The notes under the pieces: model-generated
What the model saw: only the letters and a program-made list of their open reading frames with translations
The model's database searches: none
Told to the model about the DNA's origin: nothing
Translations under genes and position numbers: made by a program
In this document: piece after piece, positions 1 through 64,000 of the stretch
Position numbering within the stretch: the first letter of the stretch is position 1
How the letters are laid out: the number at the start of each line of letters is the position of its first letter
From: a virus
Lineage: Duplodnaviria; Caudoviricetes
Virus record (IMG/VR): IMGVR_UViG_3300025073_000989
Strand: one strand, 5' to 3'
DNA length: 64,000 nucleotides

Positions 1-192
1 TTCTAAGTTCTCAAGCTGATATAAGTTTTTAGCTTGTAGAGATTTTTTACATGAAATAGTAACAGCTGCTATAAATCATACAAGAGATCCATACGGCTAT
101 TGGACTAGCGAAAATAGTTCACCAATAGATTTAGAAAAATTAAGATTATTAATTCAAAAGTAAATAAGAAAAACAACGGAGGACTTTAAACT

Positions 193-1107
193 ATGAAAAG
201 ATTTACAATTGGTACTGACCCGGAATTTTTTCTAAAAGAAAAAGAAACCGGAAAATTAGTATCAGCCATACCATATATTAACGGAACAAAGCATGAACCT
301 GAAGCCCTACCATCTGGTGGTACTATTCAAAGGGATAATGTAGCAGTAGAATTTGCAACTGCACCAGCAGTCTCAATGGATGACTTTATAAAAAAGATCA
401 GAGAAACATTCAAAGATGTACTTAAAGTAATTCCAGATAATTTCGATTTAGTAGCAACACCATCTGCTGTATTTGATGATGATCAATTAGAACACCCTGA
501 CGCTTTGACTTTCGGATGTGATCCAGATTATAACGCTTGGACCATTTCCGAAAACTCTGAAAATAATAAACCTAGTCATCCGAACAAAAACTTTAGAAGC
601 TGTGGGGGCCATATACACGTTGGACATGTAAGCGGTGATGGTAACGATTTTCTGCTAGATCCTTTTGGTAAAATTAATATGGTTAGGGGTATGGATCTAG
701 TTCACGGAATAGTATCAGTTATACTAGATAGTTCTATCGAGTCGATAGAAAGAAGAAAGCTGTACGGAAGCGCCGGCTGTCACCGCCCAACAGACTATGG
801 AGTTGAGTATAGAGTTCTAAGTAATTATTGGCTAAAGAGCCCTTTTCTAGTAATGCTTATGGATTCTTTAACACAAGATGTTTTAAAGTTAATTAAAGAA
901 AACAAACTTAATCAACTTATTAATTTTGTTGGTGAACAAGAAATTCAAAGTATTATAAACAATGGAGATGTCGCAAATGCCAATAGTATTTTTAATAAAG
1001 CTATAAAGAGCTGTCTAAGTGCAGATTCTATTTTTTACTTTGAAGAGAGTCTAAAGAGAGTTGAAAATATTAACCTGAAAAAAGAATGGGGACTTGAGGA
1101 GGTCTAA
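193..1107 (+). CDS. phiEco32-like COOH-NH2 ligase (type 2), copy 1
   Basis: Motifs TIGTDPEFFL, DNVAVEF, GCDPDYNAW, RSCGGHIHVG, YGSAGCHRPTDYGVEYRVLSNYW; GGAGG RBS upstream. Confidence 0.85.
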   Translation: MKRFTIGTDPEFFLKEKETGKLVSAIPYINGTKHEPEALPSGGTIQRDNVAVEFATAPAVSMDDFIKKIRETFKDVLKVIPDNFDLVATPSAVFDDDQLEHPDALTFGCDPDYNAWTISENSENNKPSHPNKNFRSCGGHIHVGHVSGDGNDFLLDPFGKINMVRGMDLVHGIVSVILDSSIESIERRKLYGSAGCHRPTDYGVEYRVLSNYWLKSPFLVMLMDSLTQDVLKLIKENKLNQLINFVGEQEIQSIINNGDVANANSIFNKAIKSCLSADSIFYFEESLKRVENINLKKEWGLEEV

Positions 1108-1902
1108 ATGTCAAAACGTATTGCAATTCCGGCCAGTAAAAGTAAAAATCAATTTTTTATTAATCAAGCGTATATTGAATATTTAACACAGGCTGGGTAT
1201 GAGGTAGTAATAGTTACACCATCAAGTAGTATACATGACACTGTAGCATCATGTTTTGGTTTAGTACTACCTGGTGGAATTGATATAGACCCGATTTATT
1301 ATGGAGAAGATAATATATGTTGCCAAGGAAGTGACCCGGAAAAAGATGATTTCGAAAGGAAGTTGTTTTATTCTTTCTTGAATCAAAACAAACCAATATT
1401 TGGTATATGCCGTGGTTTCCAATTGATAATGCGAGAGCTTATAGTCAACAAAATTCCTGGATATAAGTCTTTTTGTTTCTATCAGAATTTAAATAGGCAC
1501 AAAAATGTAGACGAGCTAGGAATAGCAAGGACAATACCAAGCCATAGTGTTACAGCAGCAGTTGGTACTTTGTATGGAGTGGAAGAACTATATAGCAGCA
1601 TATTTGTAAATTCTATGCACCATCAAGCAGTAATTATTAAAGTAGAAAGAAAAACAAACCCTTTAGTCCAAGTAGGACAGATATTTCCTCTAGCTGTAAC
1701 AAAAATAGGTCTAACGAGTAATATTTCCAACGAAGAGATTAAGAAGAAAACCAAAGAGGCTTTTGTAGTAGAAGCTTTAGGGGCAAGTATAAATAACACA
1801 AAAATAAGAGCAGTACAATGGCACCCGGAAGAGCTTCGAGATATAGCTCTATTACAAAACTTCTTTGGTGAAAAAGAAGAAAAGTTAATTGTAGGTAAAT
1901 AA
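1108..1902 (+). CDS. Class I glutamine amidotransferase / peptidase C26 (PuuD-like), copy 1
   Basis: LVLPGGIDIDP, GICRGFQ (catalytic Cys), VNSMHHQA, VQWHPE. Confidence 0.85.
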   Translation: MSKRIAIPASKSKNQFFINQAYIEYLTQAGYEVVIVTPSSSIHDTVASCFGLVLPGGIDIDPIYYGEDNICCQGSDPEKDDFERKLFYSFLNQNKPIFGICRGFQLIMRELIVNKIPGYKSFCFYQNLNRHKNVDELGIARTIPSHSVTAAVGTLYGVEELYSSIFVNSMHHQAVIIKVERKTNPLVQVGQIFPLAVTKIGLTSNISNEEIKKKTKEAFVVEALGASINNTKIRAVQWHPEELRDIALLQNFFGEKEEKLIVGK

Positions 1903-1904
1903 AT

Positions 1905-2174
1905 ATGGTAGACACTATAGACGATAATAAACTTAATGCCACAAGATGGAAACTAACTGTTTCTAGAGAGAACGGTACTACAGAACTTGAGCGCCTCGGC
2001 TTATCGCAACTCAAGCCTGTTTTAAAAAGAATAAAAGAACAGAACCCAAATAGTGATGGAGTTAAATTAATAAATACTACATTACTTGTGTTTGCTTACA
2101 TTGAACACTTCCTACAAGAGAGTCCACTTTCTTCACCAGTAGACAGAATACAAATACAACCGCTTGATACATAA
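1905..2174 (+). CDS. Hypothetical protein
   Basis: 89 aa ORF packed between neighbours in the same orientation. Confidence 0.5.
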   Translation: MVDTIDDNKLNATRWKLTVSRENGTTELERLGLSQLKPVLKRIKEQNPNSDGVKLINTTLLVFAYIEHFLQESPLSSPVDRIQIQPLDT

Positions 2175-3630
2175 GAATATGAAAGATAAATACCTTAGAG
2201 AAATAAATCCAAATTTTTCAGTTGTAGAACTTATAGCAGAAAAGTTTGACGATTATGATAAGCACCTTACTCCAAATGCCATAGTATTTGGAGGGGCAGT
2301 TAGAGATATCCTAGCTGGGCTGCCACTAGAAGGAGATCTAGACGTTGCTATTTGCAAAGCCGAATTTCCAACTATAATTAAAAGTTTATTAGAATCACCA
2401 AGATGGCAAAAGACTTTGAACAAAGGTGAAATAAAAAAGTATAAAGCCTCGTTTTCAGTAGATTCAATAGTAACTTTTGAAAATCTAAATGGAAGTAAAG
2501 TACAAATAATAACACCAACACCTTCTCATTTACCTGAAGCCGATCCATTTGTCGAAGCCATTAGTATAGTAAGGCAAGTTGATATTTTATGTTGTGCTTT
2601 ATTTCTAGATAGTGATGGAAATATTTTTGAAGTTATACCTGGCGCTGAAGAAGATTGTAAAAAAAGAGTATTACGGTTGGCCAAAAAAGATAACCCAGAT
2701 CTAAATAAAATTAAAGAACGAATTAATAAGTTAGTTTCTAGGGGCTGGGTTTCTGAAATAGATCTTAGTAAACTTTTTTCTAAAAGTAAAAAATCAAGAA
2801 TAACTAAAAAACAAAAAATCGAAGATGAAACTAATTATTCACCATATAGTTACAAAGCACCATATAATTACAAAGTATTAATAACTGTATCAAACAACCC
2901 TTTTATTTCCTCAAAGTTGACTTTGAATCTAATTAAGTTAAGCCGAGAAGTAGATATAGCTTCAGGTGTTTTACGTAACAAGATTTTTAATTTTTGTTCT
3001 ATAAATAAAGGCTACACTATTGAACTAAAGCAAGTAAAACAAGAAGAAATGTACATTCGTTCTGACCTAAATAAATTACTTGAACTGTGTACTTTTTTGA
3101 AGTTAGAACCTGTAATACTAAATACATTAGAAAGAGAAAGTTCATATCATAACAGCGAAAAAAAATCTTTGGATACAGAACCTATACGAGGTATAATCGA
3201 CTTTTATAAATTAGACCAAGATCAAAAACAGTTTTCTGAGTCAATAAAGGACAAAATAACTGAAAGCCCATACGCGCTGGACAAAATAACTGAAAGCCCA
3301 TACGCGCCGGAAAGTACCTTGGCTAAAGCTAAAAATAGTATAGAAAATATCTCGGTAGAATATAATATTACTTATTCTCCACCAGAAATACCAAAACAAC
3401 ATACTAGTACTAAAAACGGATTTGATCCTAGTACTGTAATCGTTGATAAGGAGTTTTTTCTTATACCAGCAGTAAAGGGACAACAGACGGAGCACAGTAA
3501 CATAAACAGTGGGCGTAATTCTGCTAATAAGGATGGCCTATATTATCGCCTTGAGCCTGCTACTACGACTTTTGTGAATAAAGTAGAATATAGGCGCAGA
3601 AAGGAGCAACTAGATATAGATGAAGGATAA
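2164..3630 (+). CDS. Divergent class II nucleotidyltransferase (CCA-adding/poly(A) polymerase head) with long unrelated C-terminus
   Basis: IVFGGAVRDILAG..GDLDVAI matches the GGxVRD..DxD signature; downstream DFT(I/M)NA-type and RxxR motifs are degenerate. Confidence 0.7.
   Translation: MIHKNMKDKYLREINPNFSVVELIAEKFDDYDKHLTPNAIVFGGAVRDILAGLPLEGDLDVAICKAEFPTIIKSLLESPRWQKTLNKGEIKKYKASFSVDSIVTFENLNGSKVQIITPTPSHLPEADPFVEAISIVRQVDILCCALFLDSDGNIFEVIPGAEEDCKKRVLRLAKKDNPDLNKIKERINKLVSRGWVSEIDLSKLFSKSKKSRITKKQKIEDETNYSPYSYKAPYNYKVLITVSNNPFISSKLTLNLIKLSREVDIASGVLRNKIFNFCSINKGYTIELKQVKQEEMYIRSDLNKLLELCTFLKLEPVILNTLERESSYHNSEKKSLDTEPIRGIIDFYKLDQDQKQFSESIKDKITESPYALDKITESPYAPESTLAKAKNSIENISVEYNITYSPPEIPKQHTSTKNGFDPSTVIVDKEFFLIPAVKGQQTEHSNINSGRNSANKDGLYYRLEPATTTFVNKVEYRRRKEQLDIDEG
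3249..3308 (+). repeat. 30-bp in-frame tandem duplication (DKITESPYA x2)
   Basis: ggacaaaataactgaaagcccatacgcgc(t/c) occurs twice back to back. Confidence 0.95.
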
Positions 3631-4024
3631 ATTAGAGGACGTCGGTTATATTTTTGTTTATGGTACTTTAAAAGTAGGAGGTACGTTTTCAAAACAGTTT
3701 GACAATTTTAGATTGAAAACCACCCCAGCCTCAATAAAAGGAACGATGTTTTTAGCACCCGGTAACTGGTTTCCAATAGGAATTTTGGGCGGAAACAACA
3801 TCATAAGGGGTGAATTACACAAATACGATTCTTTTACAGAAGTAATTAGAAGTTTAGATAGAATAGAGGGTTACTACGGAGAAAACGAACACAACTTATA
3901 TAATCGCAAACAAACAGCCGTTATAACAGATACAGGTAAGACATATGTTGCTACAGTTTATGAGTTTAACAGGGATGTTAGCAAACTAAAAGTAATTAGA
4001 TCTGGAGAATGGGAAATTAAATAA
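3620..4024 (+). CDS. Gamma-glutamylcyclotransferase (AIG2/YtfP-like)
   Basis: IFVYGTLKVGG, LDRIEGY, YNR motifs. Confidence 0.85.
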   Translation: MKDKLEDVGYIFVYGTLKVGGTFSKQFDNFRLKTTPASIKGTMFLAPGNWFPIGILGGNNIIRGELHKYDSFTEVIRSLDRIEGYYGENEHNLYNRKQTAVITDTGKTYVATVYEFNRDVSKLKVIRSGEWEIK

Positions 4025-4046
4025 TTCCCGATAAGGAGTAATAGAA

Positions 4047-4316
4047 ATGAAAATTAGAAAAATTAGTACTAAAACGGACTACTCATACTCTGTTGGTAAC
4101 ATATCAGATGTAGATGGTTCAGAGTTAGTGGTAGAAAAAATTACACAAGTACGAAAAGGCCGGTATGATATCTACCATGAATATTGGTATTCCGTACATT
4201 TTGCTGATAGTACAGCACACTGTTTAATTCCGGCCTCAGAGATTACTAGTCTTATTTATGACGTAAGTAAAGAAGAAAAGAAAAAGAATGAAGTACCGGA
4301 ATTACCGGAAGAATAA
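4047..4316 (+). CDS. Hypothetical protein
   Basis: 89 aa ORF with AAGGAG RBS. Confidence 0.6.
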   Translation: MKIRKISTKTDYSYSVGNISDVDGSELVVEKITQVRKGRYDIYHEYWYSVHFADSTAHCLIPASEITSLIYDVSKEEKKKNEVPELPEE

Positions 4317-4353
4317 ACCAATTATTAAAATTATAGTAAAACGGAGTTACTGA

Positions 4354-5055
4354 ATGTCAGGAAACAAAATACTTGTTGTAAACGGCTATAGCTATGCTGC
4401 GGCTATTGCTGGATTAGGCGCAGTTACTTTTGATGTAAATGAATTTTATAGTAAACCAGAAGACTTCAAGTTGGTAATGTTTACTGGAGGGGAAGATGTT
4501 TCTCCAGAATTATACGGAGATACTAGTCCACGTAGAGTGTGCCAGAATAGCTGGAAAAGAGATATGGAAGAACTAGATATCTTTAATTCTGCCATTAAAC
4601 ATGGTATAAAAATGACAGGTATATGTAGAGGATCTCAATTTCTAAATGTAATGTCTGGCGGAAAAATGATACACCACCTAAATAATCATGGAGGAGTTAC
4701 GCATGGTTTTGTAAGCCCAAAAAACAGAGAAGTACTACTTGTAAACTCTTTACATCATCAAATGATGATTCCCTCTGAAGAAGGTATTGTAATAGGTTGG
4801 GCAGAAAGAAAATTAGCCACTATATACTTAGGCAACACTGATGAGGTTACTGCGTGGGATGATGTAGAAGTAGAGGCTATTTTCTACCCAAAGACCCTAT
4901 GTTGTGGAGTACAATATCACCCTGAAATAATGAAAAAAGAGTCAGACGGTTATAGATTTTTCCACGAAATGATAGCAGACTTTTTAATGATGACTGCAAA
5001 ACAATTTTCTAGAATATATACTGCAAATGAAAAAACACATCAAGCATATAGGTAG
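4354..5055 (+). CDS. Class I glutamine amidotransferase / peptidase C26, copy 2
   Basis: FTGGEDVSPELYG, GICRGSQ, VNSLHHQM, VQYHPE. Confidence 0.85.
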   Translation: MSGNKILVVNGYSYAAAIAGLGAVTFDVNEFYSKPEDFKLVMFTGGEDVSPELYGDTSPRRVCQNSWKRDMEELDIFNSAIKHGIKMTGICRGSQFLNVMSGGKMIHHLNNHGGVTHGFVSPKNREVLLVNSLHHQMMIPSEEGIVIGWAERKLATIYLGNTDEVTAWDDVEVEAIFYPKTLCCGVQYHPEIMKKESDGYRFFHEMIADFLMMTAKQFSRIYTANEKTHQAYR

Positions 5056-5506
5056 TCATGGTAAGAATGAACATGTACAATTAATTGTGGCAGCGCCGGA
5101 CGGAAGAATTCTACTTTTTAGAAGTAAAAGCCCAAATTCTACTTTTTATAAAAGTACGCATGTAGATACTTGGACCATTACAAATTCTAGGTTTCTGTCT
5201 GAAAATAAAACTGATTTAGAGATGATTGAAGTTTTGTTGTTTACCATGTTCGGTGTTAGGCTAGGACAAGCTGCAGAAAACTATATTTTAGAGCATTTAG
5301 TAGATATTAAAGTAAATGGGTACAAAGAGATTTTTGTATACCAACTAAAAATAAATAATTGTATAGAATTATTACCTAGTTCACTGGCTGAACTAAAACT
5401 ACTAAATTTTAATGATATTAAAAAAGAAATTAGAGATCGTCGTCATGCATTTGCGGTAGACTCTACTTCTGTAATAGAAGAACTAACAATCAAAAAACTA
5501 ATCTAA
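5027..5506 (+). CDS. Hypothetical protein, possibly degenerate Nudix fold
   Basis: N-terminal IVAAPDGRILLFRS resembles the first Nudix strands but no Nudix box is present. Confidence 0.35.
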   Translation: MKKHIKHIGSHGKNEHVQLIVAAPDGRILLFRSKSPNSTFYKSTHVDTWTITNSRFLSENKTDLEMIEVLLFTMFGVRLGQAAENYILEHLVDIKVNGYKEIFVYQLKINNCIELLPSSLAELKLLNFNDIKKEIRDRRHAFAVDSTSVIEELTIKKLI

Positions 5507-5516
5507 AGGACAAAAG

Positions 5517-6005
5517 ATGTTAGATTTTGAAAAAGTAGTAGGAGAAGAAGTATTTATAGCTACGGAAATCGAAGAAGGTGTCGTAGCTGATATATTTTTA
5601 TTTAGAAATATTTCAGATCTACATAAACACCTTCTAAGTATAAACCTAGATAGTGCTACTATATTACATGGTTATTTAAATCAAGCAAAGTTTTTGCCTA
5701 GTAAGTTAAACAATAGAAGCATTTTTATAATAATCAAAGACGATATAATTGACAATAAAGGTATTATATATGAATTTGAAGAGAATAAAATAGAACTATT
5801 AGAACAAGAAATAGGTGAAATTCTTGATGGAAAAACATGTTTGATGCTAGGATGTACATATGAGCCAGAAATAGAGCAAGTATATATACTTTACGGTTAT
5901 GAAGTGCCACTAAAGCTTACAGTCAGTGAGGCTGATTTAGATGAAGAGGCCATAGAAACCTGTAAAAAACTTTCATCAGAAGTAGATAATTTAAAAATAG
6001 GCTAG
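5517..6005 (+). CDS. Acidic hypothetical protein
   Basis: 162 aa ORF, AAGGA RBS, operonic spacing. Confidence 0.6.
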   Translation: MLDFEKVVGEEVFIATEIEEGVVADIFLFRNISDLHKHLLSINLDSATILHGYLNQAKFLPSKLNNRSIFIIIKDDIIDNKGIIYEFEENKIELLEQEIGEILDGKTCLMLGCTYEPEIEQVYILYGYEVPLKLTVSEADLDEEAIETCKKLSSEVDNLKIG

Positions 6006-6008
6006 CTT

Positions 6009-6404
6009 ATGGGAAAAAAAGTAAGTATTTTATTATCCCAATCCGAAACAAAGTATACTGGTAGACTCCTGGGATTTGTTACTGAAGAAGAGTTTAGATG
6101 TATAATAAGTAGTAACGGCTTGGTCAAAAAAATAAGTACTTCGGAATCTCTGAGTCTAAGAGATCTAATAAAGGCTGATGCTAGAATTAAGGGAAACAGA
6201 TTAGTTTTTTCCATAAATCTAGAAGAAAACAAAGCACAAGAAAAAATCAGTAACACTGTACACTACAATACACTGCTCATTACAGATACAATAGAGGATT
6301 TAACTTATTCAACTATGAGAACGGATTCTACTGAAGCTGGTTTCTCTTTTAGCTCAAACATAGAACAGTGGTTGATAATAGAAGAACCAACTAAACAGGA
6401 CTAG
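6009..6404 (+). CDS. Hypothetical protein
   Basis: 131 aa ORF, operonic spacing. Confidence 0.55.
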   Translation: MGKKVSILLSQSETKYTGRLLGFVTEEEFRCIISSNGLVKKISTSESLSLRDLIKADARIKGNRLVFSINLEENKAQEKISNTVHYNTLLITDTIEDLTYSTMRTDSTEAGFSFSSNIEQWLIIEEPTKQD

Positions 6405-6414
6405 TTTAAACGAT

Positions 6415-7113
6415 ATGGATATAAATACTAAGTATATAAAAAAGAATTTTTTACTACCTTGTACAAAATTTTCTATAGAGAAGATAACGTCAGGAGTTAT
6501 TATACCGGGTTCTATAGGGTTTGTTTGTTTTAATAGTAACAAAGATTTTAATCTATATAGCCTCGATGCAATTATAATAAGACGAGGCAAAAAAGGAAGA
6601 AATAGAGTAGATTGTGTACGAATTAAAAGTCCTGCCTTCTTTTCTGAAGAGACTGATGTTGCTATTGTAAATAATAGTTGTAATATACTACGTATTATTC
6701 CAGAATCCTTTGAAAATAATCACATATTAGCTATGTCAAATATTGAGTATATTGGATGGGCCATTTCTATGGCTAACTTTTTAGCTTTTATATATTCCAC
6801 ATATAGCAGTAAAACAGCTTGGCCGGACGGTCCTATAAATAATTTACATAACATTTCCTCTAAAGAATTAAAGTTGTTGGAGCATGAACCTGATTTGTTT
6901 TTCGAAAAATATTCTACAAGTAAAAGCAGACGTACTTTTATTCAAGCTGCAAGACGAATGTATTGTAGTTTAATGCTTGGTATAAAACGGTATGAAAAGT
7001 GGACAAAAGACATACTACATAATAGCAATCTAGGCTATCTAGCAGCAAATATTGACAAAAAGAATAAAGCACTGCATGCAGAACTTAAACTTCTTGCTGA
7101 GGGGGAAAATTAG
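6415..7113 (+). CDS. Hypothetical protein, paralog of next gene
   Basis: Shares GSIG(F/Y)V and IRxG..G.RV(D/E) N-terminal motifs with 7118-7972. Confidence 0.6.
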   Translation: MDINTKYIKKNFLLPCTKFSIEKITSGVIIPGSIGFVCFNSNKDFNLYSLDAIIIRRGKKGRNRVDCVRIKSPAFFSEETDVAIVNNSCNILRIIPESFENNHILAMSNIEYIGWAISMANFLAFIYSTYSSKTAWPDGPINNLHNISSKELKLLEHEPDLFFEKYSTSKSRRTFIQAARRMYCSLMLGIKRYEKWTKDILHNSNLGYLAANIDKKNKALHAELKLLAEGEN

Positions 7114-7117
7114 AACC

Positions 7118-7972
7118 ATGTATAAAACTGGTAGTAAAATTCAGCTTGTGGCTAGTAATGTCAAAAACATAGGACCAAAAACAGGGAGCATAGGATATGT
7201 AATTGATAGCCATGATATTGTTAGACTATCAACACTTAAAGAAGTAGGCTATGTAGTAAGAATTTATGTTGAATTTATTAGATACGGATTTGAAACAGGT
7301 CAAAGGGTAGAAAAAAGAAATATCTTTCATATAATACCGCTAAATACTGGGATAGATTTTTATACTAGTTTAGTACATAGTCCTGATTTTATAAGCGCGC
7401 TAGAAAGAGTGCTTGATACAAAAGATATTATTTGTTGTGTAGCGGTACCGATAAATAAAAAAACGTATTTTACAAAAGATAAAAATGAAGGTATAAATTG
7501 GTTGAACTCGTTTTTTAGTAGTTACTGTTTTCAGGGACTATTAGAAAATCTTAGCCGACGCGGAAACAAGGATTTTATAAAAAATACAGATATAGAGGAG
7601 CTTTTAAGTTTAGTAGAAAATAAAAACAAAAAAAGTATTATTTTTTCAGAGATAAGGAAAGGTAATTATAGTTTATTGGATTTAATAAGGTCGGTACAAA
7701 AAGTCTCAGCTGTATATGAAAAGAATAAACTAAATCAATCTATACAAAGAGTAGTACAAAGTCCAATGCAATTTCTTAAACCAGGTAGTATATTAACTAC
7801 TATGATACTAAGTAACCTATACTTGCCAGGCTGGCCTGAGATAAAAGAAAAGATTCTAGAAAAAACAAAAGAAACAGAAAGGAGGTTAGAGATATCGGAA
7901 ATCATTAAGCTCCATGAAACAGTTAGAGACAGCTTGGACTCTTTTTCCCGATCCTTAGAAACAAAAGGATAA
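7118..7972 (+). CDS. Hypothetical protein, paralog of previous gene
   Basis: Start moved from the track value 7052 to the ATG at 7118 just after the previous stop; shared N-terminal motifs. Confidence 0.55.
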   Translation: MYKTGSKIQLVASNVKNIGPKTGSIGYVIDSHDIVRLSTLKEVGYVVRIYVEFIRYGFETGQRVEKRNIFHIIPLNTGIDFYTSLVHSPDFISALERVLDTKDIICCVAVPINKKTYFTKDKNEGINWLNSFFSSYCFQGLLENLSRRGNKDFIKNTDIEELLSLVENKNKKSIIFSEIRKGNYSLLDLIRSVQKVSAVYEKNKLNQSIQRVVQSPMQFLKPGSILTTMILSNLYLPGWPEIKEKILEKTKETERRLEISEIIKLHETVRDSLDSFSRSLETKG

Positions 7973-8029
7973 GGACAGGACATTTAACGTTAAAATGTAT
8001 ACTTTTAACAAAAAAATCCGGAGGTACCG

Positions 8030-11000
8030 ATGTCTTCAGTACAGATTGATCAAAAATTGAAATTTCTCTGCGAAGGAATCAAAAAACAATTTTTTAGTAA
8101 ATCAAGTGTAGATCTGATCAGTAAAAAGAAAGAAGGAAATCTTAGTATTACTTTTGAAAACAACTCTTTATGGATCAATATTTATGATGGAAAAAATAGC
8201 CACAGCATAGCTATACCAATACCATATTTAGACAAAGATTTACAGCTTTTAGTAAAGAACGATGTAGTACGAGCAACTTGCCCGTATTTTGTAGTAGGAC
8301 TTAACCAAGAGTTAGATTATATGGATCTCCTGTATACGGTTATTTGTGGGGATCCGTCATGTATTATTGAGGAGGATATTTTTCAAAGAACGCCCTTTAT
8401 TCAGCAAATTAGCTATTCTATAGAAAATGGTAACACATCATTTATAGCCCTAAAACTACAAAAAGTTATCAACAATATAGTAAATAATTTACCACTGCAC
8501 GAGGGCTCAATGAAGTCTTGGATCATGAACAAACGGCTCATGTTTATAGATCCAACATTTAACGCTTTGATTAACCCGAAAGACAGACTTTCATATCAAG
8601 TAAGCAAAGCTGAAGCGTTTTTTAATAAAGGATGGACACAAATAGGTCTTCCTGATGGTACAATGGTAGATAAAAATTACATGTTGAAGGTAGATTTAAA
8701 GCGCTTTGTTCCTTTTGGAAACCAGTTTCACAACCCAGCTAGAAATTTATACTCTACATTGGGGATGAATGGCGACGAGCTGCCAATGGTTCGTTCTGAG
8801 TCAATGCAGATCCTTATTGATAAAGGTATAAGTAGAACAGGATGGAATTTGTTTACGGTTTTTTATGATATTCCTGATACATGGGAAGATCAAATAATGG
8901 TAGATAGTTCACATGCAACAAAATTTATAACATATACAAAAAGGTACCAATGCTTTGGCACTGTATTAGTAAAAGAAAACGACGATTTAAAACAAGGACA
9001 ACAACTATCAAAAGCAATAGACGGCAACGGTGAGATATTTGATGAATTAGCCGAAGAGGCACATGTATCTAAAATTAATGAAATACTAGTTAATGTTGGT
9101 GGTGTTCCAGTAAAAGGATTTAATGTTATAGTATCTTATAAACGATATCTAAAAGAGGGTGTAAAAATAACCAACCTTTCGGCAAACAAAGGTGTGATAC
9201 GATTAGGGAAGCTAGGTTTTGCTGTAGACCCAAAAACTGGAGAACAACGAAAAATAGATGTAATTGTAGGACTGTCAGCAGTTAAAAAAAGAAAGAATTA
9301 TGCTCAAATATTTGAAGCACTATTAAATGTTGTAAACCAAGAAAGAGTTACAATAGTAGCCGACGATATTAAAAGTACTCTCGGTGATATCAAAAATCGT
9401 CTATTGGCGGAAGGTTTTCCAGAAGACGGTAGTAGGATGTGTCATACATACGCAGGTAATTTTTCTGCACTATGTGGTACTGTTTTCTGGGGAGTTATCC
9501 ATGATGTAGAGAATACAATATGGGACAAAGATACGACGTTTGGGGTAAATGGTAGAGGTTTAAGGACAACTGGCTTAAAGTTTTCTACAGTTGAGTTTAG
9601 AGCGCTAGAAACACGCTTTGGTAAAGATAATCCAGTACTAGCAGAAGTGTTATCTTATTCCCAAGGAACAACCGATTTGACAAATATGTTGGATGTTCTA
9701 AAAAGTAAACTTAATATAATTAAACCAGAAACACCGTGTTTGACTATAGATAATGTTAGAGAGGTTGATCAAACAACGTCAACTATAGTAAACGGAGATA
9801 TACTTTACGGCACTGTTGTAGATGAAATGTTTTATCCTAATGGTTTTGTACTACAACTGCCCTATATTTTTACAACAGCCTTAAACGGGAACAATAAAGT
9901 TGTATATGAAGGCATAAAAAATACTAATGTAAGTGCCCACAAGAAAATTAGTATAGACAAATTATATATTCCATGTGGAAATTTAAGAAAGAGTTGGCGC
10001 CACGGTACAGCTAAGTATGGGTTAAGCGAGATAGGTTCCGCAGTAAATAGAATAGTAATTACATCAAAAAGGTTAATAAAAGAACCAACCTCTAAAAACA
10101 ACATTACTATGTATTACAGCGCAATATCAAACTACTTTAAGCTAATAAGTAGAATACTTGGCACTAAAAATGGAGAGCTAAATAACTACGGTATGGCTGT
10201 AAGATACCCATATTCTGCAAAAGCAGTTGCAACCTTAAGTACAACTTTACCAAAAAACGTAATAGAAATTAATTCATCAGTAGCAAAAAAATTACAAATA
10301 GAAACAGGAGATGTAGTACTAGTAGAAAGATTTCCATGTTTAGGTTTTATGTCGCTTAGGCCACAAAAAATAAAGGTTACAGAAGACGATAAATGCAGAT
10401 ACACGATACGTGTTAGCGGTAATAGTTTAGGTTCTATGGGGTTAGATTTTGATGGTGATGTTATATACATAGCTGCCTTTCATACAGAAGAAGCAAAAGC
10501 ACTTCTAAATAAAGAATGGAAAAATCCCGACAAAACGTGCTATGATATTATTAAAAAATACAACGTTCAAAAAAGTAACCCTAGATTACAGGAAGTTACT
10601 ATTGACAATATTGATATAAAGGGATTTTCTCCGCTAACTATAGAAGAGCAAACAGGTATAGTAGGAGAACTTGCGGGAGTAAAAGCCTTTACTGGACCGG
10701 TAATAGCCTTTTTATACAATTTAATGAGAATTCTTGAAAATTCTAATATAAATAATAAAAAAAGAACGGCCGCCGGTCTAGAAGAAATGTTTACCATAAT
10801 AGGAGAATCAGTTTTTGATTTAAAGCATGGGATCAAATCCCCACATGACGTGTTTGTAGAAGCAATATGTACAGCAGATATAAATACGTTAGTAGAAAAT
10901 GACTTTGATAGAAGTACTTCTACTATTTTATGTAATTTAATAAAACAAAAAGCAAAAGAACTCGGAGTTGTTGATTTAAAAACTTATCATGAAAGGGCTA

Positions 11001-11338
11001 AAGAAACTGGAGGTACAATAGTTGGTAAAATTGTAAGAGAGCAAAATAAAGTATATTTTGCCTCTAGAGCAATACTAGAAGCAAATAGCTTGTTGGAGCA
11101 CTTAAATAGTCCTATAGTAGACATCCCTAGCAGGATATTAAGTTGGACATTGTCTGGCAAAGCAGAGGAAAGGGACACTGCTCTAGATAAAAAGCGACAG
11201 AAAGCACAAATAGAAGAAATTCAAATTGAACCTGTTAAAGACGCCTGTAATATGTTATGTGCATACATAGAAAAATATCTTAATGGGGAAAAAATAGAAA
11301 ACAAATTTAACTATAAAGAAGCGTTTTTTCACAACTAA
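8030..11338 (+). CDS. Single-chain two-barrel RNA polymerase (fused, minimised beta + beta' homolog)
   Basis: Beta-like GVKITNLSANKGV (two Lys 8 apart), KIDVIV..KRKNYAQIFE and GLKFSTVEFRALE; then beta'-like GTKNGELNNYGMAVRYPYSAKAV, VLVERFPCL and GLDFDGDVIY (DxDGD at 10445-10459). Confidence 0.9.
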   Translation: MSSVQIDQKLKFLCEGIKKQFFSKSSVDLISKKKEGNLSITFENNSLWINIYDGKNSHSIAIPIPYLDKDLQLLVKNDVVRATCPYFVVGLNQELDYMDLLYTVICGDPSCIIEEDIFQRTPFIQQISYSIENGNTSFIALKLQKVINNIVNNLPLHEGSMKSWIMNKRLMFIDPTFNALINPKDRLSYQVSKAEAFFNKGWTQIGLPDGTMVDKNYMLKVDLKRFVPFGNQFHNPARNLYSTLGMNGDELPMVRSESMQILIDKGISRTGWNLFTVFYDIPDTWEDQIMVDSSHATKFITYTKRYQCFGTVLVKENDDLKQGQQLSKAIDGNGEIFDELAEEAHVSKINEILVNVGGVPVKGFNVIVSYKRYLKEGVKITNLSANKGVIRLGKLGFAVDPKTGEQRKIDVIVGLSAVKKRKNYAQIFEALLNVVNQERVTIVADDIKSTLGDIKNRLLAEGFPEDGSRMCHTYAGNFSALCGTVFWGVIHDVENTIWDKDTTFGVNGRGLRTTGLKFSTVEFRALETRFGKDNPVLAEVLSYSQGTTDLTNMLDVLKSKLNIIKPETPCLTIDNVREVDQTTSTIVNGDILYGTVVDEMFYPNGFVLQLPYIFTTALNGNNKVVYEGIKNTNVSAHKKISIDKLYIPCGNLRKSWRHGTAKYGLSEIGSAVNRIVITSKRLIKEPTSKNNITMYYSAISNYFKLISRILGTKNGELNNYGMAVRYPYSAKAVATLSTTLPKNVIEINSSVAKKLQIETGDVVLVERFPCLGFMSLRPQKIKVTEDDKCRYTIRVSGNSLGSMGLDFDGDVIYIAAFHTEEAKALLNKEWKNPDKTCYDIIKKYNVQKSNPRLQEVTIDNIDIKGFSPLTIEEQTGIVGELAGVKAFTGPVIAFLYNLMRILENSNINNKKRTAAGLEEMFTIIGESVFDLKHGIKSPHDVFVEAICTADINTLVENDFDRSTSTILCNLIKQKAKELGVVDLKTYHERAKETGGTIVGKIVREQNKVYFASRAILEANSLLEHLNSPIVDIPSRILSWTLSGKAEERDTALDKKRQKAQIEEIQIEPVKDACNMLCAYIEKYLNGEKIENKFNYKEAFFHN

Positions 11339-11350
11339 AGGCCTAAGTTT

Positions 11351-11890
11351 ATGAAAAATATTCAACATGTTACTATTACTACCCCCTCAAACACCACATT
11401 TACTTATAAAGTAAAAGAAACCCTCCTTTGTGTAAACCCTGGGCTTTCTATTAAAACATACAAAGTACTTAAAACAGGAGCGTCTGTAGTTATATACAAA
11501 ATACAAGAATACAACCCATACCATATAACTGTAGTTTTAATAGTAACTAAGCCTCTTCGTTGTGTTGAAGATTACACTAAACCATACAATTTTATAACAT
11601 TGTGTATGAACGTTAATGAGCTTCCCAAAGTGTTTAAAAAAATTAATTCTACAGTAAAAGAAACAAAAGAAGAAACAAAGGATTTAGGACCAAATTACAT
11701 AATTAATAGTAATCTAGAACATAATGGTTTAGCTTTGCTTGGTAAAAAATGTAAAGTACTTACATTTGGAAATTTAGGAACATTAGTTGAGTTTGAAGAA
11801 AATATCAAAGGAAGTAGTGGCGATGGCACAGGTAAAACTGGGCATTGCTTACTAGTAGCACCAGAAACACTAAAAAGAATAAGGGAGTAA
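11351..11890 (+). CDS. Hypothetical protein
   Basis: 179 aa ORF, same strand, operonic. Confidence 0.55.
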   Translation: MKNIQHVTITTPSNTTFTYKVKETLLCVNPGLSIKTYKVLKTGASVVIYKIQEYNPYHITVVLIVTKPLRCVEDYTKPYNFITLCMNVNELPKVFKKINSTVKETKEETKDLGPNYIINSNLEHNGLALLGKKCKVLTFGNLGTLVEFEENIKGSSGDGTGKTGHCLLVAPETLKRIRE

Positions 11891-11895
11891 AAAAA

Positions 11896-12291
11896 ATGGA
11901 AAAGAAACAGTATAAAGGAATTACGTTTAACGAGTGTAGTTTTATGGGAAAAGTACTTGGGGCACCAAAGTTTGTTCCGGCAGGCGATTCTGAGTATGTT
12001 TTTATTAACCTCTCTGTTCAACAAAGAGAAATGGACGCAAACCAACAATTTGCTGATATTGAAGTAGTTGTACCGCTATTGGTTATGGAGGCCTCTAAAG
12101 TAGAAGTTGTAAAGAAATACGTACAAGAAGGACGCCAGCTGAAGGTAGATGGTTATTACAAAAGTTGGCAAAACGACGGTCGTGCGGGGCATGCCATATT
12201 TGTAACTAAAATACAACTTGGTGATAGGCCATATGTACCAAAAGAGGAACAACAGGCTGCCTCAGCCATGGCTAACCTTCCACCAATGTAA
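11896..12291 (+). CDS. ssb: Single-stranded DNA-binding protein (OB fold)
   Basis: FNECSFMGKVLGAP, GRQLKVDGYYKSW pattern; start placed at the ATG at 11896 after GGGAG. Confidence 0.65.
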   Translation: MEKKQYKGITFNECSFMGKVLGAPKFVPAGDSEYVFINLSVQQREMDANQQFADIEVVVPLLVMEASKVEVVKKYVQEGRQLKVDGYYKSWQNDGRAGHAIFVTKIQLGDRPYVPKEEQQAASAMANLPPM

Positions 12292-12294
12292 TTT

Positions 12295-12416
12295 ATATAA
12301 CGCCTAAATAAGCCGCCGATATGTAGAGCGGTGGCGAAACTACAAGGAGAATTTGAATGAACAAACTTCGCAACAGAACAGAGCTTCTAGCGGCCGGCTT
12401 GATTTTTTTGTTGGGC
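12295..12416 (-). repeat. Integron attC site A1 (minus polarity)
   Basis: Ends ATATAAC...GTTGGGC on +; arms AAAT-AAGCC-GCCG / CGGC-c-GGCTT-g-ATTT with two unpaired bases on the right arm. Confidence 0.8.
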
Positions 12417-12635
12417 GTTTCGGCCTTGGCTGGGTGCACAGACGCAAAAATGAAACAGTTTACAGCCCTTGGGTCGCCAGGAGAGATTGTTTGTTTTTCT
12501 GGCGGTAAAGAAATTTACAAGGGAATTTCAACCGGGAAAATATCTACAGAACAAGGGAGTGACGGATGGTATTTCCAGGAGCAGACCACCGGAAAACTAA
12601 TCCGTGTTTCTGGCGACTGCCTTATTCGGAACTGA
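12357..12635 (+). CDS. Cassette-borne lipoprotein
   Basis: Signal peptide with lipobox LAGC; AAGGAG RBS and ATG lie inside attC A1. Confidence 0.75.
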   Translation: MNKLRNRTELLAAGLIFLLGVSALAGCTDAKMKQFTALGSPGEIVCFSGGKEIYKGISTGKISTEQGSDGWYFQEQTTGKLIRVSGDCLIRN

Positions 12636-12636
12636 C

Positions 12637-12724
12637 GCCCAACGGTATTTTAACCTGCCGCGCCTATGGCTTGGCAGCAAATGCGACCGCGCTGCTCGCG
12701 GTCAGGTTGAAAATTTTGTTATGA
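12637..12724 (-). repeat. Integron attC site A2 (minus polarity)
   Basis: GCCCAAC (complement of GTTGGGC in A1)...GTTATGA; arms ATTTT-AACCTG-CCGCG / CGCGG-t-CAGGTT-g-AAAAT. Confidence 0.85.
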
Positions 12725-12754
12725 TGCGTAAGTTTTATTCCATTTTTTAAAAAG

Positions 12755-13945
12755 GTGAATTGTATGAAACAAGTAATTTCTACGGAACAGAAGCCTATTA
12801 AGTTGTGGTTGGATGATATTGAAGACGGGGCGCTTGCCCAAGCCAAGAACCTTGCCAACCTTCCTTTTATTTTCAAGCACATTGCTATTATGCCCGACTC
12901 GCATCAAGGCTACGGAATGCCTATTGGCGGGGTCATGGCCACACAGGGCGTTGTTGTCCCGAACGCTGTCGGTGTTGATATCGGATGCGGCATGTGCGCC
13001 CTCAAGACTTCCATTGCTACCCTTGACCAAGCAACGCTGAAAAAAATTATGGGCGGCTCGAAGGAATATAAAGGCGGCATAAGAAGTGCTGTGCCAGTCG
13101 GGTTTTCGCACCATTCTAAAAAACAGGACGAGGGATTGATGCCAAGAATTACAACTGGCTTGCCAATTGTTGAGAAAGAATACAGTTCCGCCTTGAAGCA
13201 GATCGGAACCCTTGGCGGAGGCAACCATTTTATTGAGATACAACAAGGCAATGATGGATTTGTGTGGTTGATGATCCATTCCGGCAGCCGGAATATAGGG
13301 TTTAAAGTGGCGCATCATTATAACGATGTGGCTATTTCTCTGAATGAGCGGTGGCGTTCTGCTGTACCGGCAAACTGGCAACTGGCGTTTTTGCCTTTGG
13401 ATAGCGAAGAAGGGCGAAGTTACTTGGCGGAAATGCAATACTGTGTTGATTTTGCGCTTGCCAGCCGGGGGCTTATGATGGAGTTGGTTAAACGTTCTAT
13501 TGTTGAGGTGATTGCAGATGTTACTTTTGGCGATATCATAAACATTGCCCATAACTACGCCACTATGGAGCACCACTTTGGAACAAACGTGATGATTCAC
13601 CGTAAGGGGGCTACAAAAGCCTACCCTGACCAACTTGGCATTATTCCCGGCAGCCAAGGGACTGCAAGCTACATCGTTCGGGGTAAGGGTGAACCTGAAA
13701 GTTTTATGTCTTGTTCTCATGGTGCCGGTCGCAAGATGGGGCGCAAACAAGCCGAGCGAGAACTTGACCTTAATGCCGAGATTGAAAGGCTTGATTCTAT
13801 GGGCGTTATTCATGCAATCCGATACCAGAAAGATTTAGATGAAGCACCAGGGGCTTATAAAGATATTTCTACCGTGATGAGTAACCAAACTGATTTAGTT
13901 GATATTGCAGTGGAACTAAGGCCACTGGCGGTTATTAAGGGGTAG
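12755..13945 (+). CDS. rtcB: RtcB RNA 2',3'-cyclic phosphate/5'-OH ligase, cassette-borne
   Basis: MPDSHQGYGMPIGG, VGVDIGCG, GTLGGGNHFIE, MIHSGSR, IHRKGAT, SCSHGAGR, DEAPGAYKDI; visibly GC-richer than flanks. Confidence 0.95.
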   Translation: MNCMKQVISTEQKPIKLWLDDIEDGALAQAKNLANLPFIFKHIAIMPDSHQGYGMPIGGVMATQGVVVPNAVGVDIGCGMCALKTSIATLDQATLKKIMGGSKEYKGGIRSAVPVGFSHHSKKQDEGLMPRITTGLPIVEKEYSSALKQIGTLGGGNHFIEIQQGNDGFVWLMIHSGSRNIGFKVAHHYNDVAISLNERWRSAVPANWQLAFLPLDSEEGRSYLAEMQYCVDFALASRGLMMELVKRSIVEVIADVTFGDIINIAHNYATMEHHFGTNVMIHRKGATKAYPDQLGIIPGSQGTASYIVRGKGEPESFMSCSHGAGRKMGRKQAERELDLNAEIERLDSMGVIHAIRYQKDLDEAPGAYKDISTVMSNQTDLVDIAVELRPLAVIKG

Positions 13946-13947
13946 CA

Positions 13948-14034
13948 TCATAACGCCAAAATAAGCTGTGCCGCCTATAGCGGTGCAGCAAAAACACCGG
14001 ATTTCCCGGCATCAGCTTAATTTTATTGTTATGC
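13948..14034 (-). repeat. Integron attC site A3 (minus polarity)
   Basis: TCATAAC (complement of GTTATGA in A2)...GTTATGC; arms AAAAT-AAGCTG-TGCCG / CGGCA-t-CAGCTT-a-ATTTT. Confidence 0.85.
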
Positions 14035-14357
14035 CATTCGTGGCGAGGAATTTCCTAATGGTTAAAATGAAAATAATTGACATCGATGGTGGCATCGGCA
14101 TGGAGTTCCCGAATGGTGTGGACTGCCTCAAGCAACATGGATTCGGGATGTTTCTTGAGTCCTGGGCGGATGGGGAATTGGTGATTACGCCAGAGGCAAA
14201 AAGGGCAATCCTCGAACACGGCAAGGAAATGAGTTTGGGAGGTATCGCGTTTTTCGATCAAAAAATGATCGGATTCATGCAGAACGAGATTCCTTTCGAT
14301 GGCATATCGGTTAACGGGAAATCCAAGGATTGGATTCGGGAGTTACCAGAGGCATAA
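13968..14357 (+). CDS. Cassette-borne hypothetical protein (start uncertain: 13968, 14031 or 14058)
   Basis: ORF fills the space between A3 and A4; its stop TAA is part of GGCATAA, the core-site complement. Confidence 0.6.
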   Translation: MPPIAVQQKHRISRHQLNFIVMPFVARNFLMVKMKIIDIDGGIGMEFPNGVDCLKQHGFGMFLESWADGELVITPEAKRAILEHGKEMSLGGIAFFDQKMIGFMQNEIPFDGISVNGKSKDWIRELPEA

Positions 14358-14435
14358 TATCGCTGGCGTAACCAGCCTGTCGCACATGAAAGGAGATTGA
14401 CACCATGACAACGCCTATTGACGTAATTGTTAGCT
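14352..14435 (-). repeat. Degenerate attC site A4
   Basis: GCATAAT (one mismatch to the GCATAAC expected from A3)...GTTAGCT; partial arms GGCGT/ACGCC and TGTC/GACA. Confidence 0.5.
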
Positions 14436-14638
14436 GGGTGCGCTACCAAGCGCGAATGTTTAAGCACCGACCACGGATGTTGTGGAACCGCGCATTCGTG
14501 CGGAAAAATGAGTTTCACAACAGCCTCGATATGGATGTCCGGTCGATGTACGACATGAACACTGAAGACCGGCAGCGATACATTGCCGATTTGATACGCC
14601 GCAGGAACATTGCACATGAGCGTGACATTGATAGCTAA
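14405..14638 (+). CDS. Cassette-borne hypothetical protein
   Basis: AAGGAG RBS and ATG inside A4; ends at AGCTAAC (14633-14639), the complement of GTTAGCT. Confidence 0.65.
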   Translation: MTTPIDVIVSWVRYQARMFKHRPRMLWNRAFVRKNEFHNSLDMDVRSMYDMNTEDRQRYIADLIRRRNIAHERDIDS

Positions 14639-14642
14639 CACA

Positions 14643-14698
14643 ATATGATATGAAATTTAACAGTGTCTGTATAGCACTAGTTAAGTTTCATATCATAT
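14643..14698. other. Long AT-rich hairpin at the array boundary
   Basis: ATATGATATGAAA-t-TTAAC-AGTG...CACT-a-GTTAA-g-TTTCATATCATAT. Confidence 0.7.
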
Positions 14699-14739
14699 AT
14701 ATTTTTAATGAAATATATATATAAGGATGAATATATGGT

Positions 14740-15165
14740 ATGAATAATGAGAATTTGGTACTGGGAAGTAAAGTAAGAATAGGTATAGTAGAAGACAAAG
14801 AGCCACAAACAATAGAAGAACGTTTAGCCCGTTTAGAGGAAAAACTAAAAGCAATGATAGTAGCTTTTAACGCAACTAAAAGTATATTAAAAACTAAACA
14901 GAACCGAGATGAAATAGACGACAAAGTGTTTGGTGTAGATAAGAATAGGGATGGTATACCTATAGATACGGTTTTATTCGGAGTTACCAAAAGTATACCG
15001 TATATTTTAATCGTAAATAAGGAAGGTGAGTACATAGTTGGAAATAAAAAATATACTACACTATCTTCAGCAGCAGAAGAAATAAGCGGTGTAAGAAGAA
15101 GTGGTTGGGTTTTTTGGAAACTGCCTGACGGAAGGACAGCCAAAGAGGTATTTAGAAAAAGGTAA
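14740..15165 (+). CDS. RAMA-like domain protein with N-terminal coiled coil
   Basis: C-terminal YTTLSSAAEEISGVRRSGWVFWK resembles the S.SaAA...nGW.FW RAMA signature. Confidence 0.6.
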   Translation: MNNENLVLGSKVRIGIVEDKEPQTIEERLARLEEKLKAMIVAFNATKSILKTKQNRDEIDDKVFGVDKNRDGIPIDTVLFGVTKSIPYILIVNKEGEYIVGNKKYTTLSSAAEEISGVRRSGWVFWKLPDGRTAKEVFRKR

Positions 15166-15737
15166 TGGCTAAAAACAAAAAAGCAAAAAAGAGAGACAAA
15201 AATAGCAGAAAAGTAGCCATTAAACGTTTTATAAGAAATATCTGCGAAGAAAAGTGTAGTCTCTGCGACGTTGTAAATTATCTAGTTGATCTACCACCAG
15301 ACTTTATTTTTTGCTACGACCGAGTATATTTAAATAATACAAAGAAATTTAACTGTGTAGTTTTAAAAAAACTTAGAAAAATAAAAACATGGAACTATAA
15401 TACTTCCATGGACCCAACAGAGGGTGAAATATTAGTATTTACATATTTATTTTGTGATTCAGAAATCTGCAGTAAAGAAATAAAAGTTCTTGATGATAAG
15501 GGAATGTGTCTTAGTATAAAGAACTGTTTAGAGAAATTCAGATTACACGTTATTCCGGATAACTATGCAGTAGAAAACATGTTTCCAGTAGAAGAAGAAA
15601 AAAGTAGAAGAGTAAAAAAGCTGAAAATACAAAAGAAACCTAAAAAAAAAGAACCAACACTGTGTTTCTTTTCAAACATGAATGAGGAGCAACTTAGAGT
15701 GCATCTAGAAAAACTAAATGAAGATAACAATAGCTGA
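15165..15737 (+). CDS. Cys-containing basic hypothetical protein
   Basis: 190 aa ORF overlapping neighbours; CEEKCSLC near the N-terminus. Confidence 0.55.
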   Translation: MAKNKKAKKRDKNSRKVAIKRFIRNICEEKCSLCDVVNYLVDLPPDFIFCYDRVYLNNTKKFNCVVLKKLRKIKTWNYNTSMDPTEGEILVFTYLFCDSEICSKEIKVLDDKGMCLSIKNCLEKFRLHVIPDNYAVENMFPVEEEKSRRVKKLKIQKKPKKKEPTLCFFSNMNEEQLRVHLEKLNEDNNS

Positions 15738-17130
15738 CCAAATAAAACTATACAACGTACCAGAAGTAATCAAAAACGCTCTACTTGCTGAACTACGATT
15801 TGTTAACCCTAAATACACAGAAGCAAAAAAACAAGGGTACTGGACAGGAAATATTGAAAAATATATTACAAATTTTAATATACTCCTAGACGGAGCCATT
15901 CAAATGCCCAGAGGTATGCTAAGCTTTATATTAAAACTAGCAAAAAGTATAGAAGAAGAAATTGAAATAAACGATGAAAGAACCAGATTTTTACAAAACT
16001 TTGAAATTGATTCTTCAAATATAAAACTACGCCCTTACCAAATGAAAGGTATTAGTGACTTAGTAGGAAATGGGGATAATGGTCTACTAGTTTCAAAAGC
16101 TGGTAGTGGAAAAACAATAATGGGGATTTCATTAATACCATTACTGGGTCAACCAACATTGTGGATTACACACACTACACCCCTAATTAATCAGGTATTG
16201 GAACGTATACATCAATTTTTACCAAGCTTAATTAATGATGATTTAGGTTATATTGGTTCTGGAAAGTGGAAAGTTGGTAATGTAGTAACAGTAGCTATGG
16301 TTCAGACTTTAGTAAGAAGTTCGGAAAAATTAAATACACTAAAAAACAGATTTGGTTTAATAGTAGTAGATGAAGTACATCATGCTCCTAGTACTACGTT
16401 TACAACTGTATTAAAACAATTGAATCCTTATTATTTATATGGTCTTACGGCTACTCCTTATAGAAAGGATGGACTAGAAAAACTAATGTTTCAAACTGTG
16501 GGAGAGTTGTGTTCTGTAATACCAATAGAAGAGATAAAAAAAAGCGGTGGTATTTTAACACCAACTGTAATAAAAAGAAGAATAAGTTCTCCTACAACAA
16601 TTTTAACCGATGATTTTCAAAAAATTATAAACGGCTTGGTATATGATAGCTACAGAAATCAAACAATTGCTAACGATGTTTTAATAGAGGCTAGAAATAA
16701 TAACACCTGTATAGTAATCACAGATAGAAAGATTCATGCTGAATTACTATATACAATAATAAAAAAAGGTTGGCCAAAAACCACTATAGCTACCGGTAAC
16801 TATAGTAAAAAATATGTAAGAGAACAAATAGATAAATTAGAAAAAAAAGAAGTAACAGTACTAATAGCCACTGGGGCTTTATTGGGAGAAGGATTCGATT
16901 ATGCTCCGTTAAATAGATGTTTCCTTGGATTACCTTTTAGAAATGTAGTAAAAATTGAACAAATTATAGGTAGAATACAAAGACCAGCAATTGGAAAAAA
17001 AGATGCCATATTGTATGATTACGTAGACGACCATGGTTTATTAAAACATCAATTTTTTAATGAAGGCGTTAAAGGATGCAGATATAATGTTTATAAAAAC
17101 ATCGGAGCAACTATTGTAGAAAAAAAATAA
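15718..17130 (+). CDS. Superfamily 2 DEAD/DEAH helicase
   Basis: LRPYQ, KAGSGKT, VVDEVHH, GLTATPYRKDG, EGFDY, QIIGRIQR. Confidence 0.9.
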   Translation: MKITIADQIKLYNVPEVIKNALLAELRFVNPKYTEAKKQGYWTGNIEKYITNFNILLDGAIQMPRGMLSFILKLAKSIEEEIEINDERTRFLQNFEIDSSNIKLRPYQMKGISDLVGNGDNGLLVSKAGSGKTIMGISLIPLLGQPTLWITHTTPLINQVLERIHQFLPSLINDDLGYIGSGKWKVGNVVTVAMVQTLVRSSEKLNTLKNRFGLIVVDEVHHAPSTTFTTVLKQLNPYYLYGLTATPYRKDGLEKLMFQTVGELCSVIPIEEIKKSGGILTPTVIKRRISSPTTILTDDFQKIINGLVYDSYRNQTIANDVLIEARNNNTCIVITDRKIHAELLYTIIKKGWPKTTIATGNYSKKYVREQIDKLEKKEVTVLIATGALLGEGFDYAPLNRCFLGLPFRNVVKIEQIIGRIQRPAIGKKDAILYDYVDDHGLLKHQFFNEGVKGCRYNVYKNIGATIVEKK

Positions 17131-17182
17131 ACACAATGAAGGAAGGACATATTAGCTATGCGATAGTTTAAGGACAAAATAT

Positions 17183-18325
17183 ATGAAATTTAAGATACAA
17201 ATATCAGACAAAATGACACATGAGGACCAAAATGCTAAAATATTAAGAATACCGCGAGATTTAAGATCAGAACTTGGAATAAGTATTGGTGAAACTATAG
17301 ATCTTGGTACAAAAGATGGTAGTTTAATCAAATTAAACATAGGTCAAGCCTTTATAGAAGATAAAGATACAAACAGTAGAGTAGCTTTTGTTTCGAAACT
17401 TATTTTTGATGTATTGGAATTTATAGACAACGAAGAAAAAAACCCAATACCTCTAGTTAATGATATCACTTTAGGGGCTGATCCTGAATATTTTTTACTA
17501 AAAAAACAAAATCATAACATAGTAACAGCAAATAGCTTTTTTGGTAAATATGGTGCGATTGGCTATGATGGTATACTAGCAGAAATAAGACCAGAACCAC
17601 ATACATGTGAGGAAGGATTAACAAACAATATAAAAGGGTTACTTCAGAAAGCAAAAAACATAATAAGTACACATAAGACTCTAGGACAAGATACTACATT
17701 AGTGGCTAAATCTCATCATAGGGGAGTAGTTGCTGGATTTCATCTACATTATGGTATTATTTCTCCAGCATTACTAGCTCCAAATTACAACTATAATGTA
17801 TTAAATGTAATAATAGAACAAATAGTTAGAGTGTTAGATTACTATTTGGGAATTCCAAGTATAATACCTGAAGGGATTGAAGACTCGTCAAGAAGATGTG
17901 CCCCATTTACTTCTTATGGTAAAGCCGGAGACTATAGAGTAGATCATAGAACTTTAGAGTATAGAGTTCCAGGAGGACATCTTTTAAGGCATCCAAATCT
18001 AACTAAAGGTTTAATAGGTTTAGGGGCAGCTGTAATAGAAGATATTATAAGTAGAATAAAAGTATGTTCAGACAATTTTGATTTATCAAAAATATCCAAT
18101 ATCAACGAAAAAGATCTATATCCAAACATTCTTAGTAAGCAAGAATTAATTCAGACAATAGGTACTCCTGATACAAAAAAAGCAAAAGACAAATTAGACA
18201 GTATCTACAAGGATGTATCAAGTATGGTAAGTTACGGAAAAAGGAAAGAAACTATAGACTTGTTTTTCTCAGTCTTAGAAGAAAAATATAGTTGTTATAT
18301 TGAAGACAACTGGCAACTAAAATAG
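17183..18325 (+). CDS. phiEco32-like COOH-NH2 ligase, copy 2, with extra N-terminal domain
   Basis: TLGADPEYFL, DGILAEIRP, AGFHLHYG, YGKAGDYR, LEYRVPGG. Confidence 0.8.
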   Translation: MKFKIQISDKMTHEDQNAKILRIPRDLRSELGISIGETIDLGTKDGSLIKLNIGQAFIEDKDTNSRVAFVSKLIFDVLEFIDNEEKNPIPLVNDITLGADPEYFLLKKQNHNIVTANSFFGKYGAIGYDGILAEIRPEPHTCEEGLTNNIKGLLQKAKNIISTHKTLGQDTTLVAKSHHRGVVAGFHLHYGIISPALLAPNYNYNVLNVIIEQIVRVLDYYLGIPSIIPEGIEDSSRRCAPFTSYGKAGDYRVDHRTLEYRVPGGHLLRHPNLTKGLIGLGAAVIEDIISRIKVCSDNFDLSKISNINEKDLYPNILSKQELIQTIGTPDTKKAKDKLDSIYKDVSSMVSYGKRKETIDLFFSVLEEKYSCYIEDNWQLK

Positions 18326-18351
18326 TAACTATTAATAGCAGGAGTAATTTA

Positions 18352-20028
18352 ATGCGGAATAGTAAAGAAAGGTGGTTATTCTTTAAACATCCATCTAAAC
18401 CGGCAATTTCTCACGAAGAAACCTTTTACTGGAAAAACAACCTAAAGAAAATACTAAAAGTAGGAATGGAATTCGAGTTTAATCTACCCAATAAAAATGG
18501 TAGTTGTAAAGGAGACAATGAGGCATGTCCATGCAATTATTTGAATATTTCTAATTGCTGGACGCAGTGTGCAAAACAAGAAACATGCAGTATATCGAAA
18601 AATTTTAATTTTTGTCACAATGTAACTCTGGACTGTAGTAAAACAGACTGTAAAAAATGCAACAAATTTAAGTTAAGTTGTCCGAATATTAGCTGCTCTC
18701 TTTTCGAAAGCGCTTGTTCTTCGTGCCCTCTTTTTAAACAGGATTGTTATACATGTGAGCATAAATATGATCCAGAGAAAAACCCAGATCTTATTAGAAC
18801 CTCTATAGAGAATGAACTAAAGCCCAGTAACAGTTATGGTGTAATAAGTGAATCTGGAGTACATAGTGTTGTCAAAGATGGAAGTTTATTGGGCGGAAAA
18901 GGGATGGAGATAATTACCATAGGCCGTAGAATAGATTATTGGGAATTTTTCAAAATGGCTAAAACCATTATCGACAAAGCAGTAGCCAAAGGTGCTTATG
19001 TAAATGAAAGATGTAGTATACATATGCATGTTCTTGCAAGCTACTATTCTAGGCTTTTTGAAAACCAAGAGCAGCACGGAATTCCAAAGAAAATTAACGA
19101 ACTAGAAAAACCCATGCCAGAAATAATTTTAGCCAACTTTCATCAGTTATGCAGAAGATATCAAAATGCTATGACTTGGATGATGATGGGACTAGATGAC
19201 CCCAAAAAAATGACAAGATGGGAGAAGTTCAGGGTATCTATACTAGAAATTTCCCCCGTACTTAGTTCCATGGAACACGTTAAAGAGGCAGTTCGAGTAC
19301 ATTCCGGCGGAAATAAGTACGGTTGGGTCAATTATAACTATACAGAATTATTACCTAGTGGAAATGTCAATAGATTTCATGTCGAAATGCGAGCACTCGA
19401 TGGTATTCTTTGTCCTAGTGTTATTGCTGCAATAGCCTGCCTTTACTATGCATTGGCAATAAAAGCTGTAGAAATATCAAAGTATGGATTAGTAGAGGTT
19501 GGGAGTAAAGACTGGATGGCTACAGCATTAGAAGCAAAACAAGCCATTCTTAATAATATGAAGGGCTACCAAGACGGTGATAGGTGGGCAGATACTAGAA
19601 AAACCCTTAATTACAGAGAGTTATTTGTAGAAGAATCTTTAGATTTAATAAGGCAACTAAAACATATACTGGTAGAAATAGGCCCAGCCTATCAAGTACT
19701 GGAACAATTAGCAGAAAGACCTATTGCTATAAGGAGATGTGCAGGAGAAAGCTGGGCATCGATTGAGGAGACTTTGGCTGTTTCAACTAGACAAGAAAAC
19801 AATTTAGAGAGTCTTCTTTATGAGTATATAGACCTAAGATATATAGCAGAATGTAATGATATTGAAGAGTGGATATCGTCGGCTCTAGAAATCATCGTTG
19901 AAGAAAACAAAATTGAACACCGTTCAATAGAGGAGTTAAGAGAAGAAATAAAACAACAGATAAAAGGAAAACAAGATGACGGTGAAATTATATGGTCAAA
20001 GAAGTTAGGAACTATAGTAGTGGTGTGA
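18352..20028 (+). CDS. Putative amidoligase (Amidoligase_2-like) with Cys-rich insertion
   Basis: VGMEFEF, VKDGSL..GMEIIT, CSIHMHV, KYGWVNY, VEMRALDG; 16 Cys in about 90 residues after the first motif. Confidence 0.75.
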   Translation: MRNSKERWLFFKHPSKPAISHEETFYWKNNLKKILKVGMEFEFNLPNKNGSCKGDNEACPCNYLNISNCWTQCAKQETCSISKNFNFCHNVTLDCSKTDCKKCNKFKLSCPNISCSLFESACSSCPLFKQDCYTCEHKYDPEKNPDLIRTSIENELKPSNSYGVISESGVHSVVKDGSLLGGKGMEIITIGRRIDYWEFFKMAKTIIDKAVAKGAYVNERCSIHMHVLASYYSRLFENQEQHGIPKKINELEKPMPEIILANFHQLCRRYQNAMTWMMMGLDDPKKMTRWEKFRVSILEISPVLSSMEHVKEAVRVHSGGNKYGWVNYNYTELLPSGNVNRFHVEMRALDGILCPSVIAAIACLYYALAIKAVEISKYGLVEVGSKDWMATALEAKQAILNNMKGYQDGDRWADTRKTLNYRELFVEESLDLIRQLKHILVEIGPAYQVLEQLAERPIAIRRCAGESWASIEETLAVSTRQENNLESLLYEYIDLRYIAECNDIEEWISSALEIIVEENKIEHRSIEELREEIKQQIKGKQDDGEIIWSKKLGTIVVV

Positions 20029-20038
20029 GGTTTAATTA

Positions 20039-20851
20039 ATGTGCGCAATTTTTGGAATAGGTCTAACCAGTACTCATAGATTTAGAAATAAATTGTTTTT
20101 TAAAAAATTACTAAACAATTTAATGCTAGAATCGGAATTTAGGGGTATGGACGCCACTGGTCTAGCTTTTACAACAGAGAGTAAAATAGTAGTAATAAAA
20201 CATAACTACCGCGCCAATCGATTTCAAGAACTACCAAGAGTACAAAAAGCGATCGATAGTTATGGTGACATATCAAAAATAGGTGGTCCAGATAATTTAT
20301 ATTCTATTATAGGTCATTGTAGATTTAAAACAAAAGGGATTCCAGAAAATAATAAAAATAATCACCCCATCATAGCCAATGAAGTAGTCGGAGTACATAA
20401 CGGTGTAATATCAAATGACGATATATTATTTAGTAACTATTCTAATTTACCATATATTGAAAGGGCTGGGCAAGTAGATAGTGAGATTATTTTTAGACTA
20501 ATAGATTTTTTTATAAATAAAGGTTTAACGACAGAACAAGCAATTAAAGAGACTACTGCCAGAATTGCTGGGTCTTTTGCTTGTGCTTTAGTAACAAGCT
20601 GGGCACATGAAAATCTATATTTGTTTAAGAATGACAACCCAATAGCATTATCCTACTTTCCAAAAGTAAAGATTTTTGTTTTTGCCTCGGCTAATGCCAT
20701 TATTAAAAAAGCAACAAATGAACTCTTCTTAGGAGAAGAACGAGAGGTAGAAATACCACCGCAACACCAGATAGTTATAAACTTAACTGATGGGATAACA
20801 AAACTATCGCTACTAGGTTTAAATGTATTAAATACTAATACTAATAGGTAA
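20039..20851 (+). CDS. Class II (Ntn) glutamine amidotransferase, copy 1
   Basis: N-terminal MCAIFG, RGMDATG, GHCR, NNHP, GVHNGVI, VDSE. Confidence 0.85.
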   Translation: MCAIFGIGLTSTHRFRNKLFFKKLLNNLMLESEFRGMDATGLAFTTESKIVVIKHNYRANRFQELPRVQKAIDSYGDISKIGGPDNLYSIIGHCRFKTKGIPENNKNNHPIIANEVVGVHNGVISNDDILFSNYSNLPYIERAGQVDSEIIFRLIDFFINKGLTTEQAIKETTARIAGSFACALVTSWAHENLYLFKNDNPIALSYFPKVKIFVFASANAIIKKATNELFLGEEREVEIPPQHQIVINLTDGITKLSLLGLNVLNTNTNR

Positions 20852-20860
20852 ATTAGAATT

Positions 20861-21664
20861 ATGAATAGAAATCTATTATATAGAATTAAAAAAATATTAT
20901 ATGGTGGTAATCCGTATGATAAGCTTATGGTAGCAAACTTAAAGACGTCTTATAGCAGTGACCATGATTTTGTAATTCCAATAGGTACTCCTTGCTTATT
21001 AAGCAAGCATATATTTCATAGCGACAGTAAAATAGTAGAAGTAATGATAAAATATCCATTCCTTAAGTATTTAAGTTTTGATACTACTGTACTAATTCGA
21101 AAAGAAAATCTTATTCCAACAAAAAATAATTTTCCAAATGAACATACAATTATTTCAGAGAAAGATTTTTGTAGCGCAAAAAGATTTGATGATTTAAGAT
21201 TACTAGTAGATACCTACGGTGCTGTAACTATAGTTTTTGATACTATACCAAAAGGGGACCCATTGGCTGTTGTAGAAAGTCTAGTAAACAAATTTTACTA
21301 TAAAACTTGTGTAGGACATAGTATAGATTCTTCCGCAGAAGGAAGTACAAATATTTTTATAGATATTGTTAAGATAGAAAATGTAATTCCCATAATAAAA
21401 CCTAATAGAAATAATGGATTGTTTATATCAGTATACACTTGTGATGTACAAGAAAATATGTATAATGATTATGTAGTCTATAAAAATTATATAAATTTAA
21501 TAGTAAGCGATTATTTAGATAATGTATTTGTTTTAGATGGTTCCTTTATAAGAAGTATAAATTTAGGAATAGAAGATAAACTAATTTTTACTCTTAGGCA
21601 AGTATTCAAAAACATTTTAATAAAAAACAAGCAAAAAATTAAACAAACAAATAAGGAGAACTAA
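20861..21664 (+). CDS. Hypothetical protein within the ligase cluster
   Basis: 267 aa ORF, operonic. Confidence 0.55.
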   Translation: MNRNLLYRIKKILYGGNPYDKLMVANLKTSYSSDHDFVIPIGTPCLLSKHIFHSDSKIVEVMIKYPFLKYLSFDTTVLIRKENLIPTKNNFPNEHTIISEKDFCSAKRFDDLRLLVDTYGAVTIVFDTIPKGDPLAVVESLVNKFYYKTCVGHSIDSSAEGSTNIFIDIVKIENVIPIIKPNRNNGLFISVYTCDVQENMYNDYVVYKNYINLIVSDYLDNVFVLDGSFIRSINLGIEDKLIFTLRQVFKNILIKNKQKIKQTNKEN

Positions 21665-21667
21665 CGT

Positions 21668-23395
21668 ATGTGTGGTGTTGTTGGATTAATAGCTTTCACA
21701 GAAACACCGAAACAGGAAGAGGCTATTAGACAAGAAGCTATGATATTTTTACTAACAGAAATTCTTCAGCAAACAATAACTAGAGGTTCAGACGCTACCG
21801 GAGTAGCATCCTTATTTAGAGACGGCCAGTACTTTGGTCAAAAAATGGGAATATCTGCTATAGAGTTTATAGCTAGATTTGGAGGAAAGAACGAAGATTA
21901 TGAGGGATTCTTAAGGTCCTGGAGAAAACACGGAGCTCCAGCTACATGTTCAATTGGTCATTGTAGAAAGAGCTCTGTTGGAAATTCTACAAATAACGCC
22001 AATAACCATCCAATAAAAGTAGGAGAAGTTTTGGGAATACACAATGGCACTCTTACAAATCATAACACTATATTTAAGAATTTTGGTTGTAAGAGGGACG
22101 GTACTGTTGACAGTGAGGCCATATTTAGGCTGCTTCACTTCTTTTCACAAAACGGCACAAACCCATTTACTTTAGATATGGTACAAGAAGTAACTGCTAG
22201 ATTAGAGGGATCTTATTCTGTACTAGCATTTAGTGGTAATAACCCATTTCAAGTAGTGGCGTTTAGGGATTCAAGGCCCATGGAGTTTGCCCTAATAAAG
22301 CCACTTAAACTTGTAGTAGTAGCCTCAGAAAAAGATTTTATAAAAAAATCCCTTTTTAAAATGAATAAGGAAACGCTACTATACGGTAATAAAAGTAACT
22401 TTCCAAGACTTAATGCTAAGAGTATTGATTTTTTTAGTCTTCCTGACGATTCAATTGCAATTTTTAATTTAACAAAAAAAGTAGGGGAAGACACTCAGAT
22501 AGAAGAGTTGTATGATTTTGAGCGGATTAAAAAGACAAATAAAATTTGGAGAGCTGGATATAATTCGTACCCGGCTAAGACAGTAAACGAAGTTAATCCT
22601 ACCGCCCATCAAACTACGCCTCAAACAAATAATTTACCGACACCTGTCCAAGCTAAAGCAGTATTCATATTAGAAAATACTCAGCCTGCGGGTATTGGTA
22701 GAATTTATAACAAAGTCTTGAAGAAATACGTTGCAGCTTCGCCAGCTGTAGATATAACCACACCTATCAGAAATGTAAAAGTTAGTGCTTCTGAAGATAA
22801 AAGTAAACCTGAAATTATAGAAATTGAAGCTATCGATGTAGATGAAAGTGTAGATATAAACACTACAGCTAACGAAGAGGCTTTAAATACTGTAGAAGTT
22901 GTAATGGATGTAGACCCAGAAGCAATCGAAGCAGCAAACTTAGCTGTAAAAAGCTTAAAAAAGTATGAAAATGAAGAAGAATTATTAAATGATCTAGAAA
23001 TGACTAAAGATCAAGTAATAGTTCTAAAAGACCTACCAATACACTCTTTAGCAAATAAAGTAAGAAAAGCAGCATTCAAAGTTGGAGTTCATGAGGGCTA
23101 CGTATTAGGAAAGAATAAGTCGGACCCTGACTCAACAAATAAAAAATTAGAAAATGAAAAGTACATAAGGATATTAAAAACTATTTCTGGAATAATGGCT
23201 ATGCTTATCGAATCCACCAATGTATCTGCTATTGATTCCTCAACGATGGAACGTGTAGTTACAAAAGCATTCTCCGATGGCGAGGAAATAAGTAGTGATG
23301 CTATAGGTAGTTTATTTTCAATTGGTGATATGCGCAAACATGTTGTATTTAGACAAATAAGAGATATGGTTCAGTGCAAAGAACACAGGAGATAA
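21668..23395 (+). CDS. Class II (Ntn) glutamine amidotransferase, copy 2, with long C-terminal extension
   Basis: MCGVVG, RGSDATG, GHCR, NNHP, GIHNGTL, VDSE. Confidence 0.85.
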   Translation: MCGVVGLIAFTETPKQEEAIRQEAMIFLLTEILQQTITRGSDATGVASLFRDGQYFGQKMGISAIEFIARFGGKNEDYEGFLRSWRKHGAPATCSIGHCRKSSVGNSTNNANNHPIKVGEVLGIHNGTLTNHNTIFKNFGCKRDGTVDSEAIFRLLHFFSQNGTNPFTLDMVQEVTARLEGSYSVLAFSGNNPFQVVAFRDSRPMEFALIKPLKLVVVASEKDFIKKSLFKMNKETLLYGNKSNFPRLNAKSIDFFSLPDDSIAIFNLTKKVGEDTQIEELYDFERIKKTNKIWRAGYNSYPAKTVNEVNPTAHQTTPQTNNLPTPVQAKAVFILENTQPAGIGRIYNKVLKKYVAASPAVDITTPIRNVKVSASEDKSKPEIIEIEAIDVDESVDINTTANEEALNTVEVVMDVDPEAIEAANLAVKSLKKYENEEELLNDLEMTKDQVIVLKDLPIHSLANKVRKAAFKVGVHEGYVLGKNKSDPDSTNKKLENEKYIRILKTISGIMAMLIESTNVSAIDSSTMERVVTKAFSDGEEISSDAIGSLFSIGDMRKHVVFRQIRDMVQCKEHRR

Positions 23396-23401
23396 TTTTA
23401 T

Positions 23402-24709
23402 ATGCGTAAAAAACTTATTTTGGTAGTTTCTAAAAAAATGAATTCTGTTGGAAAAGAGAGAAACGAAAGCAACCTAATACGCATGACAGCAAATACTCGC
23501 CAGCATATGGGGTACAGTAACGATAAAGTAGAGGTTTGGCTATCTAGTAGTACCCAAGAAAGAATAGCTAGTACCTTATTATTAGATATAAACAGAGCCT
23601 ACAAAGATGACATCAAAAAACTCAATGAATTAGTGGCTGATGGAAAACTTTTACCTGAGGATATAGTTAGGGTAGGCTTTGTCACTGAAGATATATACCA
23701 AACCATAGTAGGTAAAAACAAAGCAGTAGATAGTAATATTTGGATATCAGATCGCATAGAAGATACTGTTATAGGTGCTGATCCTGAATTTATGCTGTTT
23801 GATAAAAACGGAAAGGTTGTTAGAGCCGACAAAATAGTAGGTTTTACAAAAATAGGTAATCTTGGACATGATGGGGCTATAGCTGAATTAAGACCTAATC
23901 CAGCTATGACTCCAATGGAACTAGCAAGCAATATACATAAAATACTTTCAGATAAAAATTTAACTAGTTCAATAGAACAATATGATTGGAGAGGAATGTG
24001 TTACTTCAAAGACCAAGACAGAGATTATACCGTCGGTGGTCACATTCACATAGGAAGTCCAATACAGATCGCAAAATTACCACCAGACAAACGAGAAGCA
24101 TTCTTTAAGGTTCTAAATAAAATACTAGATGAACTTTTGGCTATTCCTATGACACGGTTAGACGGGCAAAACGGTAAAATAAGAAGAACTACTGGTATTT
24201 TTGGTAAATATGGATATTTTGGCGAAATGCGTCAATGTAATGGACGACTAGAACATAGAACACTTAGTGGTATGTGGCTATGTCATCCAGAAATAACTAA
24301 AATGGTAATTGGAACAGCAAAATTAATTATCGATGAAGTATTTAGATTAATCTCAGAAAAGAAATTTAATATCAATTATATGTCTGTTCCAGACAAATAC
24401 AAATCAATAAATGTATTTACAAGTGATTTTGACGGGTGGAAGGATATAGAATTAGCCAGAGATATGGGATGCATTAGGCAATCTTCAGTGATGCGGTCTT
24501 TATTAAATGAAGCAGAACCACAAAAAGTAAATAAGGATTTTCTTACCAAATGGTATGCAACACTAAAGACATTCTCTAGTTATAGAGAAAATAGTATATT
24601 TTTAGATGGTTTGTTTGAATTACTTAAGATCCCACTAAAAAACTTAAAAGGAGTAGAAACAAATTTAAAAAAGACTTGGTTAGAAGGAAAACCAATATTT
24701 ATAAAGTAG
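23402..24709 (+). CDS. phiEco32-like COOH-NH2 ligase, copy 3, with extra N-terminal domain
   Basis: IGADPEFML, DGAIAELRP, GGHIHIG, YGYFGEMR, LEHRTLSG. Confidence 0.8.
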   Translation: MRKKLILVVSKKMNSVGKERNESNLIRMTANTRQHMGYSNDKVEVWLSSSTQERIASTLLLDINRAYKDDIKKLNELVADGKLLPEDIVRVGFVTEDIYQTIVGKNKAVDSNIWISDRIEDTVIGADPEFMLFDKNGKVVRADKIVGFTKIGNLGHDGAIAELRPNPAMTPMELASNIHKILSDKNLTSSIEQYDWRGMCYFKDQDRDYTVGGHIHIGSPIQIAKLPPDKREAFFKVLNKILDELLAIPMTRLDGQNGKIRRTTGIFGKYGYFGEMRQCNGRLEHRTLSGMWLCHPEITKMVIGTAKLIIDEVFRLISEKKFNINYMSVPDKYKSINVFTSDFDGWKDIELARDMGCIRQSSVMRSLLNEAEPQKVNKDFLTKWYATLKTFSSYRENSIFLDGLFELLKIPLKNLKGVETNLKKTWLEGKPIFIK

Positions 24710-24747
24710 TATTTAATAATAACTTAAACAATTAAGGAGAAAAGAAC

Positions 24748-25821
24748 ATGAACAAACAAACAGCAATTTTCTATAGTGGTGCCACTGACGTTACTGGTAA
24801 GGCTTTAGTGGAGGCATTAGAAGTTAATGGTTGTAGTAGTAAGCCTACAGGTGTAAAACTGGTCATTGGTTGGGGCGCAAAGGCAGAGGGACAAGTTGCT
24901 TTTGGTGGCGACGTAAAAGTATTAAACCATCCAGAAAGAATTCGTGATAATAGGAATAAAGTTAAAACACTGCATACTCTTAAAAAAAGTAACGTCCCTG
25001 TAGCAAGTTTTACTGAAGCTGCTACCATTAACAATGCTTTAGCAAATGGAACGTTAACTTTACCGGTAATCGGTAGAACTAACTTTCATCAAGGCGGAAA
25101 GGGTTTTTGGCTCTGCTTAACAAAAAATCACATAACCAATGCCATTAATGAAGGTGCTCAGTATTTCCAAAACTATTTAGATATGACAGATGAGTATAGA
25201 ATACATGTCTTTGGTGGAGAAGTTATTTATGCCCAAAAGAAAATCAAACGAGATAATATGTCCGATGCCTTTGAAGAGCAACATGCGGAAAAAATTATAA
25301 ATTCCGCCGAAAAGTCCGGAAAAAAAGTTGATAAAGATACGTTGACCTATACGTTAGAACAGGTAGGAAAACGTTTACAACCACAAGCAGACATGATTAT
25401 TAGATCCAATACTCGTGGTTGGAAATTTGTATCAGTTACTACAAATAAACTGAGTAAAGCCCTAGCAGAAGTAGCCATTGCAGCAGTTAAGGCTGTAGGT
25501 CTAGACTTCGGTGCCGTAGACTGCTGTATTACAGAACAAGGGCCTTATATTATCGAAATAAACTCGGGACCAGGATTAGAAAAAACTGCTTTTGAAAAAT
25601 ATGTAGCATGCTTTAAGAAAGTAATTTCAGATACTTTTACTGAAAAGCCAAAAAACACCAAATCACCGGAACCAGAAACACTACAATTTAAAAGTGCAAA
25701 GAAAGCTGAAGTAAGCAATCTGGTAACTAAGACTAAGTTAATGCTGGAAATGGCAGAAAGTGCGGATGAAGTAGAAGCGGCAGCATTAGAAAAGGTGTTT
25801 GCCAAAATGTTTAATAAATAA
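24748..25821 (+). CDS. ATP-grasp ligase (RimK/YheCD-like), copy 1
   Basis: LPVIGR..HQGGKGF, EYRIHV, GLDFGAVD, IIEINSGPG. Confidence 0.85.
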   Translation: MNKQTAIFYSGATDVTGKALVEALEVNGCSSKPTGVKLVIGWGAKAEGQVAFGGDVKVLNHPERIRDNRNKVKTLHTLKKSNVPVASFTEAATINNALANGTLTLPVIGRTNFHQGGKGFWLCLTKNHITNAINEGAQYFQNYLDMTDEYRIHVFGGEVIYAQKKIKRDNMSDAFEEQHAEKIINSAEKSGKKVDKDTLTYTLEQVGKRLQPQADMIIRSNTRGWKFVSVTTNKLSKALAEVAIAAVKAVGLDFGAVDCCITEQGPYIIEINSGPGLEKTAFEKYVACFKKVISDTFTEKPKNTKSPEPETLQFKSAKKAEVSNLVTKTKLMLEMAESADEVEAAALEKVFAKMFNK

Positions 25822-25834
25822 AGAAAAAAATATT

Positions 25835-26257
25835 ATGGCCGAGTTCTACATATCTTTAGCTAAGTCAGAAATAGCTGAACAAATAGCTAACATGCTTAAC
25901 AATTTTAATAAGTTAACTGTTTTACATGATGAATATACAATAAATAATAGTAATACTTGTTATTTTATTAAAACAGCTATTAGCTCAGTCAAAGCAGATA
26001 TAGTAATAGGATGTGTAGGGCTCTACCAAGACTCTCATAATACAAGTAAAATAAAACACCTGTGTGTAATTCCGCAGTATAGACGATTTGGTATAGCAAA
26101 AAATCTAATACAAGTAGCAATTTTAAACTGTAAAACAGACTATGTTTACATGACTATTAGAGAAGATAATATACCCAGCTTGATGTTAGCTAAAAGTTTA
26201 GGGTTTGTCTTTGTTAAAAAAAGTTGTAATATATTAACAGTGGCGAGGAGGAAGTAG
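25835..26257 (+). CDS. GNAT-family acetyltransferase
   Basis: IKHLCVIPQYRRFGIAKNLI acetyl-CoA motif, NIPSLMLAKSLGF; start moved to the ATG at 25835. Confidence 0.8.
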   Translation: MAEFYISLAKSEIAEQIANMLNNFNKLTVLHDEYTINNSNTCYFIKTAISSVKADIVIGCVGLYQDSHNTSKIKHLCVIPQYRRFGIAKNLIQVAILNCKTDYVYMTIREDNIPSLMLAKSLGFVFVKKSCNILTVARRK

Positions 26258-27025
26258 ATGCCGAATTGGACGTATGAGGGTGTTGATTATATTGTAGTAG
26301 AATTGGTAAATAAAGCAAAGATGATCAACGGTGTGTCCTCTATAGTAGCCGAACAAGATGTTGTACGTGGATTATTTGCTGGACTAAAACTAATTCCAGG
26401 AAACAGTAAAGAAAAAAGTAAATATTTTTGTTTAGTAAAGAAAGGAAACAACTATGAAATGTTGAATATGAATTTATGGTTGATCCTATCGATAGAAAAG
26501 CTGGCTAAATCAGTCAAAAGGCTTCTTTTATTTAGAATGCATGAAGAAGATCAAAAAGTAGCTACTGAAGTATTATTTGAGGCAGTTACTTCTTTTGTAG
26601 AACAGCAACTAATAATTCCAAATACTCTAATAATAGATACAACTAAATATAAAAACCCATCTGCTGCCGGCGAAGGTAATTATAAATATAAAAACCCATC
26701 TGCTGCCGGCGAAGGTAATTATAAATTTGCAAATACTAAACCAGCAAGTATTAATATAGATTATATAAATATAAACACGGCTAATAGTACAAGTACAACT
26801 TATAACGGTGTTAGTTCACCAGCTATTACAGTAATCAAAAGAAAAAGTAAAAAACCAAGTACAAAAGATTTGACAAACATGATGGAACTGGTTACTTTAT
26901 TAGCAAAGGGAGAATATAAAGCACCAGCAATTCCTATAATTAAAGAAAAAGAAAACAACGAAACCGTTGTTGATTATAATCCGTATATAAGAGACGCGGC
27001 TTTTGAAAACGAGTACTGTTGTTAG
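26258..27025 (+). CDS. Hypothetical protein with internal duplication
   Basis: 255 aa ORF; contains KYKNPSAAGEGNY twice. Confidence 0.6.
   Translation: MPNWTYEGVDYIVVELVNKAKMINGVSSIVAEQDVVRGLFAGLKLIPGNSKEKSKYFCLVKKGNNYEMLNMNLWLILSIEKLAKSVKRLLLFRMHEEDQKVATEVLFEAVTSFVEQQLIIPNTLIIDTTKYKNPSAAGEGNYKYKNPSAAGEGNYKFANTKPASINIDYININTANSTSTTYNGVSSPAITVIKRKSKKPSTKDLTNMMELVTLLAKGEYKAPAIPIIKEKENNETVVDYNPYIRDAAFENEYCC
26644..26726 (+). repeat. 39-bp in-frame tandem duplication
   Basis: taaatataaaaacccatctgctgccggcgaaggtaatta x2. Confidence 0.95.
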
Positions 27026-27034
27026 GTAATAAAA

Positions 27035-28021
27035 ATGGATTTGATAGGGCATGAAAACACTAAATTACAAATAAATATAGCTTTTCTTTCTGCAAAAAAG
27101 AGAAATATGGCTATACCACATATGCTTTTTTCAGGTACAGCTGGTTGTGGTAAGACAAGCATGGCAAAAGAAATTGCAAAATTAGATAATTCAGATTTTT
27201 TGTCCATTTCGCCAGAAGCAATAAAAGATTTAAAGAGCACAAAAAAATTAATGGAAAATCTAAATCATAGTGGCTATGATGCAAGCGGTAATAGAGTAGG
27301 AGCAATAAAACCTAGTATATTACTTCTAGATGAAATACATAAACTACCTCTAGCTGGTCAGGAAGCGCTTGGTATAGCTATGGAAAACTATATGCTAGAA
27401 ACTGGTAGAGCTAACAAATTTTACTGGCTACCATATTTTACTTTAATTGGCGCAACAACAATGGCAGGAGAGCTAAGTAAACCGTTTTTAGACAGATTTA
27501 AAATGAGTTTTACTTTTGAGCCCTATTCAATTTCAGATTCGTTTAAAATAGTAAAAGCACATTGTTCTAGGCTCAGTATAGCCATAACATCTGAATCTGT
27601 TGCTACAATAGCAAAAAGAGGAAGAGGTATTCCTAGAATAATGGTTAAGTATCTAGAAATGATCCGAGATTTTACTTTTGCTAAGAATAGCAAAGTCATA
27701 ACACTAGAAACAACATTAGAAACGTTTAGGTCTTTAGGTATTGATGTTGAAGGTTTTAGTCTTGTAGAAATTAAAATTCTAAAAACATTATATGAAGAAG
27801 ATAAACCGGTGGGTTTAGAAAACTTGGCAATAATAGTAGGAGAATCTGCAAAGACACTAAAAGAAACTATTGAACCTTATTTGATCCAAAGGGGTTTTAT
27901 ACTAAGAAGTGGATCAGGCCGTCTTATAACACGGCTTGGAAAAGAATATATAGATAAACAAAATTATGTAAATACTAAAACCAATAAAATAAATATACCA
28001 GCAAACTATGTAAGACAATAG
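27035..28021 (+). CDS. ruvB: RuvB-like Holliday junction branch-migration ATPase
   Basis: LIGHE, PHMLFSGTAGCGKT, LLDEIHKL, FTLIGATT, FLDRF, VGLENLA, IEPYLIQRGFI. Confidence 0.85.
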   Translation: MDLIGHENTKLQINIAFLSAKKRNMAIPHMLFSGTAGCGKTSMAKEIAKLDNSDFLSISPEAIKDLKSTKKLMENLNHSGYDASGNRVGAIKPSILLLDEIHKLPLAGQEALGIAMENYMLETGRANKFYWLPYFTLIGATTMAGELSKPFLDRFKMSFTFEPYSISDSFKIVKAHCSRLSIAITSESVATIAKRGRGIPRIMVKYLEMIRDFTFAKNSKVITLETTLETFRSLGIDVEGFSLVEIKILKTLYEEDKPVGLENLAIIVGESAKTLKETIEPYLIQRGFILRSGSGRLITRLGKEYIDKQNYVNTKTNKINIPANYVRQ

Positions 28022-28022
28022 T

Positions 28023-28793
28023 ATGATAAATAACGAGTACCAAAGTGATAATAAAAAAGATTTTCCTAGACACTTACTAGGTAACTCAATTGAAGAAGCA
28101 GAAGAAAACTTTAATAAATTTTCTGAACTACTAAATAATATTGCTTACAGTTATTATTCTATAACTGGAATAGACAAAGGAGACTTATTTGCAGAAGCGG
28201 TGTTTGGATTGGCGCGAGCACTGCGGGATTTTGATGATAATAGAAGCAAGGATTTTGTTGTTTATGCTATTTTTATAATAAAAGACGCTTTAAACGAGTA
28301 CGTCAGGAATTATTATCAAATTTCAACACCATCATACCTTAGAAAAGCCGCAAATTTAGTAGAAAAATTAAAAGCAATTTTTACGTCTAATAACATAGAA
28401 ATAGATTGGAATAATTTAGATTATAGTTATATTGAAAACAGTTTACCAGACAGTCAGAGTATTCTCTGTAAGGAGCTATTAGCTAAATTAAATAATTATG
28501 CGGATAGAGCAAAAATAAAAGTTTCTGAGTTAATAACAAGAATACAGTTAATACCTAGGAGCTTTGATTATGAACACAAGCACAACGAGATTGATCTTAA
28601 TGAAAAAACAAATAACTCAATACTAGTAAAACAACTACTTGAGCAAATGTCTGTAGACGAGAAAAAAGTTGCAATTGGCATAATGCAGGATAAAACTTAC
28701 CAAGAAATAGGAAAAACTTTAGGAAAATCTAATGCATGGGTATCAGATAAAATAAAAACTATGCAGAAAAAGTTCAAAAGAGACTGCTTGTAA
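28023..28793 (+). CDS. Sigma70-family sigma factor
   Basis: Region 2 DLFAEAVFGLARALRDFD..FVVYAIFII; region 4 HTH TYQEIGKTLGKSNAWVS. Confidence 0.8.
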   Translation: MINNEYQSDNKKDFPRHLLGNSIEEAEENFNKFSELLNNIAYSYYSITGIDKGDLFAEAVFGLARALRDFDDNRSKDFVVYAIFIIKDALNEYVRNYYQISTPSYLRKAANLVEKLKAIFTSNNIEIDWNNLDYSYIENSLPDSQSILCKELLAKLNNYADRAKIKVSELITRIQLIPRSFDYEHKHNEIDLNEKTNNSILVKQLLEQMSVDEKKVAIGIMQDKTYQEIGKTLGKSNAWVSDKIKTMQKKFKRDCL

Positions 28794-29831
28794 ATATCGT
28801 GGTCGAGATAAAAAAATGTCCGTAAAAATAAAAATCGTTATTGTAGTACAAAGCATTTTTGCTAATTCTTAAATAAATTTCATTGAGACAGGCTACAGGT
28901 CAAACAAAAACCGTAAGCACAAGTAAATACAATAAGAGTTTAATATTTTTCTAAAACTTATATGTATAAAAGTTTATTTAAGGTTAACATACACCAAACA
29001 GTTTATAGTGTTAGAAAAATCCAGTAGTTTTTTCAAACTCGAACACATTTTTCTGAATATAAACCGTATTATTTTAAATTGCTATAAAGCCTTTTTGGCA
29101 TGCATAGAATTTTAAACAAATAATACAGGGATTACTAGTTCAATAAACAACGAAAAGAATTCAATGATGTAGCATAGAATAGGCATAATGCAATTATTTA
29201 ATACTGACACAACCAGGTTTAGCTGAATTTTCCATCAAACAAAACAATTCAGTAAAGCTATCGGAAGATAGTTATAGCAATCAGTCGGCTGTAAGTTACA
29301 AAAAAAGACTGAGTCAGGGCATATTAAGTTTAAAATCTTTCTTAATATAAAAAAATCTTGACAGCAAGTAAAAAAAATTAACTACTAAAGTCAAATTAAA
29401 TAATTAAAGAAAGTTCGAATCTTTCTCTTCAGATACGCAATTAACTTAAACGTGTTTATTGAGAACTGTTTGGAGTATAGTACAAACACCCTCACTTGGG
29501 TGGTTTACTATACTTTAAATCCAATTTTTGTTGGTTATATTACTTAAGAGTTCTGTAGACGAGACAGGTAGATATTAGCGGAATTCCTATAGTGTATATC
29601 TACATATAACTAACAAAGTTATAATAATACCATTCTGCATAGTTAGTCCTTCCTTCAAAATTATTAACTATAGAGTGGATTTAAACTGGATAGTTTATCC
29701 AGTACATAAACCCAGAGAGCTTGTAGTTTTCACACACAACGGTAACTTTCTCATTCATGAGAACGGATTTAAGCTACATCCGATAAAGAGCTCTCTATTT
29801 CTTTAATATTAAATTTAAGGGTAATAAAATA
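28794..29831. ncRNA. About 1 kb ORF-free region rich in stem-loops; candidate structured RNA or control region
   Basis: No ORF of 60 aa or more in the track; many helices listed in findings; family not recognised. Confidence 0.35.
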
Positions 29832-30218
29832 ATGGGATTAGAATTTTCTATTGACGAAGACGATGAGCTTGATAACAACGAAAACGAATATCTAGTTGAT
29901 GAATCGGAGTCAGAAGTTGACTACGATAATGATGATGTAGATAATATAAATACAGATATGTACTCTAATCTAAACACAGAAAAATCACTAACAGATATAT
30001 TTGATAACGATGGTTCACTTTTTACATCAGTACAATTAGGATTAGCTTTAGGCTTGGCAGAAGAACTAGCACAAGACCAAGAAGATAGATATAGGCACAT
30101 AGATACATTGAGTAAACGCAGTATTAAAGCAAGACAGTTGGATTTGGTTTCTATTAAAAAAGAAGACAGACCCACAAGAAAATTTGAAGCATACGTAAAT
30201 AACCTGTTAAATCACTAA
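29832..30218 (+). CDS. Highly acidic hypothetical protein
   Basis: D/E-rich N-terminal half; AAGGG RBS. Confidence 0.6.
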   Translation: MGLEFSIDEDDELDNNENEYLVDESESEVDYDNDDVDNINTDMYSNLNTEKSLTDIFDNDGSLFTSVQLGLALGLAEELAQDQEDRYRHIDTLSKRSIKARQLDLVSIKKEDRPTRKFEAYVNNLLNH

Positions 30219-30232
30219 TATGGATTCTAAAA

Positions 30233-30967
30233 ATGATATTCATAACTGGTAAAAAAGGGACCAAAGCCAAACTGACTATTTCTAGAAAAGCAGAAATACC
30301 GTTATATAAAAAAAGAAAACTTGATGCCATCTTAATAAACTACGGTTCTCCTAATTTAGACAGGTGTATAAACGGAAACAATAAATTAGTAATTCTAAAT
30401 AGACATGTTTCAAAAACCAAATATGCTGTTATAAAAGAAGCTGAAGCTGCTGGTATTCTAGTTCCGGAAAGCAGAATACAATTACTTAGAAATGCAAATC
30501 TAGATGATTGGATCGAAAAAAAACATCACTCTATAGGTGGAGTAGGTATCATTAAGGCTAGAAAACATACAAAAATAAACGGAAAATATTATCAACGGTT
30601 TATAAAAGATAGATTATATGAATTAAGGGTACATGCTTTTGCTTGGACTAAGAATTGGTATGTACAAAAAAGACTAGGAAGTAAAAAGGAAATAGCCTGG
30701 AATTATAGTAACGGTGGTAAATTTCAAAATGTACAAAATAAAATTGGGGTCTTTAAGGAAGCCATAGAAATAGCCAAAAAAGTATTGAAACTAAGAAATA
30801 TGGCTTTCGGTGCCTTAGATTTTATTGTCGATAAGAACTTAAATATCTACTTTATAGAAGTAAATTCAGCTCCAGGCTTTACAGAATTTAGTGAACATAT
30901 ATACATAGAGGCATTTAAAGCGTTAAAGCAATTAAATAAAAAAGAATTATTAAAATTAGCTTCCTAA
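30233..30967 (+). CDS. ATP-grasp ligase, copy 2
   Basis: HSIGGVGI, ELRVHAF, AFGALDF, FIEVNSAPG. Confidence 0.8.
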   Translation: MIFITGKKGTKAKLTISRKAEIPLYKKRKLDAILINYGSPNLDRCINGNNKLVILNRHVSKTKYAVIKEAEAAGILVPESRIQLLRNANLDDWIEKKHHSIGGVGIIKARKHTKINGKYYQRFIKDRLYELRVHAFAWTKNWYVQKRLGSKKEIAWNYSNGGKFQNVQNKIGVFKEAIEIAKKVLKLRNMAFGALDFIVDKNLNIYFIEVNSAPGFTEFSEHIYIEAFKALKQLNKKELLKLAS

Positions 30968-31237
30968 GAGCTAACAATGTAGTACCCCAAAGGCGAAGGT
31001 ATTTATATTTGTATATAAATACTGTTGATTCTTTTGGACTGTATTGGTTCAGTAGCAGTGTTACATACTATTGTTCCAAGGACGAGTGGGTAGGGGCGGG
31101 CATAGGAAGAATATAATAATTTTAGAAAAAGCAATAAGTAAATTGTGCGTAAAAAACAAGCTTCTTACAAAGCTTTAAGTATACTATATCAATTTCAAAT
31201 AGCGACAAAACTAACTTTATTATATGCTTCGGCTAAT

Positions 31238-31283
31238 AGTACGGTAGAAATTCTACACATTGATGGAAAATTTCTACCGTACT
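31238..31283. other. Perfect 15-bp inverted repeat
   Basis: AGTACGGTAGAAATT ...16 nt... AATTTCTACCGTACT upstream of the zinc-ribbon gene. Confidence 0.75.
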
Positions 31284-31327
31284 TTAGCAATTTCAGTTGT
31301 AAACTAACGTAAAGGGATTTTAAAAAA

Positions 31328-31510
31328 ATGCCAATTTATGAGTACAAATGTGAAAGTTGTAATAACGTTTTTGAATGTAAATTTAGTATAAAAAGTGATT
31401 CAGCTACAACAATCTGCACAAAATGCAAAGGAATTGGAAAAAAAATACCGTCATTAGCTGCATTTCATTTAAAGGGAAAAGGTTGGTATAAAGAACCACC
31501 AGCTAAATAG
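31328..31510 (+). CDS. FmdB-family zinc-ribbon protein
   Basis: MPIYEYKCESC..CTKC..FHLKGKGWY. Confidence 0.85.
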   Translation: MPIYEYKCESCNNVFECKFSIKSDSATTICTKCKGIGKKIPSLAAFHLKGKGWYKEPPAK

Positions 31511-31515
31511 TTATT

Positions 31516-31800
31516 TTAGCTAAAACTAACCACTTCTTCTTTTTTATTTAGAAAACCATAAAATACTGGGAAAAACCCCAAAAAAGAGAGAGCTATTAGG
31601 TATTCAACTCCTTTAATATGAGTATAAAAATCTGAAAAAGTATTAAAATCTCTAATAAGACCAATAGACACTAGATATTGTCTTATAAACTCAGACATAC
31701 TCCAGTCAACCACGGCCAATCCAGACAGGATTGATGTAGCTGCCCATATACCTGCGATACTTCCAACAAAAATAGAACTATTAGTAAGTAATTTCTTCAT
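31516..31800 (-). CDS. Small membrane protein (third of a three-gene inverted block)
   Basis: Two hydrophobic helices; IAGIWAA motif; FYTHIKGVEYLI segment. Confidence 0.7.
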   Translation of the reverse strand: MKKLLTNSSIFVGSIAGIWAATSILSGLAVVDWSMSEFIRQYLVSIGLIRDFNTFSDFYTHIKGVEYLIALSFLGFFPVFYGFLNKKEEVVSFS

Positions 31801-31812
31801 TTCATTACCCCC

Positions 31813-32025
31813 TTACATTCCAGTAAAAGCTGTTATTAAATTTTTAGATATATTTTCTGACATTACTAAACCATTAATTAAACAAACAACTCCCCAAGCC
31901 CCAACAAGAGTAGACAGGGCCATAATAATTCTAATTCCAAATGTCGAGTTACCGACATCAAAAGTTATATTTTCTCGTTCTAAGGTAGAACTACAATTAA
32001 TAACAGCTTTAGTAATTTCATACAT
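31813..32025 (-). CDS. Small membrane protein (second of block)
   Basis: GGAGG RBS before MYEITK; LVGAWGVVCLINGL; ends ITAFTGM. Confidence 0.65.
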   Translation of the reverse strand: MYEITKAVINCSSTLERENITFDVGNSTFGIRIIMALSTLVGAWGVVCLINGLVMSENISKNLITAFTGM

Positions 32026-32029
32026 GTTA

Positions 32030-32182
32030 TTAGCCTCCAATGAAATAAGAGATAAGCATTGATACGGCTGCCCAAATTCCAGCTAAAGCCGAGATTGCCA
32101 TTATGGCACCAAAACAAACTTCCGTAACACCAGTTTCTTTTTTTTCTTCTAAAATAATATTTTCAGCAGTTGCAGTCTTCAT
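32030..32182 (-). CDS. 50-aa membrane protein not in the ORF track (first of block)
   Basis: MKTATAENIILEEKKETGVTEVCFGAIMAISALAGIWAAVSMLISYFIGG, GGAGG RBS, shares the LAGIWAA motif. Confidence 0.7.
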   Translation of the reverse strand: MKTATAENIILEEKKETGVTEVCFGAIMAISALAGIWAAVSMLISYFIGG

Positions 32183-32222
32183 AAAGAGATCCTCCAATAT
32201 TGATTAATCTTACTTAAATATA

Positions 32223-32238
32223 AGCAAAGAACGTGCCA
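32223..32238 (-). promoter_or_regulatory. Sigma54 (RpoN) -24/-12 promoter
   Basis: Minus strand reads TGGCACGTTCTTTGCT = TGGCAC-N5-TTGCW, about 40 nt upstream of the first gene. Confidence 0.75.
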
Positions 32239-32322
32239 ACGTGAAATAAAAATATAATTACTAATATTTATTGATATATATATATCTATATACTAATTAT
32301 AATATAAAATGTAAAAAATTAA

Positions 32323-32371
32323 ACTACATAAATGTAACTACATAAATGTAGTTTTACCACACAAATGTAGT
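32323..32371. promoter_or_regulatory. Three repeats of an ACTACA-N4-TGTAGT palindrome; candidate enhancer (UAS)
   Basis: actacataaatgta, actacataaatgtagt, accacacaaatgtagt, about 85-135 bp upstream of the -24 element across an AT-rich spacer. Confidence 0.55.
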
Positions 32372-32399
32372 AAAAAATCGGTACTAAGAAGAGGGTTTT

Positions 32400-32579
32400 A
32401 TGGAAAAGATTAAATATGTATGTTCAAAATGTAAATCAGAAAATATAGGCTGGGATGCTTGGGCTAAGTGGAACATAGAAAAACAAAAAGAAGAAATTAG
32501 AAATGTCTTTGACCAAGCATATCGTTTTAGTTGCGACGGGGAAACTAAACTAGAAAAGAAGGAAATAAATCATGAATAA
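32400..32579 (+). CDS. 59-aa hypothetical protein not in the ORF track
   Basis: MEKIKYVCSKCKSENIGWDAWAKWN..., GAGGG RBS, overlaps the next start. Confidence 0.6.
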   Translation: MEKIKYVCSKCKSENIGWDAWAKWNIEKQKEEIRNVFDQAYRFSCDGETKLEKKEINHE

Positions 32580-33147
32580 ACAAATTCTCATTGTAAATAT
32601 TCATTCAATATTAGATATAATAACCAACTCAAGCAGTGAGTTGTTTGTTTGCGACACAAAAAAGAGCCTAAAATTCATTAAACAGTTTTTAATGGATGCA
32701 TTGGCTTTATATTGTAGAGGCATAGAACAACCTAGAGAATTTGAAGATTGTTTTGGTGATATATATAAAATTACAGAAAAAAACGTAGACGAAGTTATTA
32801 ATATAGCTGTAGTAGACTATTTATACTATCATTGGCGTTGGCATGCTCTAGGTATAGCACTACTAAAGGGTGCTTATGATTTTGAACAAGAGTATAAAAC
32901 AAAATACAATTTAGTTGAAAGATATCCATACGCAGAAAGTGAACAGCACAACGATAGGATTAGAAAAAAAGTAAAAACAGCATACAAAGTCTATTTAAGA
33001 GATTGGAAAATAAATAATCTAGACAAACTTAGAAAACAACTTATAGGATCAATATTAATCCCTAGCCGTAAGACTAACAGTATTCCATATCCGCTTTTTA
33101 ATTTAATAGAGACGGTTTTTAATGCAGGTAGAGTACACTTAGGTTAA
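32572..33147 (+). CDS. Hypothetical protein with DIITNSSSELFV motif, radical SAM neighbour
   Basis: N-terminal HSILDIITNSSSELFVC; directly upstream of the radical SAM gene. Confidence 0.6.
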   Translation: MNKQILIVNIHSILDIITNSSSELFVCDTKKSLKFIKQFLMDALALYCRGIEQPREFEDCFGDIYKITEKNVDEVINIAVVDYLYYHWRWHALGIALLKGAYDFEQEYKTKYNLVERYPYAESEQHNDRIRKKVKTAYKVYLRDWKINNLDKLRKQLIGSILIPSRKTNSIPYPLFNLIETVFNAGRVHLG

Positions 33148-33150
33148 AAA

Positions 33151-34035
33151 ATGATAAACTATAGAATAAGAGAGTTCAAAGAACACAACTATAAAGCTAT
33201 TTTTAATAGTAAAACTGGACAAACTATGAGGATAGCGATTGACCCAACTAAACCTATTACTAGACTTAAATGGCCAGAAATAGTAGATATAAGTTTAGGA
33301 ACAAAGTGCTTTGGTAATTGCCCGTATTGCTACACCAGTGCAACTAGTAATGGTATTTTGTACGATGATGTTATTTTTAAAATAGATGGTTGGTTTGGGC
33401 ATATGGATACAAATGAACGTCCGTTTCAAGTTGCACTTGGCGGAGGAGGAGAGCCAACACTACATCCTGATTTTTGTAAAGTGCTGAGGATCTTCAAAGA
33501 ATTACTGATAGTACCAAACTATACCACTAATACCATGCATTTAACCGAAGAAATTATCAATACAACCAAAGAAGTTTGTGGGGGCGTAGCGATATCATGC
33601 CACCCACACTTAGAGAATGTGTGGAGAAGAGGAATAAAGCTTCTTACTGAATCAGGAATAAGAACTAATCTACACATAATGGTAGGAGAACCGTACAGTA
33701 CTGAAAGGTTTTGGAGATTATTTAGTGAATATAGTAGTTTAATCGACTATTTTGTACTTTTACCATATCAAAGTATGGGCCGAGCAAAACAAGTTAACAC
33801 AGAAGCAGAGCTAACCAAGCTATTTGACTCTTTTTTAAGTAATCTTCCAGAAAACGTGGCTTTTGGTGCTTTGTTGTACCCGTTTTTATTATCAACAGAA
33901 AATAAATATAAAAAACTTAATATATCATTATATGAACCAGAGATCGTTAGCAGCTATCTTATGTTAGATAACGACATTTGCTTTAGGAAATCTTCATTTG
34001 ATTTAGAAAGGTTATGGAAGGAAGGAGAACAGTAA
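33151..34035 (+). CDS. Radical SAM enzyme
   Basis: CFGNCPYC (CxxxCxxC), QVALGGGGEPTLHP, VPNYTTN. Confidence 0.9.
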   Translation: MINYRIREFKEHNYKAIFNSKTGQTMRIAIDPTKPITRLKWPEIVDISLGTKCFGNCPYCYTSATSNGILYDDVIFKIDGWFGHMDTNERPFQVALGGGGEPTLHPDFCKVLRIFKELLIVPNYTTNTMHLTEEIINTTKEVCGGVAISCHPHLENVWRRGIKLLTESGIRTNLHIMVGEPYSTERFWRLFSEYSSLIDYFVLLPYQSMGRAKQVNTEAELTKLFDSFLSNLPENVAFGALLYPFLLSTENKYKKLNISLYEPEIVSSYLMLDNDICFRKSSFDLERLWKEGEQ

Positions 34036-34036
34036 C

Positions 34037-34378
34037 ATGGAAAACTTTGAAACAATATATATATCCCCGGACGAATTAGAAAGTATTAGTTTTAATAATA
34101 AACAAAAAAAAGAAATAGCAAAACCAAAGAATTTAAAATGTGATGGAATAGACTTATGGCAGACTCCAACATATATAACCTATATGTGTTATTCTAACGG
34201 CGATGGAGGTAGTAAAGGAATACTATATAGATACATGGAATGGGTAAAATCATTTCTAAATAGGGCATGGAGTACGGAAGAAGGAAAAAATAGAGATCAG
34301 TTGCCGGCAAAAAAACATTTAGCTGAACTTAATAAATGGTTATCCCGCACTGAAGAATTACATTTTTATATAATGTAG
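34037..34378 (+). CDS. Hypothetical protein
   Basis: 113 aa operonic ORF. Confidence 0.55.
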   Translation: MENFETIYISPDELESISFNNKQKKEIAKPKNLKCDGIDLWQTPTYITYMCYSNGDGGSKGILYRYMEWVKSFLNRAWSTEEGKNRDQLPAKKHLAELNKWLSRTEELHFYIM

Positions 34379-34393
34379 AGCGAGGACTAAGCA

Positions 34394-35680
34394 ATGTATA
34401 AAGCTATAGTTTGTAGTATAAAGACAATGCAGCACCCAAATGCCATCAACATCCAGCTAGGTTTAGCCGGTAACTACCAAGTAGTAATTGGAAAAAATGT
34501 AGTCGATGGTGAGTTAGGTGTTTATTTTGGATCCGATGGGCAATTAAGTGAAGCTTTTGCGTTAGCAAATGATTTAGTAGAGCGTGTTGATGAGAATGGT
34601 AAAAGGGCTGGCGGCTACTTTGGAAAAACAAGGAGAGTAAAAGCTCAGCACTTTAGAGGAGAAAAATCAGAAGGATTTTGGTGTCCTATTTCATATTTTG
34701 CTTTTACTGGTTATGATCTTACTACTTTAAAAGAAGGCGACCAGTTTGATTCCCTTAATGATGTTCCTATCTGTAATAAATATTTTACGTCGGCGACAAT
34801 TCGTGCTATGGGCAATAAGGCTGGTAAACTGAGAAAGAAAAATCCATATTTTCTAGAACACACCGAAACTAAACAACTTAAGCATGAAATTAGACACATT
34901 CCAGTCGGAGTGCAGCTGTCAATAAGTGAAAAAGTACATGGAACCAGTCAACGTAGTGCAAATGTTCCGGACGAAAAAGAAATAAAGTTAAATACTTTTC
35001 AACGAATTTGTAGATTTCTGGCAGGAGAAGGTTTTTCTGACACACGGATTGAATCCAAGTTTGGTACTTTTCTAGGTACTAGAAAATGTGTTTTAAAAAG
35101 CTTGGATCATCCGTCATATTATGAAAACGAAACTTTTCGTGTAAACGCTGCTCGGCCATTTGAAGGCAAACTTCGCAAATGGGAGGAGATTTTTTATGAG
35201 GTAGTTGGTTTTACAACCACTGGTAAAGAAATAATGACTCCACAAGCCACAGAGAAGCTCAAGGATAAACGATTGAGTAAACAGTATGGCTCCCATATGG
35301 TTTATAAGTATGGCTGCTTACAGGGCACGTGTGACGTTTATGTATATCGTATAGCAATAATTAATGGTGATGGTATTGCGTTTGATTTACCTCTTGAGCA
35401 AGTAAAAGAAAGATGCAAAGAACTTGGGGTTAAATATGTCCCTGAATTATATGAACAGTTTATCTACGACGGCGATTCAGAAAAGCTACTCAACTTTGTA
35501 ACCCCACTTATGGAAGGCTCAAGTACGATAGACCAATCCCACATAAGAGAAGGCTGTGTGGTAAGGGTAGAACACTCAGGCGGAGTAGATTTTTATAAAG
35601 CCAAATCACATACTTTCGGTTTATTAGAGGGTTATGCTAAGGAAGACGAAAGCTTCGTAGACACTGAGGAGATAGCATAA
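34394..35680 (+). CDS. ATP-dependent RNA ligase, DRB0094/Rnl2-like, with N-terminal OB-like domain
   Basis: HPNAINIQLG..VVIG N-terminus; motif I SEKVHGTS; IFYEVVG; REGCVVR; FYKAKS. Confidence 0.75.
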   Translation: MYKAIVCSIKTMQHPNAINIQLGLAGNYQVVIGKNVVDGELGVYFGSDGQLSEAFALANDLVERVDENGKRAGGYFGKTRRVKAQHFRGEKSEGFWCPISYFAFTGYDLTTLKEGDQFDSLNDVPICNKYFTSATIRAMGNKAGKLRKKNPYFLEHTETKQLKHEIRHIPVGVQLSISEKVHGTSQRSANVPDEKEIKLNTFQRICRFLAGEGFSDTRIESKFGTFLGTRKCVLKSLDHPSYYENETFRVNAARPFEGKLRKWEEIFYEVVGFTTTGKEIMTPQATEKLKDKRLSKQYGSHMVYKYGCLQGTCDVYVYRIAIINGDGIAFDLPLEQVKERCKELGVKYVPELYEQFIYDGDSEKLLNFVTPLMEGSSTIDQSHIREGCVVRVEHSGGVDFYKAKSHTFGLLEGYAKEDESFVDTEEIA

Positions 35681-36009
35681 TGACAATATTAGATAAAGTA
35701 CTTCCATTTCTTACTGGAGTTAAACCAAACTATACTGAAATTATAAAGATTGGAAAAAAAGACTATACTAAAATTAACTGTGCAACAATATACATACAAT
35801 TATCTTATGGTGAGCCTTATATCCTGTTTAATAAAAACATAACCACAAAAGAAGAATTACTCAAAGCATGGGTAGAATTTTATAAATGGTGGTTTGAAGA
35901 AAATTCTCCTCAGTATATGTTTAAGTACAAAGACGGAGAAACTATGGTTTTAAGAAGTGCTATTATTTCTTTTACAATAAAATTAGAAGATCACTTAGTA
36001 GAGGTTTAG
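35680..36009 (+). CDS. Hypothetical protein
   Basis: 109 aa operonic ORF. Confidence 0.5.
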   Translation: MTILDKVLPFLTGVKPNYTEIIKIGKKDYTKINCATIYIQLSYGEPYILFNKNITTKEELLKAWVEFYKWWFEENSPQYMFKYKDGETMVLRSAIISFTIKLEDHLVEV

Positions 36010-36011
36010 AT

Positions 36012-36734
36012 ATGTATAATAAACCTTGGCCGTTCAAGGATCGCTGTAATGAATTAGGTGATTTACTTTATTGTCTGTATATTGCTGAAGAACAGCGAAA
36101 GGAAAAGGGCGAAGACTTTACTGGCATGGGAGATTTAATGCTTGAGTGGGCCAAAAGTAGATTTTATAGTCTTTTAGTTAGAGACCATATTCCTATTTTT
36201 CTTGAAGTTTGGAAAGTATTATCAGAAAAAGGACACACTTCAGAAGAAAACTGCTATACTTTTAATGACTTAGATATGCATATTTGGATAGAGAAAGTTA
36301 AAAACCCAAAAGATAAAAAAGTACTAGTTGGTAGAAATAGTAGCATATGTAGAGATGATAATACATACTTGTATATTCTTTCTAGCGTCTACTATGCTGA
36401 TTTAATGGAATTTAAATGTCGAACTGTTTGGCCCAAACAAAATAAAAATGGCGGTTACAGAGTAACAATAACCGAAAAAAATCCTACAGGGTGGTTTTCT
36501 TGGGGCGATGATAGAGACATAAAAACCCCATCACTTAAAACATACCAAGAACGAGATTTTGAATTTAGTTATGGAGATTGTAGAGATAAAGGCCATATTT
36601 TTTCTTATGAAAATTGTTTCGGTAAACATAACCTTGATAAACCGACTTGGCATGAAAATGAAATTATACATGCATTAAAAGAATTAGTTTATTACCATAA
36701 CACACTCAAAGATTATGAGGGAAATAAAGAATGA
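36012..36734 (+). CDS. Hypothetical protein
   Basis: 240 aa ORF, GAGG RBS. Confidence 0.6.
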   Translation: MYNKPWPFKDRCNELGDLLYCLYIAEEQRKEKGEDFTGMGDLMLEWAKSRFYSLLVRDHIPIFLEVWKVLSEKGHTSEENCYTFNDLDMHIWIEKVKNPKDKKVLVGRNSSICRDDNTYLYILSSVYYADLMEFKCRTVWPKQNKNGGYRVTITEKNPTGWFSWGDDRDIKTPSLKTYQERDFEFSYGDCRDKGHIFSYENCFGKHNLDKPTWHENEIIHALKELVYYHNTLKDYEGNKE

Positions 36735-37017
36735 AATTGAAAAGGAAATTTTGTAAAAAACAAAAGTACAGTTTAAAGCCTGGGAAAGGGACAATAACAC
36801 GGGAACAAGCAAAAGAAGCTTGTAAGATTGTGAAGTAGAAATATGATCACTTACCTAAAAAGATGATTAGAGGTAAAAATATACTAGAAAAAACTAAGTG
36901 GGGATCATATATAGACCCTAATGAAGAAAGTAGCTACGCACAACAAAAGAATGCTTTAAGATATGAACAAGCTATAAAATATGGGTACAAACCTGTAAAA
37001 AATGGATAATAATATAA

Positions 37018-37653
37018 ATGTACTATAAATATCCAAGAACTTTCCACTTACCATGGAGTCCTGGTGCCACCAGTGATGATAAAATATTAAAAGACACAAA
37101 ACATTTTGAAGATCAGTATGTGGTAGTATCGGAAAAGCGTGATGGTGAATGCACTACTATTTATCCAGATAAAGTTCATGCTCGCTCTATAGATTCAAAA
37201 GATCATCCATCTAGACATAGATTAAAACAACTACAAGCTGAAATAGGGCATTTAATCCCTCAAGGTTTTAGAATTTGTGGAGAAAATCTTTTTGCTAAAC
37301 ATTCTATTTATTACACAGATTTAACAAGTTACTTCGAAGTATTTTCTATTTGGGAAGATGATGAGGACGGTAACGTCTGTTTATCTTACGACGAAACTAT
37401 AGAATGGTGTAATCTATTAGGACTTACTCATGTCCCAGTTATTATGCAAGGGCCTTGGGAAGAAATAATGCCTAAACTATTAAATTTACCTCTTAACTTT
37501 TCCAAACAAGAAGGTTATGTTGTAAGAAACTCTTTTCGTTTTATGTATGAATCTTTTCATAAAAACGTGGCCAAGTATGTCCGGTCCTCACATGTTCAAA
37601 CAAGCGACCATTGGATGAATCAACAATTAGTACCTAATAGGCTAAAGAAATGA
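37018..37653 (+). CDS. ATP-dependent RNA ligase (small RNA_ligase family)
   Basis: KYPRTFHLPWSPG, SEKRDGECTT, RICGENL, QEGYVVR, VAKYVR..HVQT. Confidence 0.8.
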   Translation: MYYKYPRTFHLPWSPGATSDDKILKDTKHFEDQYVVVSEKRDGECTTIYPDKVHARSIDSKDHPSRHRLKQLQAEIGHLIPQGFRICGENLFAKHSIYYTDLTSYFEVFSIWEDDEDGNVCLSYDETIEWCNLLGLTHVPVIMQGPWEEIMPKLLNLPLNFSKQEGYVVRNSFRFMYESFHKNVAKYVRSSHVQTSDHWMNQQLVPNRLKK

Positions 37654-37838
37654 AAGAAAAGAAAAAATCAGGAACATATGAAACATGTTCTTTTTGTAAA
37701 GGTACCGGTAAAGTAAGAAAGATAAAAACAATAAGAAAAAAATGTGCGGATTGTCAAGACCATAATCACGGATGTTTTGGTTCAGGCCGAAAAGATGGTT
37801 TAGGAAACCCAGAGTGTTGTATATGTGAGGAATGCTAA
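37650..37838 (+). CDS. Small Cys-rich hypothetical protein
   Basis: CSFCKGTG and CADC, DnaJ-like zinc-finger fragment. Confidence 0.45.
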   Translation: MKEKKKSGTYETCSFCKGTGKVRKIKTIRKKCADCQDHNHGCFGSGRKDGLGNPECCICEEC

Positions 37839-38110
37839 AAATGTTAACAATAAATTTTATGGATAAAAGTGGAAAAGTTCTTCCTGATAGTGAAGTAGAG
37901 GATTTTGTAAATCAAACCATTAAGATGTATTTCAAAATTAAAAAATCCATCCCGGACTACGAAGTGCATATCTCAAACTTCCTTATTGCTCAATCTTTTC
38001 AAGTAGCCGTCAAAGAGGGTAAAATTCCAGCAGAAGAAGTATGCTTTAAAAATGGTAATTTTATAGCTTACGTTACGCCTGGTGGTTACCTTGATAATTA
38101 TTCAAGGTAA
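37832..38110 (+). CDS. Hypothetical protein
   Basis: 92 aa overlapping ORF. Confidence 0.5.
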   Translation: MLKMLTINFMDKSGKVLPDSEVEDFVNQTIKMYFKIKKSIPDYEVHISNFLIAQSFQVAVKEGKIPAEEVCFKNGNFIAYVTPGGYLDNYSR

Positions 38111-38201
38111 AATAATGAAGATGGCGGAAAGGTATATGATAATTTTTTAGATAGGCTTTTAAACTGATGAAGTAATAATTAACTAACCTCTGTAAGAGAT
38201 A

Positions 38202-38222
38202 GATAAAAGATAGACTTTTATC
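38202..38222 (+). promoter_or_regulatory. Leader hairpin with ATAGA loop (before nadM-nudix)
   Basis: GATAAAAG-ATAGA-CTTTTATC, 8-bp stem. Confidence 0.55.
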
Positions 38223-38248
38223 GCAACCATAACATAGGAGGATTTCTT

Positions 38249-39301
38249 ATGTCAAGAAAATTTAGTCATGTAGTATTCATTGGTAGATTTCAGCCAGTCC
38301 ATGTTGGTCACACTCGTATTATTAGGCAAGCTTTAGAGATTGCGGATAGTATAATTATTATTTGCGGTTCTGCTTATCAGCCACGAACAATCAAAAACCC
38401 ATTCACTGTCCAAGAAAGATGGAACATGGTTCTTGATGATTTAGTTGATATAGATCGTGCAAGAATTATCTTAACGTTTTCATATGATTATATGTATAAC
38501 GATCAGCGATGGGCAGAAGAAATACAACAAAGAGTTAAAGCTTTTGTATATGACCCTAAAGCTAAAATTGGAATCATAGGATTTAAAAAAGACCAAAGCT
38601 CATACTATTTGGACATGTTTCCTCAATGGGAACTAATACACAGTATTAAAACAGAAATTACAGTAGAAACACAAAATAAAAAACTAATAAATGCTACAGA
38701 CATCAGAGCGTGTCTGTTTGAAAGTAAGAATCTTACTTCTGTAGCTAATATGTTAACTAACACTACACTAAATTGTTTAGTAAGATTTAAAGAAACAGAA
38801 GAATTTAAATTACTTCAAAGAGAATATGATTATGTTCAAAAATATAAACAAGCTTGGACAAAAGCTCCTTATGCTCCTACTTTTGTAACAGTTGACGCAG
38901 TAGTAGTTCAGTCGGGTCACGTATTAATGGTTAGGAGAAAAGCTATGCCAGGTAAAGGCAACTTGGCGCTACCTGGTGGGTTTATAAACCAAAAAGAAAC
39001 TACCATAGAGGCTATGTTAAGGGAATTAAGAGAAGAAACAAAACTTAAGGTTCCGGTACCTGTTTTACGGGGCTCGATAAAAGCAAATAAATTATTTGAT
39101 CATCCTGATAGAAGTTTAAGGGGTAGAACACTAACAGATGCTTATTTAATAGAATTAGCAAATGGGGAACTGCATCCAGTAAAAGGAGGAGATGACGCAG
39201 CTAAAGCATTATGGATACCTATAGCAGATTTGAAAGGGCTACGTAATCAGATTTTTGAAGATCATGCTGACATCATTTTTTATTTCTTGGGTAGAGTGTA
39301 G
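38249..39301 (+). CDS. nadM: Bifunctional NMN adenylyltransferase / ADP-ribose pyrophosphatase (NadM-Nudix)
   Basis: FIGRFQPVHVGH, KNPFT..ER, INATDIR; Nudix box ALPGGFINQKETTIEAMLRELREET; GGDDA. Confidence 0.92.
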   Translation: MSRKFSHVVFIGRFQPVHVGHTRIIRQALEIADSIIIICGSAYQPRTIKNPFTVQERWNMVLDDLVDIDRARIILTFSYDYMYNDQRWAEEIQQRVKAFVYDPKAKIGIIGFKKDQSSYYLDMFPQWELIHSIKTEITVETQNKKLINATDIRACLFESKNLTSVANMLTNTTLNCLVRFKETEEFKLLQREYDYVQKYKQAWTKAPYAPTFVTVDAVVVQSGHVLMVRRKAMPGKGNLALPGGFINQKETTIEAMLRELREETKLKVPVPVLRGSIKANKLFDHPDRSLRGRTLTDAYLIELANGELHPVKGGDDAAKALWIPIADLKGLRNQIFEDHADIIFYFLGRV

Positions 39302-39307
39302 ACTAAC

Positions 39308-39328
39308 GCTTACCGATAGACGGTGAGT
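39308..39328 (+). promoter_or_regulatory. Leader hairpin with ATAGA loop (before nadV)
   Basis: GCTTACCG-ATAGA-CGGTGAGT, 8-bp stem with two G-U pairs. Confidence 0.55.
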
Positions 39329-39360
39329 AATTATTAACATCATTATGGAGGATTTCCACT

Positions 39361-40740
39361 ATGAGCAAAAACATTATTTTAAACACGGACAGTTATAAAG
39401 CCTCTCACTGGTTACAGGATCCAGACGGAACAGAAAATAAGTTTTCTTATATCGAAAGTAGGGGCGGTAGATATAAAAAAACTCTCTTTTTTGGCCTTCA
39501 GTACTTCATAAAAGAGTATTTGGTTAAACCGGTCACCAGGCAGATGATTGATGAAGCAGAAGTATTTTGGAAAATTCATGGTGAGCCTTTTAATAGAGAA
39601 GGTTGGCAGTATATACTCGAAAAACATAAGGGGTTTTTGCCAATCAAGATTAAGGCAGTAAAAGAAGGCTCTCTAGTACCAACTAGTAATATTTTGGTGT
39701 CAGTAGAAGCAACTGATAAAAAATGCGCATGGTTGGTTTCTTATGTAGAAACGTCACTGCTTCGAGCAATATGGTATCCTACTACAGTAGCCACAAATTC
39801 CTATGAGTGTAAACAAGTAATCAAAGGGTATCTTGATGAGACGGCTGATGACACTGCTGGGCAAATTATGTTTAAGCTCCACGATTTTGGATCCCGCGGT
39901 GTCAGTTCTTTTGAAAGTGCTGGTATAGGAGGTATGGCTCATCTAGTAAACTTTATGGGCTCCGATACTGTTACTGGTGTTTTATTTGCCAACAAATACT
40001 ATAATGTTCAAATGGCAGGTTTCAGTATCCCAGCAGCAGAACATAGCACTATAACTGTCTATGGTAAAGAGGGAGAAGTAGAGGCATACAGAAAAATGCT
40101 TAAGCTTTTTGCTAAACCAGGAACTTTAGTAGCTGTTGTTTCTGATAGCTATAATATCTACAACGCAGCCGAAAAGCTCTGGGGTGAGCAACTAAAACAA
40201 GAGGTAATCGCTTCTGGGGCTACTGTCATTATTCGGCCCGACAGTGGTAACCCTATTAATGTAGTAAGAGACGTAGTAAAAATACTTTCTGAAAAGTTTG
40301 GATATACTATTAACAATAAAGGGTATAAAATACTTAAAAATGTGAGGGTGATTCAAGGTGACGGTATAAACAAAAAGACTATTTGGGGTATTCTCGAAAC
40401 ATTAAAAGTACATGGCTTTTCTGCTGAAAATGTAGCTTTTGGTATGGGTGGCGCGTTGTTACAGCAAATAGATAGAGACACCCAAAAATTTGCCATGAAA
40501 TGTAGTGCTATTTTAGTAAACGGTGCTTGGATCGATGTGTTTAAACAACCGATAACTGACCCTGGCAAAAACAGCAAGAAAGGTAGACTAATGCTTTACC
40601 ACGAGGATGATGGAGGTTTTACTACCGATTTAGAGAGCAATGCACATGGTAGAAAGGAAGCACTTGTTACCGTTTTTGAAAATGGTATTCTTACGAAAGA
40701 ATATACCTTTGAAGAAGTAAGACGAGTAGCAAGTAAGTAA
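39361..40740 (+). CDS. nadV: Nicotinamide phosphoribosyltransferase
   Basis: TDSYKASH, LHDFGSRG, SIPAAEHST, VVSDSY, IIRPDSG, IQGDG, AFGMGGALLQ, KSKKG-type tail. Confidence 0.95.
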   Translation: MSKNIILNTDSYKASHWLQDPDGTENKFSYIESRGGRYKKTLFFGLQYFIKEYLVKPVTRQMIDEAEVFWKIHGEPFNREGWQYILEKHKGFLPIKIKAVKEGSLVPTSNILVSVEATDKKCAWLVSYVETSLLRAIWYPTTVATNSYECKQVIKGYLDETADDTAGQIMFKLHDFGSRGVSSFESAGIGGMAHLVNFMGSDTVTGVLFANKYYNVQMAGFSIPAAEHSTITVYGKEGEVEAYRKMLKLFAKPGTLVAVVSDSYNIYNAAEKLWGEQLKQEVIASGATVIIRPDSGNPINVVRDVVKILSEKFGYTINNKGYKILKNVRVIQGDGINKKTIWGILETLKVHGFSAENVAFGMGGALLQQIDRDTQKFAMKCSAILVNGAWIDVFKQPITDPGKNSKKGRLMLYHEDDGGFTTDLESNAHGRKEALVTVFENGILTKEYTFEEVRRVASK

Positions 40741-40745
40741 AAACT

Positions 40746-40774
40746 AAATGAGGAGTAGGCAGACTCCTCATTTT
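40746..40774 (+). terminator. Probable intrinsic terminator after nadV
   Basis: AAATGAGGAGT-aggcag-ACTCCTCATTT followed by T. Confidence 0.6.
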
Positions 40775-41040
40775 GGAGAAAAAATGATATGTCAAAAATA
40801 ACGGTAGCTTATCCGATAGAAGTTCCTCAAGGCCCATATTGTTGGAGTTATAAACCACCTTTTGTTATGAGGTAAAATTATGAAAAAATTAACTAAAATA
40901 ACATTAGTACTAGAAGAAGGTATTATACAAAATATTACATGCATTCCTGGATAGATTTATGTGGTCGAGGTGACTTTTGTTGTTGTGTCTGTAATTTTAA
41001 ATGTGGCGCAGATTAAAATTTTAGAGATAAAAAAAACAGT

Positions 41041-41751
41041 ATGAAGATAATAAGTAAGTTTAAAGATTATTATGATTCTATAGCTTTTTCCCAAACACCA
41101 GTATGGGAAAGAAAAACAACAGAAATACTGTTGGATGAAACAAAAAAACTTACTATTAACAAAGAACAAACTATATGGCTTCAAAAAACTCTGCAAGAAC
41201 TACCAAAACCTAGAATAAGTAGTACTAATAATTTATATAAACCTAATTTTTTTATGTATAAAATAGTAGGGTTTTGTGGTGTATTAATTCCCATTTTCCT
41301 TATCTTCAAAGAAAACTGTATTAGACCCACAGCTTATATAGATATTGATGAATTTAAAAAAATGCACAGCCATTTAGACAATAGAGTATCTTGTTTGTTT
41401 GGTAAAAAATTTGAAAAAGAAACAGTAGACGCCTGGAAAATCGAATTTAATGCTACAGCAAAATTAAACGATATCTTCCTAAAACTACAAACACCCATCT
41501 TTATACTTGAACATACTAATATTCGGCACATTATACTTACAACTAACCCAAAACTAGCTAATATTAATTTTCAAAGAATTATTAATCCTTATCAAACATA
41601 TCAACAAATAGAAATGTATCTTTTAAATGAACTTGCCACGGGCTATCAAAAAACACCAGAGTTCTCAGATGAAATAAAAAGAGATATGCATGGTTTTAAT
41701 GAATGGTCATTTAAAAAAAGAGGAATAATCAGTACAGGAGGAATAAAGTGA
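41041..41751 (+). CDS. Hypothetical phage protein
   Basis: 236 aa ORF starting MKIISKFKDYYD. Confidence 0.6.
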   Translation: MKIISKFKDYYDSIAFSQTPVWERKTTEILLDETKKLTINKEQTIWLQKTLQELPKPRISSTNNLYKPNFFMYKIVGFCGVLIPIFLIFKENCIRPTAYIDIDEFKKMHSHLDNRVSCLFGKKFEKETVDAWKIEFNATAKLNDIFLKLQTPIFILEHTNIRHIILTTNPKLANINFQRIINPYQTYQQIEMYLLNELATGYQKTPEFSDEIKRDMHGFNEWSFKKRGIISTGGIK

Positions 41752-42287
41752 AAGAAAAAGTAGATGACTGTTTAACGTGGGCATCCTGTAAAGAACATGA
41801 CCTGGTTTACCTAAAATCTAAACTTCTTCCAGTCAATATAAGACTATTAACAAAATCTTCAGACTACTCAGCTTTAATACGTAGTGCTTGTGAACTAATT
41901 ATAAAAAGACTAAAAACAGATTACTGTGATTACAAAAAACCACACGGAATGTCAGGAGCTAACTGTGCAGTGCCTTTTAATATAATTGCCTTTTTCTTAA
42001 ACAGGTCGAAAGACAATAAAAAAATTATATTAATGATAAATCCGAAAATATTACAATATCTAAAAGAAACTGAAATAACTGACTCTAACTGCGGTTCTAT
42101 AAGACTTAAAAATACTATAAAAGTACGACGCTATAAAGAAGTTAAAGTTTGTTGGTATGATTTAAATGGTAAAAAATATATCCAAATATTTAACAGAAGT
42201 AATGGAAGCTTCACAATACAACACGAGGTAGATCATAATAATGGCGTACTTATTACTGATAGAAACTTAGAACTAACATCTCGCTAA
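41748..42287 (+). CDS. def: Peptide deformylase, divergent
   Basis: MINPKI, SNCGSI (for EGCLS), IQHEVDHNNGVLITDR (HExDH). Confidence 0.75.
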   Translation: MKEKVDDCLTWASCKEHDLVYLKSKLLPVNIRLLTKSSDYSALIRSACELIIKRLKTDYCDYKKPHGMSGANCAVPFNIIAFFLNRSKDNKKIILMINPKILQYLKETEITDSNCGSIRLKNTIKVRRYKEVKVCWYDLNGKKYIQIFNRSNGSFTIQHEVDHNNGVLITDRNLELTSR

Positions 42288-42314
42288 CTTTTATATTAAT
42301 GAAAGGAGTAGTAT

Positions 42315-42824
42315 ATGCCTGGAGTACTGATAATAATTGTTTTATCTTTTTTAGCGCTCTTTATTTATTCAAAAAAGTTTAGAAAAATGGATTTTTTAGA
42401 AATGCTACTACTTGTAACTATTAGTCAACTAGTTCTACTTGGACTATCTGGTATCATAGGTGGTCATTGTGAAAAAATTGACTCACTTTCACAAGAAATA
42501 CCAATTGTATCGTTAAGGGACGAAAAAGGACTTTATGGAAACTTTTTTCTTGGTAGTGGAGAAATAGCCGACCAGCAGTATCTAATTACTTATGCCAAAT
42601 ACGATAAAGGCCTAGTTCCTGTAAAATTCAATTTACACACAGAAAAAGTATTTATAAAAGAAGGAGTATCAAATCCGAATTTTCAAACTTTTTTTGTCAA
42701 AAGTTTGAAAATTCGGATTTAAAAAATTCTTGTACGGTAACGGATATACAGTATATAGCGAAGGTAGATACCATATACTAAACGTTCCACATGAAACCTT
42801 ATTGAAACAGTTTAGAATAGAGTA
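42315..42824 (+). pseudogene. Membrane protein gene with an in-frame TAA at 42720-42722; frame continues to TAG at 42822-42824
   Basis: After the stop the same frame reads KFLYGNGYTVYSEGRYHILNVPHETLLKQFRIE; the stop lies at the end of a perfect inverted repeat. Confidence 0.5.
42671..42720. repeat. Perfect 22-bp inverted repeat with 6-nt loop
   Basis: AAATCCGAATTTTCAAACTTTT-tttgtc-AAAAGTTTGAAAATTCGGATTT. Confidence 0.95.
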
Positions 42825-42991
42825 GTGAAAAAAAATTCTATTAATTACTAGTCTCTTTCTTTTCTTTAAAGTGGTCACATTTTTCTTTTCCTTGATTAAA
42901 GTATACTGCGCTTTGTTCAAAGATATCACAATGTGGATGGCCTATCCATCTATAATGTGCACAGTTTCTACATACTGTATATAGAAAAGTA

Positions 42992-43327
42992 CTAGACACC
43001 TTGATGCACTATAATTTCAATTTTTAAAAACTTTATACGGTCATTGGGTACTACCCGCCACAGTTTTTTTCGTTTACTACATTCCCCTTCCTTGTAAAGC
43101 ACATCGTTAACGTAGGAAAATGTAGTTTCAAGTAATCCTACTTTATTGATTACTGCTTCTTTATCATCTATTACTACCAAATCCCCTTCCTCAAATTTAG
43201 AATTGATCCGGAACCATATACTACTAACTAAACTTTGGATGGTTTCCTTAAAAACTAAGATTCCTAGTGTACTGATTCCTGCAAAAATTATGGCAATTCC
43301 TTCTTTAGTAAACCATTGTTCTAGCAT
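42992..43327 (-). CDS. Small membrane protein with MscS-like beta domain
   Basis: N-terminal TM helix then FEEGDLVVIDDKEAVINKVGLLETT and VVPNDRI. Confidence 0.5.
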   Translation of the reverse strand: MLEQWFTKEGIAIIFAGISTLGILVFKETIQSLVSSIWFRINSKFEEGDLVVIDDKEAVINKVGLLETTFSYVNDVLYKEGECSKRKKLWRVVPNDRIKFLKIEIIVHQGV

Positions 43328-43447
43328 TGAGTTTTAGTCCTTTCTTTAATTTTTAGTTCTTTAGTCTTAGTCCTTTAGTTTTTTTTAAAAGAGTCGTTTT
43401 CTTTTCTAATGAACCGAAGTTAAAAGGGTGTCTAGGAAATTTACAAT

Positions 43448-43648
43448 CTATCCGTGACAAAAAAATAAACTGCCTGGAACTACAACTGGTCCAGATCCTC
43501 CTGTTCCATATGGAACAAAAGGTTCTCCAATAAACGAGTAGCTTAATAAGCCTGGATTTAATGAAGACTTTGCAGTAACTTGCACAGAAGGCTCACCAAT
43601 AAAGCTGAACTTCATAGTATAAATATCACTATTGGTTGGTAATGGCAT
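43448..43648 (-). CDS. Small hypothetical protein with internal SFIGEP repeat
   Basis: FSFIGEPSV / YSFIGEPFV. Confidence 0.55.
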   Translation of the reverse strand: MPLPTNSDIYTMKFSFIGEPSVQVTAKSSLNPGLLSYSFIGEPFVPYGTGGSGPVVVPGSLFFCHG

Positions 43649-43853
43649 CTTCTAATTCCTGATTTTTTGAAACCAAGTCTCCTTGAAGTACTTCTATTTG
43701 TCTAACAAGAATATAAGCTTCTACTGCTAAAGTCATTATCTCAGTAGAGGGGTCATTACTAAAAGAGAAGGATTGGTTTGAATAACTGTCTATCTGTGTC
43801 TGAACAATCCATTTACCTGACACATCTTGCTCCTTTGATATTATTGTAAACAT
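43629..43853 (-). CDS. Hypothetical protein
   Basis: 74 aa, GGAG RBS, overlaps next gene. Confidence 0.55.
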   Translation of the reverse strand: MFTIISKEQDVSGKWIVQTQIDSYSNQSFSFSNDPSTEIMTLAVEAYILVRQIEVLQGDLVSKNQELEDAITNQ

Positions 43854-43864
43854 GCCTTACTCTC

Positions 43865-46012
43865 CTATTCTTGCGAGATGGAAATATCATCTATCCATGT
43901 ATTATTAGTAGTAGCTCCCCCATAAACTTCAACAAATATTTCAACAACCCCTTCTTCAGTAGGGGTAAATTGCAGGGTTATCTGTTGCCACGTATCTGCG
44001 TCAACGCTGATCGTACTGCGAACATCTGATGATACGCCAGCAATTTGTCCTTTTTGACATAAAAGTGATGAGGTGACGTTTATGCTATCTCTTCGTAAAT
44101 AAGCCGAAACAGTCACCTGAGCATTGGCAGCACATGCAATTTTTGCTATAGAAAATAGAAATGGACAATACGAAGTCCACCCTGAAGGAATTTTCCAGGA
44201 CACATCGGACGCCGTATAACGAATTGAATTATCTGTTCGAGCAATGCGACTGTCTGGAAGATAAATTTTAGAATCTAGTTGATCATTGTTTTCTTTTCCA
44301 CTGAACACCTTTTGAATATATGGTGCAGGAGTAGCAAAAACGCCTATGGTTGCTTGATTGGTAGTCCAATTATAAAGACGATTTCCAATTGCACCAGCGA
44401 TTACATTGAATACGCCTGACACGTTACTATGAGCATCAAATCCTTTCACAATATTATTTGCTGACACACTGCCGAAATAAATCGCATACGCATAGTTATA
44501 GGAAAGGTCTGTAGCCGTAACAACATTATCCAAAGCATTTTGGAATGACAAACCAGACTGAGTGTTGAAATTAGCTGTACCAATCGTTGCTACATTATTA
44601 CAAGCACTATTGAATAAAATACCATTTGCGGTGTTATATTCAGCATTGTTCACTGTTATCGTGTTTGACCAGCTACTGGCCACTTGCAGTCCACTTCCAG
44701 CACCATTGTATATTTTTCCGATATTTATTGCATTTTGTGACGCACTTGATGTTTGTGCGTTGGATGTTGTACTATTTTTGACAGTATCTATATTAATAGT
44801 GTTGAATTTTCCTTGAAGATATAATCCAGAAACATTGTTATTTAGACATTTAACATTCGTTGTCAAGGATGCTGTGTTTCCTGTTGCATACAATGCTGTA
44901 GAGCAATTTGAAATACTACCGATATTTATTGTTCCAGTACATCCGGGATATTCATAAAAGCCATAATTCCCTCTAACAAAAGAAAATCCAGATATAGTCA
45001 CATCAGCAACACTGATATTGCAAGACCAATAAGAATGAAGTTCTATAAAGGTTTCGCCATCAACGACTCCAGATGAAGTATTGTATCCACCCGTATAGGT
45101 TACCCCTGCCTCATTGAATACTTCTGCGGCTATAACTTTTACCGGTTCTCTTTTGTAAGTAGAAACAGATTCAGTTGTTCCGAAATAAGAACGAAGTGGT
45201 ACGCTATTAAAGTATCCTGGGTTTATGTCAAGAATAAGAGTTGTTCCATTTATGGACTTTATTCCATACCAGCCATCATCGTTCGCCCCAACTATAGCGT
45301 TAGAACTTTTACTTATCAAACTTGAAAGGGTGATACTGTCAGCAGAAGAAGCCGCCTTGCAGGCTATTATGCAAGATAAACTGAAAGTGACTGTTCCTGG
45401 ATCGCTATCAGCATAAATGGTAACAGATTGAATTGAAGAGCCTAATGCCGAGCCTTTGTCAATAGTAATATTATAAGCATAACCCCCACCAGGAGTTACA
45501 GGGATTATAAAGGAATCAACTATCGTATCACCAGTAGTATCAGAGCATAAACATACTTTTAAGACATTTGCTGCGATGGCAGCATTTACAGCCGTCAACC
45601 AAAAACTTAATTGTTGATACCCTGAAAAGTCTTGAACCGATCCCAATGTCTTGTATGCAACTTTACCTGTTGTAAATCCAGCACCAATCGCAAACTGTGA
45701 AGCATAAGAACCAATTTTTCTACTTACGTTAGTCCCGCAAGTCACGTTGTCGGAAGCTGTCCAGGTGGTGCCTTCCACCTCTACATTTTTGGTAAGGACA
45801 GAAGGCAGAGTTATAGTGTCTGATTGATTGCTCCATGAGCATGTCCCAACCAGTGTAGGATCAGGCGTTTTGGCAACTCGTACTTCATCTCCGGACACTA
45901 GTCTGGCGGCAGTGGCTCCTAAAGCCAATGTTTTCCAAGCCGTACTATCTCCCCATTCCGAGCCGTCATTAGTATCATTTCCAAGTGTGTGGTCTATATA
46001 ATAAATAGTCAT
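43865..46012 (-). CDS. Putative virion fibre/spike protein with parallel beta-helix
   Basis: YYIDHTLGNDTNDG N-terminus; Asn/Gly-rich repeats of about 22 residues; C-terminal WQQITLQFTPT carbohydrate-binding-like module. Confidence 0.65.
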   Translation of the reverse strand: MTIYYIDHTLGNDTNDGSEWGDSTAWKTLALGATAARLVSGDEVRVAKTPDPTLVGTCSWSNQSDTITLPSVLTKNVEVEGTTWTASDNVTCGTNVSRKIGSYASQFAIGAGFTTGKVAYKTLGSVQDFSGYQQLSFWLTAVNAAIAANVLKVCLCSDTTGDTIVDSFIIPVTPGGGYAYNITIDKGSALGSSIQSVTIYADSDPGTVTFSLSCIIACKAASSADSITLSSLISKSSNAIVGANDDGWYGIKSINGTTLILDINPGYFNSVPLRSYFGTTESVSTYKREPVKVIAAEVFNEAGVTYTGGYNTSSGVVDGETFIELHSYWSCNISVADVTISGFSFVRGNYGFYEYPGCTGTINIGSISNCSTALYATGNTASLTTNVKCLNNNVSGLYLQGKFNTINIDTVKNSTTSNAQTSSASQNAINIGKIYNGAGSGLQVASSWSNTITVNNAEYNTANGILFNSACNNVATIGTANFNTQSGLSFQNALDNVVTATDLSYNYAYAIYFGSVSANNIVKGFDAHSNVSGVFNVIAGAIGNRLYNWTTNQATIGVFATPAPYIQKVFSGKENNDQLDSKIYLPDSRIARTDNSIRYTASDVSWKIPSGWTSYCPFLFSIAKIACAANAQVTVSAYLRRDSINVTSSLLCQKGQIAGVSSDVRSTISVDADTWQQITLQFTPTEEGVVEIFVEVYGGATTNNTWIDDISISQE

Positions 46013-46021
46013 ATAAATAAC

Positions 46022-46522
46022 CTAAAAACCAGTAGCAATATCGCACAGGTATAAACTATTTGATCGTAGAATAGTCACCACGTCTATGGATCCGCTAGCA
46101 GTAGTCAGTGCCTTTTGTGATCCTCCTCCCCATCTTATTGTATCACTCCAAGTAGGAATACGGCTACCTACAGAGTCCTGTATAAGTAAAAGTCTATATA
46201 CCATACCATTTACAGTATTTTCGAAAGTTATATCTGGATTTCCCTCTAAAGTCAAATATTTAGTAGCTGATCCTGACCAATCTATTGTTATATCAGACGA
46301 GTATACTATTTCATTTTCTCCGGCCGGCAAAAGAGTAGATCTTAATGTCCCAGAAATAGTATCTACTTTGTCATCCAATAATAAAATTGCTGATGTATTA
46401 GAACTTATATTAATTGCACTACTTGTAATTTGTGACTGTATAGTTCCTGAAGCAACAGCAAACTCTTCCTCCGATAGAAAATCTTCGTCTACTATTTGAT
46501 TTTCACTTATTAGTGATCTCAT
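46022..46522 (-). CDS. Putative fibre-associated protein
   Basis: ITIDWS..YLTLEGN..LLLIQDSVGSRIPTWSDTIRWGGG module typical of phage fibre proteins. Confidence 0.6.
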   Translation of the reverse strand: MRSLISENQIVDEDFLSEEEFAVASGTIQSQITSSAINISSNTSAILLLDDKVDTISGTLRSTLLPAGENEIVYSSDITIDWSGSATKYLTLEGNPDITFENTVNGMVYRLLLIQDSVGSRIPTWSDTIRWGGGSQKALTTASGSIDVVTILRSNSLYLCDIATGF

Positions 46523-46531
46523 ATTATATAG

Positions 46532-46870
46532 CTACTGAAGGCCCCCATGCCCTGTACTTGTAGCAGACAAATTAGTTCTTGCCACAGTTAAATCACCAAA
46601 ATCTACGGCATTACCAGTAGATGCGATAGTAACATAGTCAATAATATTTGAGTTTGACCCTGTGGTTCCTCCACCAAACAATGCTCTTGTCGATGACCCA
46701 GATGAGGCCAAACCGGTTCTTGCAATTGTTAAATTCCCAAACGTAGTTAAATTAGCTAAACTCTCAATATTACCATAGTCAATAACCTTTGAATTAGAAG
46801 ATACAAATCCCCCAGCAAACAATGCTCTTGTTGCAACACTACTATAAGAAATAAACCCAATAGTAAACAT
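46532..46870 (-). CDS. Short beta-propeller-repeat protein (TIASTGNAxDFGDL repeats)
   Basis: Two repeats; ends GHGGLQ like 47307-48536; own AAGGAG RBS. Confidence 0.7.
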   Translation of the reverse strand: MFTIGFISYSSVATRALFAGGFVSSNSKVIDYGNIESLANLTTFGNLTIARTGLASSGSSTRALFGGGTTGSNSNIIDYVTIASTGNAVDFGDLTVARTNLSATSTGHGGLQ

Positions 46871-46884
46871 ATATATATCACTCC

Positions 46885-47274
46885 TTATGATATAAGATTA
46901 CCAAGTAAGTACCATGTGTTTGTACCTTCTTTTACTAAAGTTACGCCTACATATTGAGCAGCTATTGATAAGTTTCCTGCCTGTGAGTTAATAGTTACAC
47001 CACCAGCAGCAGCAAACGTAACCTTTCCAGCACCCTTTTGGATTACATCTATTTGTGTATCTCCTATAGGGAAAGCAACAGTATCATTAGCAGGAACAGT
47101 AACAGTAACAGGACTAGCATTATTCAATGTTACCTTTTTGTCTGTTAATACAAACTGGTAGGTAGTTCCTGTTTGTGCGTTAATAGTAGGTGCAGCATCC
47201 GCAAAAGCAGGAGTAGTTGCTATTTGATTATAAGCTCTGATCGTATTTAGTATGTGGTCTGATAATTTAGACAT
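46885..47274 (-). CDS. Fibre adaptor-domain protein
   Basis: NAQTGTTYQFVLTD..VTVPAN..IDVIQ..WYLLGN, homologous to the N-terminus of 47307-48536. Confidence 0.7.
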   Translation of the reverse strand: MSKLSDHILNTIRAYNQIATTPAFADAAPTINAQTGTTYQFVLTDKKVTLNNASPVTVTVPANDTVAFPIGDTQIDVIQKGAGKVTFAAAGGVTINSQAGNLSIAAQYVGVTLVKEGTNTWYLLGNLIS

Positions 47275-47306
47275 TTCTATTCTCCTACATTTTTTTAATA
47301 AATTAT

Positions 47307-48536
47307 TTAAACTTGTAGTCCACCATGGTTTGAAGACGCCCCTGAAGAAAAACTCCTAGCAACCGATAAATCCCCAAAATCTGTGGCATTTCCTGTTGAA
47401 GAAATAGTTACATAGTCAATTACATTTGAATTGGAGCCTGTATATCCTCCAGCAAAAAGAGCTCTTGTATTAGAAGATACTGCACCTCCATTTTCTCTAG
47501 CAACCGATAAATCCCCAAAATCTGTGGCATTTCCTGTTGATGCTATAGTTACATAATCAATTACATTAGACAACGTCGGTACACTATTAGTTCCTCCAGC
47601 AAATATAGCTCTAGTAGACGAAGACGTAGCCGCAGTGTAACTACGTATTACAGACAAGTTACCAAAATTTAAAGCATTTCCAGTAGATGCTATTGTCATG
47701 TAGTCAATATTTATAACAGATAACGTTGTCCAGCCTCCTCCAAATAAAGCCCTAGTTGGAGAAGCCGCTCCCCCTGAAGTAAGTCTACTTCTAGCAGCAG
47801 TTAGATCCCCAAAATCTATAGCATTTCCTGTTGATGCTATAGTTATATAGTCAATTACATTTGAATTGGAGCCTGTATATCCTCCAGCAAAAAGAGCTCT
47901 TGTAGAATTAGAAGCCGATGATAGCTGACTTCTACTCACAGTTAACGTACCAAAATCTACAGCATTACCAAGAGTCGCTATTGTTATGTAGTCGGCAACA
48001 GAAGAGTAGGTAGTACCAAAACCTCCCCCAGCTATAAGCCTAGTAGTTGAAGACGCTGCAACGGCAGAATATCTATACATAGTAAGCTCCCCAAAATAGG
48101 TCGCATTGCCTAGTGTTTCTATTGTTATATAATCCAGTACCGTTCCTGAATTACCACCCACAAATACCGCTCTTGAGCCCATGGGCGCTATATAAACTAT
48201 ATCCCCGGTTAAATACCAAGTGTCAATTGAAGATTGTACTAAAGACACTTTACTGTATTGAGTATTAGTTGAGTAACTATTGGCCCTAGATTTAATTGTT
48301 ACACCGTTAGCCGCTGAAAAAGTTAAACCACCATTGCCGGCCTGAATAACATCAATACAGGTTTTAACAGAAAAAGCAACAGTAGAGTTTGCTGGAACTG
48401 TAACCGATATTGTAGTTGGGTTATTCAAAACAACCACACCATCTTTATCCTCAAGTACAAACTGATATGAGCTGGTATTTTGTGTGTTAACGTTCCCAAG
48501 ACTAGTACCAGTAATAAAATTAGACAATTTTAACAT
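47307..48536 (-). CDS. Fibre protein: adaptor domain plus about six TIASTGNAxDFGDL propeller repeats
   Basis: Repeat unit RALFAGG...NVIDY(I/V)TIASTGNA.DFGDL; near-identical DNA repeats. Confidence 0.75.
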   Translation of the reverse strand: MLKLSNFITGTSLGNVNTQNTSSYQFVLEDKDGVVVLNNPTTISVTVPANSTVAFSVKTCIDVIQAGNGGLTFSAANGVTIKSRANSYSTNTQYSKVSLVQSSIDTWYLTGDIVYIAPMGSRAVFVGGNSGTVLDYITIETLGNATYFGELTMYRYSAVAASSTTRLIAGGGFGTTYSSVADYITIATLGNAVDFGTLTVSRSQLSSASNSTRALFAGGYTGSNSNVIDYITIASTGNAIDFGDLTAARSRLTSGGAASPTRALFGGGWTTLSVINIDYMTIASTGNALNFGNLSVIRSYTAATSSSTRAIFAGGTNSVPTLSNVIDYVTIASTGNATDFGDLSVARENGGAVSSNTRALFAGGYTGSNSNVIDYVTISSTGNATDFGDLSVARSFSSGASSNHGGLQV

Positions 48537-48560
48537 TTAGCTTTATCCCTCCTCACATTA

Positions 48561-49307
48561 CTATATTAAACTAAGTATTTTCGGGTTGTATTTTGTTACT
48601 ACTATTGTATGCTCAAAGTGAGCAGCATAGCTTCCGTCTTTAGTTTTTACAGTCCACCCATCTAGCATGGTCTTTATCTCATGGGTACCTAATGTAAGCA
48701 TTGGTTCTATAGCTAGTACCATTCCCTCTTTTAGTAATAAGCCCTTCGCTGCTTGCCCAACATTTGGTATTTGCGGTTTTTCATGTAAAGATCGCCCTAT
48801 ACCGTGTCCAACAAAATGTCTAACTACACCAAATTTATTATTTTCAGCGTGTGTTTGTATAGCATACGAAATATCGCCAACCCTGTTACCAGGTACAGCT
48901 TGCTCTATTCCTCTATATAGGCACTCCTCAGTAATTCTTTTTAGCTTCTCTACTTGAGTACTGAGCCTTCCTACACCAAAAGTTATTGCAGCATCCCCAT
49001 GATAGCCGTTTTTTAATACACCAAAATCAATACTTAATAACGTACCACTTTCTAGCGGAATGTCAGAGGGAAATCCATGAACCACTTCATCATTTCTACT
49101 AGAACAAATAGAATACGGAAACCCCCTATACCCCTTAAATGAGGGAGTAGCATCATTATCATAAACAAACTCTTCAGCTAATTTATTTAATTTTAAAGTA
49201 CTAGTGCCAGGTTTAGCTTCTAATTTAATTAATTGTAATGCAGTAGCTACAAGCCTAGCACTAATACTTATCTTTTCTATTTCTTCTGCGGTTTTTATTA
49301 TAACCAT
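48561..49307 (-). CDS. map: Methionine aminopeptidase type I
   Basis: IKTAEEI, VVHGFP, SIDFG, GYHGDAA, FVGHGIGRSLHE, LAIEPM, AHFEHTI. Confidence 0.95.
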   Translation of the reverse strand: MVIIKTAEEIEKISISARLVATALQLIKLEAKPGTSTLKLNKLAEEFVYDNDATPSFKGYRGFPYSICSSRNDEVVHGFPSDIPLESGTLLSIDFGVLKNGYHGDAAITFGVGRLSTQVEKLKRITEECLYRGIEQAVPGNRVGDISYAIQTHAENNKFGVVRHFVGHGIGRSLHEKPQIPNVGQAAKGLLLKEGMVLAIEPMLTLGTHEIKTMLDGWTVKTKDGSYAAHFEHTIVVTKYNPKILSLI

Positions 49308-49313
49308 ATTATA

Positions 49314-51428
49314 TTAATCGTTTAATCTCCACCCTTTACTAGTATTGTAATAGACCAAAGAAAAAGAAGCATCATCGGTATCGATAGACATATCTTCAGC
49401 AGTACCCATTATATTAGACCCATTTCTAGCTACCGTAACACCACTAGTAGTACAATAAGACCCACCATCCAAAAAGCATACCTCATTGCCCATAGATGGT
49501 GAAGCAGGAAGAGTAACAGTAAAGGAACCTCCAACCGTTGTATCTATTATTATTCTATCACCATTTGAGGCAGTATAATTACTGGTTTTTAATATCCAAG
49601 GCTTTAGCCCAGAAGCGGCTGCTGGCTGGTTATATATAGCATTAACCCAATTATCTGCTATAGTTTCGAAGGTAAATTGAACTCTTAGTTTACCAGAAAC
49701 AATTGAAGCTGTATAATAGTCTGTATTATCTCTCTGTTTAACCCCATTATAAAATACCTGTAATCCATCAGGAACAATTGTAAAGTCATCTAGTGTAGAT
49801 TCCCAAACATCGCCAACACCACTTACCGTAGTAAAGACAAGATTAGTACTGACCATCTCTGTAACAGTACCACTAATGGTTACTGTTTGTGTCCCAGAAT
49901 CAAGATATAAGGTAATATTTCCTGCGCCTTCTAGATTTAATGTATCTTCATTTCCGTCAGCAGTAATTATATCTGTTCCATCTGTAAAATATTTAAATGT
50001 ATCTATAGCGGTTATTTGACCATCTAAAGTTCCAGACAGTGCAGCAATATTATCAGCATTTATTTTAATCTGATCATCCAATAAACTATCAGCATTTGCT
50101 AAGGATGTAGCAGCACTTATGTAATTAGTGCTCATATCAGGAGAATACGTCCCACTAGAGGTCAAACCTGCCCCTACTTGAGTAGTATCTAATTCTGATT
50201 CAACAGATATATTGGCGTACGAAGAATCATGGTCGTGACCTACCGGTGAGTATACCCCACTGTGATCATGCCCAGAATCTGCTTTTCCATCTATTTCAGA
50301 CTGTAGTGTTCCAGAAAGAGTGTCGATCTCGTTTTTTGTGTAATAACTTGAGTCATGGTCATGCCCTACAGGTGAATACACCCCACTATGGTCATGCCCA
50401 GAGTCAGATTTACCAGCAAGAGCGGTATCTAAGTCTTCTAAAGCCCCGCTTATAGTAGTAGCGGTATCAAGATAATTTGTACTAGAAAAAGGACTAAAAG
50501 TACCATCGGTGTTCAACCCTATAGCCGCCTCAATAAGGTTGATCTCGTCCGTATTAGCAGCAATACCGCTTAATGTACTTACAGCAAAATTAGGATCGTC
50601 GCCTAAAGCATCAGCTAGTTCATTTATTGTATCTAGAAGGGCTGGTGCCCCGCTAACCAATGTATAAATAGTTTGATCTAAAATTTCAGTGGCATCTTTT
50701 ATACTTGTAGATTCAGATAAGTAGGTATTAGGATATGTTGGAGCAGTATAAGTACCATCTGTGTTTAGTCCAGCACCAATCTGGGTATAGTCTATTTCAG
50801 ATTGTAGAGTGCCAGAAAGAGTATCAACTTCATTCTTTGTATAATAGCTTGAGTCATGGTCATGGCCTACAGGAGAGTACACTCCACTATGATCGTGTCC
50901 GGAGTCTGCCTTATTATCAATAGCTGCCTGTAATGTCCCAGAAGTAGTATCGATTTTTCCATCTAACGTTGTGTCTGTTTCAGACAGTGTATTTAAAGTC
51001 AATGCCATACTATACATGGACGTTCCTGGTATAGTGTGCCAAGTAGCTTCTTCACCAGAGATATTATAGAGCATCGCCCTAATGTAATTTAAATCATCCT
51101 CTAGGTTCTTAAAATAATGCTTGCTTCCTCCGGCGGCAGCGGCGGTCTCGGTAGGAGTTGGCGTAACTGTTGCATTGCTACCGTCTATACTAGAAATATA
51201 ATAAACTCCATTCGCAACAGAATCTACAACAACTATATAATTACCTACCTCTTCAGAGCTCAGCGATGCTGGACATCCTATGATGTTGGATCCAGAAGTA
51301 ACAGTAAATGTTAGGTTACTTTCATAAGGCCTACCTGTTAGTTCTGCATAAGCTACAGGTGTACTGGGGGTAAAGGCACCAGATCCATCTATTTGTACAT
51401 GTTGTTTAATTAGACTTCGGCTTCCCAT
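49314..51428 (-). CDS. Long tail-fibre-like protein with His-rich repeats
   Basis: ADSGHDHSGVYSPVGHDHDSSY three times; C-terminal YTASNGDRIIIDTT..TVTLPASPSMG..GWRL module of T4 gp34/cyanophage fibre type; start set to MGSRSL. Confidence 0.7.
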   Translation of the reverse strand: MGSRSLIKQHVQIDGSGAFTPSTPVAYAELTGRPYESNLTFTVTSGSNIIGCPASLSSEEVGNYIVVVDSVANGVYYISSIDGSNATVTPTPTETAAAAGGSKHYFKNLEDDLNYIRAMLYNISGEEATWHTIPGTSMYSMALTLNTLSETDTTLDGKIDTTSGTLQAAIDNKADSGHDHSGVYSPVGHDHDSSYYTKNEVDTLSGTLQSEIDYTQIGAGLNTDGTYTAPTYPNTYLSESTSIKDATEILDQTIYTLVSGAPALLDTINELADALGDDPNFAVSTLSGIAANTDEINLIEAAIGLNTDGTFSPFSSTNYLDTATTISGALEDLDTALAGKSDSGHDHSGVYSPVGHDHDSSYYTKNEIDTLSGTLQSEIDGKADSGHDHSGVYSPVGHDHDSSYANISVESELDTTQVGAGLTSSGTYSPDMSTNYISAATSLANADSLLDDQIKINADNIAALSGTLDGQITAIDTFKYFTDGTDIITADGNEDTLNLEGAGNITLYLDSGTQTVTISGTVTEMVSTNLVFTTVSGVGDVWESTLDDFTIVPDGLQVFYNGVKQRDNTDYYTASIVSGKLRVQFTFETIADNWVNAIYNQPAAASGLKPWILKTSNYTASNGDRIIIDTTVGGSFTVTLPASPSMGNEVCFLDGGSYCTTSGVTVARNGSNIMGTAEDMSIDTDDASFSLVYYNTSKGWRLND

Positions 51429-51578
51429 TTTAAATTTTCTCCTTTTTAAGTTTTGTTGTTTTTTGTGAAAATCAAAATCAAGCCTTCCAATTATAATTAG
51501 GTTAGTTAATTGCAATAAAAAAAGGGCGCCGACCGTGCGCCCTTTAATTAAACAATCAATAAAATGTAATTATTTTTT

Positions 51579-52541
51579 TTACTCTTCAAATAAATTACCG
51601 ACTGAAGTTTCTTCATGTACATTTTTTATAGCACTTGCTAGTAATGGAGCTATAGAAATAATCTCTATTTTACCACTAGCGACAGCATATTTATTTAGCG
51701 GTATAGTATCAGTAACATATACTTTAGAAAATTTTGAGTTGTTTATCTTGGTCACAGAAGTGCCGGTTAAGACTGGGTGAGTTGCATAGGCTACTATATC
51801 AGTAGCTCCAGCTTCCCAAACTACTTCAGAGGCACCACATAGAGTTCCAGCACTGTCTATCATATCATCTAACATTATAACTGTTTTTCCACTAACATCA
51901 CCAATTAATGTCATATCTTCTATTTGGCCTGGACCTTTTCTTTTCTTATATACTATAGCCATACCACAATTCAGTCGCTTAGCATACGCTTTTGCTCTAT
52001 TAGTACCGCCGGCATCTGGAGAAACAACGACAATATCATCAGCGGAATAATTTTCTTTTATTTGTTTAATAAAAATACCAGAAGCGTATAAATTATCTAC
52101 AGGTATATCAAAAAAACCTTGTGTTTGCCCTGAGTGCAGATCTATAGTAATAATTCTATCTATCCCGGAGACTGATATCAAATTAGCTACTGCCTTAGCA
52201 CTAATTGGTACCTGCGATTTTACTTTTCTATCTTGTCGTGCGTACCCATAATACGGTATTACTGCTGTTACTCTCCAGCAATTAGATCTTTTTAGCGCAT
52301 CCAAAATAAGACACAATTCCAGTACATTGTGGTTGGCCATCTTACAGGTTGGTTGTATGACAAACACATCCATACCGCGCATTGTGTCATATATCTCTAT
52401 TTGGCTTTCTCCATCCGAAAACGTGCCTATAAAAACTTTTGATAACCCGCCACAGTTAGGTAGTTGCAAACAAACAGTTTCTGCAAGTTTAGGATTAGCT
52501 GATCCTGATATAATTCTCATATCTCTATTATTAGTATGCAT
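51579..52541 (-). CDS. prs: Ribose-phosphate pyrophosphokinase
   Basis: FSDGE, IPYYGYARQDRK, DLHSGQTQGFF, VSPDAGG, LDDMIDSAGTL, THPVL. Confidence 0.95.
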   Translation of the reverse strand: MHTNNRDMRIISGSANPKLAETVCLQLPNCGGLSKVFIGTFSDGESQIEIYDTMRGMDVFVIQPTCKMANHNVLELCLILDALKRSNCWRVTAVIPYYGYARQDRKVKSQVPISAKAVANLISVSGIDRIITIDLHSGQTQGFFDIPVDNLYASGIFIKQIKENYSADDIVVVSPDAGGTNRAKAYAKRLNCGMAIVYKKRKGPGQIEDMTLIGDVSGKTVIMLDDMIDSAGTLCGASEVVWEAGATDIVAYATHPVLTGTSVTKINNSKFSKVYVTDTIPLNKYAVASGKIEIISIAPLLASAIKNVHEETSVGNLFEE

Positions 52542-52567
52542 TTTTATAAACCCCCGTCATGCCCAAA

Positions 52568-53005
52568 TCAAATAGTTTGCTTTACTTTATCTTCTCTTTT
52601 TAGCTCACATCCATTTTCTGATATTCTAAATGTTTCAAAATACACTTTGCCTTCCTTTACTAATTGTTTAGCTCGTTGCTGGCTTTTACTCAAGCGAGAA
52701 TGGCCGGTTTTAATTTCTACTAATATTATAGCATCGTCGTTTATTTGTATTCCGTCCACTGGATTTCCTAAAAACCTAAAATTACCTGGATCATACGGCC
52801 AAGCTGTAAGAAACGGCGCCAAGCTTTCACCAATTTTACCAAGCCTTACCTCCGAGCTTTTTCTAAAACTAAGCTCGTCGTTATATTTCTTCTGGCGCTG
52901 ATCTAACAATTCACGCCACTCTTTTGCATTAACATAATACAACAAAACACCCACAACTATACCTAATGTACCAACCACTAAACCCACTATTAACTCAATC
53001 CCCAT
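52568..53005 (-). CDS. Holliday junction resolvase-like nuclease (Endonuc_Holl type) with N-terminal membrane anchor
   Basis: GKIGESLAPF, FRFLGNPVDGI, LVEIKTG..LS..Q. Confidence 0.75.
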   Translation of the reverse strand: MGIELIVGLVVGTLGIVVGVLLYYVNAKEWRELLDQRQKKYNDELSFRKSSEVRLGKIGESLAPFLTAWPYDPGNFRFLGNPVDGIQINDDAIILVEIKTGHSRLSKSQQRAKQLVKEGKVYFETFRISENGCELKREDKVKQTI

Positions 53006-53249
53006 TACTTTCTTCGCTCCCTATTAAATTTTTGATGTCTTTTGGTGTAAATTCACTGTCTTTGCTTTTCCCGTAAATCTTATGAGTTAAAAAAGTACCA
53101 TCTGGTTTTTCTATAACAACCGCTATATAACAGTCCTCCAGATAATAACATTCACAATAATATTTACATTTACAAGAATGGCTTATTTTGTAGTAATAAG
53201 TTTTACCATTAATTATTATTTTTCTTCTACCCCTTTTAGGCATTGTCAT
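52995..53249 (-). CDS. Hypothetical protein
   Basis: 84 aa; RRKIIINGKTYYY. Confidence 0.55.
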   Translation of the reverse strand: MTMPKRGRRKIIINGKTYYYKISHSCKCKYYCECYYLEDCYIAVVIEKPDGTFLTHKIYGKSKDSEFTPKDIKNLIGSEESNGD

Positions 53250-53266
53250 AGTTTTTGTACTCCTGT

Positions 53267-54034
53267 TTAATTGTCTTCTTCTTTTTTACCCTTCAATTTT
53301 GGATACTCTACACGGCGTTGATAAGTCCCCATCAGCTCTCTAGCAAGAGCCTCTTTAATCTTTTTAAGATCTCCCAACTTTATACTAACTTCATCCAATT
53401 CTCCAGTATCAAGTAAATTTGTAATGGTGCTTTCTATTACCTGCTTTGGGTCCAACTTATTAGTTTGAAACAAAGACCTAGACGTAGCTTCTACTTTATC
53501 AGCTATCATCAATACCATGGCCTCTATAGTTTTAGGCCGTGTTCCTTTATGACTAAATCTCTCTAGATCTTCTTCTTTTTCACCTGCTTTCACATAAAAA
53601 TATTGCATCAAACCACGCCCATGGTGCTGACTTATTATTTCAATAAGATCCCTGGGAAAGTTATGATCATTTATTAAAATATTAACTGTGTCGGCGACAT
53701 GGCTTCGAATAATCTGTGAACCTAACCACGGATCGAGCTCGACATATGGGTCCTCTCCGTCCAATTGATTCTCACTGAACATTCTTGGCGCATTTATTTT
53801 TCCGCAGTCATGATATAAGGCAGCTACCTTCATCTTTTGAATATCTAAACCTAATTCAATACTAATACTCTCTACTAAGGACATAAGGCTTTGTGAATGC
53901 TTATATGTCCCAGGAGCCTGCTCACGTAACCTCTGCAATAAAGGGTAACCTGTATCTAACAAATCCACTAAGGGCTTATCCAAACCATTACCATTCTTTT
54001 CTTTTTCTATGTTATCTATCATTAAAGTTCTCAC
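53267..54034 (-). CDS. Stand-alone HD phosphohydrolase of the PgpH/7TM-HD intracellular type
   Basis: LLQRLREQAPGTYKHS, ALYHDCGK, FSENQ, IIRSHV, ISQHHG, LMIADKVEA. Confidence 0.8.
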   Translation of the reverse strand: MRTLMIDNIEKEKNGNGLDKPLVDLLDTGYPLLQRLREQAPGTYKHSQSLMSLVESISIELGLDIQKMKVAALYHDCGKINAPRMFSENQLDGEDPYVELDPWLGSQIIRSHVADTVNILINDHNFPRDLIEIISQHHGRGLMQYFYVKAGEKEEDLERFSHKGTRPKTIEAMVLMIADKVEATSRSLFQTNKLDPKQVIESTITNLLDTGELDEVSIKLGDLKKIKEALARELMGTYQRRVEYPKLKGKKEEDN

Positions 54035-54263
54035 TTAATTCCGTATAATCTAAAGGATTACCACATCGTCTTAAATACCAACTTCCTCCGTCTACTGAAA
54101 CTGCACCGCAAGCACAGGACCTGTAATCGTGTCTATTTGTAGAACGAATTACTTCTCCACATAAATGACATCGTACTGAATTATTATAGATGGGCCCTAT
54201 ATTTAAACGGCTTCGTTCTTCCTTTGGTGTATCTATAGTTACAAAATTACGGTAGTACATCAT
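54012..54263 (-). CDS. Small zinc-binding phage protein
   Basis: RCHLCGEVIRS..HDYRSCACGAVSVDGG. Confidence 0.7.
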   Translation of the reverse strand: MMYYRNFVTIDTPKEERSRLNIGPIYNNSVRCHLCGEVIRSTNRHDYRSCACGAVSVDGGSWYLRRCGNPLDYTELSENFNDR

Positions 54264-55246
54264 ACTGGCCTCACATTATTAAAATACTTTATATCCAAAT
54301 CAAAAGTGTGTTTAATTCTAAGTTTGGCTATTTCAACATTTTTTGAATCCATTTCTATCCCCAAAAATTTTCTATTTAGTCTACGACAAGCTACGCCTAA
54401 AGATCCAGTGCCGCAGTAAATATCTACTACTAGTTGGTTTGGGCCACTTGTTAGCAACCGAACCAACCAAACTAAAATACCTAAGGGCTTGACAGAAACG
54501 TGCGTATTTTCAACCAAACCATTAGCTGTTTTTTCTTGACTGGAAGCTCTAGGACAATACTGAACATTGGTAGGAAGTGCACCCCTGGCAGAAGGAACCC
54601 AGCCCTTTCGACCTAATTTTTTAAATGTATTACTCTTAATATCAGACTGCATATGCATCTCGCCGGTATTTTCGAACCTTTTTATTATAGAGCTATGGTC
54701 TCCTTTATATGTCTGACGGGATTCTTCTAAATTTAGAAGATTTGTTTTATATAAATTCCAGTTGTTTAATTCAGAACCATCAAGCTTCTTCCTATATATT
54801 AAAATTGGGTTGTAGACGTTACGTAATTTACTACCGTAAGCTTCATCCTCCGTCCTGAAACCCTTAATATGAGTACCCTGTCCACACCACACCACCTGAT
54901 CCCTAAACTCAAATTGGGCTTGTGACATTCTTAGGCACAGTAACGGTACCATAGATGGCTGACAAAAAATGGCGATATGTCCACCAGGCTTAAGCTTGTC
55001 GTAGCAAAGATTCCAAATGTCTATGGACGGCATATCATCGTCCCAAGTTTCCATCTTAACTCCGTAAGGGGGATCTATAATAAAACAATGGACCGAACTA
55101 TCTGCTATTGTTGGTAAAATATCCTCACACCTTCCCTCTCTGACTTCAAAATCAGAACCCGCGCCAGTATATATTTCACTCTTCGGGTTATAGTTTTTTT
55201 CTCTAAATTCCTTGGTAAAAATATCATATATCATAGAATTGCTCAT
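54260..55246 (-). CDS. DNA amino-methyltransferase (N6-A/N4-C, beta class)
   Basis: Catalytic IIDPPYG precedes HVSVKP and SAM-binding VVDIYCGTGS. Confidence 0.85.
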   Translation of the reverse strand: MSNSMIYDIFTKEFREKNYNPKSEIYTGAGSDFEVREGRCEDILPTIADSSVHCFIIDPPYGVKMETWDDDMPSIDIWNLCYDKLKPGGHIAIFCQPSMVPLLCLRMSQAQFEFRDQVVWCGQGTHIKGFRTEDEAYGSKLRNVYNPILIYRKKLDGSELNNWNLYKTNLLNLEESRQTYKGDHSSIIKRFENTGEMHMQSDIKSNTFKKLGRKGWVPSARGALPTNVQYCPRASSQEKTANGLVENTHVSVKPLGILVWLVRLLTSGPNQLVVDIYCGTGSLGVACRRLNRKFLGIEMDSKNVEIAKLRIKHTFDLDIKYFNNVRPV

Positions 55247-55301
55247 TTATAATTTTCAATTAATCTATTATTACGTAAATAATTCCTTCGGAGTCGTCGG
55301 C

Positions 55302-56561
55302 TTAAACTAAGGCAGCGCTTTTCAGCGGCCGGCTAAAACGTCGTGTTTTAGGCCTTAGTAGCGATTTTCCTGTTTCAACCCGACCCCTATTTTCGGGAAT
55401 TGCTTCCCTATCGTCAAGTGGTTTTGCCGGTCCACAGGCTTTAGTAATTAAACTTCCCGCGCTCCTCGCGGTATTTAGTATCACCGTATTTTGGACGGTA
55501 TGCTTCAGTATAACCTGAGCTGCGGCTATATCTCTGTCGTGAGTTAGTCCGCAAGGGCATTTCCAGCTACGAATATTTAACGGGAGTTTCTCCGTAACAT
55601 AATTGCAATTAGGACAAACTCCTGTGCTTCGTTCGTATCTTGGATGTTTCAAAAGCTCTCTACCATTCCAGAGGGCTTTATGCGTTAAAAAAATGGTAAA
55701 CATGCCCCAGCCACAGTCTGTAACCGCACTGGCTAGCTTTCCCTGAGCTAAACTCGACACTTTTAGGTCCTCTATCGCTATCACTTGGTTTTCGCTTACG
55801 ATAGTGGTACTCAATTTGTGCAGGAAATCTTTCCGCTGATCACTTATTTTCTGGTGGAGATTTGCTACTTTTATTCTGGCTTTGGCTCTGTTAGAGCTTT
55901 TCTTCTTGGTTTTATTAAAACGTCTTTGGAGGATTTTAAGCTTCCTTTTAGACAGTTTATAAGGTATTGGTGGGGCAATTTTATCTCCGTCCGAAGTGGT
56001 AATAAAACTTTGAATACCAAGGTCAAGTCCGATCTTGTTATGAGACTTGAGCTTCATTGGTTTCGTGCAGTCGACCTGTAGAGAAACATACCAATCCCCA
56101 TTAGGCCTTTTTGAAATAGTGGCACTGTTGGGGAAGACTGGAACTTCATCAGACCATTTTACGTCGATTGGTCCTAACTTGGAAAGTTTTAGAAGTTTAC
56201 CTGATTGGAAGATATGAGTTCCCTGACGTTTATCCATTTGATAACACACGGAATTCTTGAACTTCTTAAACTTAGGATGCTCGGCTTCATGTCGGAAGAA
56301 CTTCTTATAGGCTTCATCCAAATCATACAAGGTGTTAGTCATTACCGTTACAGAAGCTTTTAAAAGCCAAGACTCATGCTTCTTAAGACAAGTTAAATCT
56401 CTGCTTAAGGTTACTACGTTGTGCTTAAATCCGTAGAGTTTGAACATGGAGTCTTTCTGATCCAGAGACCAATTCCAGACGAAGCGGGACGCAGCAAACT
56501 CCTTTTGGAGTTGTTTGCGCTGCTTAAGCGTGGGATAGATTCTGAATTTGAAAGCTCTCAT
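55302..56561 (-). CDS. tnpB: RNA-guided endonuclease TnpB
   Basis: AFKFRIYPT, RuvC IGLDLG / IAIEDL / HDRDIAAA, zinc finger CPNC..CPCG. Confidence 0.92.
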   Translation of the reverse strand: MRAFKFRIYPTLKQRKQLQKEFAASRFVWNWSLDQKDSMFKLYGFKHNVVTLSRDLTCLKKHESWLLKASVTVMTNTLYDLDEAYKKFFRHEAEHPKFKKFKNSVCYQMDKRQGTHIFQSGKLLKLSKLGPIDVKWSDEVPVFPNSATISKRPNGDWYVSLQVDCTKPMKLKSHNKIGLDLGIQSFITTSDGDKIAPPIPYKLSKRKLKILQRRFNKTKKKSSNRAKARIKVANLHQKISDQRKDFLHKLSTTIVSENQVIAIEDLKVSSLAQGKLASAVTDCGWGMFTIFLTHKALWNGRELLKHPRYERSTGVCPNCNYVTEKLPLNIRSWKCPCGLTHDRDIAAAQVILKHTVQNTVILNTARSAGSLITKACGPAKPLDDREAIPENRGRVETGKSLLRPKTRRFSRPLKSAALV

Positions 56562-56615
56562 TAATGCTCCTGATTAAGTTTAAAAATAGATCATACCATA
56601 CAAATTAGTTAAAGT

Positions 56616-56721
56616 CAAGTTAAATATTATAGAACGTAATATTTAACTCGTTCTTAGAAGCAAGTTAAATCTTATAGAACGTAATATTTAACTCGTTCTT
56701 AGAAGCAAGTTAAATCTTATA
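56616..56721. repeat. 45-bp tandem repeat (2 full units plus a partial) with internal inverted repeats
   Basis: caagttaaat(a/c)ttatagaacgtaatatttaactcgttcttagaag; AGTTAAAT/ATTTAACT and AGAACG/CGTTCT arms. Confidence 0.9.
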
Positions 56722-56750
56722 CTATTAAGGAAGCTAGTTAAACCCATGGA

Positions 56751-56880
56751 AAAATCGCCGCCGACGAAAGATACAACGCGCTACGACCTTCTGGCTAAGA
56801 GATACCAACCAGGTCGGCGGGCCGTAGCACATCCCTGTGCTACTTCAATGGCTGTCAAACAAGTAGCATTGAAAGATTTT
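56751..56880. ncRNA. GC-rich 130-nt multi-stem element, candidate structured RNA
   Basis: AAAATC/GATTTT closing stem, CCGCCGAC/GTCGGCGG, GTAGCAC/GTGCTAC, TTCAATG(G)CT/AGCATTGAA. Confidence 0.4.
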
Positions 56881-56908
56881 ACGTAAAAAACTTAACATAT
56901 TCAACCCC

Positions 56909-56956
56909 CTTCAACCAATACATCAACCTGACAAGCAGGTTATGTTTCTGTTGGGC
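56909..56956 (+). repeat. Short attC-like site B1 (plus polarity)
   Basis: CTTCAAC..ACAT-c-AACCTG-acaag-CAGGTT-ATGT..GTTGGGC; 48 bp, short for an attC. Confidence 0.6.
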
Positions 56957-57012
56957 CACATCTAGGTAGCCAGTTAATTTTAAATTCCTTCAATGATAAA
57001 GGAAGCTACATT

Positions 57013-57255
57013 ATGAACTTTGAAGACTTCAAAAATATAGTTCATTCAGAACCATACGAACGAGATAGTATTATTTACACTGTCTACGTAACATATGTTG
57101 ATAATCAATATTGTGGTTGGTGGTTTTGTGAAACATGTAATGTTAACTCAGATACAACCCCAAGTAAGCCATCAGATACAATTGAAAAAGCTATAATAGA
57201 TGCCAAAACTCATACAGGTGGACATCATTGGTCTAAACATCATCAAAGCACATGA
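57013..57255 (+). CDS. Cassette-borne hypothetical protein (sense to attC)
   Basis: AAGGAAG RBS; CxxC plus C-terminal His cluster. Confidence 0.6.
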   Translation: MNFEDFKNIVHSEPYERDSIIYTVYVTYVDNQYCGWWFCETCNVNSDTTPSKPSDTIEKAIIDAKTHTGGHHWSKHHQST

Positions 57256-57530
57256 GCAGGAATTAAACCACCGTATATTTCTAACTGCTCTGCTTTACAT
57301 AGATTATACAAAACTGGCTCAGGTACGATTTCCATACCAGGATACGGGTTTGTTTTAAAATTAACATTGACATCACTAGATAGTGAAATTGATAAATAAC
57401 CGTAAGTACCATCAGTGAATTTAATATCAACCCCTGTATGTGACCATTCTAATGTCTCTATTGTTTTACCTATGAAATCGTATAAAGGCATATTTGGATT
57501 TAATTCTTCTTTAGATTTTAGTTCTTTCAT
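57243..57530 (-). CDS. Cassette-borne hypothetical protein (antisense to attC)
   Basis: Minus strand GTTGGGC-AAAAGGAGGATTTATAT-ATG. Confidence 0.65.
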   Translation of the reverse strand: MKELKSKEELNPNMPLYDFIGKTIETLEWSHTGVDIKFTDGTYGYLSISLSSDVNVNFKTNPYPGMEIVPEPVLYNLCKAEQLEIYGGLIPAHVL

Positions 57531-57547
57531 ATATAAATCCTCCTTTT

Positions 57548-57640
57548 GCCCAACAAGTTAATCCAGCGGACGGCTGGAAGCTTGCTGAGGCGCTGCGCGG
57601 CGAGCTTATTGGCAGCCGCCGCTGATTAATAACGTTAGCA
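57548..57640 (+). repeat. Integron attC site B2
   Basis: GCCCAAC (complement of GTTGGGC in B1)...GTTAGCA; TTAATC-c-AGCGG-a-CGGCTG / CAGCCG-CCGCT-GATTAA. Confidence 0.9.
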
Positions 57641-57678
57641 AAACAATTACAAAACTTAAACCAACAAAGGAAACTCCT

Positions 57679-57933
57679 ATGAAAATCAAGTTTACATGGA
57701 TTAAAACTATTGATAACCCACAAGCCAGAACTTTTATAGAAAATAAAATTACTGAAATAATAAATTTAAAGAAATTTCCTGAGCATATCTATGAACAAAA
57801 TATTATCACCATACAATTAGAATCAAATAGAAAAGCTGAATATTCTGTGGACGGTATTATATTTGACCAAAATAATAAACAACTACACCGTTTTTCATTT
57901 GACTGTAGTAATGGTATCAACTCGCTAACATAG
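57679..57933 (+). CDS. Cassette-borne hypothetical protein (sense)
   Basis: AAGGA RBS; stop overlaps a core-like CGCTAAC at 57923-57929. Confidence 0.6.
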   Translation: MKIKFTWIKTIDNPQARTFIENKITEIINLKKFPEHIYEQNIITIQLESNRKAEYSVDGIIFDQNNKQLHRFSFDCSNGINSLT

Positions 57934-57936
57934 CAA

Positions 57937-58209
57937 TTAAATTTCGCGCGAAGAAGTGTTGTCCTCATTTATTGGGGTCTCTGGTTTCTGCTCAACTAAT
58001 CGGCTAATATCTGACATATTGTACCATATATGGTCGCCATTATATTTAACCATTATCCAGTCTTTAAAAAAGTGTATAAGGTAGGGTGTATAGTTATGAA
58101 CTTCCCCGTTCGTTTTAATTATGTGTAAATTTGCTTCAGGGTGTAATGAAGCTATATCATGACACATTTTATTTTCTGTTCGAACATCTTTAACTATTAA
58201 ACGTTCCAT
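57937..58209 (-). CDS. Cassette-borne hypothetical protein (antisense)
   Basis: AAAAGGAGATTTAT-ATG; RBS lies in a 12-bp inverted repeat 58209-58254. Confidence 0.6.
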   Translation of the reverse strand: MERLIVKDVRTENKMCHDIASLHPEANLHIIKTNGEVHNYTPYLIHFFKDWIMVKYNGDHIWYNMSDISRLVEQKPETPINEDNTSSREI

Positions 58210-58276
58210 ATAAATCTCCTTTTGTAGCCGCCAAACTTCGTTAGGAGATTTATAAAAAACCTAAAGAAAAACGGCG

Positions 58277-58366
58277 TGCTAACAACTGGTTCAACCTGAA
58301 CGGAACCAGCACTTGTTGTTTAAAAAATTACCCTTATTGGCCGTCAGGTTAACCAGGGTGTTATCT
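58277..58366 (+). repeat. Integron attC site B3
   Basis: TGCTAAC (complement of GTTAGCA in B2)...GTTATCT; TGGTT-c-AACCTGA-a-CGG / CCG-TCAGGTT-AACCA. Confidence 0.9.
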
Positions 58367-58391
58367 TCAAACTAAATAAAAATACTAAAAA

Positions 58392-58769
58392 ATGACTACA
58401 ACAATACTTGAATTAATTAATAACCACTGGACCACACTGATATCATTATTGATAACTATATGGTCTCTTTTAAGAAACTACAATTGGAAAAGAACATTAA
58501 GTATATACTTAAGTTTAATTGTAGATAACTCACATTCAGTTACAAAGTTAATAGCTGAGCATTGTGAAGACACTTGTATTAAACATAGTTCAGAAAACCT
58601 TAATCATCAAATAACTCATTTATTAAGTACCTTTCCAGCGCTGGCTAAAAAATGGATTTATATTAATAAACCAGAAGCTGAATGGCAGTCGTGGGAACAA
58701 AAACTTCAAATATCTATGGACACATACCGCTTGCGAAATCGCTTGCTAACTTTATTAAAACTGAAATAA
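58392..58769 (+). CDS. Cassette-borne membrane protein (sense)
   Basis: N-terminal hydrophobic helix; starts 25 nt after GTTATCT. Confidence 0.55.
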   Translation: MTTTILELINNHWTTLISLLITIWSLLRNYNWKRTLSIYLSLIVDNSHSVTKLIAEHCEDTCIKHSSENLNHQITHLLSTFPALAKKWIYINKPEAEWQSWEQKLQISMDTYRLRNRLLTLLKLK

Positions 58770-58887
58770 CAGCAACAGGTATTACAACATACTCAAAAAG
58801 TCCCATAAGTAACGGAGCAAAATCTATAATATCAAGTAAAGTAAAAATCATTACAGCAAATAAAACTAACATTACTATATTAAACAT
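58714..58887 (-). CDS. Cassette-borne two-helix membrane protein (antisense)
   Basis: Minus strand GTTATCT-GGAGGTGTAT-ATG (MFNIVMLV...). Confidence 0.6.
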   Translation of the reverse strand: MFNIVMLVLFAVMIFTLLDIIDFAPLLMGLFEYVVIPVAVISVLIKLASDFASGMCP

Positions 58888-58899
58888 ATATACACCTCC

Positions 58900-58987
58900 A
58901 GATAACAATTACATCCACCAGACGGCGAGAAGCTCGGAGTTTTTTATTCAAGCTTTTTAGCGCCGCTGGTGATGTAAGGCGTTATAC
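58900..58987 (+). repeat. Integron attC site B4
   Basis: AGATAAC (complement of GTTATCT in B3)...GTTATAC; TTACATC-c-ACCAG-a-CGGCG / CGCCG-CTGGT-GATGTAA. Confidence 0.9.
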
Positions 58988-58994
58988 TTTCAAA

Positions 58995-59747
58995 TTAAAA
59001 CACAATCCCCCATTTTCCTAACACATTAAGCCTACCAATGGGGTTTGTCAACTCGATAAGTTTCCTAAGTTTTAAACTAACAGCATTACCTAAAGTACCA
59101 TCCAACATTGCAGCAGCAAATGTATTATTTTCTGAAAGTAATTCGTTAATTTTGTCTGTATGTTTGTTCAAATCACCAAAGTATTTATGGCAGTCTACGT
59201 AGAGCCGTTCATTTATATCCCAATAATGGCCGTCAACAATAGCAAAACCATTTATAATATCTTTTTTATAGCTAACACAAACTACTAACACATCTAGCAC
59301 TGTGTTTTTAATATCCTTATTGGTCTCGGGATAAGTAAATTTTTTGGAAAGAGCGTTCTTAACAGTAACCGTGTCAGGATAAACAGAGGCGTTAGAAACA
59401 AAACGCTTATTTCTTCTATTAACGGCTTTCATTTCAATAATTACATTAGCACCTAAACATACAATATCAAAAGTTCCCTGAGAATGGATAGTTCTAAACT
59501 CCCACCCATCTTTAAATTCAGGAAACATATTATTTAAATGTTTTGCTAGTAATTTAGCATTAATATCTTCTTTATAAATAGTATCCCATGGTCTACTTAT
59601 TGCCGATAAATAGTCCGATATAGCCCTAGCCACAACCCGCTTAAAATAATTATTTGATTCAGTAATTCTAATATTTTCGTTGTAATTAATATACTCTTTT
59701 TTATTTTTAATTGCATTTATTGCATACTGATAGCTTTCTGTCCCCAT
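58995..59747 (-). CDS. Putative PD-(D/E)xK restriction-type endonuclease
   Basis: TFDIVCLGANVIIEMKAV fits a D-x(n)-ExK active site. Confidence 0.45.
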   Translation of the reverse strand: MGTESYQYAINAIKNKKEYINYNENIRITESNNYFKRVVARAISDYLSAISRPWDTIYKEDINAKLLAKHLNNMFPEFKDGWEFRTIHSQGTFDIVCLGANVIIEMKAVNRRNKRFVSNASVYPDTVTVKNALSKKFTYPETNKDIKNTVLDVLVVCVSYKKDIINGFAIVDGHYWDINERLYVDCHKYFGDLNKHTDKINELLSENNTFAAAMLDGTLGNAVSLKLRKLIELTNPIGRLNVLGKWGIVF

Positions 59748-59775
59748 AATAATTCTCCTTTTCCTTTTTGTTTAA

Positions 59776-59985
59776 TTAGTTTTTATCTTGTACCATATCT
59801 GCGCCACAAATATTACATATGGCAACTTCTCCAAAGGTGATTTTGGCGGTTATCGTATTACCGCATCCTAAACACTTTAAACCTTTAGCTTTAAAATTAG
59901 CTGTTTCTTCTTTTGAAGCTGGCCTTACTCTACCGTTCTCTTGTCTCATATTATTCTCCTCCCACAAACTCAGGCATAGTATCAT
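59776..59985 (-). CDS. Small zinc-ribbon protein
   Basis: CLGC..CNIC. Confidence 0.55.
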   Translation of the reverse strand: MILCLSLWEENNMRQENGRVRPASKEETANFKAKGLKCLGCGNTITAKITFGEVAICNICGADMVQDKN

Positions 59986-60457
59986 AAAAACTAGGATCTA
60001 CAGATAAAATATAACTAGTTACTACAGTAAGCGCTATTTTATTTTCTTCTACTAGAAACCTATATTTAGGATCATCGGCCCATATCTTTAGTCTTTGTTC
60101 TATTATCTTTTTTCCAAAATTTTGTATTGTTATCAGTTCTTTAAATTGTCTTGGAAATTTAGTTCTAATATAACGCATATACCCACTGCGCATTAATTCC
60201 CAAATAAAAGTATCTTTCCTTTCGTACAATAAGTCTTGAGTAGTAATATATACAACTCTCCAACCTTTTCCAAAACGCTTTATTATTGCTTCATTTATTG
60301 TACTGTATTCTGTTCTGTCTATACCACAAAGAATCACACCAAAATCTTCTATTATAAATTGAACAGATACTTCTTTTACTAAATAAATTTTTTTAAACTC
60401 AAGCCTTAGCGCATCGAGCATAATTTGCAAATCAATTTCAAGTTCATTTAGTAACAT
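59951..60457 (-). CDS. Hypothetical protein
   Basis: 168 aa, overlaps both neighbours. Confidence 0.55.
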   Translation of the reverse strand: MLLNELEIDLQIMLDALRLEFKKIYLVKEVSVQFIIEDFGVILCGIDRTEYSTINEAIIKRFGKGWRVVYITTQDLLYERKDTFIWELMRSGYMRYIRTKFPRQFKELITIQNFGKKIIEQRLKIWADDPKYRFLVEENKIALTVVTSYILSVDPSFYDTMPEFVGGE

Positions 60458-62541
60458 TATTCATCCTCTTTATCATCATGGCACTTACCACTACCATCAC
60501 AGCCGTCGCCACATGCACCACCACTACAACCAGACGTTGGTTCTATATCTGGATCAAATAAGGGCTTAGCTTTAGTTACTGAAGCCGTAGCTTTCTCTCC
60601 ACCGTCAGTTAAATAAAAAGGCGGATCATCGTTTTTATTTTCAAAACTAAACATAACATCGTTAGCTTTTGTACTAACATGTACTGTAGCAAGCCTATTC
60701 ACATCTTCAGATAACAATCTCCTAGCCAAAGGGGTGGCAATTTTCTGCTCAATACTTCTTTTAAGGGGCCTAGCACCAAAATCATCATCTATTCCATCTT
60801 TAAATATAAAATTTTTAATTTTCTTATCAAATTTTAACTCTACATGCTTATATTCAGTATCGTTTGTTCGTAAATTATCATTGAGCTTATAAAGTTCTAT
60901 ATCTATAATTCTCATATAGTCATCCCTCTTTAGGGTATTAAAGTGAATTATAGAATCCAATCTATTTAAAAACTCCGGTTTAAATTTCTTTTTTAACGCT
61001 GAGTCTAAAGCTGCTTCTTTTTTTTCCTCAGTTAGCACAGCAACATCACCAAAACCTATAGTCTTTTTGACGGCAGCAATCTCGGAAACGCCAACATTTG
61101 AAGTCATAATAATAATTGAATCTTTAAATGAAACGGTTTTACCTTTACCATCAGTAAGCCTACCCTCCTCCATGATTTGTAACAAAAGCTCGTGCACCTT
61201 TCTACTAGCTTTTTCTACCTCATCAAACACCACTACACTGAATGGATTTTTATACATGTGATTAGTAAGAAAACCACCGGCCTCAAAACCAACGTACCCA
61301 TTTGGCGCCCCTATTAATTTTGAATACTCATGGTCGGCAGAATATTCCGAGCAATCAATGTTTACTAAATTATTTCTATCCCTAATCAGTTCATCAGCTA
61401 GTACTTTGCTTGCTAAAGTTTTACCGCAGCCGGTTTTTCCTGCAAATAGGAAGGAACCAATTGGTTTATTGGGATCCTTTAGCCCGACACTTGCTCGTTG
61501 AATTGCCTCAGCAAGAGAGTCTACGGCTTTATCCTGACCAATTAAAAATACCTTCATATTATCTGCAAGATTGATGAGGTCTTCTTTAGGTAAATCTTTA
61601 AATCTCTTTTTTGGTTTAGTCTTCATGTACTGCTTCATGTTATTAGAAGCTGACTTTTTCTTTCTTGCTGTGGATTCAGAGGCATCGTCCTCATCGCCAT
61701 CTTCGCCCTCTTTATCTGAAAGTTTTTGTGCGTTTTCAAAAGTTAAAAACTCATTTACAGACTTACATAATTCGTATAACTCATGCATTAGTAATGGCGG
61801 AGCTACTCTATTAGGAATACCTAGATTATCTAACAAAGAAAAAAGCTCCTCGAAATCCTCTACACAGGTAGATACAACAAAGGTTCCGAAACTAGTTCTA
61901 TTATGAAAATAGCGTTTTTTAAGTATAACTTCTGCATCTTCTGCATTAAACTGCCTTATTGAAACATATTGGCCTATACGCTTCCACCATTTCTGTACTA
62001 CCTGGTACTCTAAGGATTTTATATCCTTATCTACTGGATTATCTGAAGCATTTTGTCCCTTTTTACCCCTATTGTCTTTGGTTGGTACTGCAGGTTTAGC
62101 TGTTAGGTCGTCTTCAACAGCCTCATCTTCAAAATAACTTAAATCCCAATGTTTGTTGTCTACAAGTTTTCTAGTTTCTTTGTCATTACTTTCAGTATCT
62201 TTAATTATTTTAACAACATAATTGTTATTTAATACTAGTTTTAAAGGATCTAATATTGGGTTAAACTTTAATATAGCGCTAACTACCTCATCTCTTATTT
62301 TAAGTACAATGGAAGCACCAATACCCTGCTGATTTAAATGAAACAAAAGTTGGTTGATATTAGCTATACAGGTAGCTATAATAAAATCCTCATAGAAATT
62401 TTTACTTATTTTACCTTTTTCTCTGGCTAAATAAGCCAGTTTATCCTCTATCTCATTTACTGGTATCTCCAAAATAAGTATTTCAAACTCGGCTTCTTTT
62501 ATAAAAACCTTATGTACCTTGTAATCACTATTATTTGACAT
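60457..62541 (-). CDS. ClpB/ClpC-like AAA+ ATPase with only the second (D2) module and a novel N-terminus
   Basis: LIGQDKAV, PIGSFLFAGKTGCGKT, IDCSEY, LIGAPNGYVG, FDEVEKA, IIIMTSNVG, FKPEFLNRLD, FGARPLKR. Confidence 0.85.
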   Translation of the reverse strand: MSNNSDYKVHKVFIKEAEFEILILEIPVNEIEDKLAYLAREKGKISKNFYEDFIIATCIANINQLLFHLNQQGIGASIVLKIRDEVVSAILKFNPILDPLKLVLNNNYVVKIIKDTESNDKETRKLVDNKHWDLSYFEDEAVEDDLTAKPAVPTKDNRGKKGQNASDNPVDKDIKSLEYQVVQKWWKRIGQYVSIRQFNAEDAEVILKKRYFHNRTSFGTFVVSTCVEDFEELFSLLDNLGIPNRVAPPLLMHELYELCKSVNEFLTFENAQKLSDKEGEDGDEDDASESTARKKKSASNNMKQYMKTKPKKRFKDLPKEDLINLADNMKVFLIGQDKAVDSLAEAIQRASVGLKDPNKPIGSFLFAGKTGCGKTLASKVLADELIRDRNNLVNIDCSEYSADHEYSKLIGAPNGYVGFEAGGFLTNHMYKNPFSVVVFDEVEKASRKVHELLLQIMEEGRLTDGKGKTVSFKDSIIIMTSNVGVSEIAAVKKTIGFGDVAVLTEEKKEAALDSALKKKFKPEFLNRLDSIIHFNTLKRDDYMRIIDIELYKLNDNLRTNDTEYKHVELKFDKKIKNFIFKDGIDDDFGARPLKRSIEQKIATPLARRLLSEDVNRLATVHVSTKANDVMFSFENKNDDPPFYLTDGGEKATASVTKAKPLFDPDIEPTSGCSGGACGDGCDGSGKCHDDKEDE

Positions 62542-62556
62542 ATAGTAGTAACTCCT

Positions 62557-63573
62557 TTATTTATTTTTTCTGAACAACTCATTACCATATTTAACTACTA
62601 TAACTGCTTCCTTATAAGTTAAGCCTTCGGGACTTATTGGAACAGTAACCGGATCTAAACCCTTGTCCACAAAAGCATCATGGGCCAGTTTTTTATAATC
62701 CATTCCCCTTACACTTAGTAAACCACGTAAGGCTGTAATTTGAACATCACTAATCATATCAACATTTTTCTTTGGCGGTAAATCACTACTATTTACTGAT
62801 GGTACTTTATTTACTTCTGCTAAAGGCATCGGAATCTTAGGAAAAGATGCCTCTATATTCTCAACTGCCTTTTCTAACTCCAGTGCTTTGTTTTTTTTAG
62901 TAACGCTGGTCTTATCTTTAACTACGGTATTATCGCTTTTGACAGCCGGAAAAGGAGGTAAGGAGTAATCAAACGCGCCTGATGCTTCTCCTATTATCTC
63001 AGAAGACCAACAAAGTCCCCCATCGAAATTATTCAATGGGGTATCGTTTTTAGGTTTATTTTCTCTAGTCTCTTTGTTAGAAATACTTACTTCCTTAGCA
63101 ATGTCTGTTTCTGGTATAGTAAAATCAGAAGCAGCTGTTTTGTTCCTATTTAGAGCCATGTTTTCGGAAGACTCTATAATCTCATCAGGCGATTCTTCTA
63201 AGTTTAAACCTACCCCCCATCTAGAACAAGCGTTTCTAATAGCTAAAGCCTCAGCTGCTTTAAATACAGCACCTAAATCAACTATTTTACCTTTATTGTC
63301 TCCGTAAGTAAATCTTTTTATGGAACTACTTCCATAGCCAACATGGCTAAACTCATTACCTACAGATACCCGTACTCTAATTAAAACAGTGTCCTCAATT
63401 AGTTCTTGGTGTTCGACCTCAGTAGACCATCTTCCAGAAAAAACTTTATTCATTCTGTCTATAACATCTATGCTTTTAATGTACTTATACCCCTGAGAAC
63501 CAGGCTTTGTTTTTATGTCAAAAGGCTCATACAGCTTTTTCAAAACTAAATCATCCATTTTAATTCTCCCCAA
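62557..63573 (-). CDS. Rad52/Rad22-family single-strand annealing recombinase
   Basis: YKYIKSIDVIDRMNKVF..WS, FKAAEALAIRNAC..WGVG; low-complexity C-terminus. Confidence 0.75.
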   Translation of the reverse strand: MGRIKMDDLVLKKLYEPFDIKTKPGSQGYKYIKSIDVIDRMNKVFSGRWSTEVEHQELIEDTVLIRVRVSVGNEFSHVGYGSSSIKRFTYGDNKGKIVDLGAVFKAAEALAIRNACSRWGVGLNLEESPDEIIESSENMALNRNKTAASDFTIPETDIAKEVSISNKETRENKPKNDTPLNNFDGGLCWSSEIIGEASGAFDYSLPPFPAVKSDNTVVKDKTSVTKKNKALELEKAVENIEASFPKIPMPLAEVNKVPSVNSSDLPPKKNVDMISDVQITALRGLLSVRGMDYKKLAHDAFVDKGLDPVTVPISPEGLTYKEAVIVVKYGNELFRKNK

Positions 63574-63600
63574 TCTTTAAATTTATATAATACTTCAGCG

Positions 63601-63885
63601 TTAAAGTAAACTATAAGCATTCCAGACTTCTAAATCAAGCTCTGCTGGCGATTTATTTTGACTATCCGCAATATACAGGAACTGCTGTTCTAATTCTAGG
63701 TATTTTTTCTTAGCTGGTGTAGCTTTTGGAACCTTAAAACCATATCCCTTCAAAAACTTAAGTATATGCGTATCTAGACCGGCATATCTGGAATCTTTAC
63801 GGCTGTGAAGGATAAAACAACGAGAAGTTTTCATACCAATACCATATATTTTTTCTAAATCTTCTGGTAAACAGGTGTGTGAATC
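63601..63885 (-). pseudogene. C-terminal part of an HhH DNA glycosylase (Ogg-like), interrupted by the element at 63886
   Basis: Frame runs from the junction: DSHTCLPEDLEKIYGIGMKTSRCF..LDTHILKFL..YLELEQQF..ELDLEVW. Confidence 0.6.
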
Positions 63886-64000
63886 TCGGAGTCGTCGGCT
63901 TAAACTAAGGCAGCGCTTTTCAGCGGCCGGCTAAAACGTCGTGTTTTAGGCCTTAGTAGCGATTTTCCTGTTTCAACCCGACCCCTATTTTCGGGAATTG
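63886..64000 (-). mobile_element. Right end of a second copy of the TnpB element (runs off the window)
   Basis: 115 bp identical to 55288-55402. Confidence 0.9.

Follow-up and report, generated by a model that had tools for sequence, protein, structure and literature searches.

A putative enlarged and split amidoligase cassette with predicted gamma-glutamyl chemistry in a clade of uncultured huge phages

The locus raises the question of whether its many amide-bond enzymes belong to one pathway and, if so, what that pathway would do. A sequence-only reading of the window (the whole 64,000-nucleotide stretch analysed) had listed twelve amide-bond enzymes, and we located every one of them as claimed, with family matches and catalytic motifs that bore out the assignments (Table 1). 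The set consists of three PF14395 COOH-NH2 ligases (ligases A, B and C), a 558-aa GS-fold ligase (ligase D), two RimK-like ATP-grasp ligases, two Ntn (class II) amidotransferases, two PuuD/SpuA-like C26 hydrolases, a GGACT and a GNAT. Block 1 spans 193-5055, and block 2 covers 17183-26257 together with 30233-30967, on the other side of the RNA polymerase. Pfam matches were counted only above the curated cut-offs. On this basis, ligase A scored 48 bits with PF14395, both ATP-grasp genes were matched by RimK/ATP-grasp models and both C26 genes by Peptidase_C26/GATase-I, GATase_6 covered the short Ntn gene and the N-terminal third of the long one, and the GNAT match lay in a frame starting at 25799 or 25835. 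None of 14 control genomes, bacterial and archaeal, gave a PF14395 match, and relatives keep the entire set in synteny (see below); the gene set is thus not a product of chance.

Table 1. Genes of the two blocks and the second ATP-grasp gene
Feature	Coordinates	Strand	Basis
Ligase A, PF14395 COOH-NH2 ligase, 304 aa	193..1107	+	orthologue of PaP3 orf48, phiEco32 gp86
C26 hydrolase 1, class I amidotransferase fold, PuuD-like	1108..1902	+	Peptidase_C26 E 3e-25
Small protein alpha, 89 aa	1905..2174	+	position after C26 hydrolase 1 conserved
488-aa protein, N-terminal nucleotidyltransferase (pol-beta/CCA-type) head motif	2164..3630	+	GGAVRD...GDLD motif
GGACT/AIG2-like gamma-glutamyl(amine) cyclotransferase	3620..4024	+	PF06094 E 2e-16
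Small protein beta, 89 aa	4047..4316	+	beta-rich core and acidic C-terminal tail (...PELPEE)
C26 hydrolase 2, class I amidotransferase fold	4354..5055	+	Peptidase_C26 E 1e-20
Ligase B, N-terminal small barrel-like domain (aa 1-87) and PF14395 catalytic domain	17183..18325	+	Pfam 93 bits
Ligase D, predicted GS/GCS-fold amidoligase, 558 aa	18352..20028	+	fold match and motifs
Short stand-alone Ntn (class II) amidotransferase/amidohydrolase, 270 aa	20039..20851	+	GATase_6 E 4e-13
267-aa fast-evolving protein between the two Ntn genes	20861..21664	+	position conserved
Long Ntn (class II) amidotransferase, 575 aa	21668..23395	+	GATase_6; phrog_4736 E 6e-20
Ligase C, ligase B paralogue, N-terminal extension and PF14395 domain, 435 aa	23402..24709	+	Pfam 85 bits
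ATP-grasp 1, RimK family	24748..25821	+	RimK E 2e-10; rimK_fam E 6e-15; phrog_2599 E 4e-40
GNAT acetyltransferase, N-alpha-acetyltransferase-like	25835..26257	+	Acetyltransf_1 E 1.4e-9
255-aa protein ending block 2	26258..27025	+	position conserved; tandem 13-aa repeat
ATP-grasp 2, 244 aa	30233..30967	+	Dala_Dala_lig_C, RimK and other matches; phrog_2599 E 5e-15

Loss of the ATP and metal sites from most copies is not borne out: the active-site motifs are intact, and invariant across 14-50 homologues. Motif inspection found DPE, ExR, HxH and ExR in all three PF14395 ligases (DPE 9-11, HxH 140-142 and ExR 205-207 in ligase A; positions 127-129, 162-164, 214-216 and 284-286 in ligase C), and D100, E102, E134, R136, H187, H189, E259 and R261 of ligase B were invariant among 50 homologues. 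Ligase D has ExE, HxH and ExR motifs; among 14 homologues its E40, E42, H224, H226, E345 and R347 were invariant, together with 16 Cys, the number held by an insert at aa 52-135. Cys-His-Glu is present in both C26 enzymes (Cys101, His239 and Glu241 in the first; C91, H189 and E191, invariant in 6 orthologues, in the second), and D...ExN in both ATP-grasps. Both Ntn enzymes keep the Met-Cys start, HCR, NG and DSE, with C2, R100, N126, G127 and D148 of the long enzyme invariant among 48 homologues. GGACT retains YGTL (14-17) and the catalytic Glu (Glu83), and GNAT has Q/RxxGxA, in the form QYRRFGIA.

The earlier description of the locus as heavily duplicated is misleading, since it overstates recent duplication: the paralogues are only 24-33% identical and fall into old, separate clades. 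Ligase C shares 27.6% identity with ligase B, from residue 2 on, and in the tree the two form separate clades, each found in 7 of 7 genomes; ligase A is placed with the canonical cassette ligases (support 100/99). The copies are ancient paralogues, not recent duplicates.

The AlphaFold model of ligase B (mean pLDDT 90.9) has a predicted fold matched by YbdK, PafA, Dop and GCL at Z 16-18; in a structure search, residues 88-380 gave Z 18.3 with YbdK, 16.6 with PafA and 16.5 with Dop. Its N-terminus gave a weak MazE/AbrB match (E 1.2e-4, below the cut-off). Ligase D had no match in Pfam, NCBIfam or PHROG, and no significant similarity to PaP3 orf46 emerged when profiles were compared. Its Atlas model matched the Amidoligase_2 and GCS2 clusters, and an exhaustive structural search with a low-confidence model (mean pLDDT 55) gave Z 14.1 for YbdK-like, 13.5 for plant GCL, 13.1 for Dop and 12.3 for PafA structures. 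Structure and motifs together predict a GS/GCS-fold ligase, whose link to the canonical Amidoligase_2 would lie in the fold alone. Its C-terminal residues 480-558 matched winged-helix domains at Z 6-7, which we treat as a lead only. Ligase D has 565 database relatives, on contigs of up to 330 kb, and identity was at least 51% among the 120 matches listed.

Among the other enzymes, the closest solved relative of ATP-grasp 1 is RimK. C26 hydrolase 1 is closest to PuuD, a gamma-glutamyl-GABA hydrolase, and C26 hydrolase 2 to Lin1909 and 7d4r, class I amidotransferase-like hydrolases that we take to be SpuA-type. The short Ntn enzyme matched the GlmS N-domain (E 5e-26) as well as PurF and EgtC. 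In the long one the glutaminase domain at the N-terminus is conserved and the C-terminal half varies; a fold search with residues 235-575 gave no lead. The solved relatives of GNAT were all weak; the top match is an unnamed GNAT, and the named ones are mostly N-alpha-acetyltransferases (Naa30, archaeal NAT, RimI).

An amidoligase cassette has been known in small phages since 2009. The sequence-only reading held that phiEco32-like phages carry a smaller version of the present set, and we indeed saw five canonical enzymes in PaP3 and phiEco32, each with a counterpart here. Ligase A matched phrog_3815 (E 6.6e-62) and is 35% identical to PaP3 orf48. GGACT corresponds to PaP3 orf42 and phiEco32 gp77 (profile match to gp77, E 1.5e-10), the long Ntn enzyme to orf45 and gp83, and ATP-grasp 1 to orf43 and gp80 (profile match to gp80, E 1e-23). 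A single operon of PaP3, and likewise of phiEco32, carries the counterparts of block 1 and block 2 genes side by side, whereas here the five, with one counterpart each, are split over the two blocks: ligase A and GGACT in block 1, and the GS-fold amidoligase, the long class II amidotransferase and the RimK-like ATP-grasp in block 2. This division, which leaves neither block complete alone, argues that the blocks are one system. Seven enzymes are added to the cassette, namely the two PuuD-like C26 enzymes, the barrel-tagged ligases B and C, the short Ntn enzyme, GNAT and ATP-grasp 2. As judged from sequence comparison, the gene set appears to be the phage amidoligase cassette of the phiEco32/LUZ24/PaP3 type in an enlarged and split form.

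As relatives, we compared six IMG/VR contigs and one 313-kb NCBI contig. Both blocks are syntenic in G001, G004 and G006, and up to the contig ends in G003 and G005; block 2 is syntenic in the 313-kb contig. Far from never co-occurring, the copies occur together, and the blocks keep their gene order, in all relatives with contigs of sufficient length. GNAT is kept in all relatives, and ATP-grasp 2, a paralogue of the cassette ATP-grasp located downstream of a sigma factor, has an orthologue at the equivalent position in G004 (44% identity). GGACT is displaced in G004, to about 9 kb upstream of ligase A. Block genes are 39-58% identical to those of G001, as compared with 47% for the RNA polymerase and 50% for the helicase; being about as conserved as the RNA polymerase, the blocks are a fixed core feature of this uncultured huge-phage clade. 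The genes are real, their motifs are intact, and they are inherited together and strongly conserved. Within the blocks the genes are closely spaced (intergenic gaps of -29 to 52 nt), the stop of ligase A directly abutting the start of C26 hydrolase 1. Between the blocks themselves lie 12 kb, which include the RNA polymerase and a variable insert, so that a functional link between them rests on comparison, not on an operon. We infer from this comparison that they would function as one pathway.

Several genes in the blocks were not assigned to the set. Small protein alpha found no match in a family search, and ORFs of similar size with weak similarity occupy its position in G001, G004 and G006. 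The 488-aa protein had only weak matches, to PolyA_pol and phrog_1614; its N-terminal 200 aa are kept in G001 and tblastn of 60 kb of G004 found no match, and it is not a core member of the system. The position of small protein beta, directly upstream of C26 hydrolase 2, is taken in all six genomes by an ORF of 89-112 aa, with a P-[ED]-L-P-E-[ED] tail in three and looser acidic variants in the other three; neither the family search nor comparison with PaP3 and phiEco32 gave a match. We regard it as a candidate partner or substrate. The 267-aa protein has only 14 relatives among 1.8 billion representatives and gave no lead in family and fold searches. The 255-aa protein, which had no family match, is 23% identical to its equivalent in G004, and a 253-aa ORF lies at the equivalent position in L018.

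All five hydrolytic enzymes belong to families acting on glutamine or a terminal gamma-glutamyl amide, and this shared specificity suggests that the common chemistry is the ATP-driven making and the removal of gamma-glutamyl-type amide bonds. The gamma-glutamyl chemistry proposed earlier fits the families, given the nearest relatives of the C26 enzymes, the GGACT family and the glutamine/gamma-glutamyl pocket kept in the Ntn enzymes. ATP-dependent ligases would couple amines to carboxylates, of which glutamate or an intermediate bearing it is the most likely, and the five hydrolytic enzymes would then supply ammonia or strip the gamma-glutamyl group again; we infer both this order and that all six ligases serve one product. 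The most economical reading is the biosynthesis or metabolism of a small amine or peptide conjugate with gamma-glutamyl as a transient handle, as in butirosin (BtrJ/BtrG), ergothioneine (EgtA/EgtC) and Puu/Spu polyamine metabolism. A search of the accessible literature found no experimental product or substrate for any member, nor any published experiment on the acceptor molecule. Some modules resemble nucleic-acid- or protein-binding ones and run against a small-molecule reading, namely the AbrB-like N-domain of ligases B and C, and the 16-Cys insert and winged-helix-like C-terminus of ligase D; GNAT and the ATP-grasp, closest to protein-modifying families (N-alpha-acetyltransferases and RimK), count against it as well.

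The sequence-only reading had suggested a write/erase system. In the form weighed here, the ligases would build a gamma-glutamyl/polyglutamate-type tag on a host or phage protein and the C26, Ntn and GGACT enzymes would remove it; this is a possible reading but, in our view, an unlikely one. Instead of acting as regulatory erasers, the hydrolases might just as well donate ammonia or take off a transient gamma-glutamyl group as a step of the pathway. The PF14395 ligases and ligase D match PafA (Pup ligase) and Dop (depupylase) nearly as well as YbdK, but a fold match to PafA does not set them apart from YbdK and GCL, small-molecule ligases with equal or higher scores. RimK, whose family includes the ATP-grasp, glutamylates ribosomal protein S6 at its acidic C-terminus; the affinities of GNAT and the extra N-terminal domain of ligases B and C, which could bind a macromolecule, point the same way. 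The target could be the acidic-tailed small protein beta, adjoining C26 hydrolase 2 in all six genomes. However, its final residue varies (E, A, E, E, D, D), as that of true carrier or tag proteins does not, it lacks a counterpart in PaP3 or phiEco32, unlike the core enzymes, and no Pup-like GGQ/GGE terminus was found among the block 1 and block 2 ORFs inspected.

Polyamines contribute to the condensation of DNA, and restriction of phage replication by them has been reported; P. aeruginosa is the host of LUZ24 and PaP3. A Puu/Spu-like system that gamma-glutamylates and processes polyamines or similar amines, controlling their intracellular level or releasing nitrogen, would agree with the relatives of both C26 enzymes and with gamma-glutamyl amines as GGACT substrates. 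Published work describes polyamine gamma-glutamylation by bacterial GS-fold ligases (PMC5403932, PMC8998196) and polyamines as a danger signal linked to phage infection in P. aeruginosa (PMC9992862). We nevertheless hold this to be distinctly unlikely: the ligases are GCS2/YbdK-like, not PuuA/GlnA3-type glutamine synthetases, GNAT is not SpeG-like, the window ORFs scanned included no PuuB/PuuC-type oxidase or dehydrogenase, the canonical cassettes of Pseudomonas phages have no C26 enzymes, and such a job needs fewer than six ligases. That the ligases modify nucleic acids, coupling amino acids or amines to bases of the phage genome or tRNA or to groups bound to such DNA or RNA, appears very unlikely. 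The cassette adjoins replication or transcription genes in three unrelated phage groups, and a nucleotidyltransferase-like gene lies in block 1 and another near the phiEco32 cassette, but the nucleic-acid-type domain matches noted above are weak, and the window (of a genome of roughly 270 kb) gave no match to an enzyme that could furnish a base with a carboxyl or hydroxymethyl group (hydroxymethylase, DpdA, kinase or aGPT-Pplase). Moreover, native-versus-amplified Nanopore sequencing of Pseudomonas phage Rembedalsseter, of the same genus as the cassette-bearing UFV-P2, reportedly showed nicks only and no base modification (PMC11780129). That the blocks are two unrelated modules lying close by chance, a gamma-glutamyl hydrolase/ligase set and a peptide-ligase set with separate targets, would accord with the intervening 12 kb and the displaced GGACT of G004, but is most improbable in view of the single operon of PaP3 and phiEco32 and the presence of both blocks in every relative with a long enough contig.

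On balance, we think it reasonably probable that the enlarged, split cassette is a core feature of the huge-phage clade and serves one pathway with a transient gamma-glutamyl handle. Since its genes are neighbours of those for transcription and replication, this pathway probably operates within the infected cell. The smaller cassette of small phages was already known; what is new here is a cassette that appears both enlarged and divided in a clade of giant phages.

The stretch derives from an uncultured giant phage, with a GC content of ~33% in the window; the longest contig bearing proteins of this phage measures 275,832 bp. Nearly all genes between base 193 and ~42.7 kb are on the plus strand. 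The sequence-only reading had placed twelve ligation and amide-processing enzymes here, with catalytic motifs that looked intact, and both assignments held up. All but one of the enzymes scored above the curated Pfam cut-offs, the exception being a 558-aa protein assigned from its fold and motifs, and signature residues were present in 12 of the 12. Each of the three PF14395 ligases (ligases A, B and C, in order of position) has the DPE, ExR, HxH and ExR motifs; in ligase B these residues were invariant among 50 homologues. The predicted structure of ligase B has a mean pLDDT of 90.9, and residues 88-380 of this model align structurally with YbdK (Z 18.3), PafA (16.6), Dop (16.5) and plant GCL (16.5). 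The Cys-His-Glu triad is kept in both Peptidase_C26 enzymes (C26-1 and C26-2) and was invariant in six C26-2 orthologues. The short and long Ntn amidotransferases retain the Met-Cys start together with the glutamine-binding Arg, Asn-Gly and Asp of GlmS-type enzymes; Cys2, R100, N126-G127 and D148 of the long enzyme were invariant in 48 homologues. Signature residues are likewise kept in the GGACT protein, both ATP-grasp enzymes and the GNAT. The genes within the blocks are tightly spaced, with gaps of -29 to 52 nt. Promoter and terminator scans gave counts at chance level and delimited no operons, and Rfam and tRNA scans found no RNA genes in the window.

Features of the window discussed in the text (positions in nucleotides; a single number is the start of the gene)
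Feature	Coordinates	Strand	Assignment
Ligase A	193-1107	+	PF14395 COOH-NH2 ligase; Pfam above curated cut-offs
C26-1	1108-1902	+	Peptidase_C26/class I amidotransferase; Pfam above curated cut-offs
GGACT protein	3620-4024	+	GGACT (PF06094); Pfam above curated cut-offs
Small protein beta	4047-4316		beta-rich core, acidic tail
C26-2	4354-5055	+	Peptidase_C26/class I amidotransferase; Pfam above curated cut-offs
1102-aa protein	8030-11338	+	RNA polymerase-like
RtcB region (RtcB)	12295-14700 (12755-13945)		GC 41%
Helicase	15718-17130
Ligase B	17183-18325	+	PF14395 COOH-NH2 ligase; Pfam above curated cut-offs
558-aa ligase	18352-20028		fold and motifs
Short Ntn	20039-20851	+	Ntn (class II) amidotransferase domain; Pfam above curated cut-offs
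267-aa protein	20861-21664
Long Ntn	21668-23395	+	Ntn (class II) amidotransferase domain; Pfam above curated cut-offs
Ligase C	23402-24709	+	PF14395 COOH-NH2 ligase; Pfam above curated cut-offs
ATP-grasp 1	24748-25821	+	RimK-type ATP-grasp; Pfam above curated cut-offs
GNAT	25835	+	GNAT; Pfam above curated cut-offs
255-aa protein	26258-27025	+	tandem repeat; two terminal cysteines
ATP-grasp 2	30233-30967	+	RimK-type ATP-grasp; Pfam above curated cut-offs
Radical SAM protein, then RNA_ligase-domain proteins	33151-37653 (33151-34035; 34394-35680, 37018-37653)	+
NAD salvage set	38249-40740; 51579-52541	+; -
Peptide deformylase and M24 methionine aminopeptidase	41748-42287; 48561-49307	+; -
N6/N4 DNA methylase	54260-55246
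IS605 OrfB/TnpB-like protein	55302-56561	-	OrfB_IS605, Cas12f1-like TNB and HTH domains
ClpB-like AAA+ protein	60457-63573 (with the Rad52/22-family annealing protein)	-	AAA_2 and ClpB_D2-small

Iyer, Abhiman, Burroughs and Aravind reportedly predicted in 2009 a phage amidoligase cassette of the phiEco32/LUZ24/PaP3/RIO-1 type. It spans genes 77-88 of phiEco32 and orf41-50 of PaP3, and is represented in Pfam by PF14395. In PaP3 and phiEco32 alike, it is a single operon directly upstream of the primase/helicase and encodes a PF14395 ligase, an Amidoligase_2 protein, a long class II amidotransferase, an ATP-grasp enzyme, a GGCT and several unknown proteins. Each of these five canonical enzymes has one counterpart here, and four of the five are recognisable by sequence: ligase A (Pfam above cut-off; phrog_3815, E 6.6e-62; 35% identical to PaP3 orf48), the long Ntn enzyme (GATase_6; profile match to PaP3 orf45, E 3.6e-14), ATP-grasp 1 (profile matches to phiEco32 gp80, E 1.3e-23, and PaP3 orf43, E 2.3e-20) and the GGACT protein, which matches phiEco32 gp77 and PaP3 orf42. 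The set shares with the phiEco32/PaP3-type cassette these five enzyme types, the second amidoligase at the level of fold and motifs, as well as carriage by a phage and a place beside replication or transcription genes.

The arrangement and the size of the set differ from those of the canonical cassette. The five counterparts are not contiguous in one operon but fall into two blocks, which are separated by 12 kb holding the RNA polymerase and other genes: the PF14395 and GGACT counterparts lie in block 1 (193-5055) and the other three in block 2 (17183-26257). All cassette genes are on the same strand, and the split is kept in relatives. That neither block alone makes up a full cassette is the strongest reason for treating the two as one system. 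Seven enzymes are additional to the canonical ones, namely ligases B and C (barrel-tagged), the short Ntn enzyme, ATP-grasp 2, the two C26 enzymes and the GNAT, and the second amidoligase, the 558-aa protein, carries a 16-Cys insert and lacks a Pfam Amidoligase_2 match. Profiles of all clade proteins revealed no counterparts of the unknown partners PaP3 orf41, 44, 47, 49 and 50 or phiEco32 gp76, 78, 79, 81, 82, 85, 87 and 88. Passages searched in a jumbo-phage survey by Iyer and colleagues do not describe the expanded set (PMC7824862).

Conservation of gene order was assessed in related contigs. The order of block 2 is kept in six IMG/VR contigs and one 313-kb NCBI metagenome contig, flanked in each by the helicase and by a RuvB-like ATPase plus a sigma factor. 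Block 1 lies upstream in the same order in all three contigs that reach far enough; it is broken by the contig end in two further contigs, and one contig ends before it. ATP-grasp 2 occupies the same position in the relative G004. In comparison with the relative G001, the enzymes were 39-58% identical, the RNA polymerase 47% and the helicase 50%. Among GenBank phages, none matched ligase B, the 558-aa ligase or the RNA polymerase by tblastn, or 25 kb of the stretch by megablast; ligase A alone finds GenBank relatives (318 records, all below 60% identity). No cultured relative of the clade has been deposited. Two proteins of 267 and 255 aa gave no family or fold lead; the former has just 14 distant relatives, and the latter, with which block 2 closes, contains an exact tandem 13-residue repeat (KYKNPSAAGEGNY; ~26640-26725).

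Several other features of the region were recorded. The 1102-aa protein between the blocks is a single polypeptide with weak matches to the RNA polymerase families Rpb2 domain 6 and Rpb1 domain 2, and resembles a two-barrel polymerase in which beta- and beta-prime-like parts are fused. Its identity to the proteins of relatives is 44-47%, and GenBank phages gave no match to it. The RtcB region, at ~12.3-14.7 kb, has a GC content of 41% against ~33% around it and is absent from the syntenic region of G001, G004 and the NCBI contig. These features fit an inserted cassette, and the region is regarded as an insertion that does not belong to the system. The window holds three RNA-repair ligases, counting RtcB. 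The helicase orthologue of G004 (L014 and L015, joined to 60 kb; ~24139-25178) is interrupted: the match to residues 17-220 lies ~1 kb from that to residues 215-463, as would fit an intron, intein or homing-endonuclease insertion.

The duplicates proved to be old. Identity between paralogues was 24-28% for the ligases, 25% for the C26 pair, 29% for the Ntn domains and 33%, over 88 residues, for the ATP-grasp pair; these low values (24-33%), together with deep clades, rule out recent duplication. In a maximum-likelihood tree, ligase A grouped with PaP3 orf48 and phiEco32 gp86 (support 100/99), and ligases B and C formed two separate clades, each represented in 7 of the 7 genomes sampled. An N-terminal extension is common to ligases B and C and missing from ligase A; that of ligase B gave a weak, below-cut-off match to MazE/AbrB.

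The 558-aa ligase had no family match, PF12224 included. Its Atlas model resembles Amidoligase_2 and GCS2 proteins. An exhaustive structural search, made with a low-confidence AlphaFold model (mean pLDDT 55), had as its top matches a YbdK-like protein (Z 14.1), plant glutamate-cysteine ligase (13.5), Dop (13.1) and PafA (12.3); because this model is poor, it was relied on only where it agrees with the Atlas result and the motifs. The ExE, HxH and ExR strands of the carboxylate-amine ligase fold are present and invariant in 14 homologues, as are the 16 cysteines inserted at residues 52-135. A profile comparison with the PaP3 Amidoligase_2 protein (orf46) was not significant and aligned only an RCSxHxH motif. 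Residues 480-558 (window 19789-20028), the best-modelled part (pLDDT 73-91), matched winged helices of DNA-binding proteins and cullins at Z 6-7, a range that is possibly common; the apparent resemblance of this C-terminal module to winged helices is taken as a lead only. The protein has 565 database relatives, on contigs of up to 330 kb, with at least 51% identity among the 120 relatives listed.

The affinities of the hydrolases bear on the chemistry. The closest solved relatives of C26-1 are PuuD (6vtv), the gamma-glutamyl-GABA hydrolase, and Lin1909, and those of C26-2 are Lin1909 and 7d4r, with similarity at the family level in both cases (E 1e-6 to 1e-9). The GGACT protein belongs to the gamma-glutamylamine cyclotransferases. 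The Ntn enzymes match the glutaminase domains of GlmS, PurF and, weakly, EgtC. The C-terminal half of the long Ntn enzyme is variable and gave no family, solved relative or fold lead; since it is poorly conserved, it was not taken for a synthase domain. By these affinities, each of the five hydrolytic enzymes comes from a family whose substrate is free glutamine or a terminal gamma-glutamyl amide. The ligases comprise four GS/GCS-fold and two RimK-family enzymes. N-alpha-acetyltransferases predominate among the named solved relatives of the GNAT, all of its matches being weak. The best reading of the gene content is a pathway in which the ATP-dependent ligases would form gamma-glutamyl-type amide bonds and the hydrolases would afterwards strip the glutamyl group or supply ammonia. 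The pathways of the butirosin side chain (BtrJ/BtrG), ergothioneine (EgtA/EgtC) and Puu/Spu polyamine catabolism (PuuA/PuuD) follow the same add-then-remove logic. The added PuuD-like hydrolases, the second Ntn enzyme and the N-alpha-acetyltransferase-like GNAT point to terminal gamma-glutamyl amides that have a free alpha-amine.

We compared the set with named systems of this kind. Like Puu/Spu, EgtA/EgtC, BtrJ/BtrG and the gamma-glutamyl cycle, it combines a GS/GCS-fold or ATP-grasp ligase with a C26, Ntn or GGCT remover, and its C26 enzymes, with intact triads, are PuuD/SpuA-type gamma-glutamyl-amine hydrolases at the level of family similarity; unlike those pathways, it shows no orthology and has far more ligases, and none of their oxidases, PLP enzymes, methyltransferases or carrier proteins were found in the blocks. 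The ligases are PF14395/GCS2-like rather than of the PuuA/GlnA3 type, true glutamine synthetases scoring Z 12-13 as against 16-18 in the ligase B search. No PuuB/PuuC-type oxidase or aldehyde dehydrogenase was detected among the ORFs scanned in the 64-kb window. Pupylation (PafA, Dop, Pup) is similar in the carboxylate-amine ligase fold of the catalytic domains, a likeness of fold only for both ligase B (Z 16.6 to PafA and 16.5 to Dop) and the 558-aa ligase (12.3 and 13.1), and in the combination of ligases with enzymes acting on Gln/Glu amides. On the other hand, the small-molecule enzymes YbdK and GCL score equally or higher, and no Pup-like small protein ending in GGQ or GGE was seen among the small block ORFs read. 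A LysW-type system pairs a RimK/LysX-family ATP-grasp with a small carrier protein whose C-terminal Glu is invariant; here the ATP-grasp match to LysX was weak (E 2.8e-5, far below cut-off), and small protein beta keeps its position in the six genomes but has E, A, E, E, D and D as its last residue.

In each of the six genomes examined, the gene immediately upstream of C26-2 encodes small protein beta (89-112 aa), which consists of a beta-rich core and an acidic tail. The tail has the form P-[ED]-L-P-E-[ED] in three genomes (such as ...PELPEE) and looser acidic variants in the other three, and its last residue varies. Its profile had no counterpart among all ORFs of the PaP3 and phiEco32 stretches. 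We regard it as a candidate partner only. It might, together with the extra N-terminal domain of ligases B and C, the Cys-rich insert and the winged-helix-like module, hint at a macromolecular target. Taken further, the twelve enzymes would be a phage machine that tags macromolecules, which we consider improbable. In such a machine the AbrB-like, Cys-rich and winged-helix-like modules would guide the GS-fold and RimK-like ligases to small protein beta or to a protein associated with DNA or RNA polymerase, a multi-residue gamma-glutamyl or glutamate chain would be built on the protein and capped by the GNAT, and the PuuD-like, Ntn and GGACT enzymes would trim or erase it. If true, the virus would possess an analogue of pupylation or polyglutamylation that includes dedicated erasers. 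With respect to DNA, a Nanopore study of a phage of the same genus as the cassette-bearing UFV-P2 reported nicks and no base modification (PMC11780129). The result is mildly against a DNA-modification role of the cassette.

The window carries further enzyme sets. The NAD salvage set comprises a cytidylyltransferase-like (NMNAT-type)-Nudix fusion, a NAMPT-type nicotinamide phosphoribosyltransferase and a PRPP synthetase, and is likened to the NAD-reconstitution counter-defence sets of other phages. The phage also has its own peptide deformylase and M24 methionine aminopeptidase, which are enzymes of N-terminal protein processing. The IS605 OrfB/TnpB-like protein adjoins the N6/N4 DNA methylase, and the ClpB-like AAA+ protein adjoins a Rad52/22-family annealing protein.

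The set is genuine and conserved, and is an enlarged form of a phage system already known. The sequence-only observation is borne out, and its reading as a duplicated ligation pathway that could write and erase a modification finds partial support. What is new is the link between blocks 1 and 2, a tree of the ligases, a confident structure prediction for ligase B, the affinities found for the GNAT and the extra hydrolases, and a small acidic-tailed protein that is conserved. The phiEco32/LUZ24-type cassette is found in hundreds of phages, including therapeutic phages of Pseudomonas and E. coli. No experimental determination of its product was found in the literature searched, 17 years after the 2009 prediction. 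The present clade adds constraints: the extra enzymes narrow the chemistry, and small protein beta offers a concrete candidate partner. An uncultured huge-phage clade keeps the cassette, at more than twice its size, as a fixed and strongly conserved core module beside its own RNA polymerase, which shows that the pathway is important to phage biology rather than accessory.

What the first reader, a model, noticed from the sequence alone, without database searches (positions are those of the whole stretch)
8030..11338. Single-polypeptide, minimised beta-beta' RNA polymerase
One 1102-aa ORF carries, in order, the beta catalytic-barrel motifs (GVKITNLSANKGV with Lys379/Lys387 spaced as in GDKxxGRHGNKG; KRKNYAQIFE like SRMNIGQILE; GLKFSTVEFRALE like GQRFGEMEVWALE) and then beta' motifs (GTKNG..RYPYSAKAV like KGKQG..RVDYSGRSV; ERFPCL like NRAPTL; GLDFDGD like NADFDGD). 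Cellular beta plus beta' is more than twice this length. Single-chain two-barrel enzymes are known (SPbeta YonO, crAss-like virion polymerase), but here similarity to the cellular subunits is readable by eye, including the beta C-terminal/beta' junction. That suggests a separate fusion-and-reduction lineage.
Basis: partly seen in the sequence, partly recalled or inferred. Interest (0 to 1): 0.8.

Follow-up and report, generated by a model that had tools for sequence, protein, structure and literature searches.

The report
Single-chain mini RNA polymerase, jumbo phage
One 1102-residue gene of an uncultured ~270-kb groundwater phage joins cut-down versions of both catalytic subunits of cellular RNA polymerase; it belongs to a widespread, unnamed phage family that always travels with a second polymerase fused to the tail tape-measure protein.

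Summary

- **Structure.** A confident model (pLDDT 86) shows residues 1-546 folding like beta/Rpb2. This half includes the 'ED' carboxylates, an SBHM 'flap' inserted in the barrel and the two lysines. Residues 548-1040 fold like beta'/Rpb1, with a clamp, RxP and DFDGD.
- **Lineage.** It is a cell-type enzyme, not a YonO, QDE-1 or crAss-type one; a profile comparison with YonO finds nothing.
- **Closest named protein.** This is the yeast killer-plasmid polymerase K2ORF6p, also a beta::beta' fusion, but that one lacks the clamp and needs a second subunit.
- **Family.** It has at least 370 clusters at 90% identity, all labelled 'hypothetical', on phage contigs up to 330 kb. I found no paper describing it. 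This scan met the same family before on other DNA.

- All four related large genome records examined also carry a giant (3,300-7,500 aa) ORF with an RNA polymerase core, echoing Thermus phage P23-45.
- A sigma factor sits 14-20 kb downstream in 8 of 11 records.
- Divergent relatives encode the enzyme as two overlapping genes.

The most likely role is the phage's intracellular (non-virion) transcriptase. The timing of its action and its start factor are untested.

The parts
8030..11338 (+). Whole gene: 1102-aa single-chain beta::beta' RNA polymerase (P0001)
   Evidence: ORF and translation; Pfam Rpb2_6 then Rpb1_2; AlphaFold model pLDDT 86, pTM 0.82
8030..9667 (+). Beta/Rpb2-like half (residues 1-546), including an N-terminal beta1/protrusion-like domain (about 1-220)
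   Evidence: VIA-align: plastid, ASFV, Pol IV and Xanthomonas beta/Rpb2 chains at Z 19-20 with 358-495 residues aligned over model 1..546; Mtb beta B1/B2 domains Z 6.0 over 1..151
8885..8890 (+). E286-D287, equivalent to the beta 'ED' pair (Rpb2 E836/D837) that holds Mg-B
   Evidence: Invariant in 30 sequences. Context WEDQIMV resembles beta FEDSILV, read by eye. The same motif aligns with FEDQ of the tape-measure-fused polymerase
8924..9148 (+). SBHM 'flap' domain (residues about 299-373) inserted in the beta barrel; no tip helix predicted
   Evidence: Matches the E. coli beta flap (3tbi_B, Z 7.7, 71 aa, rmsd 2.5), the Thermus beta flap (3woe_A, Z 7.1) and other SBHM domains. DSSP shows strands only and pLDDT is 87-96
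9164..9190 (+). K379 and K387, the two catalytic-barrel lysines, with the same 8-residue spacing as Rpb2 K979/K987
   Evidence: Invariant; aligned to GDK..GRHGNKG of bacterial beta by HMMER
9572..9607 (+). GLKFSTVEFRAL, the beta C-terminal motif. In two-gene relatives the split lies just upstream of it
   Evidence: G515, L516, K517, S519 and E522 invariant; split relatives
9671..10183 (+). Clamp module (residues 548-718), including a helical hairpin at 667-710 in the position of the beta' clamp coiled-coil
   Evidence: C-terminal-half model, residues 1..171, matches the archaeal RNAP clamp bound to Spt4/5 (3qqc_A, Z 8.4, 129 aa, rmsd 2.6). Helices H667-684 and H689-710
10160..10459 (+). Beta' catalytic barrel: switch-2-like GTKNG..RYPYSAKAV, ERFPCL (R767, P769) and DFDGD (D806, D808, D810)
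   Evidence: Pfam Rpb1_2; all invariant; DPBB folds Z 7-10.9 over about 726-830
10640..10909 (+). Bridge-helix-like 33-residue helix (871-903) and a trigger-loop-like region with invariant K932-H933-G934
   Evidence: DSSP. Largest-subunit chains align through model residue 1040. Assigned by structure and position only: a sequence profile of 862-1045 finds no RNAP in the PDB
28023..28793 (+). Sigma-70-family factor (256 aa, regions 2 and 4): candidate start factor for this enzyme or for the host enzyme
   Evidence: Pfam Sigma70_r2 E 4.6e-7; region 4 in 3 of 5 homologues; found 14-20 kb downstream on the same strand in 7 of 10 related records
15718..17130 (+). SF2 (ResIII/DEAD) helicase conserved a few kb downstream of the polymerase gene in all 12 related loci: possible transcription partner (inferred)
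   Evidence: Pfam; tblastn E 1e-64 to 1e-158 in L001-L012; phrog_16

Best explanation
The gene encodes an active DNA-dependent RNA polymerase of an uncultured jumbo phage. It is a single 125-kDa chain in which a pruned beta subunit (residues 1-546) is joined by a short linker of about 15 residues to a pruned beta' subunit (about 560-1085). Catalysis should follow the usual two-barrel, two-metal mechanism. D806, D808 and D810 of the beta' barrel, with E286 and D287 of the beta side, hold the Mg ions. K379 and K387 contact the phosphates, and R767 contacts the incoming nucleotide. A clamp, a bridge-like helix and a trigger-like loop surround the site. The fold and the invariant residues are shown here; the activity is inferred. 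Its most likely role is the phage's intracellular (non-virion) transcriptase. It would be made early from a replication and RNA-metabolism gene block and would act after a second polymerase, fused to the giant tape-measure protein, has been injected and has started transcription. This is the scheme shown for Thermus phage P23-45, and here it is an inference from gene context. How it finds promoters is open. The phage's conserved sigma factor is one candidate (about one chance in three). An unaided or otherwise assisted enzyme, with sigma redirecting the host polymerase to late genes, is the other.
For: - Catalytic residues. All eight residues invariant in two-barrel RNAPs (list from PMC2919709) are invariant here, and so is the fifth carboxylate typical of DNA-dependent enzymes.
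- Fold of the whole chain. The model is confident (pLDDT 86, pTM 0.82). The N-terminal half matches beta/Rpb2 at Z 16-20, including AR9 nvRNAP beta at Z 19.2 with rmsd 3.5 over 268 aa. An SBHM flap sits at 300-372.
- Fold of the C-terminal half alone. It matches archaeal, eukaryotic, viral and bacterial largest subunits at Z 9-12 over 360-410 residues that span the whole target chain. Its clamp matches at Z 8.4.
- Selection. Full-length homologues at 37-51% identity occur in 12 IMG/VR phage contigs and in at least 370 90%-identity clusters.
- Phage context. The window holds tail fibre, NAD salvage, RNA ligase and RtcB genes.
- Conserved gene order. SSB and an SF2 helicase lie downstream; no virion genes are adjacent.
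- Second polymerase. Giant ORFs of 4651, 4562, 7488 and at least 3325 aa with an RNAP core occur in all four related large genome records.
- Precedent. P23-45 has a two-polymerase programme (PMC10770324).
Against: - No activity, expression or virion data exist for any member.
- The tape-measure-fused polymerase of this very genome lies outside the window and I could not fetch it. Its presence here rests on an earlier unchecked note plus my check in relatives.
- The non-virion role is argued from gene neighbourhood only. Phage Arash packages its beta, beta', sigma and helicase in virions (PMC10585845), so packaging of this enzyme is not excluded.
- The bridge helix and trigger loop are assigned by position in a predicted structure; a sequence profile of that region finds no polymerase.
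- Against a sigma partnership: the flap has no predicted tip helix, which is where sigma region 4 docks on bacterial beta. An earlier scan note on another sigma-coupled mini polymerase reports that sigma docked better on the ordinary enzyme (not tested here).
- No shared promoter motif was found.
Confidence: 0.75

Rival explanations
1. It is a virion-packaged early polymerase, injected with the DNA like crAss-like gp66, N4 vRNAP or the Arash enzyme, rather than an intracellular one.
For: Phage Arash packages its bacterial-type beta, beta', sigma and a helicase in virions (PMC10585845). The same trio of gene types (polymerase, helicase, sigma) is conserved in this clade.
Against: The lineage already has a polymerase built into the ejected tape-measure protein, which makes a second injected enzyme less necessary. 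The gene sits among SSB, helicase and RNA-repair genes, far from the tail-fibre block on the other strand. The model has a full crab-claw with a clamp, unlike the flat, clamp-less P23-45 virion enzyme.
Confidence: 0.15
2. It is a member by descent of the yeast killer-plasmid polymerase family (K2ORF6p): one ancient fusion shared by phages and cytoplasmic linear plasmids.
For: K2ORF6p (P05472) is by far the best Swiss-Prot structural match: E 9.6e-23 against about 1e-12 for bacterial beta. The match covers query 34-896 and hit 85-981. Both are beta-then-beta' fusions of about 1000 aa.
Against: Identity is 11% and TM only 0.36-0.40. The high score may simply reflect that both halves lie in one target chain. 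The pruning differs. K2ORF6p keeps nearly all of beta, loses most of the clamp, lid, rudder and rim helices, and needs K2ORF7p for the beta' C-terminus (PMC6211774). This enzyme keeps a clamp and the C-terminus in the same chain. Sykora et al. place the plasmid enzyme near poxviruses.
Confidence: 0.07
3. It is a YonO/QDE-1-type single-subunit two-barrel polymerase (the phage, plasmid and RNAi clade) that only looks cellular by convergence at a few motifs.
For: QDE-1 and RDR2 align over both halves at Z 12.5 and 11.9. Single-chain organisation is typical of that clade.
Against: A profile comparison with YonO finds nothing (probability 0.2%). The enzyme has the SBHM insert and the fifth carboxylate, which that clade lacks according to PMC7824862 and PMC2919709. 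Each half scores higher against cellular subunits. With the C-terminal half alone, no QDE-1, gp62 or gp66 row appears in the top 50.
Confidence: 0.03
4. It is not a transcriptase. It could be a replication primer-maker, an RNA-templated polymerase or an inactive scaffold that sits in the replication module.
For: It is immediately followed by SSB and lies near a helicase and a clamp-loader-like ATPase. Two-barrel enzymes can use RNA templates (QDE-1) or make DNA (PolD).
Against: All catalytic residues are invariant, so it is not a dead scaffold. The architecture is that of DNA-dependent transcriptases, with clamp, flap and ED pair. No PolD-specific elements were found.
Confidence: 0.05

Closest known systems
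Yeast cytoplasmic linear ('killer') plasmid RNA polymerase, K2ORF6p (P05472) with small subunit K2ORF7p (Sykora et al. 2018, PMC6211774)
   Same: A cell-type beta-then-beta' fusion of about 1000 residues with shortened spacers. It is the best whole-chain structural match among Swiss-Prot models (E 9.6e-23). It associates with an SF2 helicase, and a helicase gene is conserved beside this gene as well.
   Different: 11% identity. The plasmid enzyme keeps almost all of beta, lacks most of the clamp (coiled-coil, lid, rudder) and the rim helices, and has the beta' C-terminus on a separate subunit. This enzyme prunes beta to about 545 residues, keeps a clamp and has everything in one chain. Its host is a tailed phage of prokaryotes, not a eukaryotic plasmid with a capping enzyme.
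Thermus phage P23-45 pair: gp96 tape-measure-fused virion RNAP and gp64 non-virion RNAP (Chaban et al. 2024, PMC10770324)
   Same: The genome logic is the same: a giant tape-measure ORF carrying a polymerase, plus a separate compact single-chain polymerase with a clamp. The beta cores of the two polymerases of one phage are detectably related (hhalign 95.5%, E 1.4e-8).
   Different: P23-45 enzymes belong to the divergent single-subunit clade and show almost no sequence similarity to cellular RNAP. Structural matches are weak: P74 gp62 Z 8.9 and gp96 Z 8.2-9.6. This enzyme is cell-type. A tree does not resolve whether this lineage's two polymerases are sister paralogues.
Multisubunit RNAPs of jumbo phages (AR9 and phiKZ non-virion RNAP; PDB 7S00, 7OGP)
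   Same: They give the best local structural match of the beta barrel module: AR9 chain C at Z 19.2, rmsd 3.5, 268 aa, 16% identity, and phiKZ at Z 16.4. There are weak PHROG hits to their 'RNAP beta subunit' families. These are jumbo phages with two polymerases and a co-occurring SF2 helicase (PMC7824862).
   Different: Those enzymes are split into four or five polypeptides and have no sigma gene in the genome. This one is a single chain in a genome with a sigma factor.
SPbeta YonO and crAss-like phi14:2 gp66 (single-chain two-barrel RNAPs)
   Same: One polypeptide with both barrels, encoded by a phage.
   Different: No sequence relation to YonO; gp66 scores Z 7.0. Per PMC7824862 and PMC2919709, those enzymes lack the SBHM flap and the fifth carboxylate, both of which are present here.
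Bacterial RNAP core beta + beta', including natural beta::beta' fusions such as Helicobacter (named in PMC2919709)
   Same: Same order of conserved blocks, the same catalytic residues, and a flap and clamp.
   Different: It has about 40% of the combined length. No alpha or omega gene was seen in the window, and most lineage-specific and peripheral domains are absent.

Membership tests
Two-barrel (double-psi beta-barrel) RNA polymerase superfamily | Eight invariant residues: three Asp of DxDxD, one Asp and two Lys of the second barrel, and Arg and Pro before DxDxD (PMC2919709) | tested here: met
   D806, D808, D810, D287, K379, K387, R767 and P769 are invariant in 30 sequences; residue list
Two-barrel (double-psi beta-barrel) RNA polymerase superfamily | Two DPBB folds forming the active site | tested here: met
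   Residues 726-830 match DPBB domains (Z 7-10.9). The beta barrel lies within beta/Rpb2 alignments at Z 16-20. This is a predicted structure only
Cell-type (multisubunit-derived) clade of two-barrel RNAPs | SBHM ('flap') domain inserted in the beta-side barrel (PMC7824862) | tested here: met
   Residues 300-372 match the E. coli and Thermus beta flaps (Z 7.7 and 7.1) and other SBHM domains. They sit between the ED pair and the two lysines
Cell-type (multisubunit-derived) clade of two-barrel RNAPs | Fifth carboxylate next to the beta-side Asp (Rpb2 E836), absent in YonO and QDE-1 (PMC2919709) | tested here: met
   E286 is invariant and directly precedes D287
Cell-type (multisubunit-derived) clade of two-barrel RNAPs | Beta'-type clamp with coiled-coil, bridge helix and trigger loop | tested here: inconclusive
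   The clamp is met at fold level (3qqc_A Z 8.4) and there is a helical hairpin at 667-710. The bridge helix and trigger loop are placed by position only, and a profile of 862-1045 finds no RNAP
YonO-like / QDE-1-like single-subunit RNAPs | Detectable sequence relation to YonO | tested here: not met
   hhalign of the family profile against SPbeta YonO: probability 0.2%, 17 columns
YonO-like / QDE-1-like single-subunit RNAPs | No SBHM insert and no fifth carboxylate | tested here: not met
   Both are present here
Killer-plasmid RNAP (K2ORF6p/K2ORF7p) | Beta and beta' conserved regions fused in one chain of about 1000 aa | tested here: met
   the top Swiss-Prot structural hit is P05472
Killer-plasmid RNAP (K2ORF6p/K2ORF7p) | Clamp almost absent and beta' C-terminus on a separate small subunit (PMC6211774) | tested here: not met
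   A clamp domain is present and the chain aligns to largest subunits up to their C-terminal regions. Family definition
Killer-plasmid RNAP (K2ORF6p/K2ORF7p) | Sequence-level kinship closer than to other cell-type RNAPs | not tested
P23-45-type two-polymerase system (tape-measure-fused vRNAP plus compact nvRNAP) | A tape-measure-sized ORF with an RNAP core in the same genome | tested here: inconclusive
Met in all four related large genome records.
P23-45-type two-polymerase system (tape-measure-fused vRNAP plus compact nvRNAP) | Homology of the compact enzyme to gp64/gp62 | tested here: inconclusive
   P74 gp62 scores Z 8.9 with 390 aa at rmsd 4.4, below the cellular subunits. It works like the family, but membership is not shown
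phiKZ/AR9-type jumbo-phage RNAP | Beta and beta' each split into two or more polypeptides | tested here: not met
   Single ORF

The most novel reading that the evidence does not exclude
The 1102-residue chain and the phage's 256-residue sigma factor together form a complete, promoter-specific, bacterial-type holoenzyme made of only two polypeptides (about 155 kDa). It would be the smallest sigma-dependent transcription machine known. In this reading it acts as the second stage of a polymerase relay that starts with the tape-measure-fused enzyme.
Probability: 0.3. Interest if true: 0.8.

Novelty: new variant of a known kind. Interest (0 to 1): 0.62.

Why it matters
- **A minimal cell-type polymerase.** At about 40% of the mass of beta plus beta', this is a natural minimal version of the cell-type RNA polymerase that still keeps the flap, the clamp and all catalytic residues. 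It shows which parts of the universal enzyme can be dropped. A single-chain, likely rifampicin-insensitive enzyme is also an attractive subject for structural work and for orthogonal gene expression.
- **Recurrent fusion and pruning.** Fusion and pruning of beta and beta' now appear in killer plasmids, in this phage family, and in other metagenomic lineages of about 1000, 1560 and 2000-2300 residues. At least one clade has two overlapping genes again.
- **A wider two-polymerase strategy.** The constant pairing with a tape-measure-fused polymerase extends a strategy known from one Thermus phage group to a large clade of uncultured jumbo phages.

Tried and rejected
- tblastn of the protein against 50,697 GenBank phage records found nothing, so no cultured or deposited phage in that set has it.
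- The first scan of IMG/VR with single-sequence patterns found nothing. The alignment-based scan worked.
- No whole genome is held for the window. The only contig returned by exact look-up was 84 kb, too short to reach the tape-measure gene.
Sigma binding and expression were therefore not tested.
- Promoter hunt: 9-mers shared among 26 intergenic stretches of the window and a comparison of the 110 nt upstream of the gene in 12 relatives gave no conserved motif, only strong GGAGG-type ribosome sites.
- A sequence profile of residues 862-1045 (bridge-helix and trigger-loop region) found no polymerase in the PDB.
- Pfam and PHROGs found nothing for the conserved neighbours at 5517-7972 and 11351-11890. 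I cannot say whether they are accessory subunits.
- Sister relationship of this family with the tape-measure polymerases: the beta-core tree leaves the three main clades unresolved (support 45). A within-phage duplication, as proposed for P23-45, is neither supported nor excluded.
- QDE-1, gp62 and gp66 did not appear among the top 50 rows for the C-terminal half. This is absence from a list, not proof of a different fold.


Full report
**Observation.** The window holds one uninterrupted ORF at 8030..11338 on the + strand. It encodes 1102 residues (P0001) and follows a GGAGG ribosome-binding site.

- Pfam finds RNA_pol_Rpb2_6 at 361-473 (E 0.005, below the cut-off) and RNA_pol_Rpb1_2 at 742-824 (E 1.6e-5, above the cut-off), in that order.
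- PHROGs gives weak hits to two 'RNA polymerase beta subunit' families.
- The single sequence barely reaches solved structures. A profile of 30 homologues reaches bacterial beta chains at E about 1e-4, then AR9 beta' (0.008) and the P23-45 tape-measure polymerase (0.03-0.04).

**Family.** A word-indexed search returns 370 clusters at 90% identity. Nearly all are 1,090-1,240 residues long, 45-51% identical over 97-100% of the query, and either unnamed or labelled 'hypothetical'. They sit on contigs up to 330 kb. Two NCBI members are binned as a Patescibacteria and a Thermococci MAG.

An exhaustive profile search of 1.84 billion representatives gives 257 hits at E<=0.001 and 72 at E<=1e-30. About 25 of these are full-length 50%-identity clusters. 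No deposited phage genome has the gene. IMG/VR holds 12 full-length relatives at 37-49% identity on contigs of 45-298 kb, one of them complete with terminal repeats.

The window itself is clearly phage. It has tail-fibre proteins, NAD-salvage enzymes, RNA ligases, RtcB, a ClpB-like ATPase and many COOH-NH2 ligase and amidotransferase genes. The identical protein occurs on at least 24 contigs; the one shown comes from a groundwater metagenome.

**Conservation.** In 30 sequences the following are invariant:
- E286 and D287, in a WEDQIMV context like beta FEDSILV.
- K379 and K387.
- K420, R421, N423, Q426 and E429.
- G515, L516, K517, S519 and E522.
- R725 and P727.
- E766 through G772 (ERFPCLG).
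- D806, D808, G809 and D810.
- K932, H933 and G934.

The set includes the eight residues that Ruprich-Robert and Thuriaux list as invariant in all two-barrel polymerases. It also includes the extra carboxylate (Rpb2 E836) that they say YonO and QDE-1 lack.

**Structure of the whole chain.** AlphaFold2 with the family alignment gives pLDDT 86 and pTM 0.82. Foldseek against the PDB returns only second-largest RNAP subunits. The exhaustive VIA-align search divides the chain cleanly.

- Residues 1-546 align to plastid, ASFV, Pol IV, Pol I and Xanthomonas beta/Rpb2 at Z 19-20 with 358-495 residues aligned.
- The barrel module aligns to AR9 nvRNAP beta at Z 19.2 (rmsd 3.5, 268 aa) and to phiKZ at Z 16.4.
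- Residues 300-372 match isolated E. coli and Thermus beta-flap domains (Z 7.7 and 7.1) and other SBHM domains.
- Residues 560-1040 align to archaeal A', Pol I/II largest subunits and Mtb beta' at Z 10.4-11.5, with about 400 residues reaching the targets' C-terminal regions.
- Single-chain polymerases score lower: QDE-1 12.5 and RDR2 11.9 (over both halves together), P74 gp62 8.9, P23-45 gp96 8.2 and crAss gp66 7.0.

**Structure of the C-terminal half.** Folding residues 548-1085 alone gives pLDDT 80. The search again returns largest subunits of cellular and viral RNAPs (Z 9-12). The archaeal clamp bound to Spt4/5 matches the first 171 residues (Z 8.4, 129 aa, rmsd 2.6).

So the junction lies at about residues 546-560. 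The enzyme keeps a flap-type SBHM and a clamp with a helical hairpin (667-710) just before the switch-2-like GTKNG..RYPYSAKAV.

A 33-residue helix (871-903) and a following loop with invariant KHG occupy the positions of the bridge helix and trigger loop. This assignment is by position only: a sequence profile of 862-1045 finds no polymerase in the PDB.

**Which lineage.** Iyer et al. use the SBHM insert in the beta barrel to separate cellular, killer-plasmid and jumbo-phage enzymes from the RdRP/YonO group. [quoted passage not shown] This protein has the SBHM insert and the ED pair. A profile comparison with SPbeta YonO (fetched) finds nothing. It therefore belongs with the first clade.

Among Swiss-Prot AlphaFold models the top hit is the killer-plasmid polymerase K2ORF6p (P05472). 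It scores E 9.6e-23 over query 34-896 and hit 85-981, at 11% identity. That is ten orders of magnitude ahead of bacterial beta, and YonO is not in the top 30.

Sykora et al. describe K2ORF6p as nearly complete beta plus a stub of beta'. It lacks the clamp coiled-coil, lid, rudder and rim helices, and is completed by the separate K2ORF7p. The pruning here is different: a shorter beta, a retained clamp and no second subunit evident.

**Tree of the beta core.** I built a tree from 43 sequences and 349 columns using the quick method.
- This family forms its own group (SH-aLRT 94).
- The tape-measure-type giants form a second group (98).
- A third group (95) holds cell-type sequences, split beta-like phage subunits and three other fused mini-polymerases (P0257, P0270, P0263).
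- The order of the three groups is unresolved.

The tree supports a lineage separate from the other fused forms. It does not show from what this lineage arose.

**Other fused forms seen.** All of the following are unnamed.
- P0257 and P0270 (about 1000 aa) and P0243 (1561 aa) have strong Pfam beta and beta' domains in one chain.
- P0228, of 2278 aa, carries both barrels in one chain; further 1,900-2,300-aa proteins hit the family profile but were not checked for both.

Earlier notes of this scan describe several such families, and this very family, on other DNA.

**Two-gene relatives.** Two divergent relatives from different samples encode the enzyme as two genes. These are L029 (506 aa plus a following ORF) and L030 (an end-cut ORF plus 537 aa). 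The genes overlap by 14-16 nt, and a GGAGG-type site precedes the second start.

The two contigs are only about 33% identical to each other, so the split is conserved and not a sequencing error. It lies just before the equivalent of GLKFSTVEFRAL. That is about 35 residues upstream of the cellular beta/beta' boundary, which suggests a secondary fission of a fused gene. One of the two nests inside the family in the tree, but on a long branch.

**Genome logic.**
- Gene order around the polymerase gene is conserved. Three unknown genes lie upstream in the closer relatives. SSB lies directly downstream in eight loci and an SF2 helicase a few kb downstream in all twelve.
I could not fetch that stretch. 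In all four related large genome records I did find giant ORFs of 4651, 4562, 7488 and at least 3325 aa related to one another in their polymerase part.
- The G003 giant ORF aligns to this family's beta core at 95.5% probability (E 1.4e-8), with FEDQ and the two lysines. It also carries NLDFDGD.
- This mirrors P23-45. There the tape-measure-fused gp96 transcribes pre-early genes, including that of the clamp-bearing non-virion gp64, and the host enzyme does late genes.

**Sigma factor.** The sigma factor at 28023-28793 has region 2, and its homologues also have region 4. It lies 14-20 kb downstream on the same strand in 7 of 10 related records. In the records where its neighbours were read it lies between a RuvB-like ATPase and a nucleotidyltransferase-like gene.

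Whether it serves this enzyme or the host's is open.
- For a partnership: clamp and flap modules are retained, and phage Arash is a precedent, with its own beta, beta', sigma and helicase all found in virions.
- Against a partnership: the flap has no predicted tip helix, and phage sigmas usually redirect host core (established knowledge of T4 gp55 and SPO1 gp28).

**Verdict.** The enzyme is a new, widespread variant of a known kind: a cell-type two-barrel RNA polymerase reduced to one chain. Its closest analogue in concept is the killer-plasmid enzyme, and its closest analogue in genome logic is P23-45. I found no description of it in four literature searches or in the papers read. Activity, timing and promoter recognition remain to be tested.

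Noticed in passing
L029:281-2169 and L030:1-2356: Divergent relatives of this polymerase are encoded as two overlapping genes (14-16 nt overlap, with a Shine-Dalgarno site before the second start). The split is about 35 residues upstream of the cellular beta/beta' boundary, and it is conserved in two samples that are only about 33% identical. This looks like a secondary fission of a fused gene.
   Followed up: partly
proteins P0257, P0270, P0263 (about 900-1020 aa), P0243 (1561 aa), P0228 (2278 aa): Other unnamed metagenomic proteins carry Pfam beta and beta' domains in one chain, some with much stronger similarity to cellular RNAP (E 1e-31 to 1e-50). Fused RNA polymerases seem to exist in several sizes and lineages. 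Their genomic contexts were not examined.
   Followed up: partly
G003:C1:259913-264712 (L021, L032); G004:C1:169221-174029; G002:C1:187273-187635; G001:C1:2410-2787: Every related large genome record has a giant ORF (3,300-7,500 aa) with an RNA polymerase core. In the G003 ORF the core runs from FEDQ to NLDFDGD, between residues about 570 and 1390. This is the presumed tape-measure-fused virion polymerase.
   Followed up: partly
window 193-5055 and 17183-25821: There is an unusually large set of phiEco32-type COOH-NH2 ligases, glutamine amidotransferases and ATP-grasp (RimK-like) genes, at least eight in all, around the polymerase block. This suggests an elaborate peptide or amide-bond modification system.
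   Followed up: no
window 12000-14000: G+C jumps to 46%, against about 32% elsewhere, at the RtcB gene (12755-13945). Earlier notes of the scan read this stretch as an integron-like cassette array, so it looks like recently acquired DNA.
   Followed up: no
window 38249-40740 and 51579-52541: A complete NAD-salvage set is present: nicotinamide phosphoribosyltransferase, an NMN adenylyltransferase/NUDIX fusion and PRPP synthetase. It may counter NAD-depleting defences.
   Followed up: no
window 55302-56561 (-): A transposase of the phrog_506 type (E 7e-100) sits inside the phage's minus-strand block, next to a DNA methyltransferase (54260-55246).
   Followed up: no
G002:C1:23349-26600 (L014): The homologue in this 228-kb record shows one in-frame TAA inside the match, and no sigma factor was found in that record. 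This may be a sequencing error, a broken gene or a recoded stop.
   Followed up: no
L013:7825-11011 (G005, 231,647 bp): A more distant jumbo phage has adjacent 508-aa and 556-aa ORFs. The second is a stand-alone beta-barrel subunit (28% identity to residues 227-490), and there is no fused gene or sigma. This appears to be a split, phiKZ-like arrangement.
   Followed up: partly

Follow-up and report, generated by a model that had tools for sequence, protein, structure and literature searches.

A 2,338-bp island at positions 12301..14638 in the genome of an uncultured phage is likely a CALIN (a cluster of attC sites without an integrase) of four gene cassettes, inserted by a trans-supplied integrase at a G|TT before the terminator of an ssb-like gene. 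Three intact attC sites lie within 1.8 kb, and no intI was found in the window, the whole 64-kb stretch of DNA that was analysed. The attC polarity of the inserted DNA is on the minus strand, and both ends are G|TT crossovers. The window lacks the components of a complete integron, in that cassette entry was at a bare GTT by an AT-rich hairpin, with no integrase, attI or Pc found there.

The insert has a GC content of 47.3%, compared with 32.9% and 32.5% in the 10-kb flanks, and the GC step sits exactly on both crossover points, the outer half-core TTATAT being phage-like in composition. The GC contents of the four cassettes are alike (46-50%, n=4). These values agree with the GC-richer 2.3-kb island after ssb described in the initial annotation; the name ssb itself rests on sub-threshold matches to NCBIfam SSB models (E = 0.03-0.045). 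The island carries four plus-strand genes, encoding a lipoprotein, RtcB and ORFs of 99 and 77 aa, and the sites between them are three intact attCs (122, 88 and 87 bp) and one decayed attC. The phage is an uncultured jumbo phage with a genome of at least 276 kb, and its GC content of 31-33% is at odds with that of the cassette pool.

A sharp GC jump would also be produced by an assembly chimera in which host or other DNA was joined to phage DNA, and one Logan contig stops within the second attC site (A2). However, the left junction is spanned by contig L151 and the right junction by L152, L153 and L163, all of them 100% identical to the window; the contigs stem from three samples and were made by two assemblers. 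Exact copies of the RtcB and of the ssb-like protein are each present on 24 contigs, with matching size distributions. Thus, independent assemblies from three samples carry the junctions at 100% identity, which disposes of the chimeric origin considered in the initial annotation and leaves it a negligible probability. The contig break in A2 was also considered as a cassette polymorphism and rejected, since two Logan unitigs merely overlap there. The island is present in all assemblies with the exact ssb-like protein of the phage, and there is therefore no sign of ongoing cassette turnover.

The attC sites of the island (array A) all lie on the minus strand. A1 (12295..12416), found by a structural scan and by covariance models, is 122 bp long with R'' GCCCAAC and R' G|TTATAT, the last six bases of which are phage DNA. 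A2 (12637..12724) is 88 bp long and has the textbook extrahelical C and A, and A3 (13948..14034) is 87 bp long with extrahelical T and A and fold z-scores of -3.3 and -4.2. All three read NNNNAAC...GTTNNNN from end to end and fall within the attC length range of about 55-140 bp. Each carries two single-base bulges on one arm (C/G, C/A and T/A), spaced 5, 6 and 7 bp apart in A1, A2 and A3, respectively, where the spacings of 5 and 7 are the best parse of the scanner. The bulges are all on the minus-strand 5' arm, and the central spacers of 3-4 nt are unpaired, as in attC hairpins. The strict structural scan found only A1-A3 and three sites (B2-B4) of a second array in the window, and gave no hits in 30 Markov shuffles. 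The fourth site, A4 (14352..14435), is degenerate, with R'' AGCTAAC, an R' (ATTATGC) that has lost its G, and eroded stems; it shows no stable fold (z = 0.06), and covariance model R1 gives only a 30-nt partial match (E = 2.9). The three palindromes, the degenerate fourth one and the two unpaired bases on one arm had all been noted in the initial annotation and are present, their coordinates having shifted by no more than 2 nt. Being intact, A1-A3 are predicted to be still recombinable given an integrase. The decay of A4 would have left cassettes 3 and 4 fused, as they now are.

Two home-made covariance models, R1 and R2, were used rather than that of IntegronFinder, and both recover A1-A3, providing the covariance support by which the attC assignment was to be checked. 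R2 was trained only on the attCs of a real Aliivibrio chromosomal integron. The training of R1 took in three sites fished with an A1/A3-derived pattern and is thus partly circular; the E-values of R2 are weaker than those of R1, and R2 is free of this circularity. The top six R2 matches in the window are A3, B4, B1, A2, A1 and B3 (E = 0.001-0.1, with noise from E = 0.9), which are six of its eight attC sites (A1-A3, B1, B3 and B4). R2 gives E = 0.0011 for A3, 0.017 for A2 and 0.031 for A1, and R1 gives 1.3e-6 for A3, 1.4e-5 for A1 and 0.0025 for A2, with all seven intact sites falling within 1.3e-6 to 0.14. The control, a chromosomal integron of Aliivibrio sifiae, adjoins an IntI that scores 380 bits on TIGR02249, and the geometry of A1-A3 agrees with that of nine attCs (C/A bulges) of this integron. 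A Salinivibrio integron region showed no strict attC matches and was left out of training.

Core chaining across genes, in which the distal six bases of each R' pair with the R'' of the attC belonging to the following cassette, is a specific footprint of integrase crossover. In array A every one of the 16 variable positions chains exactly over four of four junctions (GTTGGGC/GCCCAAC, GTTATGA/TCATAAC, GTTATGC/GCATAA(T) and GTTAGCT/AGCTAAC), as had been proposed, and the chance of this is estimated at about 4^-16 if positions are independent. Array B follows the same rule, as does the Aliivibrio control. The last of these cores, the entry core G|TTAGCT (14633..14639, minus strand), was read from the sequence and is complementary to R'' of A4. 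Its G (the complement of C14639) is phage DNA, whereas TTAGCT is the start of cassette 4. Ordinary terminators, or another repeated palindromic family that flanks imported genes by chance, could account for the T-rich stretch that follows each hairpin on the coding strand, and the Rfam search of the window found nothing, although Rfam has no attC family. However, the bulge pattern, its spacing, the AAC/GTT cores and the unpaired spacer fit real attCs, and a model from an unrelated bacterial integron picks these sites on the right strand with the right ends. The exact chaining likewise speaks for integrase crossover, and a simple terminator scan flags none of the palindromes. Terminators or unrelated repeats are thus a very improbable explanation of these sites.

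The last phage gene before the insert is the putative ssb-like gene (11896..12291, plus strand; 131 aa). An AT-rich hairpin with a 19-bp stem followed by a T-run (14643..14698, plus strand; inverted repeat I1, 95% complementary, fold z = -6.2) stands directly beyond the other end and is probably the own terminator of the ssb-like gene, displaced 2.3 kb downstream. Comparison with related phages, which the initial annotation had suggested, agrees with this. Two relatives (L155 and L156) are syntenic with the window in the order RNAP ... putative ssb, hairpin, next gene, helicase. In both, the hairpin directly follows the gene at the ssb-like position, and neither the island nor any attC match was found. 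The helicases of L155 and L156 are 59% and 54% identical to that of the window, respectively, a distance at which the sequence of the empty site is reconstructed rather than observed. No match was found among the INPHARED phages by megablast with 12 kb around the island, and searches of IMG/VR found no related locus by helicase and no exact 39-mer of the ssb-like gene. The helicase protein has only matches of <30% identity in cultured phages. The gene beyond the entry site encodes 141 aa with sub-threshold DUF2924/DUF4357 matches and no tyrosine-recombinase match.

These structures suggest how the island may have arisen. An integron integrase acting in trans, most probably from the host cell, would insert cassettes at a bare G|TT (minus strand, 5'-TGTG|TTATAT-3') between the stop codon of the ssb-like gene and the terminator hairpin, which would be a non-classical insertion of the attG type. 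The cassettes would have arrived one at a time or as a single multi-cassette circle, and would derive from a GC-richer pool with an RtcB of Desulfobulbaceae type. The initial annotation had proposed that the phage acquires genes by an integron-style mechanism. The attC cassettes, the covariance support, the crossover-exact junctions and the syntenic relatives free of the island support this in part; its claim of sequential insertion does not follow, since the chaining could come from a donor array.

A donor array could also have contributed the block as a whole, by illegitimate or homologous recombination and with no integrase acting on phage DNA. A single donor would fit the similar GC of the four cassettes and could already have contained the internal chaining, and no integrase was found in the window. 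Illegitimate recombination near terminators bearing GTTRRRY motifs has been proposed by Qi et al. (PMC9892861). However, both ends of the block coincide to the base with a G|TT crossover whose outer half-core is AT-rich phage DNA, which random breakage would rarely achieve twice, and the phage flanks showed no homology to other arrays. Moreover, the window contains a second array, B, with sites B1-B4. Its polarity is opposite to that of array A and its composition is different, which argues for a repeated, site-specific process. Uptake of a ready-made fragment is therefore unlikely. Two genes away from array B, and not part of its cassettes, is an N6_N4 methylase gene.

The initial annotation had found no integrase in the window, and the searches confirmed this. 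An HMM built from 8 IntI/Xer proteins gave a best E of 0.68 against all ORFs of the window, and a Pfam scan of 30 ORFs in the 64-kb window showed no tyrosine recombinase. The genome measures at least 276 kb, of which 64 kb was inspected, and the phage could encode an integron integrase elsewhere, the arrays then being parts of a phage-borne integron. Some phages do carry integron integrase genes (Qi et al., PMC9892861), and two arrays in one genome point to repeated exposure to an integrase. However, in addition to the negative recombinase searches, neither array adjoins an attI-intI module, and no IntI was found in two phage contigs (G003 and G004) with the same attC family. A phage-encoded integrase thus appears improbable, and insertion by an integrase supplied in trans is the preferred reading.

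The two contigs G003 and G004 belong to unrelated phages that encode a portal, a large terminase and DnaB, and they share the attC family and polarity of array A with different cargo. G003 has a copy of A1 (89% identical) followed by a methyltransferase cassette, and in G004 the attC after an rtcB gene is 78% identical to A3. Members of this attC family also occur in other environmental phages and in gammaproteobacterial genomes; integron integrases are encoded by at least two of the latter. A search of genome contigs with the attC-arm pattern AACGCCWAAATAAGCYG gave almost entirely chance matches (15 fixed bases in 596 Gb), which were rejected; real attC-like sites were present only in L093, L104 and L106. 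In viral contigs the same pattern led to loci L125 and L130.

Cassette 1 contains the gene of a predicted 92-aa lipoprotein (12357..12635, plus strand) with the lipobox LAGC and an AAGGAG RBS. The protein has no family match in Pfam, PHROGs or NCBIfam, and L130 encodes a different lipoprotein that shares its signal peptide. It may change the cell surface. Cassette 2 contains rtcB (12764..13945, plus strand; Pfam RtcB, 1.5e-107), encoding a predicted 3'-phosphate/5'-OH RNA ligase that matches PF01139 over its full length with 360.9 bits against a cut-off of 27, and the PHROG tRNA splicing ligase (phrog_1075) with E = 1.4e-116. Such a ligase would rejoin tRNAs or other RNAs that ribonuclease defences of the host have cleaved. 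Cassette 3 contains a 99-aa ORF (14058..14357, plus strand; alternative ATG start at 14067) that is called in independent assemblies, and cassette 4 a 77-aa ORF (14405..14638, plus strand), for which the alternative of the gene callers is a 127-aa minus-strand ORF at 14258-14641. Neither ORF has a significant family match in Pfam, PHROGs or NCBIfam, or an informative Atlas match.

The nearest relatives of the RtcB are 70-88% identical and belong to Desulfobulbaceae, Ca. Electrothrix and phage-like contigs; P0001 is 88% identical. Among the phage RtcB ligases of PHROG 1075, homologues that are 82-84% identical occur as ordinary genes in the phage-like L148 and L164, whereas the gene is an attC cassette here and in G004. 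The possibility that the closest relatives are also cassettes was rejected. The L164 copy (82% identical) has a plain terminator, those of L149 and L150 belong to a defence island or ICE, and no attC was found at any of these three loci. Ca. Electrothrix was likewise rejected as the donor, since two nearby rtcB genes of E. aarhusensis are in an ordinary chromosomal context and are not cassettes.

Throughout array A the attC top strand corresponds to the minus strand, and the bottom strand, through whose folded form an integron integrase recombines an attC, to the plus strand. This polarity, which the initial annotation had not fixed, makes all four plus-strand genes antisense to their own attC sites, an arrangement that is atypical of classical arrays. 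The island genes have the same orientation as the upstream phage genes and are located 5' of the terminator hairpin, and would thus be transcribed by read-through as an extension of the upstream operon. A promoter and terminator scan of the window was uninformative. The variable loop of A1 contains, on the other strand, the RBS, ATG and signal-peptide codons of the lipoprotein gene, and modules of an attC plus an N terminus recur in unrelated phages on different gene bodies. A tentative extension is that phages may possess a cassette pool with a layout suited to them, in which the gene runs against the attC polarity and the RBS, start and first codons are inside the attC. Once inserted by a host integrase at a GTT before a terminator, a cassette of this kind would be expressed at once, extending the phage operon. 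If this pool exists, phages would regularly exchange genes, for example an anti-defence rtcB, through integron recombination, rather than by occasional accident.

Integrons are best known as devices by which bacteria capture genes, and their cassettes have recently been shown to be rich in anti-phage defences. The island is unusually clean evidence, at the sequence level, for the use of this bacterial cassette system by a giant uncultured phage, owing to the base-resolved insertion, the empty-site architecture in relatives, the second independent array and an attC lineage present in two unrelated phages. As the RtcB cargo could undo host ribonuclease defences, one recombination machinery may supply both the phage and the host in their conflict. 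A1-A3 and TGTG|TTATAT are concrete substrates for studying integrase action on phage DNA during infection.

Array A resembles classical and sedentary chromosomal integrons (Aliivibrio and the Vibrio superintegron) in its R''/R' cores, unpaired spacer, two extrahelical bases ~6 bp apart and variable loop, as well as in cassette sizes and the chaining between neighbouring cassettes. It differs in having no intI, attI or Pc and only four cassettes, and in residing on a phage replicon. In the Aliivibrio control the top strand is directed away from intI, and 10 of 12 cassettes have their longest ORF in the sense orientation, whereas the genes here run against the attC polarity. Integrases can also insert cassettes at genomic 5'-GWT-3' sites, and small CALINs may arise in this way (Loot et al. 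2024, bioRxiv 10.1101/2022.09.11.507474). The bare G|TT entry fits this motif, the target carrying neither attI nor attC; that work concerned bacterial chromosomes and IntI1-3, whereas here the target is a phage and the event would be one deduced from sequence.

Integron arrays in phages are not new, and the present case is a further example of those reported in 2023 by Qi et al. (PMC9892861), who described 17 phage CALINs and demonstrated the recombination of phage attCs by IntI1. Likewise, those arrays consist of attC-flanked cassettes, lack a nearby integrase and belong to virulent or uncharacterised phages, and one adjoins a terminator with GTTRRRY motifs. Their cargo includes DNA methyltransferases, comparable to the cassette of G003 and the methylase near array B. 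Here, all genes are antisense to attC, a topic not discussed there, and the carrier is an uncultured jumbo phage with two arrays and rtcB cargo. The present case further differs in that the insertion is resolved to the base and the syntenic relatives are free of the island.

The DNA inserted with array A (12301-14638) has a GC content of 47.3%, compared with 32.9% and 32.5% in the 10-kb flanks and 34.5% in the whole window, in agreement with the GC-richer island of ~2.3 kb described in the initial annotation. The three palindromes of 122, 88 and 87 bp and the degenerate fourth described there correspond to the minus-strand sites A1 (12295-12416), A2 (12637-12724) and A3 (13948-14034) and to A4 (14352-14435), and a core, AGCTAAC (14633-14639), closes the array. 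All four cassette genes lie on the plus strand. The first (12357-12635), preceded by the ribosome-binding site AAGGAG, encodes a predicted lipoprotein of 92 aa whose signal peptide (…LAGC) is of the lipoprotein type, and the second (12764-13945) encodes RtcB (Pfam 1.5e-107; PHROG 'tRNA splicing ligase' 1.4e-116). The 99-aa ORF of cassette 3 (14058-14357) and the predicted 77-aa ORF of cassette 4 (14405-14638) have no family match in Pfam, PHROGs, NCBIfam or Atlas. For cassette 4, the gene calls of some assemblies favour a minus-strand ORF of 127 aa instead (14258-14641), which spans the decayed A4, begins in the phage DNA and shows only a sub-threshold SprT-like match (E = 0.009).

A strict attC scanner was applied to the 64-kb window in both orientations. 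The pattern begins with NNNNAAC and a spacer of 2-6 nt, continues with three stem segments separated by single bulged bases (the middle segment of 5-7 bp, the third of at least 3 bp) and a loop, and ends with a bulge-free complementary arm, a spacer and GTTNNNN. Only A1-A3 (minus) and three sites of the second array, array B (57548-58987, plus), were matched, and no site was found when the window was shuffled 30 times with a second-order Markov model. A home-made covariance model trained on 13 Aliivibrio attCs and nothing else (R2) returned A3, B4, B1, A2, A1 and B3 as its six best window matches (E = 0.0011-0.096), all with exact ends and on the right strand, and the next match has an E-value of 0.9. 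The integron attC identity assigned in the initial annotation is upheld by both searches. A broader model (R1), with three gammaproteobacterial attC-like sites (L104, L093 and L106) added to the training, gave E-values of 1.3e-6 for A3, 1.4e-5 for A1 and 0.0025 for A2, but it is partly circular since the added sites were fished with a pattern from A1 and A3, whereas R2 is not. The source genomes of the L104 and L093 sites encode IntI above the curated cut-off; none was found in the incomplete MAG of L106. For A4, the support is limited to the cores. A1-A3 are established as structurally canonical attC sites of cassettes; they look intact, whereas A4 is dead, and the array may still be mobile.

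On the plus strand, the cores pair across each gene of array A: GTTGGGC and GCCCAAC flank gene 1, GTTATGA and TCATAAC flank rtcB, GTTATGC and GCATAAT flank gene 3, and GTTAGCT and AGCTAAC flank gene 4. The claim of exact chaining holds at 16 of the 16 variable core positions, and the two cores inside one site are not mutually complementary. Such chaining is the product of a crossover between G and TT, which leaves every R' ending in six bases of the neighbouring cassette. The rule is also obeyed by array B and the Aliivibrio array. Array A is established as a series of cassettes assembled by the integron crossover rule.

Array B (56909-58987, plus) sits within a minus-transcribed block and comprises the plus-strand sites B1 (56909-56956), B2 (57548-57640), B3 (58277-58366) and B4 (58900-58987); in the last three, the bulged bases are the textbook C and A. 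Chaining of the cores is exact (GTTGGGC/GCCCAAC, GTTAGCA/TGCTAAC and GTTATCT/AGATAAC). The three cassettes have a phage-like GC content of 31-34%, unlike those of array A. A TnpB-type gene adjoins the array (55305-56561, minus; OrfB_IS605 3e-25 and a Cas12f1-like TNB domain).

The polarity of the sites was read against an Aliivibrio sifiae positive control, the integron integrase of which scores 380.7 bits with TIGR02249 (cut-off 265). In the 20 kb beside intI, the scanner found nine sites, which all lie on the strand directed away from the integrase gene and have the same geometry as the phage sites (spacer of 3-4 nt, stem of 4-5 bp, then C and A with 6 bp between them). The top strand, which carries the two extra bases on the 5' arm, is the one pointing away from intI. 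Judged by this control, A1-A3 have the minus strand as their top strand, and the four genes all run antisense to their attC sites. In the top-strand direction, every cassette terminates in its own attC; A1 contains the start of the lipoprotein gene (ribosome-binding site, ATG and signal peptide), and the start of the 77-aa ORF falls within A4.

In the minus-strand layout, the order is a hairpin, TGT-G|TTAGCT, cassettes 4-3-2-1, A1, G|TTATAT and the end of the ssb-like gene, and the crossover positions delimit the inserted DNA as 12301-14638. Both crossover points coincide with the GC jump, and TTATAT, the outer half-core, resembles the phage in being AT-rich. Removal of the insert in silico leaves the ssb-like stop codon followed by 9 nt, C, ACA, a hairpin with a 19-bp stem and a T-run. 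The target of the insertion is a bare GTT without attC or attI features. Comparison with related phages, suggested in the initial annotation, was possible with two relatives located via the helicase (59% identity in L155 and 54% in L156). Between the fused RNA polymerase and the helicase, the order of genes is preserved in both, and in both a hairpin directly follows the ssb-like homologue; neither a GC island nor an attC match was found in them. The polymerase, a beta/beta' fusion conserved in both relatives, is a single ORF of 1,102 aa (8030-11338) with weak Rpb2 domain 6 and Rpb1 domain 2 matches. As read from the bases at both ends, array A is established to have inserted precisely at GTT in a phage otherwise without these cassettes.

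An assembly chimera, which the initial annotation had raised, is ruled out by contigs from three samples (SRR3989314, SRR2090167 and ERZ27254751) that are 100% identical to the window over the junctions; L151 spans the left junction, and L152, L153 and L163 span the right. The ssb-like protein, RtcB and the 141-aa protein encoded downstream are each present in exact form on 24 contigs, the majority of which measure 50-276 kb. As first noted, the window has no discernible integrase: an IntI/Xer HMM of eight proteins gave a best E-value of 0.68 against all window ORFs, and Pfam scans of 30 window ORFs found no tyrosine recombinase.

The four cassettes may have arrived one after another or as one circle, and their similar GC content is compatible with a single donor. 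Relatives of RtcB with 70-79% identity are encoded on the chromosomes of Desulfobulbaceae and Ca. Electrothrix, and those with 82-88% identity occur on metagenomic contigs, two of which (L148 and L164) are phage-like with rtcB as an ordinary gene. A 21-kb phage-like contig, P0002 (ERZ27256875), encodes an RtcB of 84% identity; its assembly and that of the jumbo phage contig L163 (ERZ27254751) have neighbouring ENA accession numbers, so the two phages may share a habitat. Cassettes with the attC family of array A are found again in two IMG/VR contigs, G003 and G004 (50-55% GC). These are true phages, with genes for portal, large terminase and DnaB, and have no other genes in common with this phage. 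The segment 12298-12438 is 89% identical to 11091-11231 of L130 (within G003), covering A1, the ribosome-binding site, ATG and signal peptide to the lipobox, where the similarity ends abruptly; the mature lipoproteins are unrelated. In G003, the lipoprotein is followed by a further attC and a DNA methyltransferase. The shared stretch has the look of an 'attC plus secretion signal' module that can be reused. G004 carries an rtcB only 39% identical in protein, then an attC 78% identical to A3, and its cores chain as in array A. The genes of G003 and G004 are likewise antisense to attC. A 65-nt module of a half-attC plus an N-terminus is 97% identical between L148 (7973-8037) and G004 (41641-41704, equal to 3758-3821 of L125). 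It starts exactly at …AAC|GTTTTAGC and comprises a ribosome-binding site, ATG and ~8 codons (MIEM.ETP); the attC-like site of which it forms one half in L125 is 124 nt long. Its occurrence in two phage contigs with differing genes downstream and differing cassettes upstream indicates that attC-plus-start modules are reused.

The four genes of array A may be expressed by read-through, and from the known chemistry of its family, RtcB may have an anti-defence role. A separate native RNA ligase is encoded at 34394-35677 (PF09414, 2.4e-7). The RtcB of the cassette thus brings the phage a second chemistry for sealing RNA, and the two hint at an RNA-repair theme. The window also encodes an NAD-salvage set (38249-40737 and 51582-52541) of an NMN adenylyltransferase-like/Nudix fusion, a nicotinamide phosphoribosyltransferase (3.6e-63) and a PRPP synthetase. 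Several phiEco32-like COOH-NH2 ligase, glutamine amidotransferase, peptidase C26 and RimK-like ATP-grasp genes lie at 193-1899 and 17183-25818; this cluster, conserved in relatives, suggests a peptide or amide-ligation pathway.

Qi et al. (2023) described 17 phage CALINs, attC clusters without a nearby integron integrase, and five of six tested attCs were recombined by IntI1 (PMC9892861); the present arrays are therefore a further case of a known phenomenon. New here are a jumbo phage with two arrays on opposite strands and of different composition, a base-resolved attG-type entry point together with relatives lacking the island, rtcB as cassette cargo, and a consistent antisense gene layout common to three unrelated phages. 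One CALIN of Qi et al. adjoins a terminator bearing GTTRRRY motifs (PMC9892861). Integron integrases insert cassettes at 5'-GWT-3' 'attG' genome sites, and small CALINs have been proposed to arise in this way (preprint 10.1101/2022.09.11.507474; Loot et al. 2024, cited in PMC12614218). The phage target, a bare GTT, fits the 5'-GWT-3' of attG sites. The Aliivibrio integron is mostly sense to its attCs, with the longest ORF on the top strand in 10 of 12 cassettes, whereas the genes of array A are all antisense.
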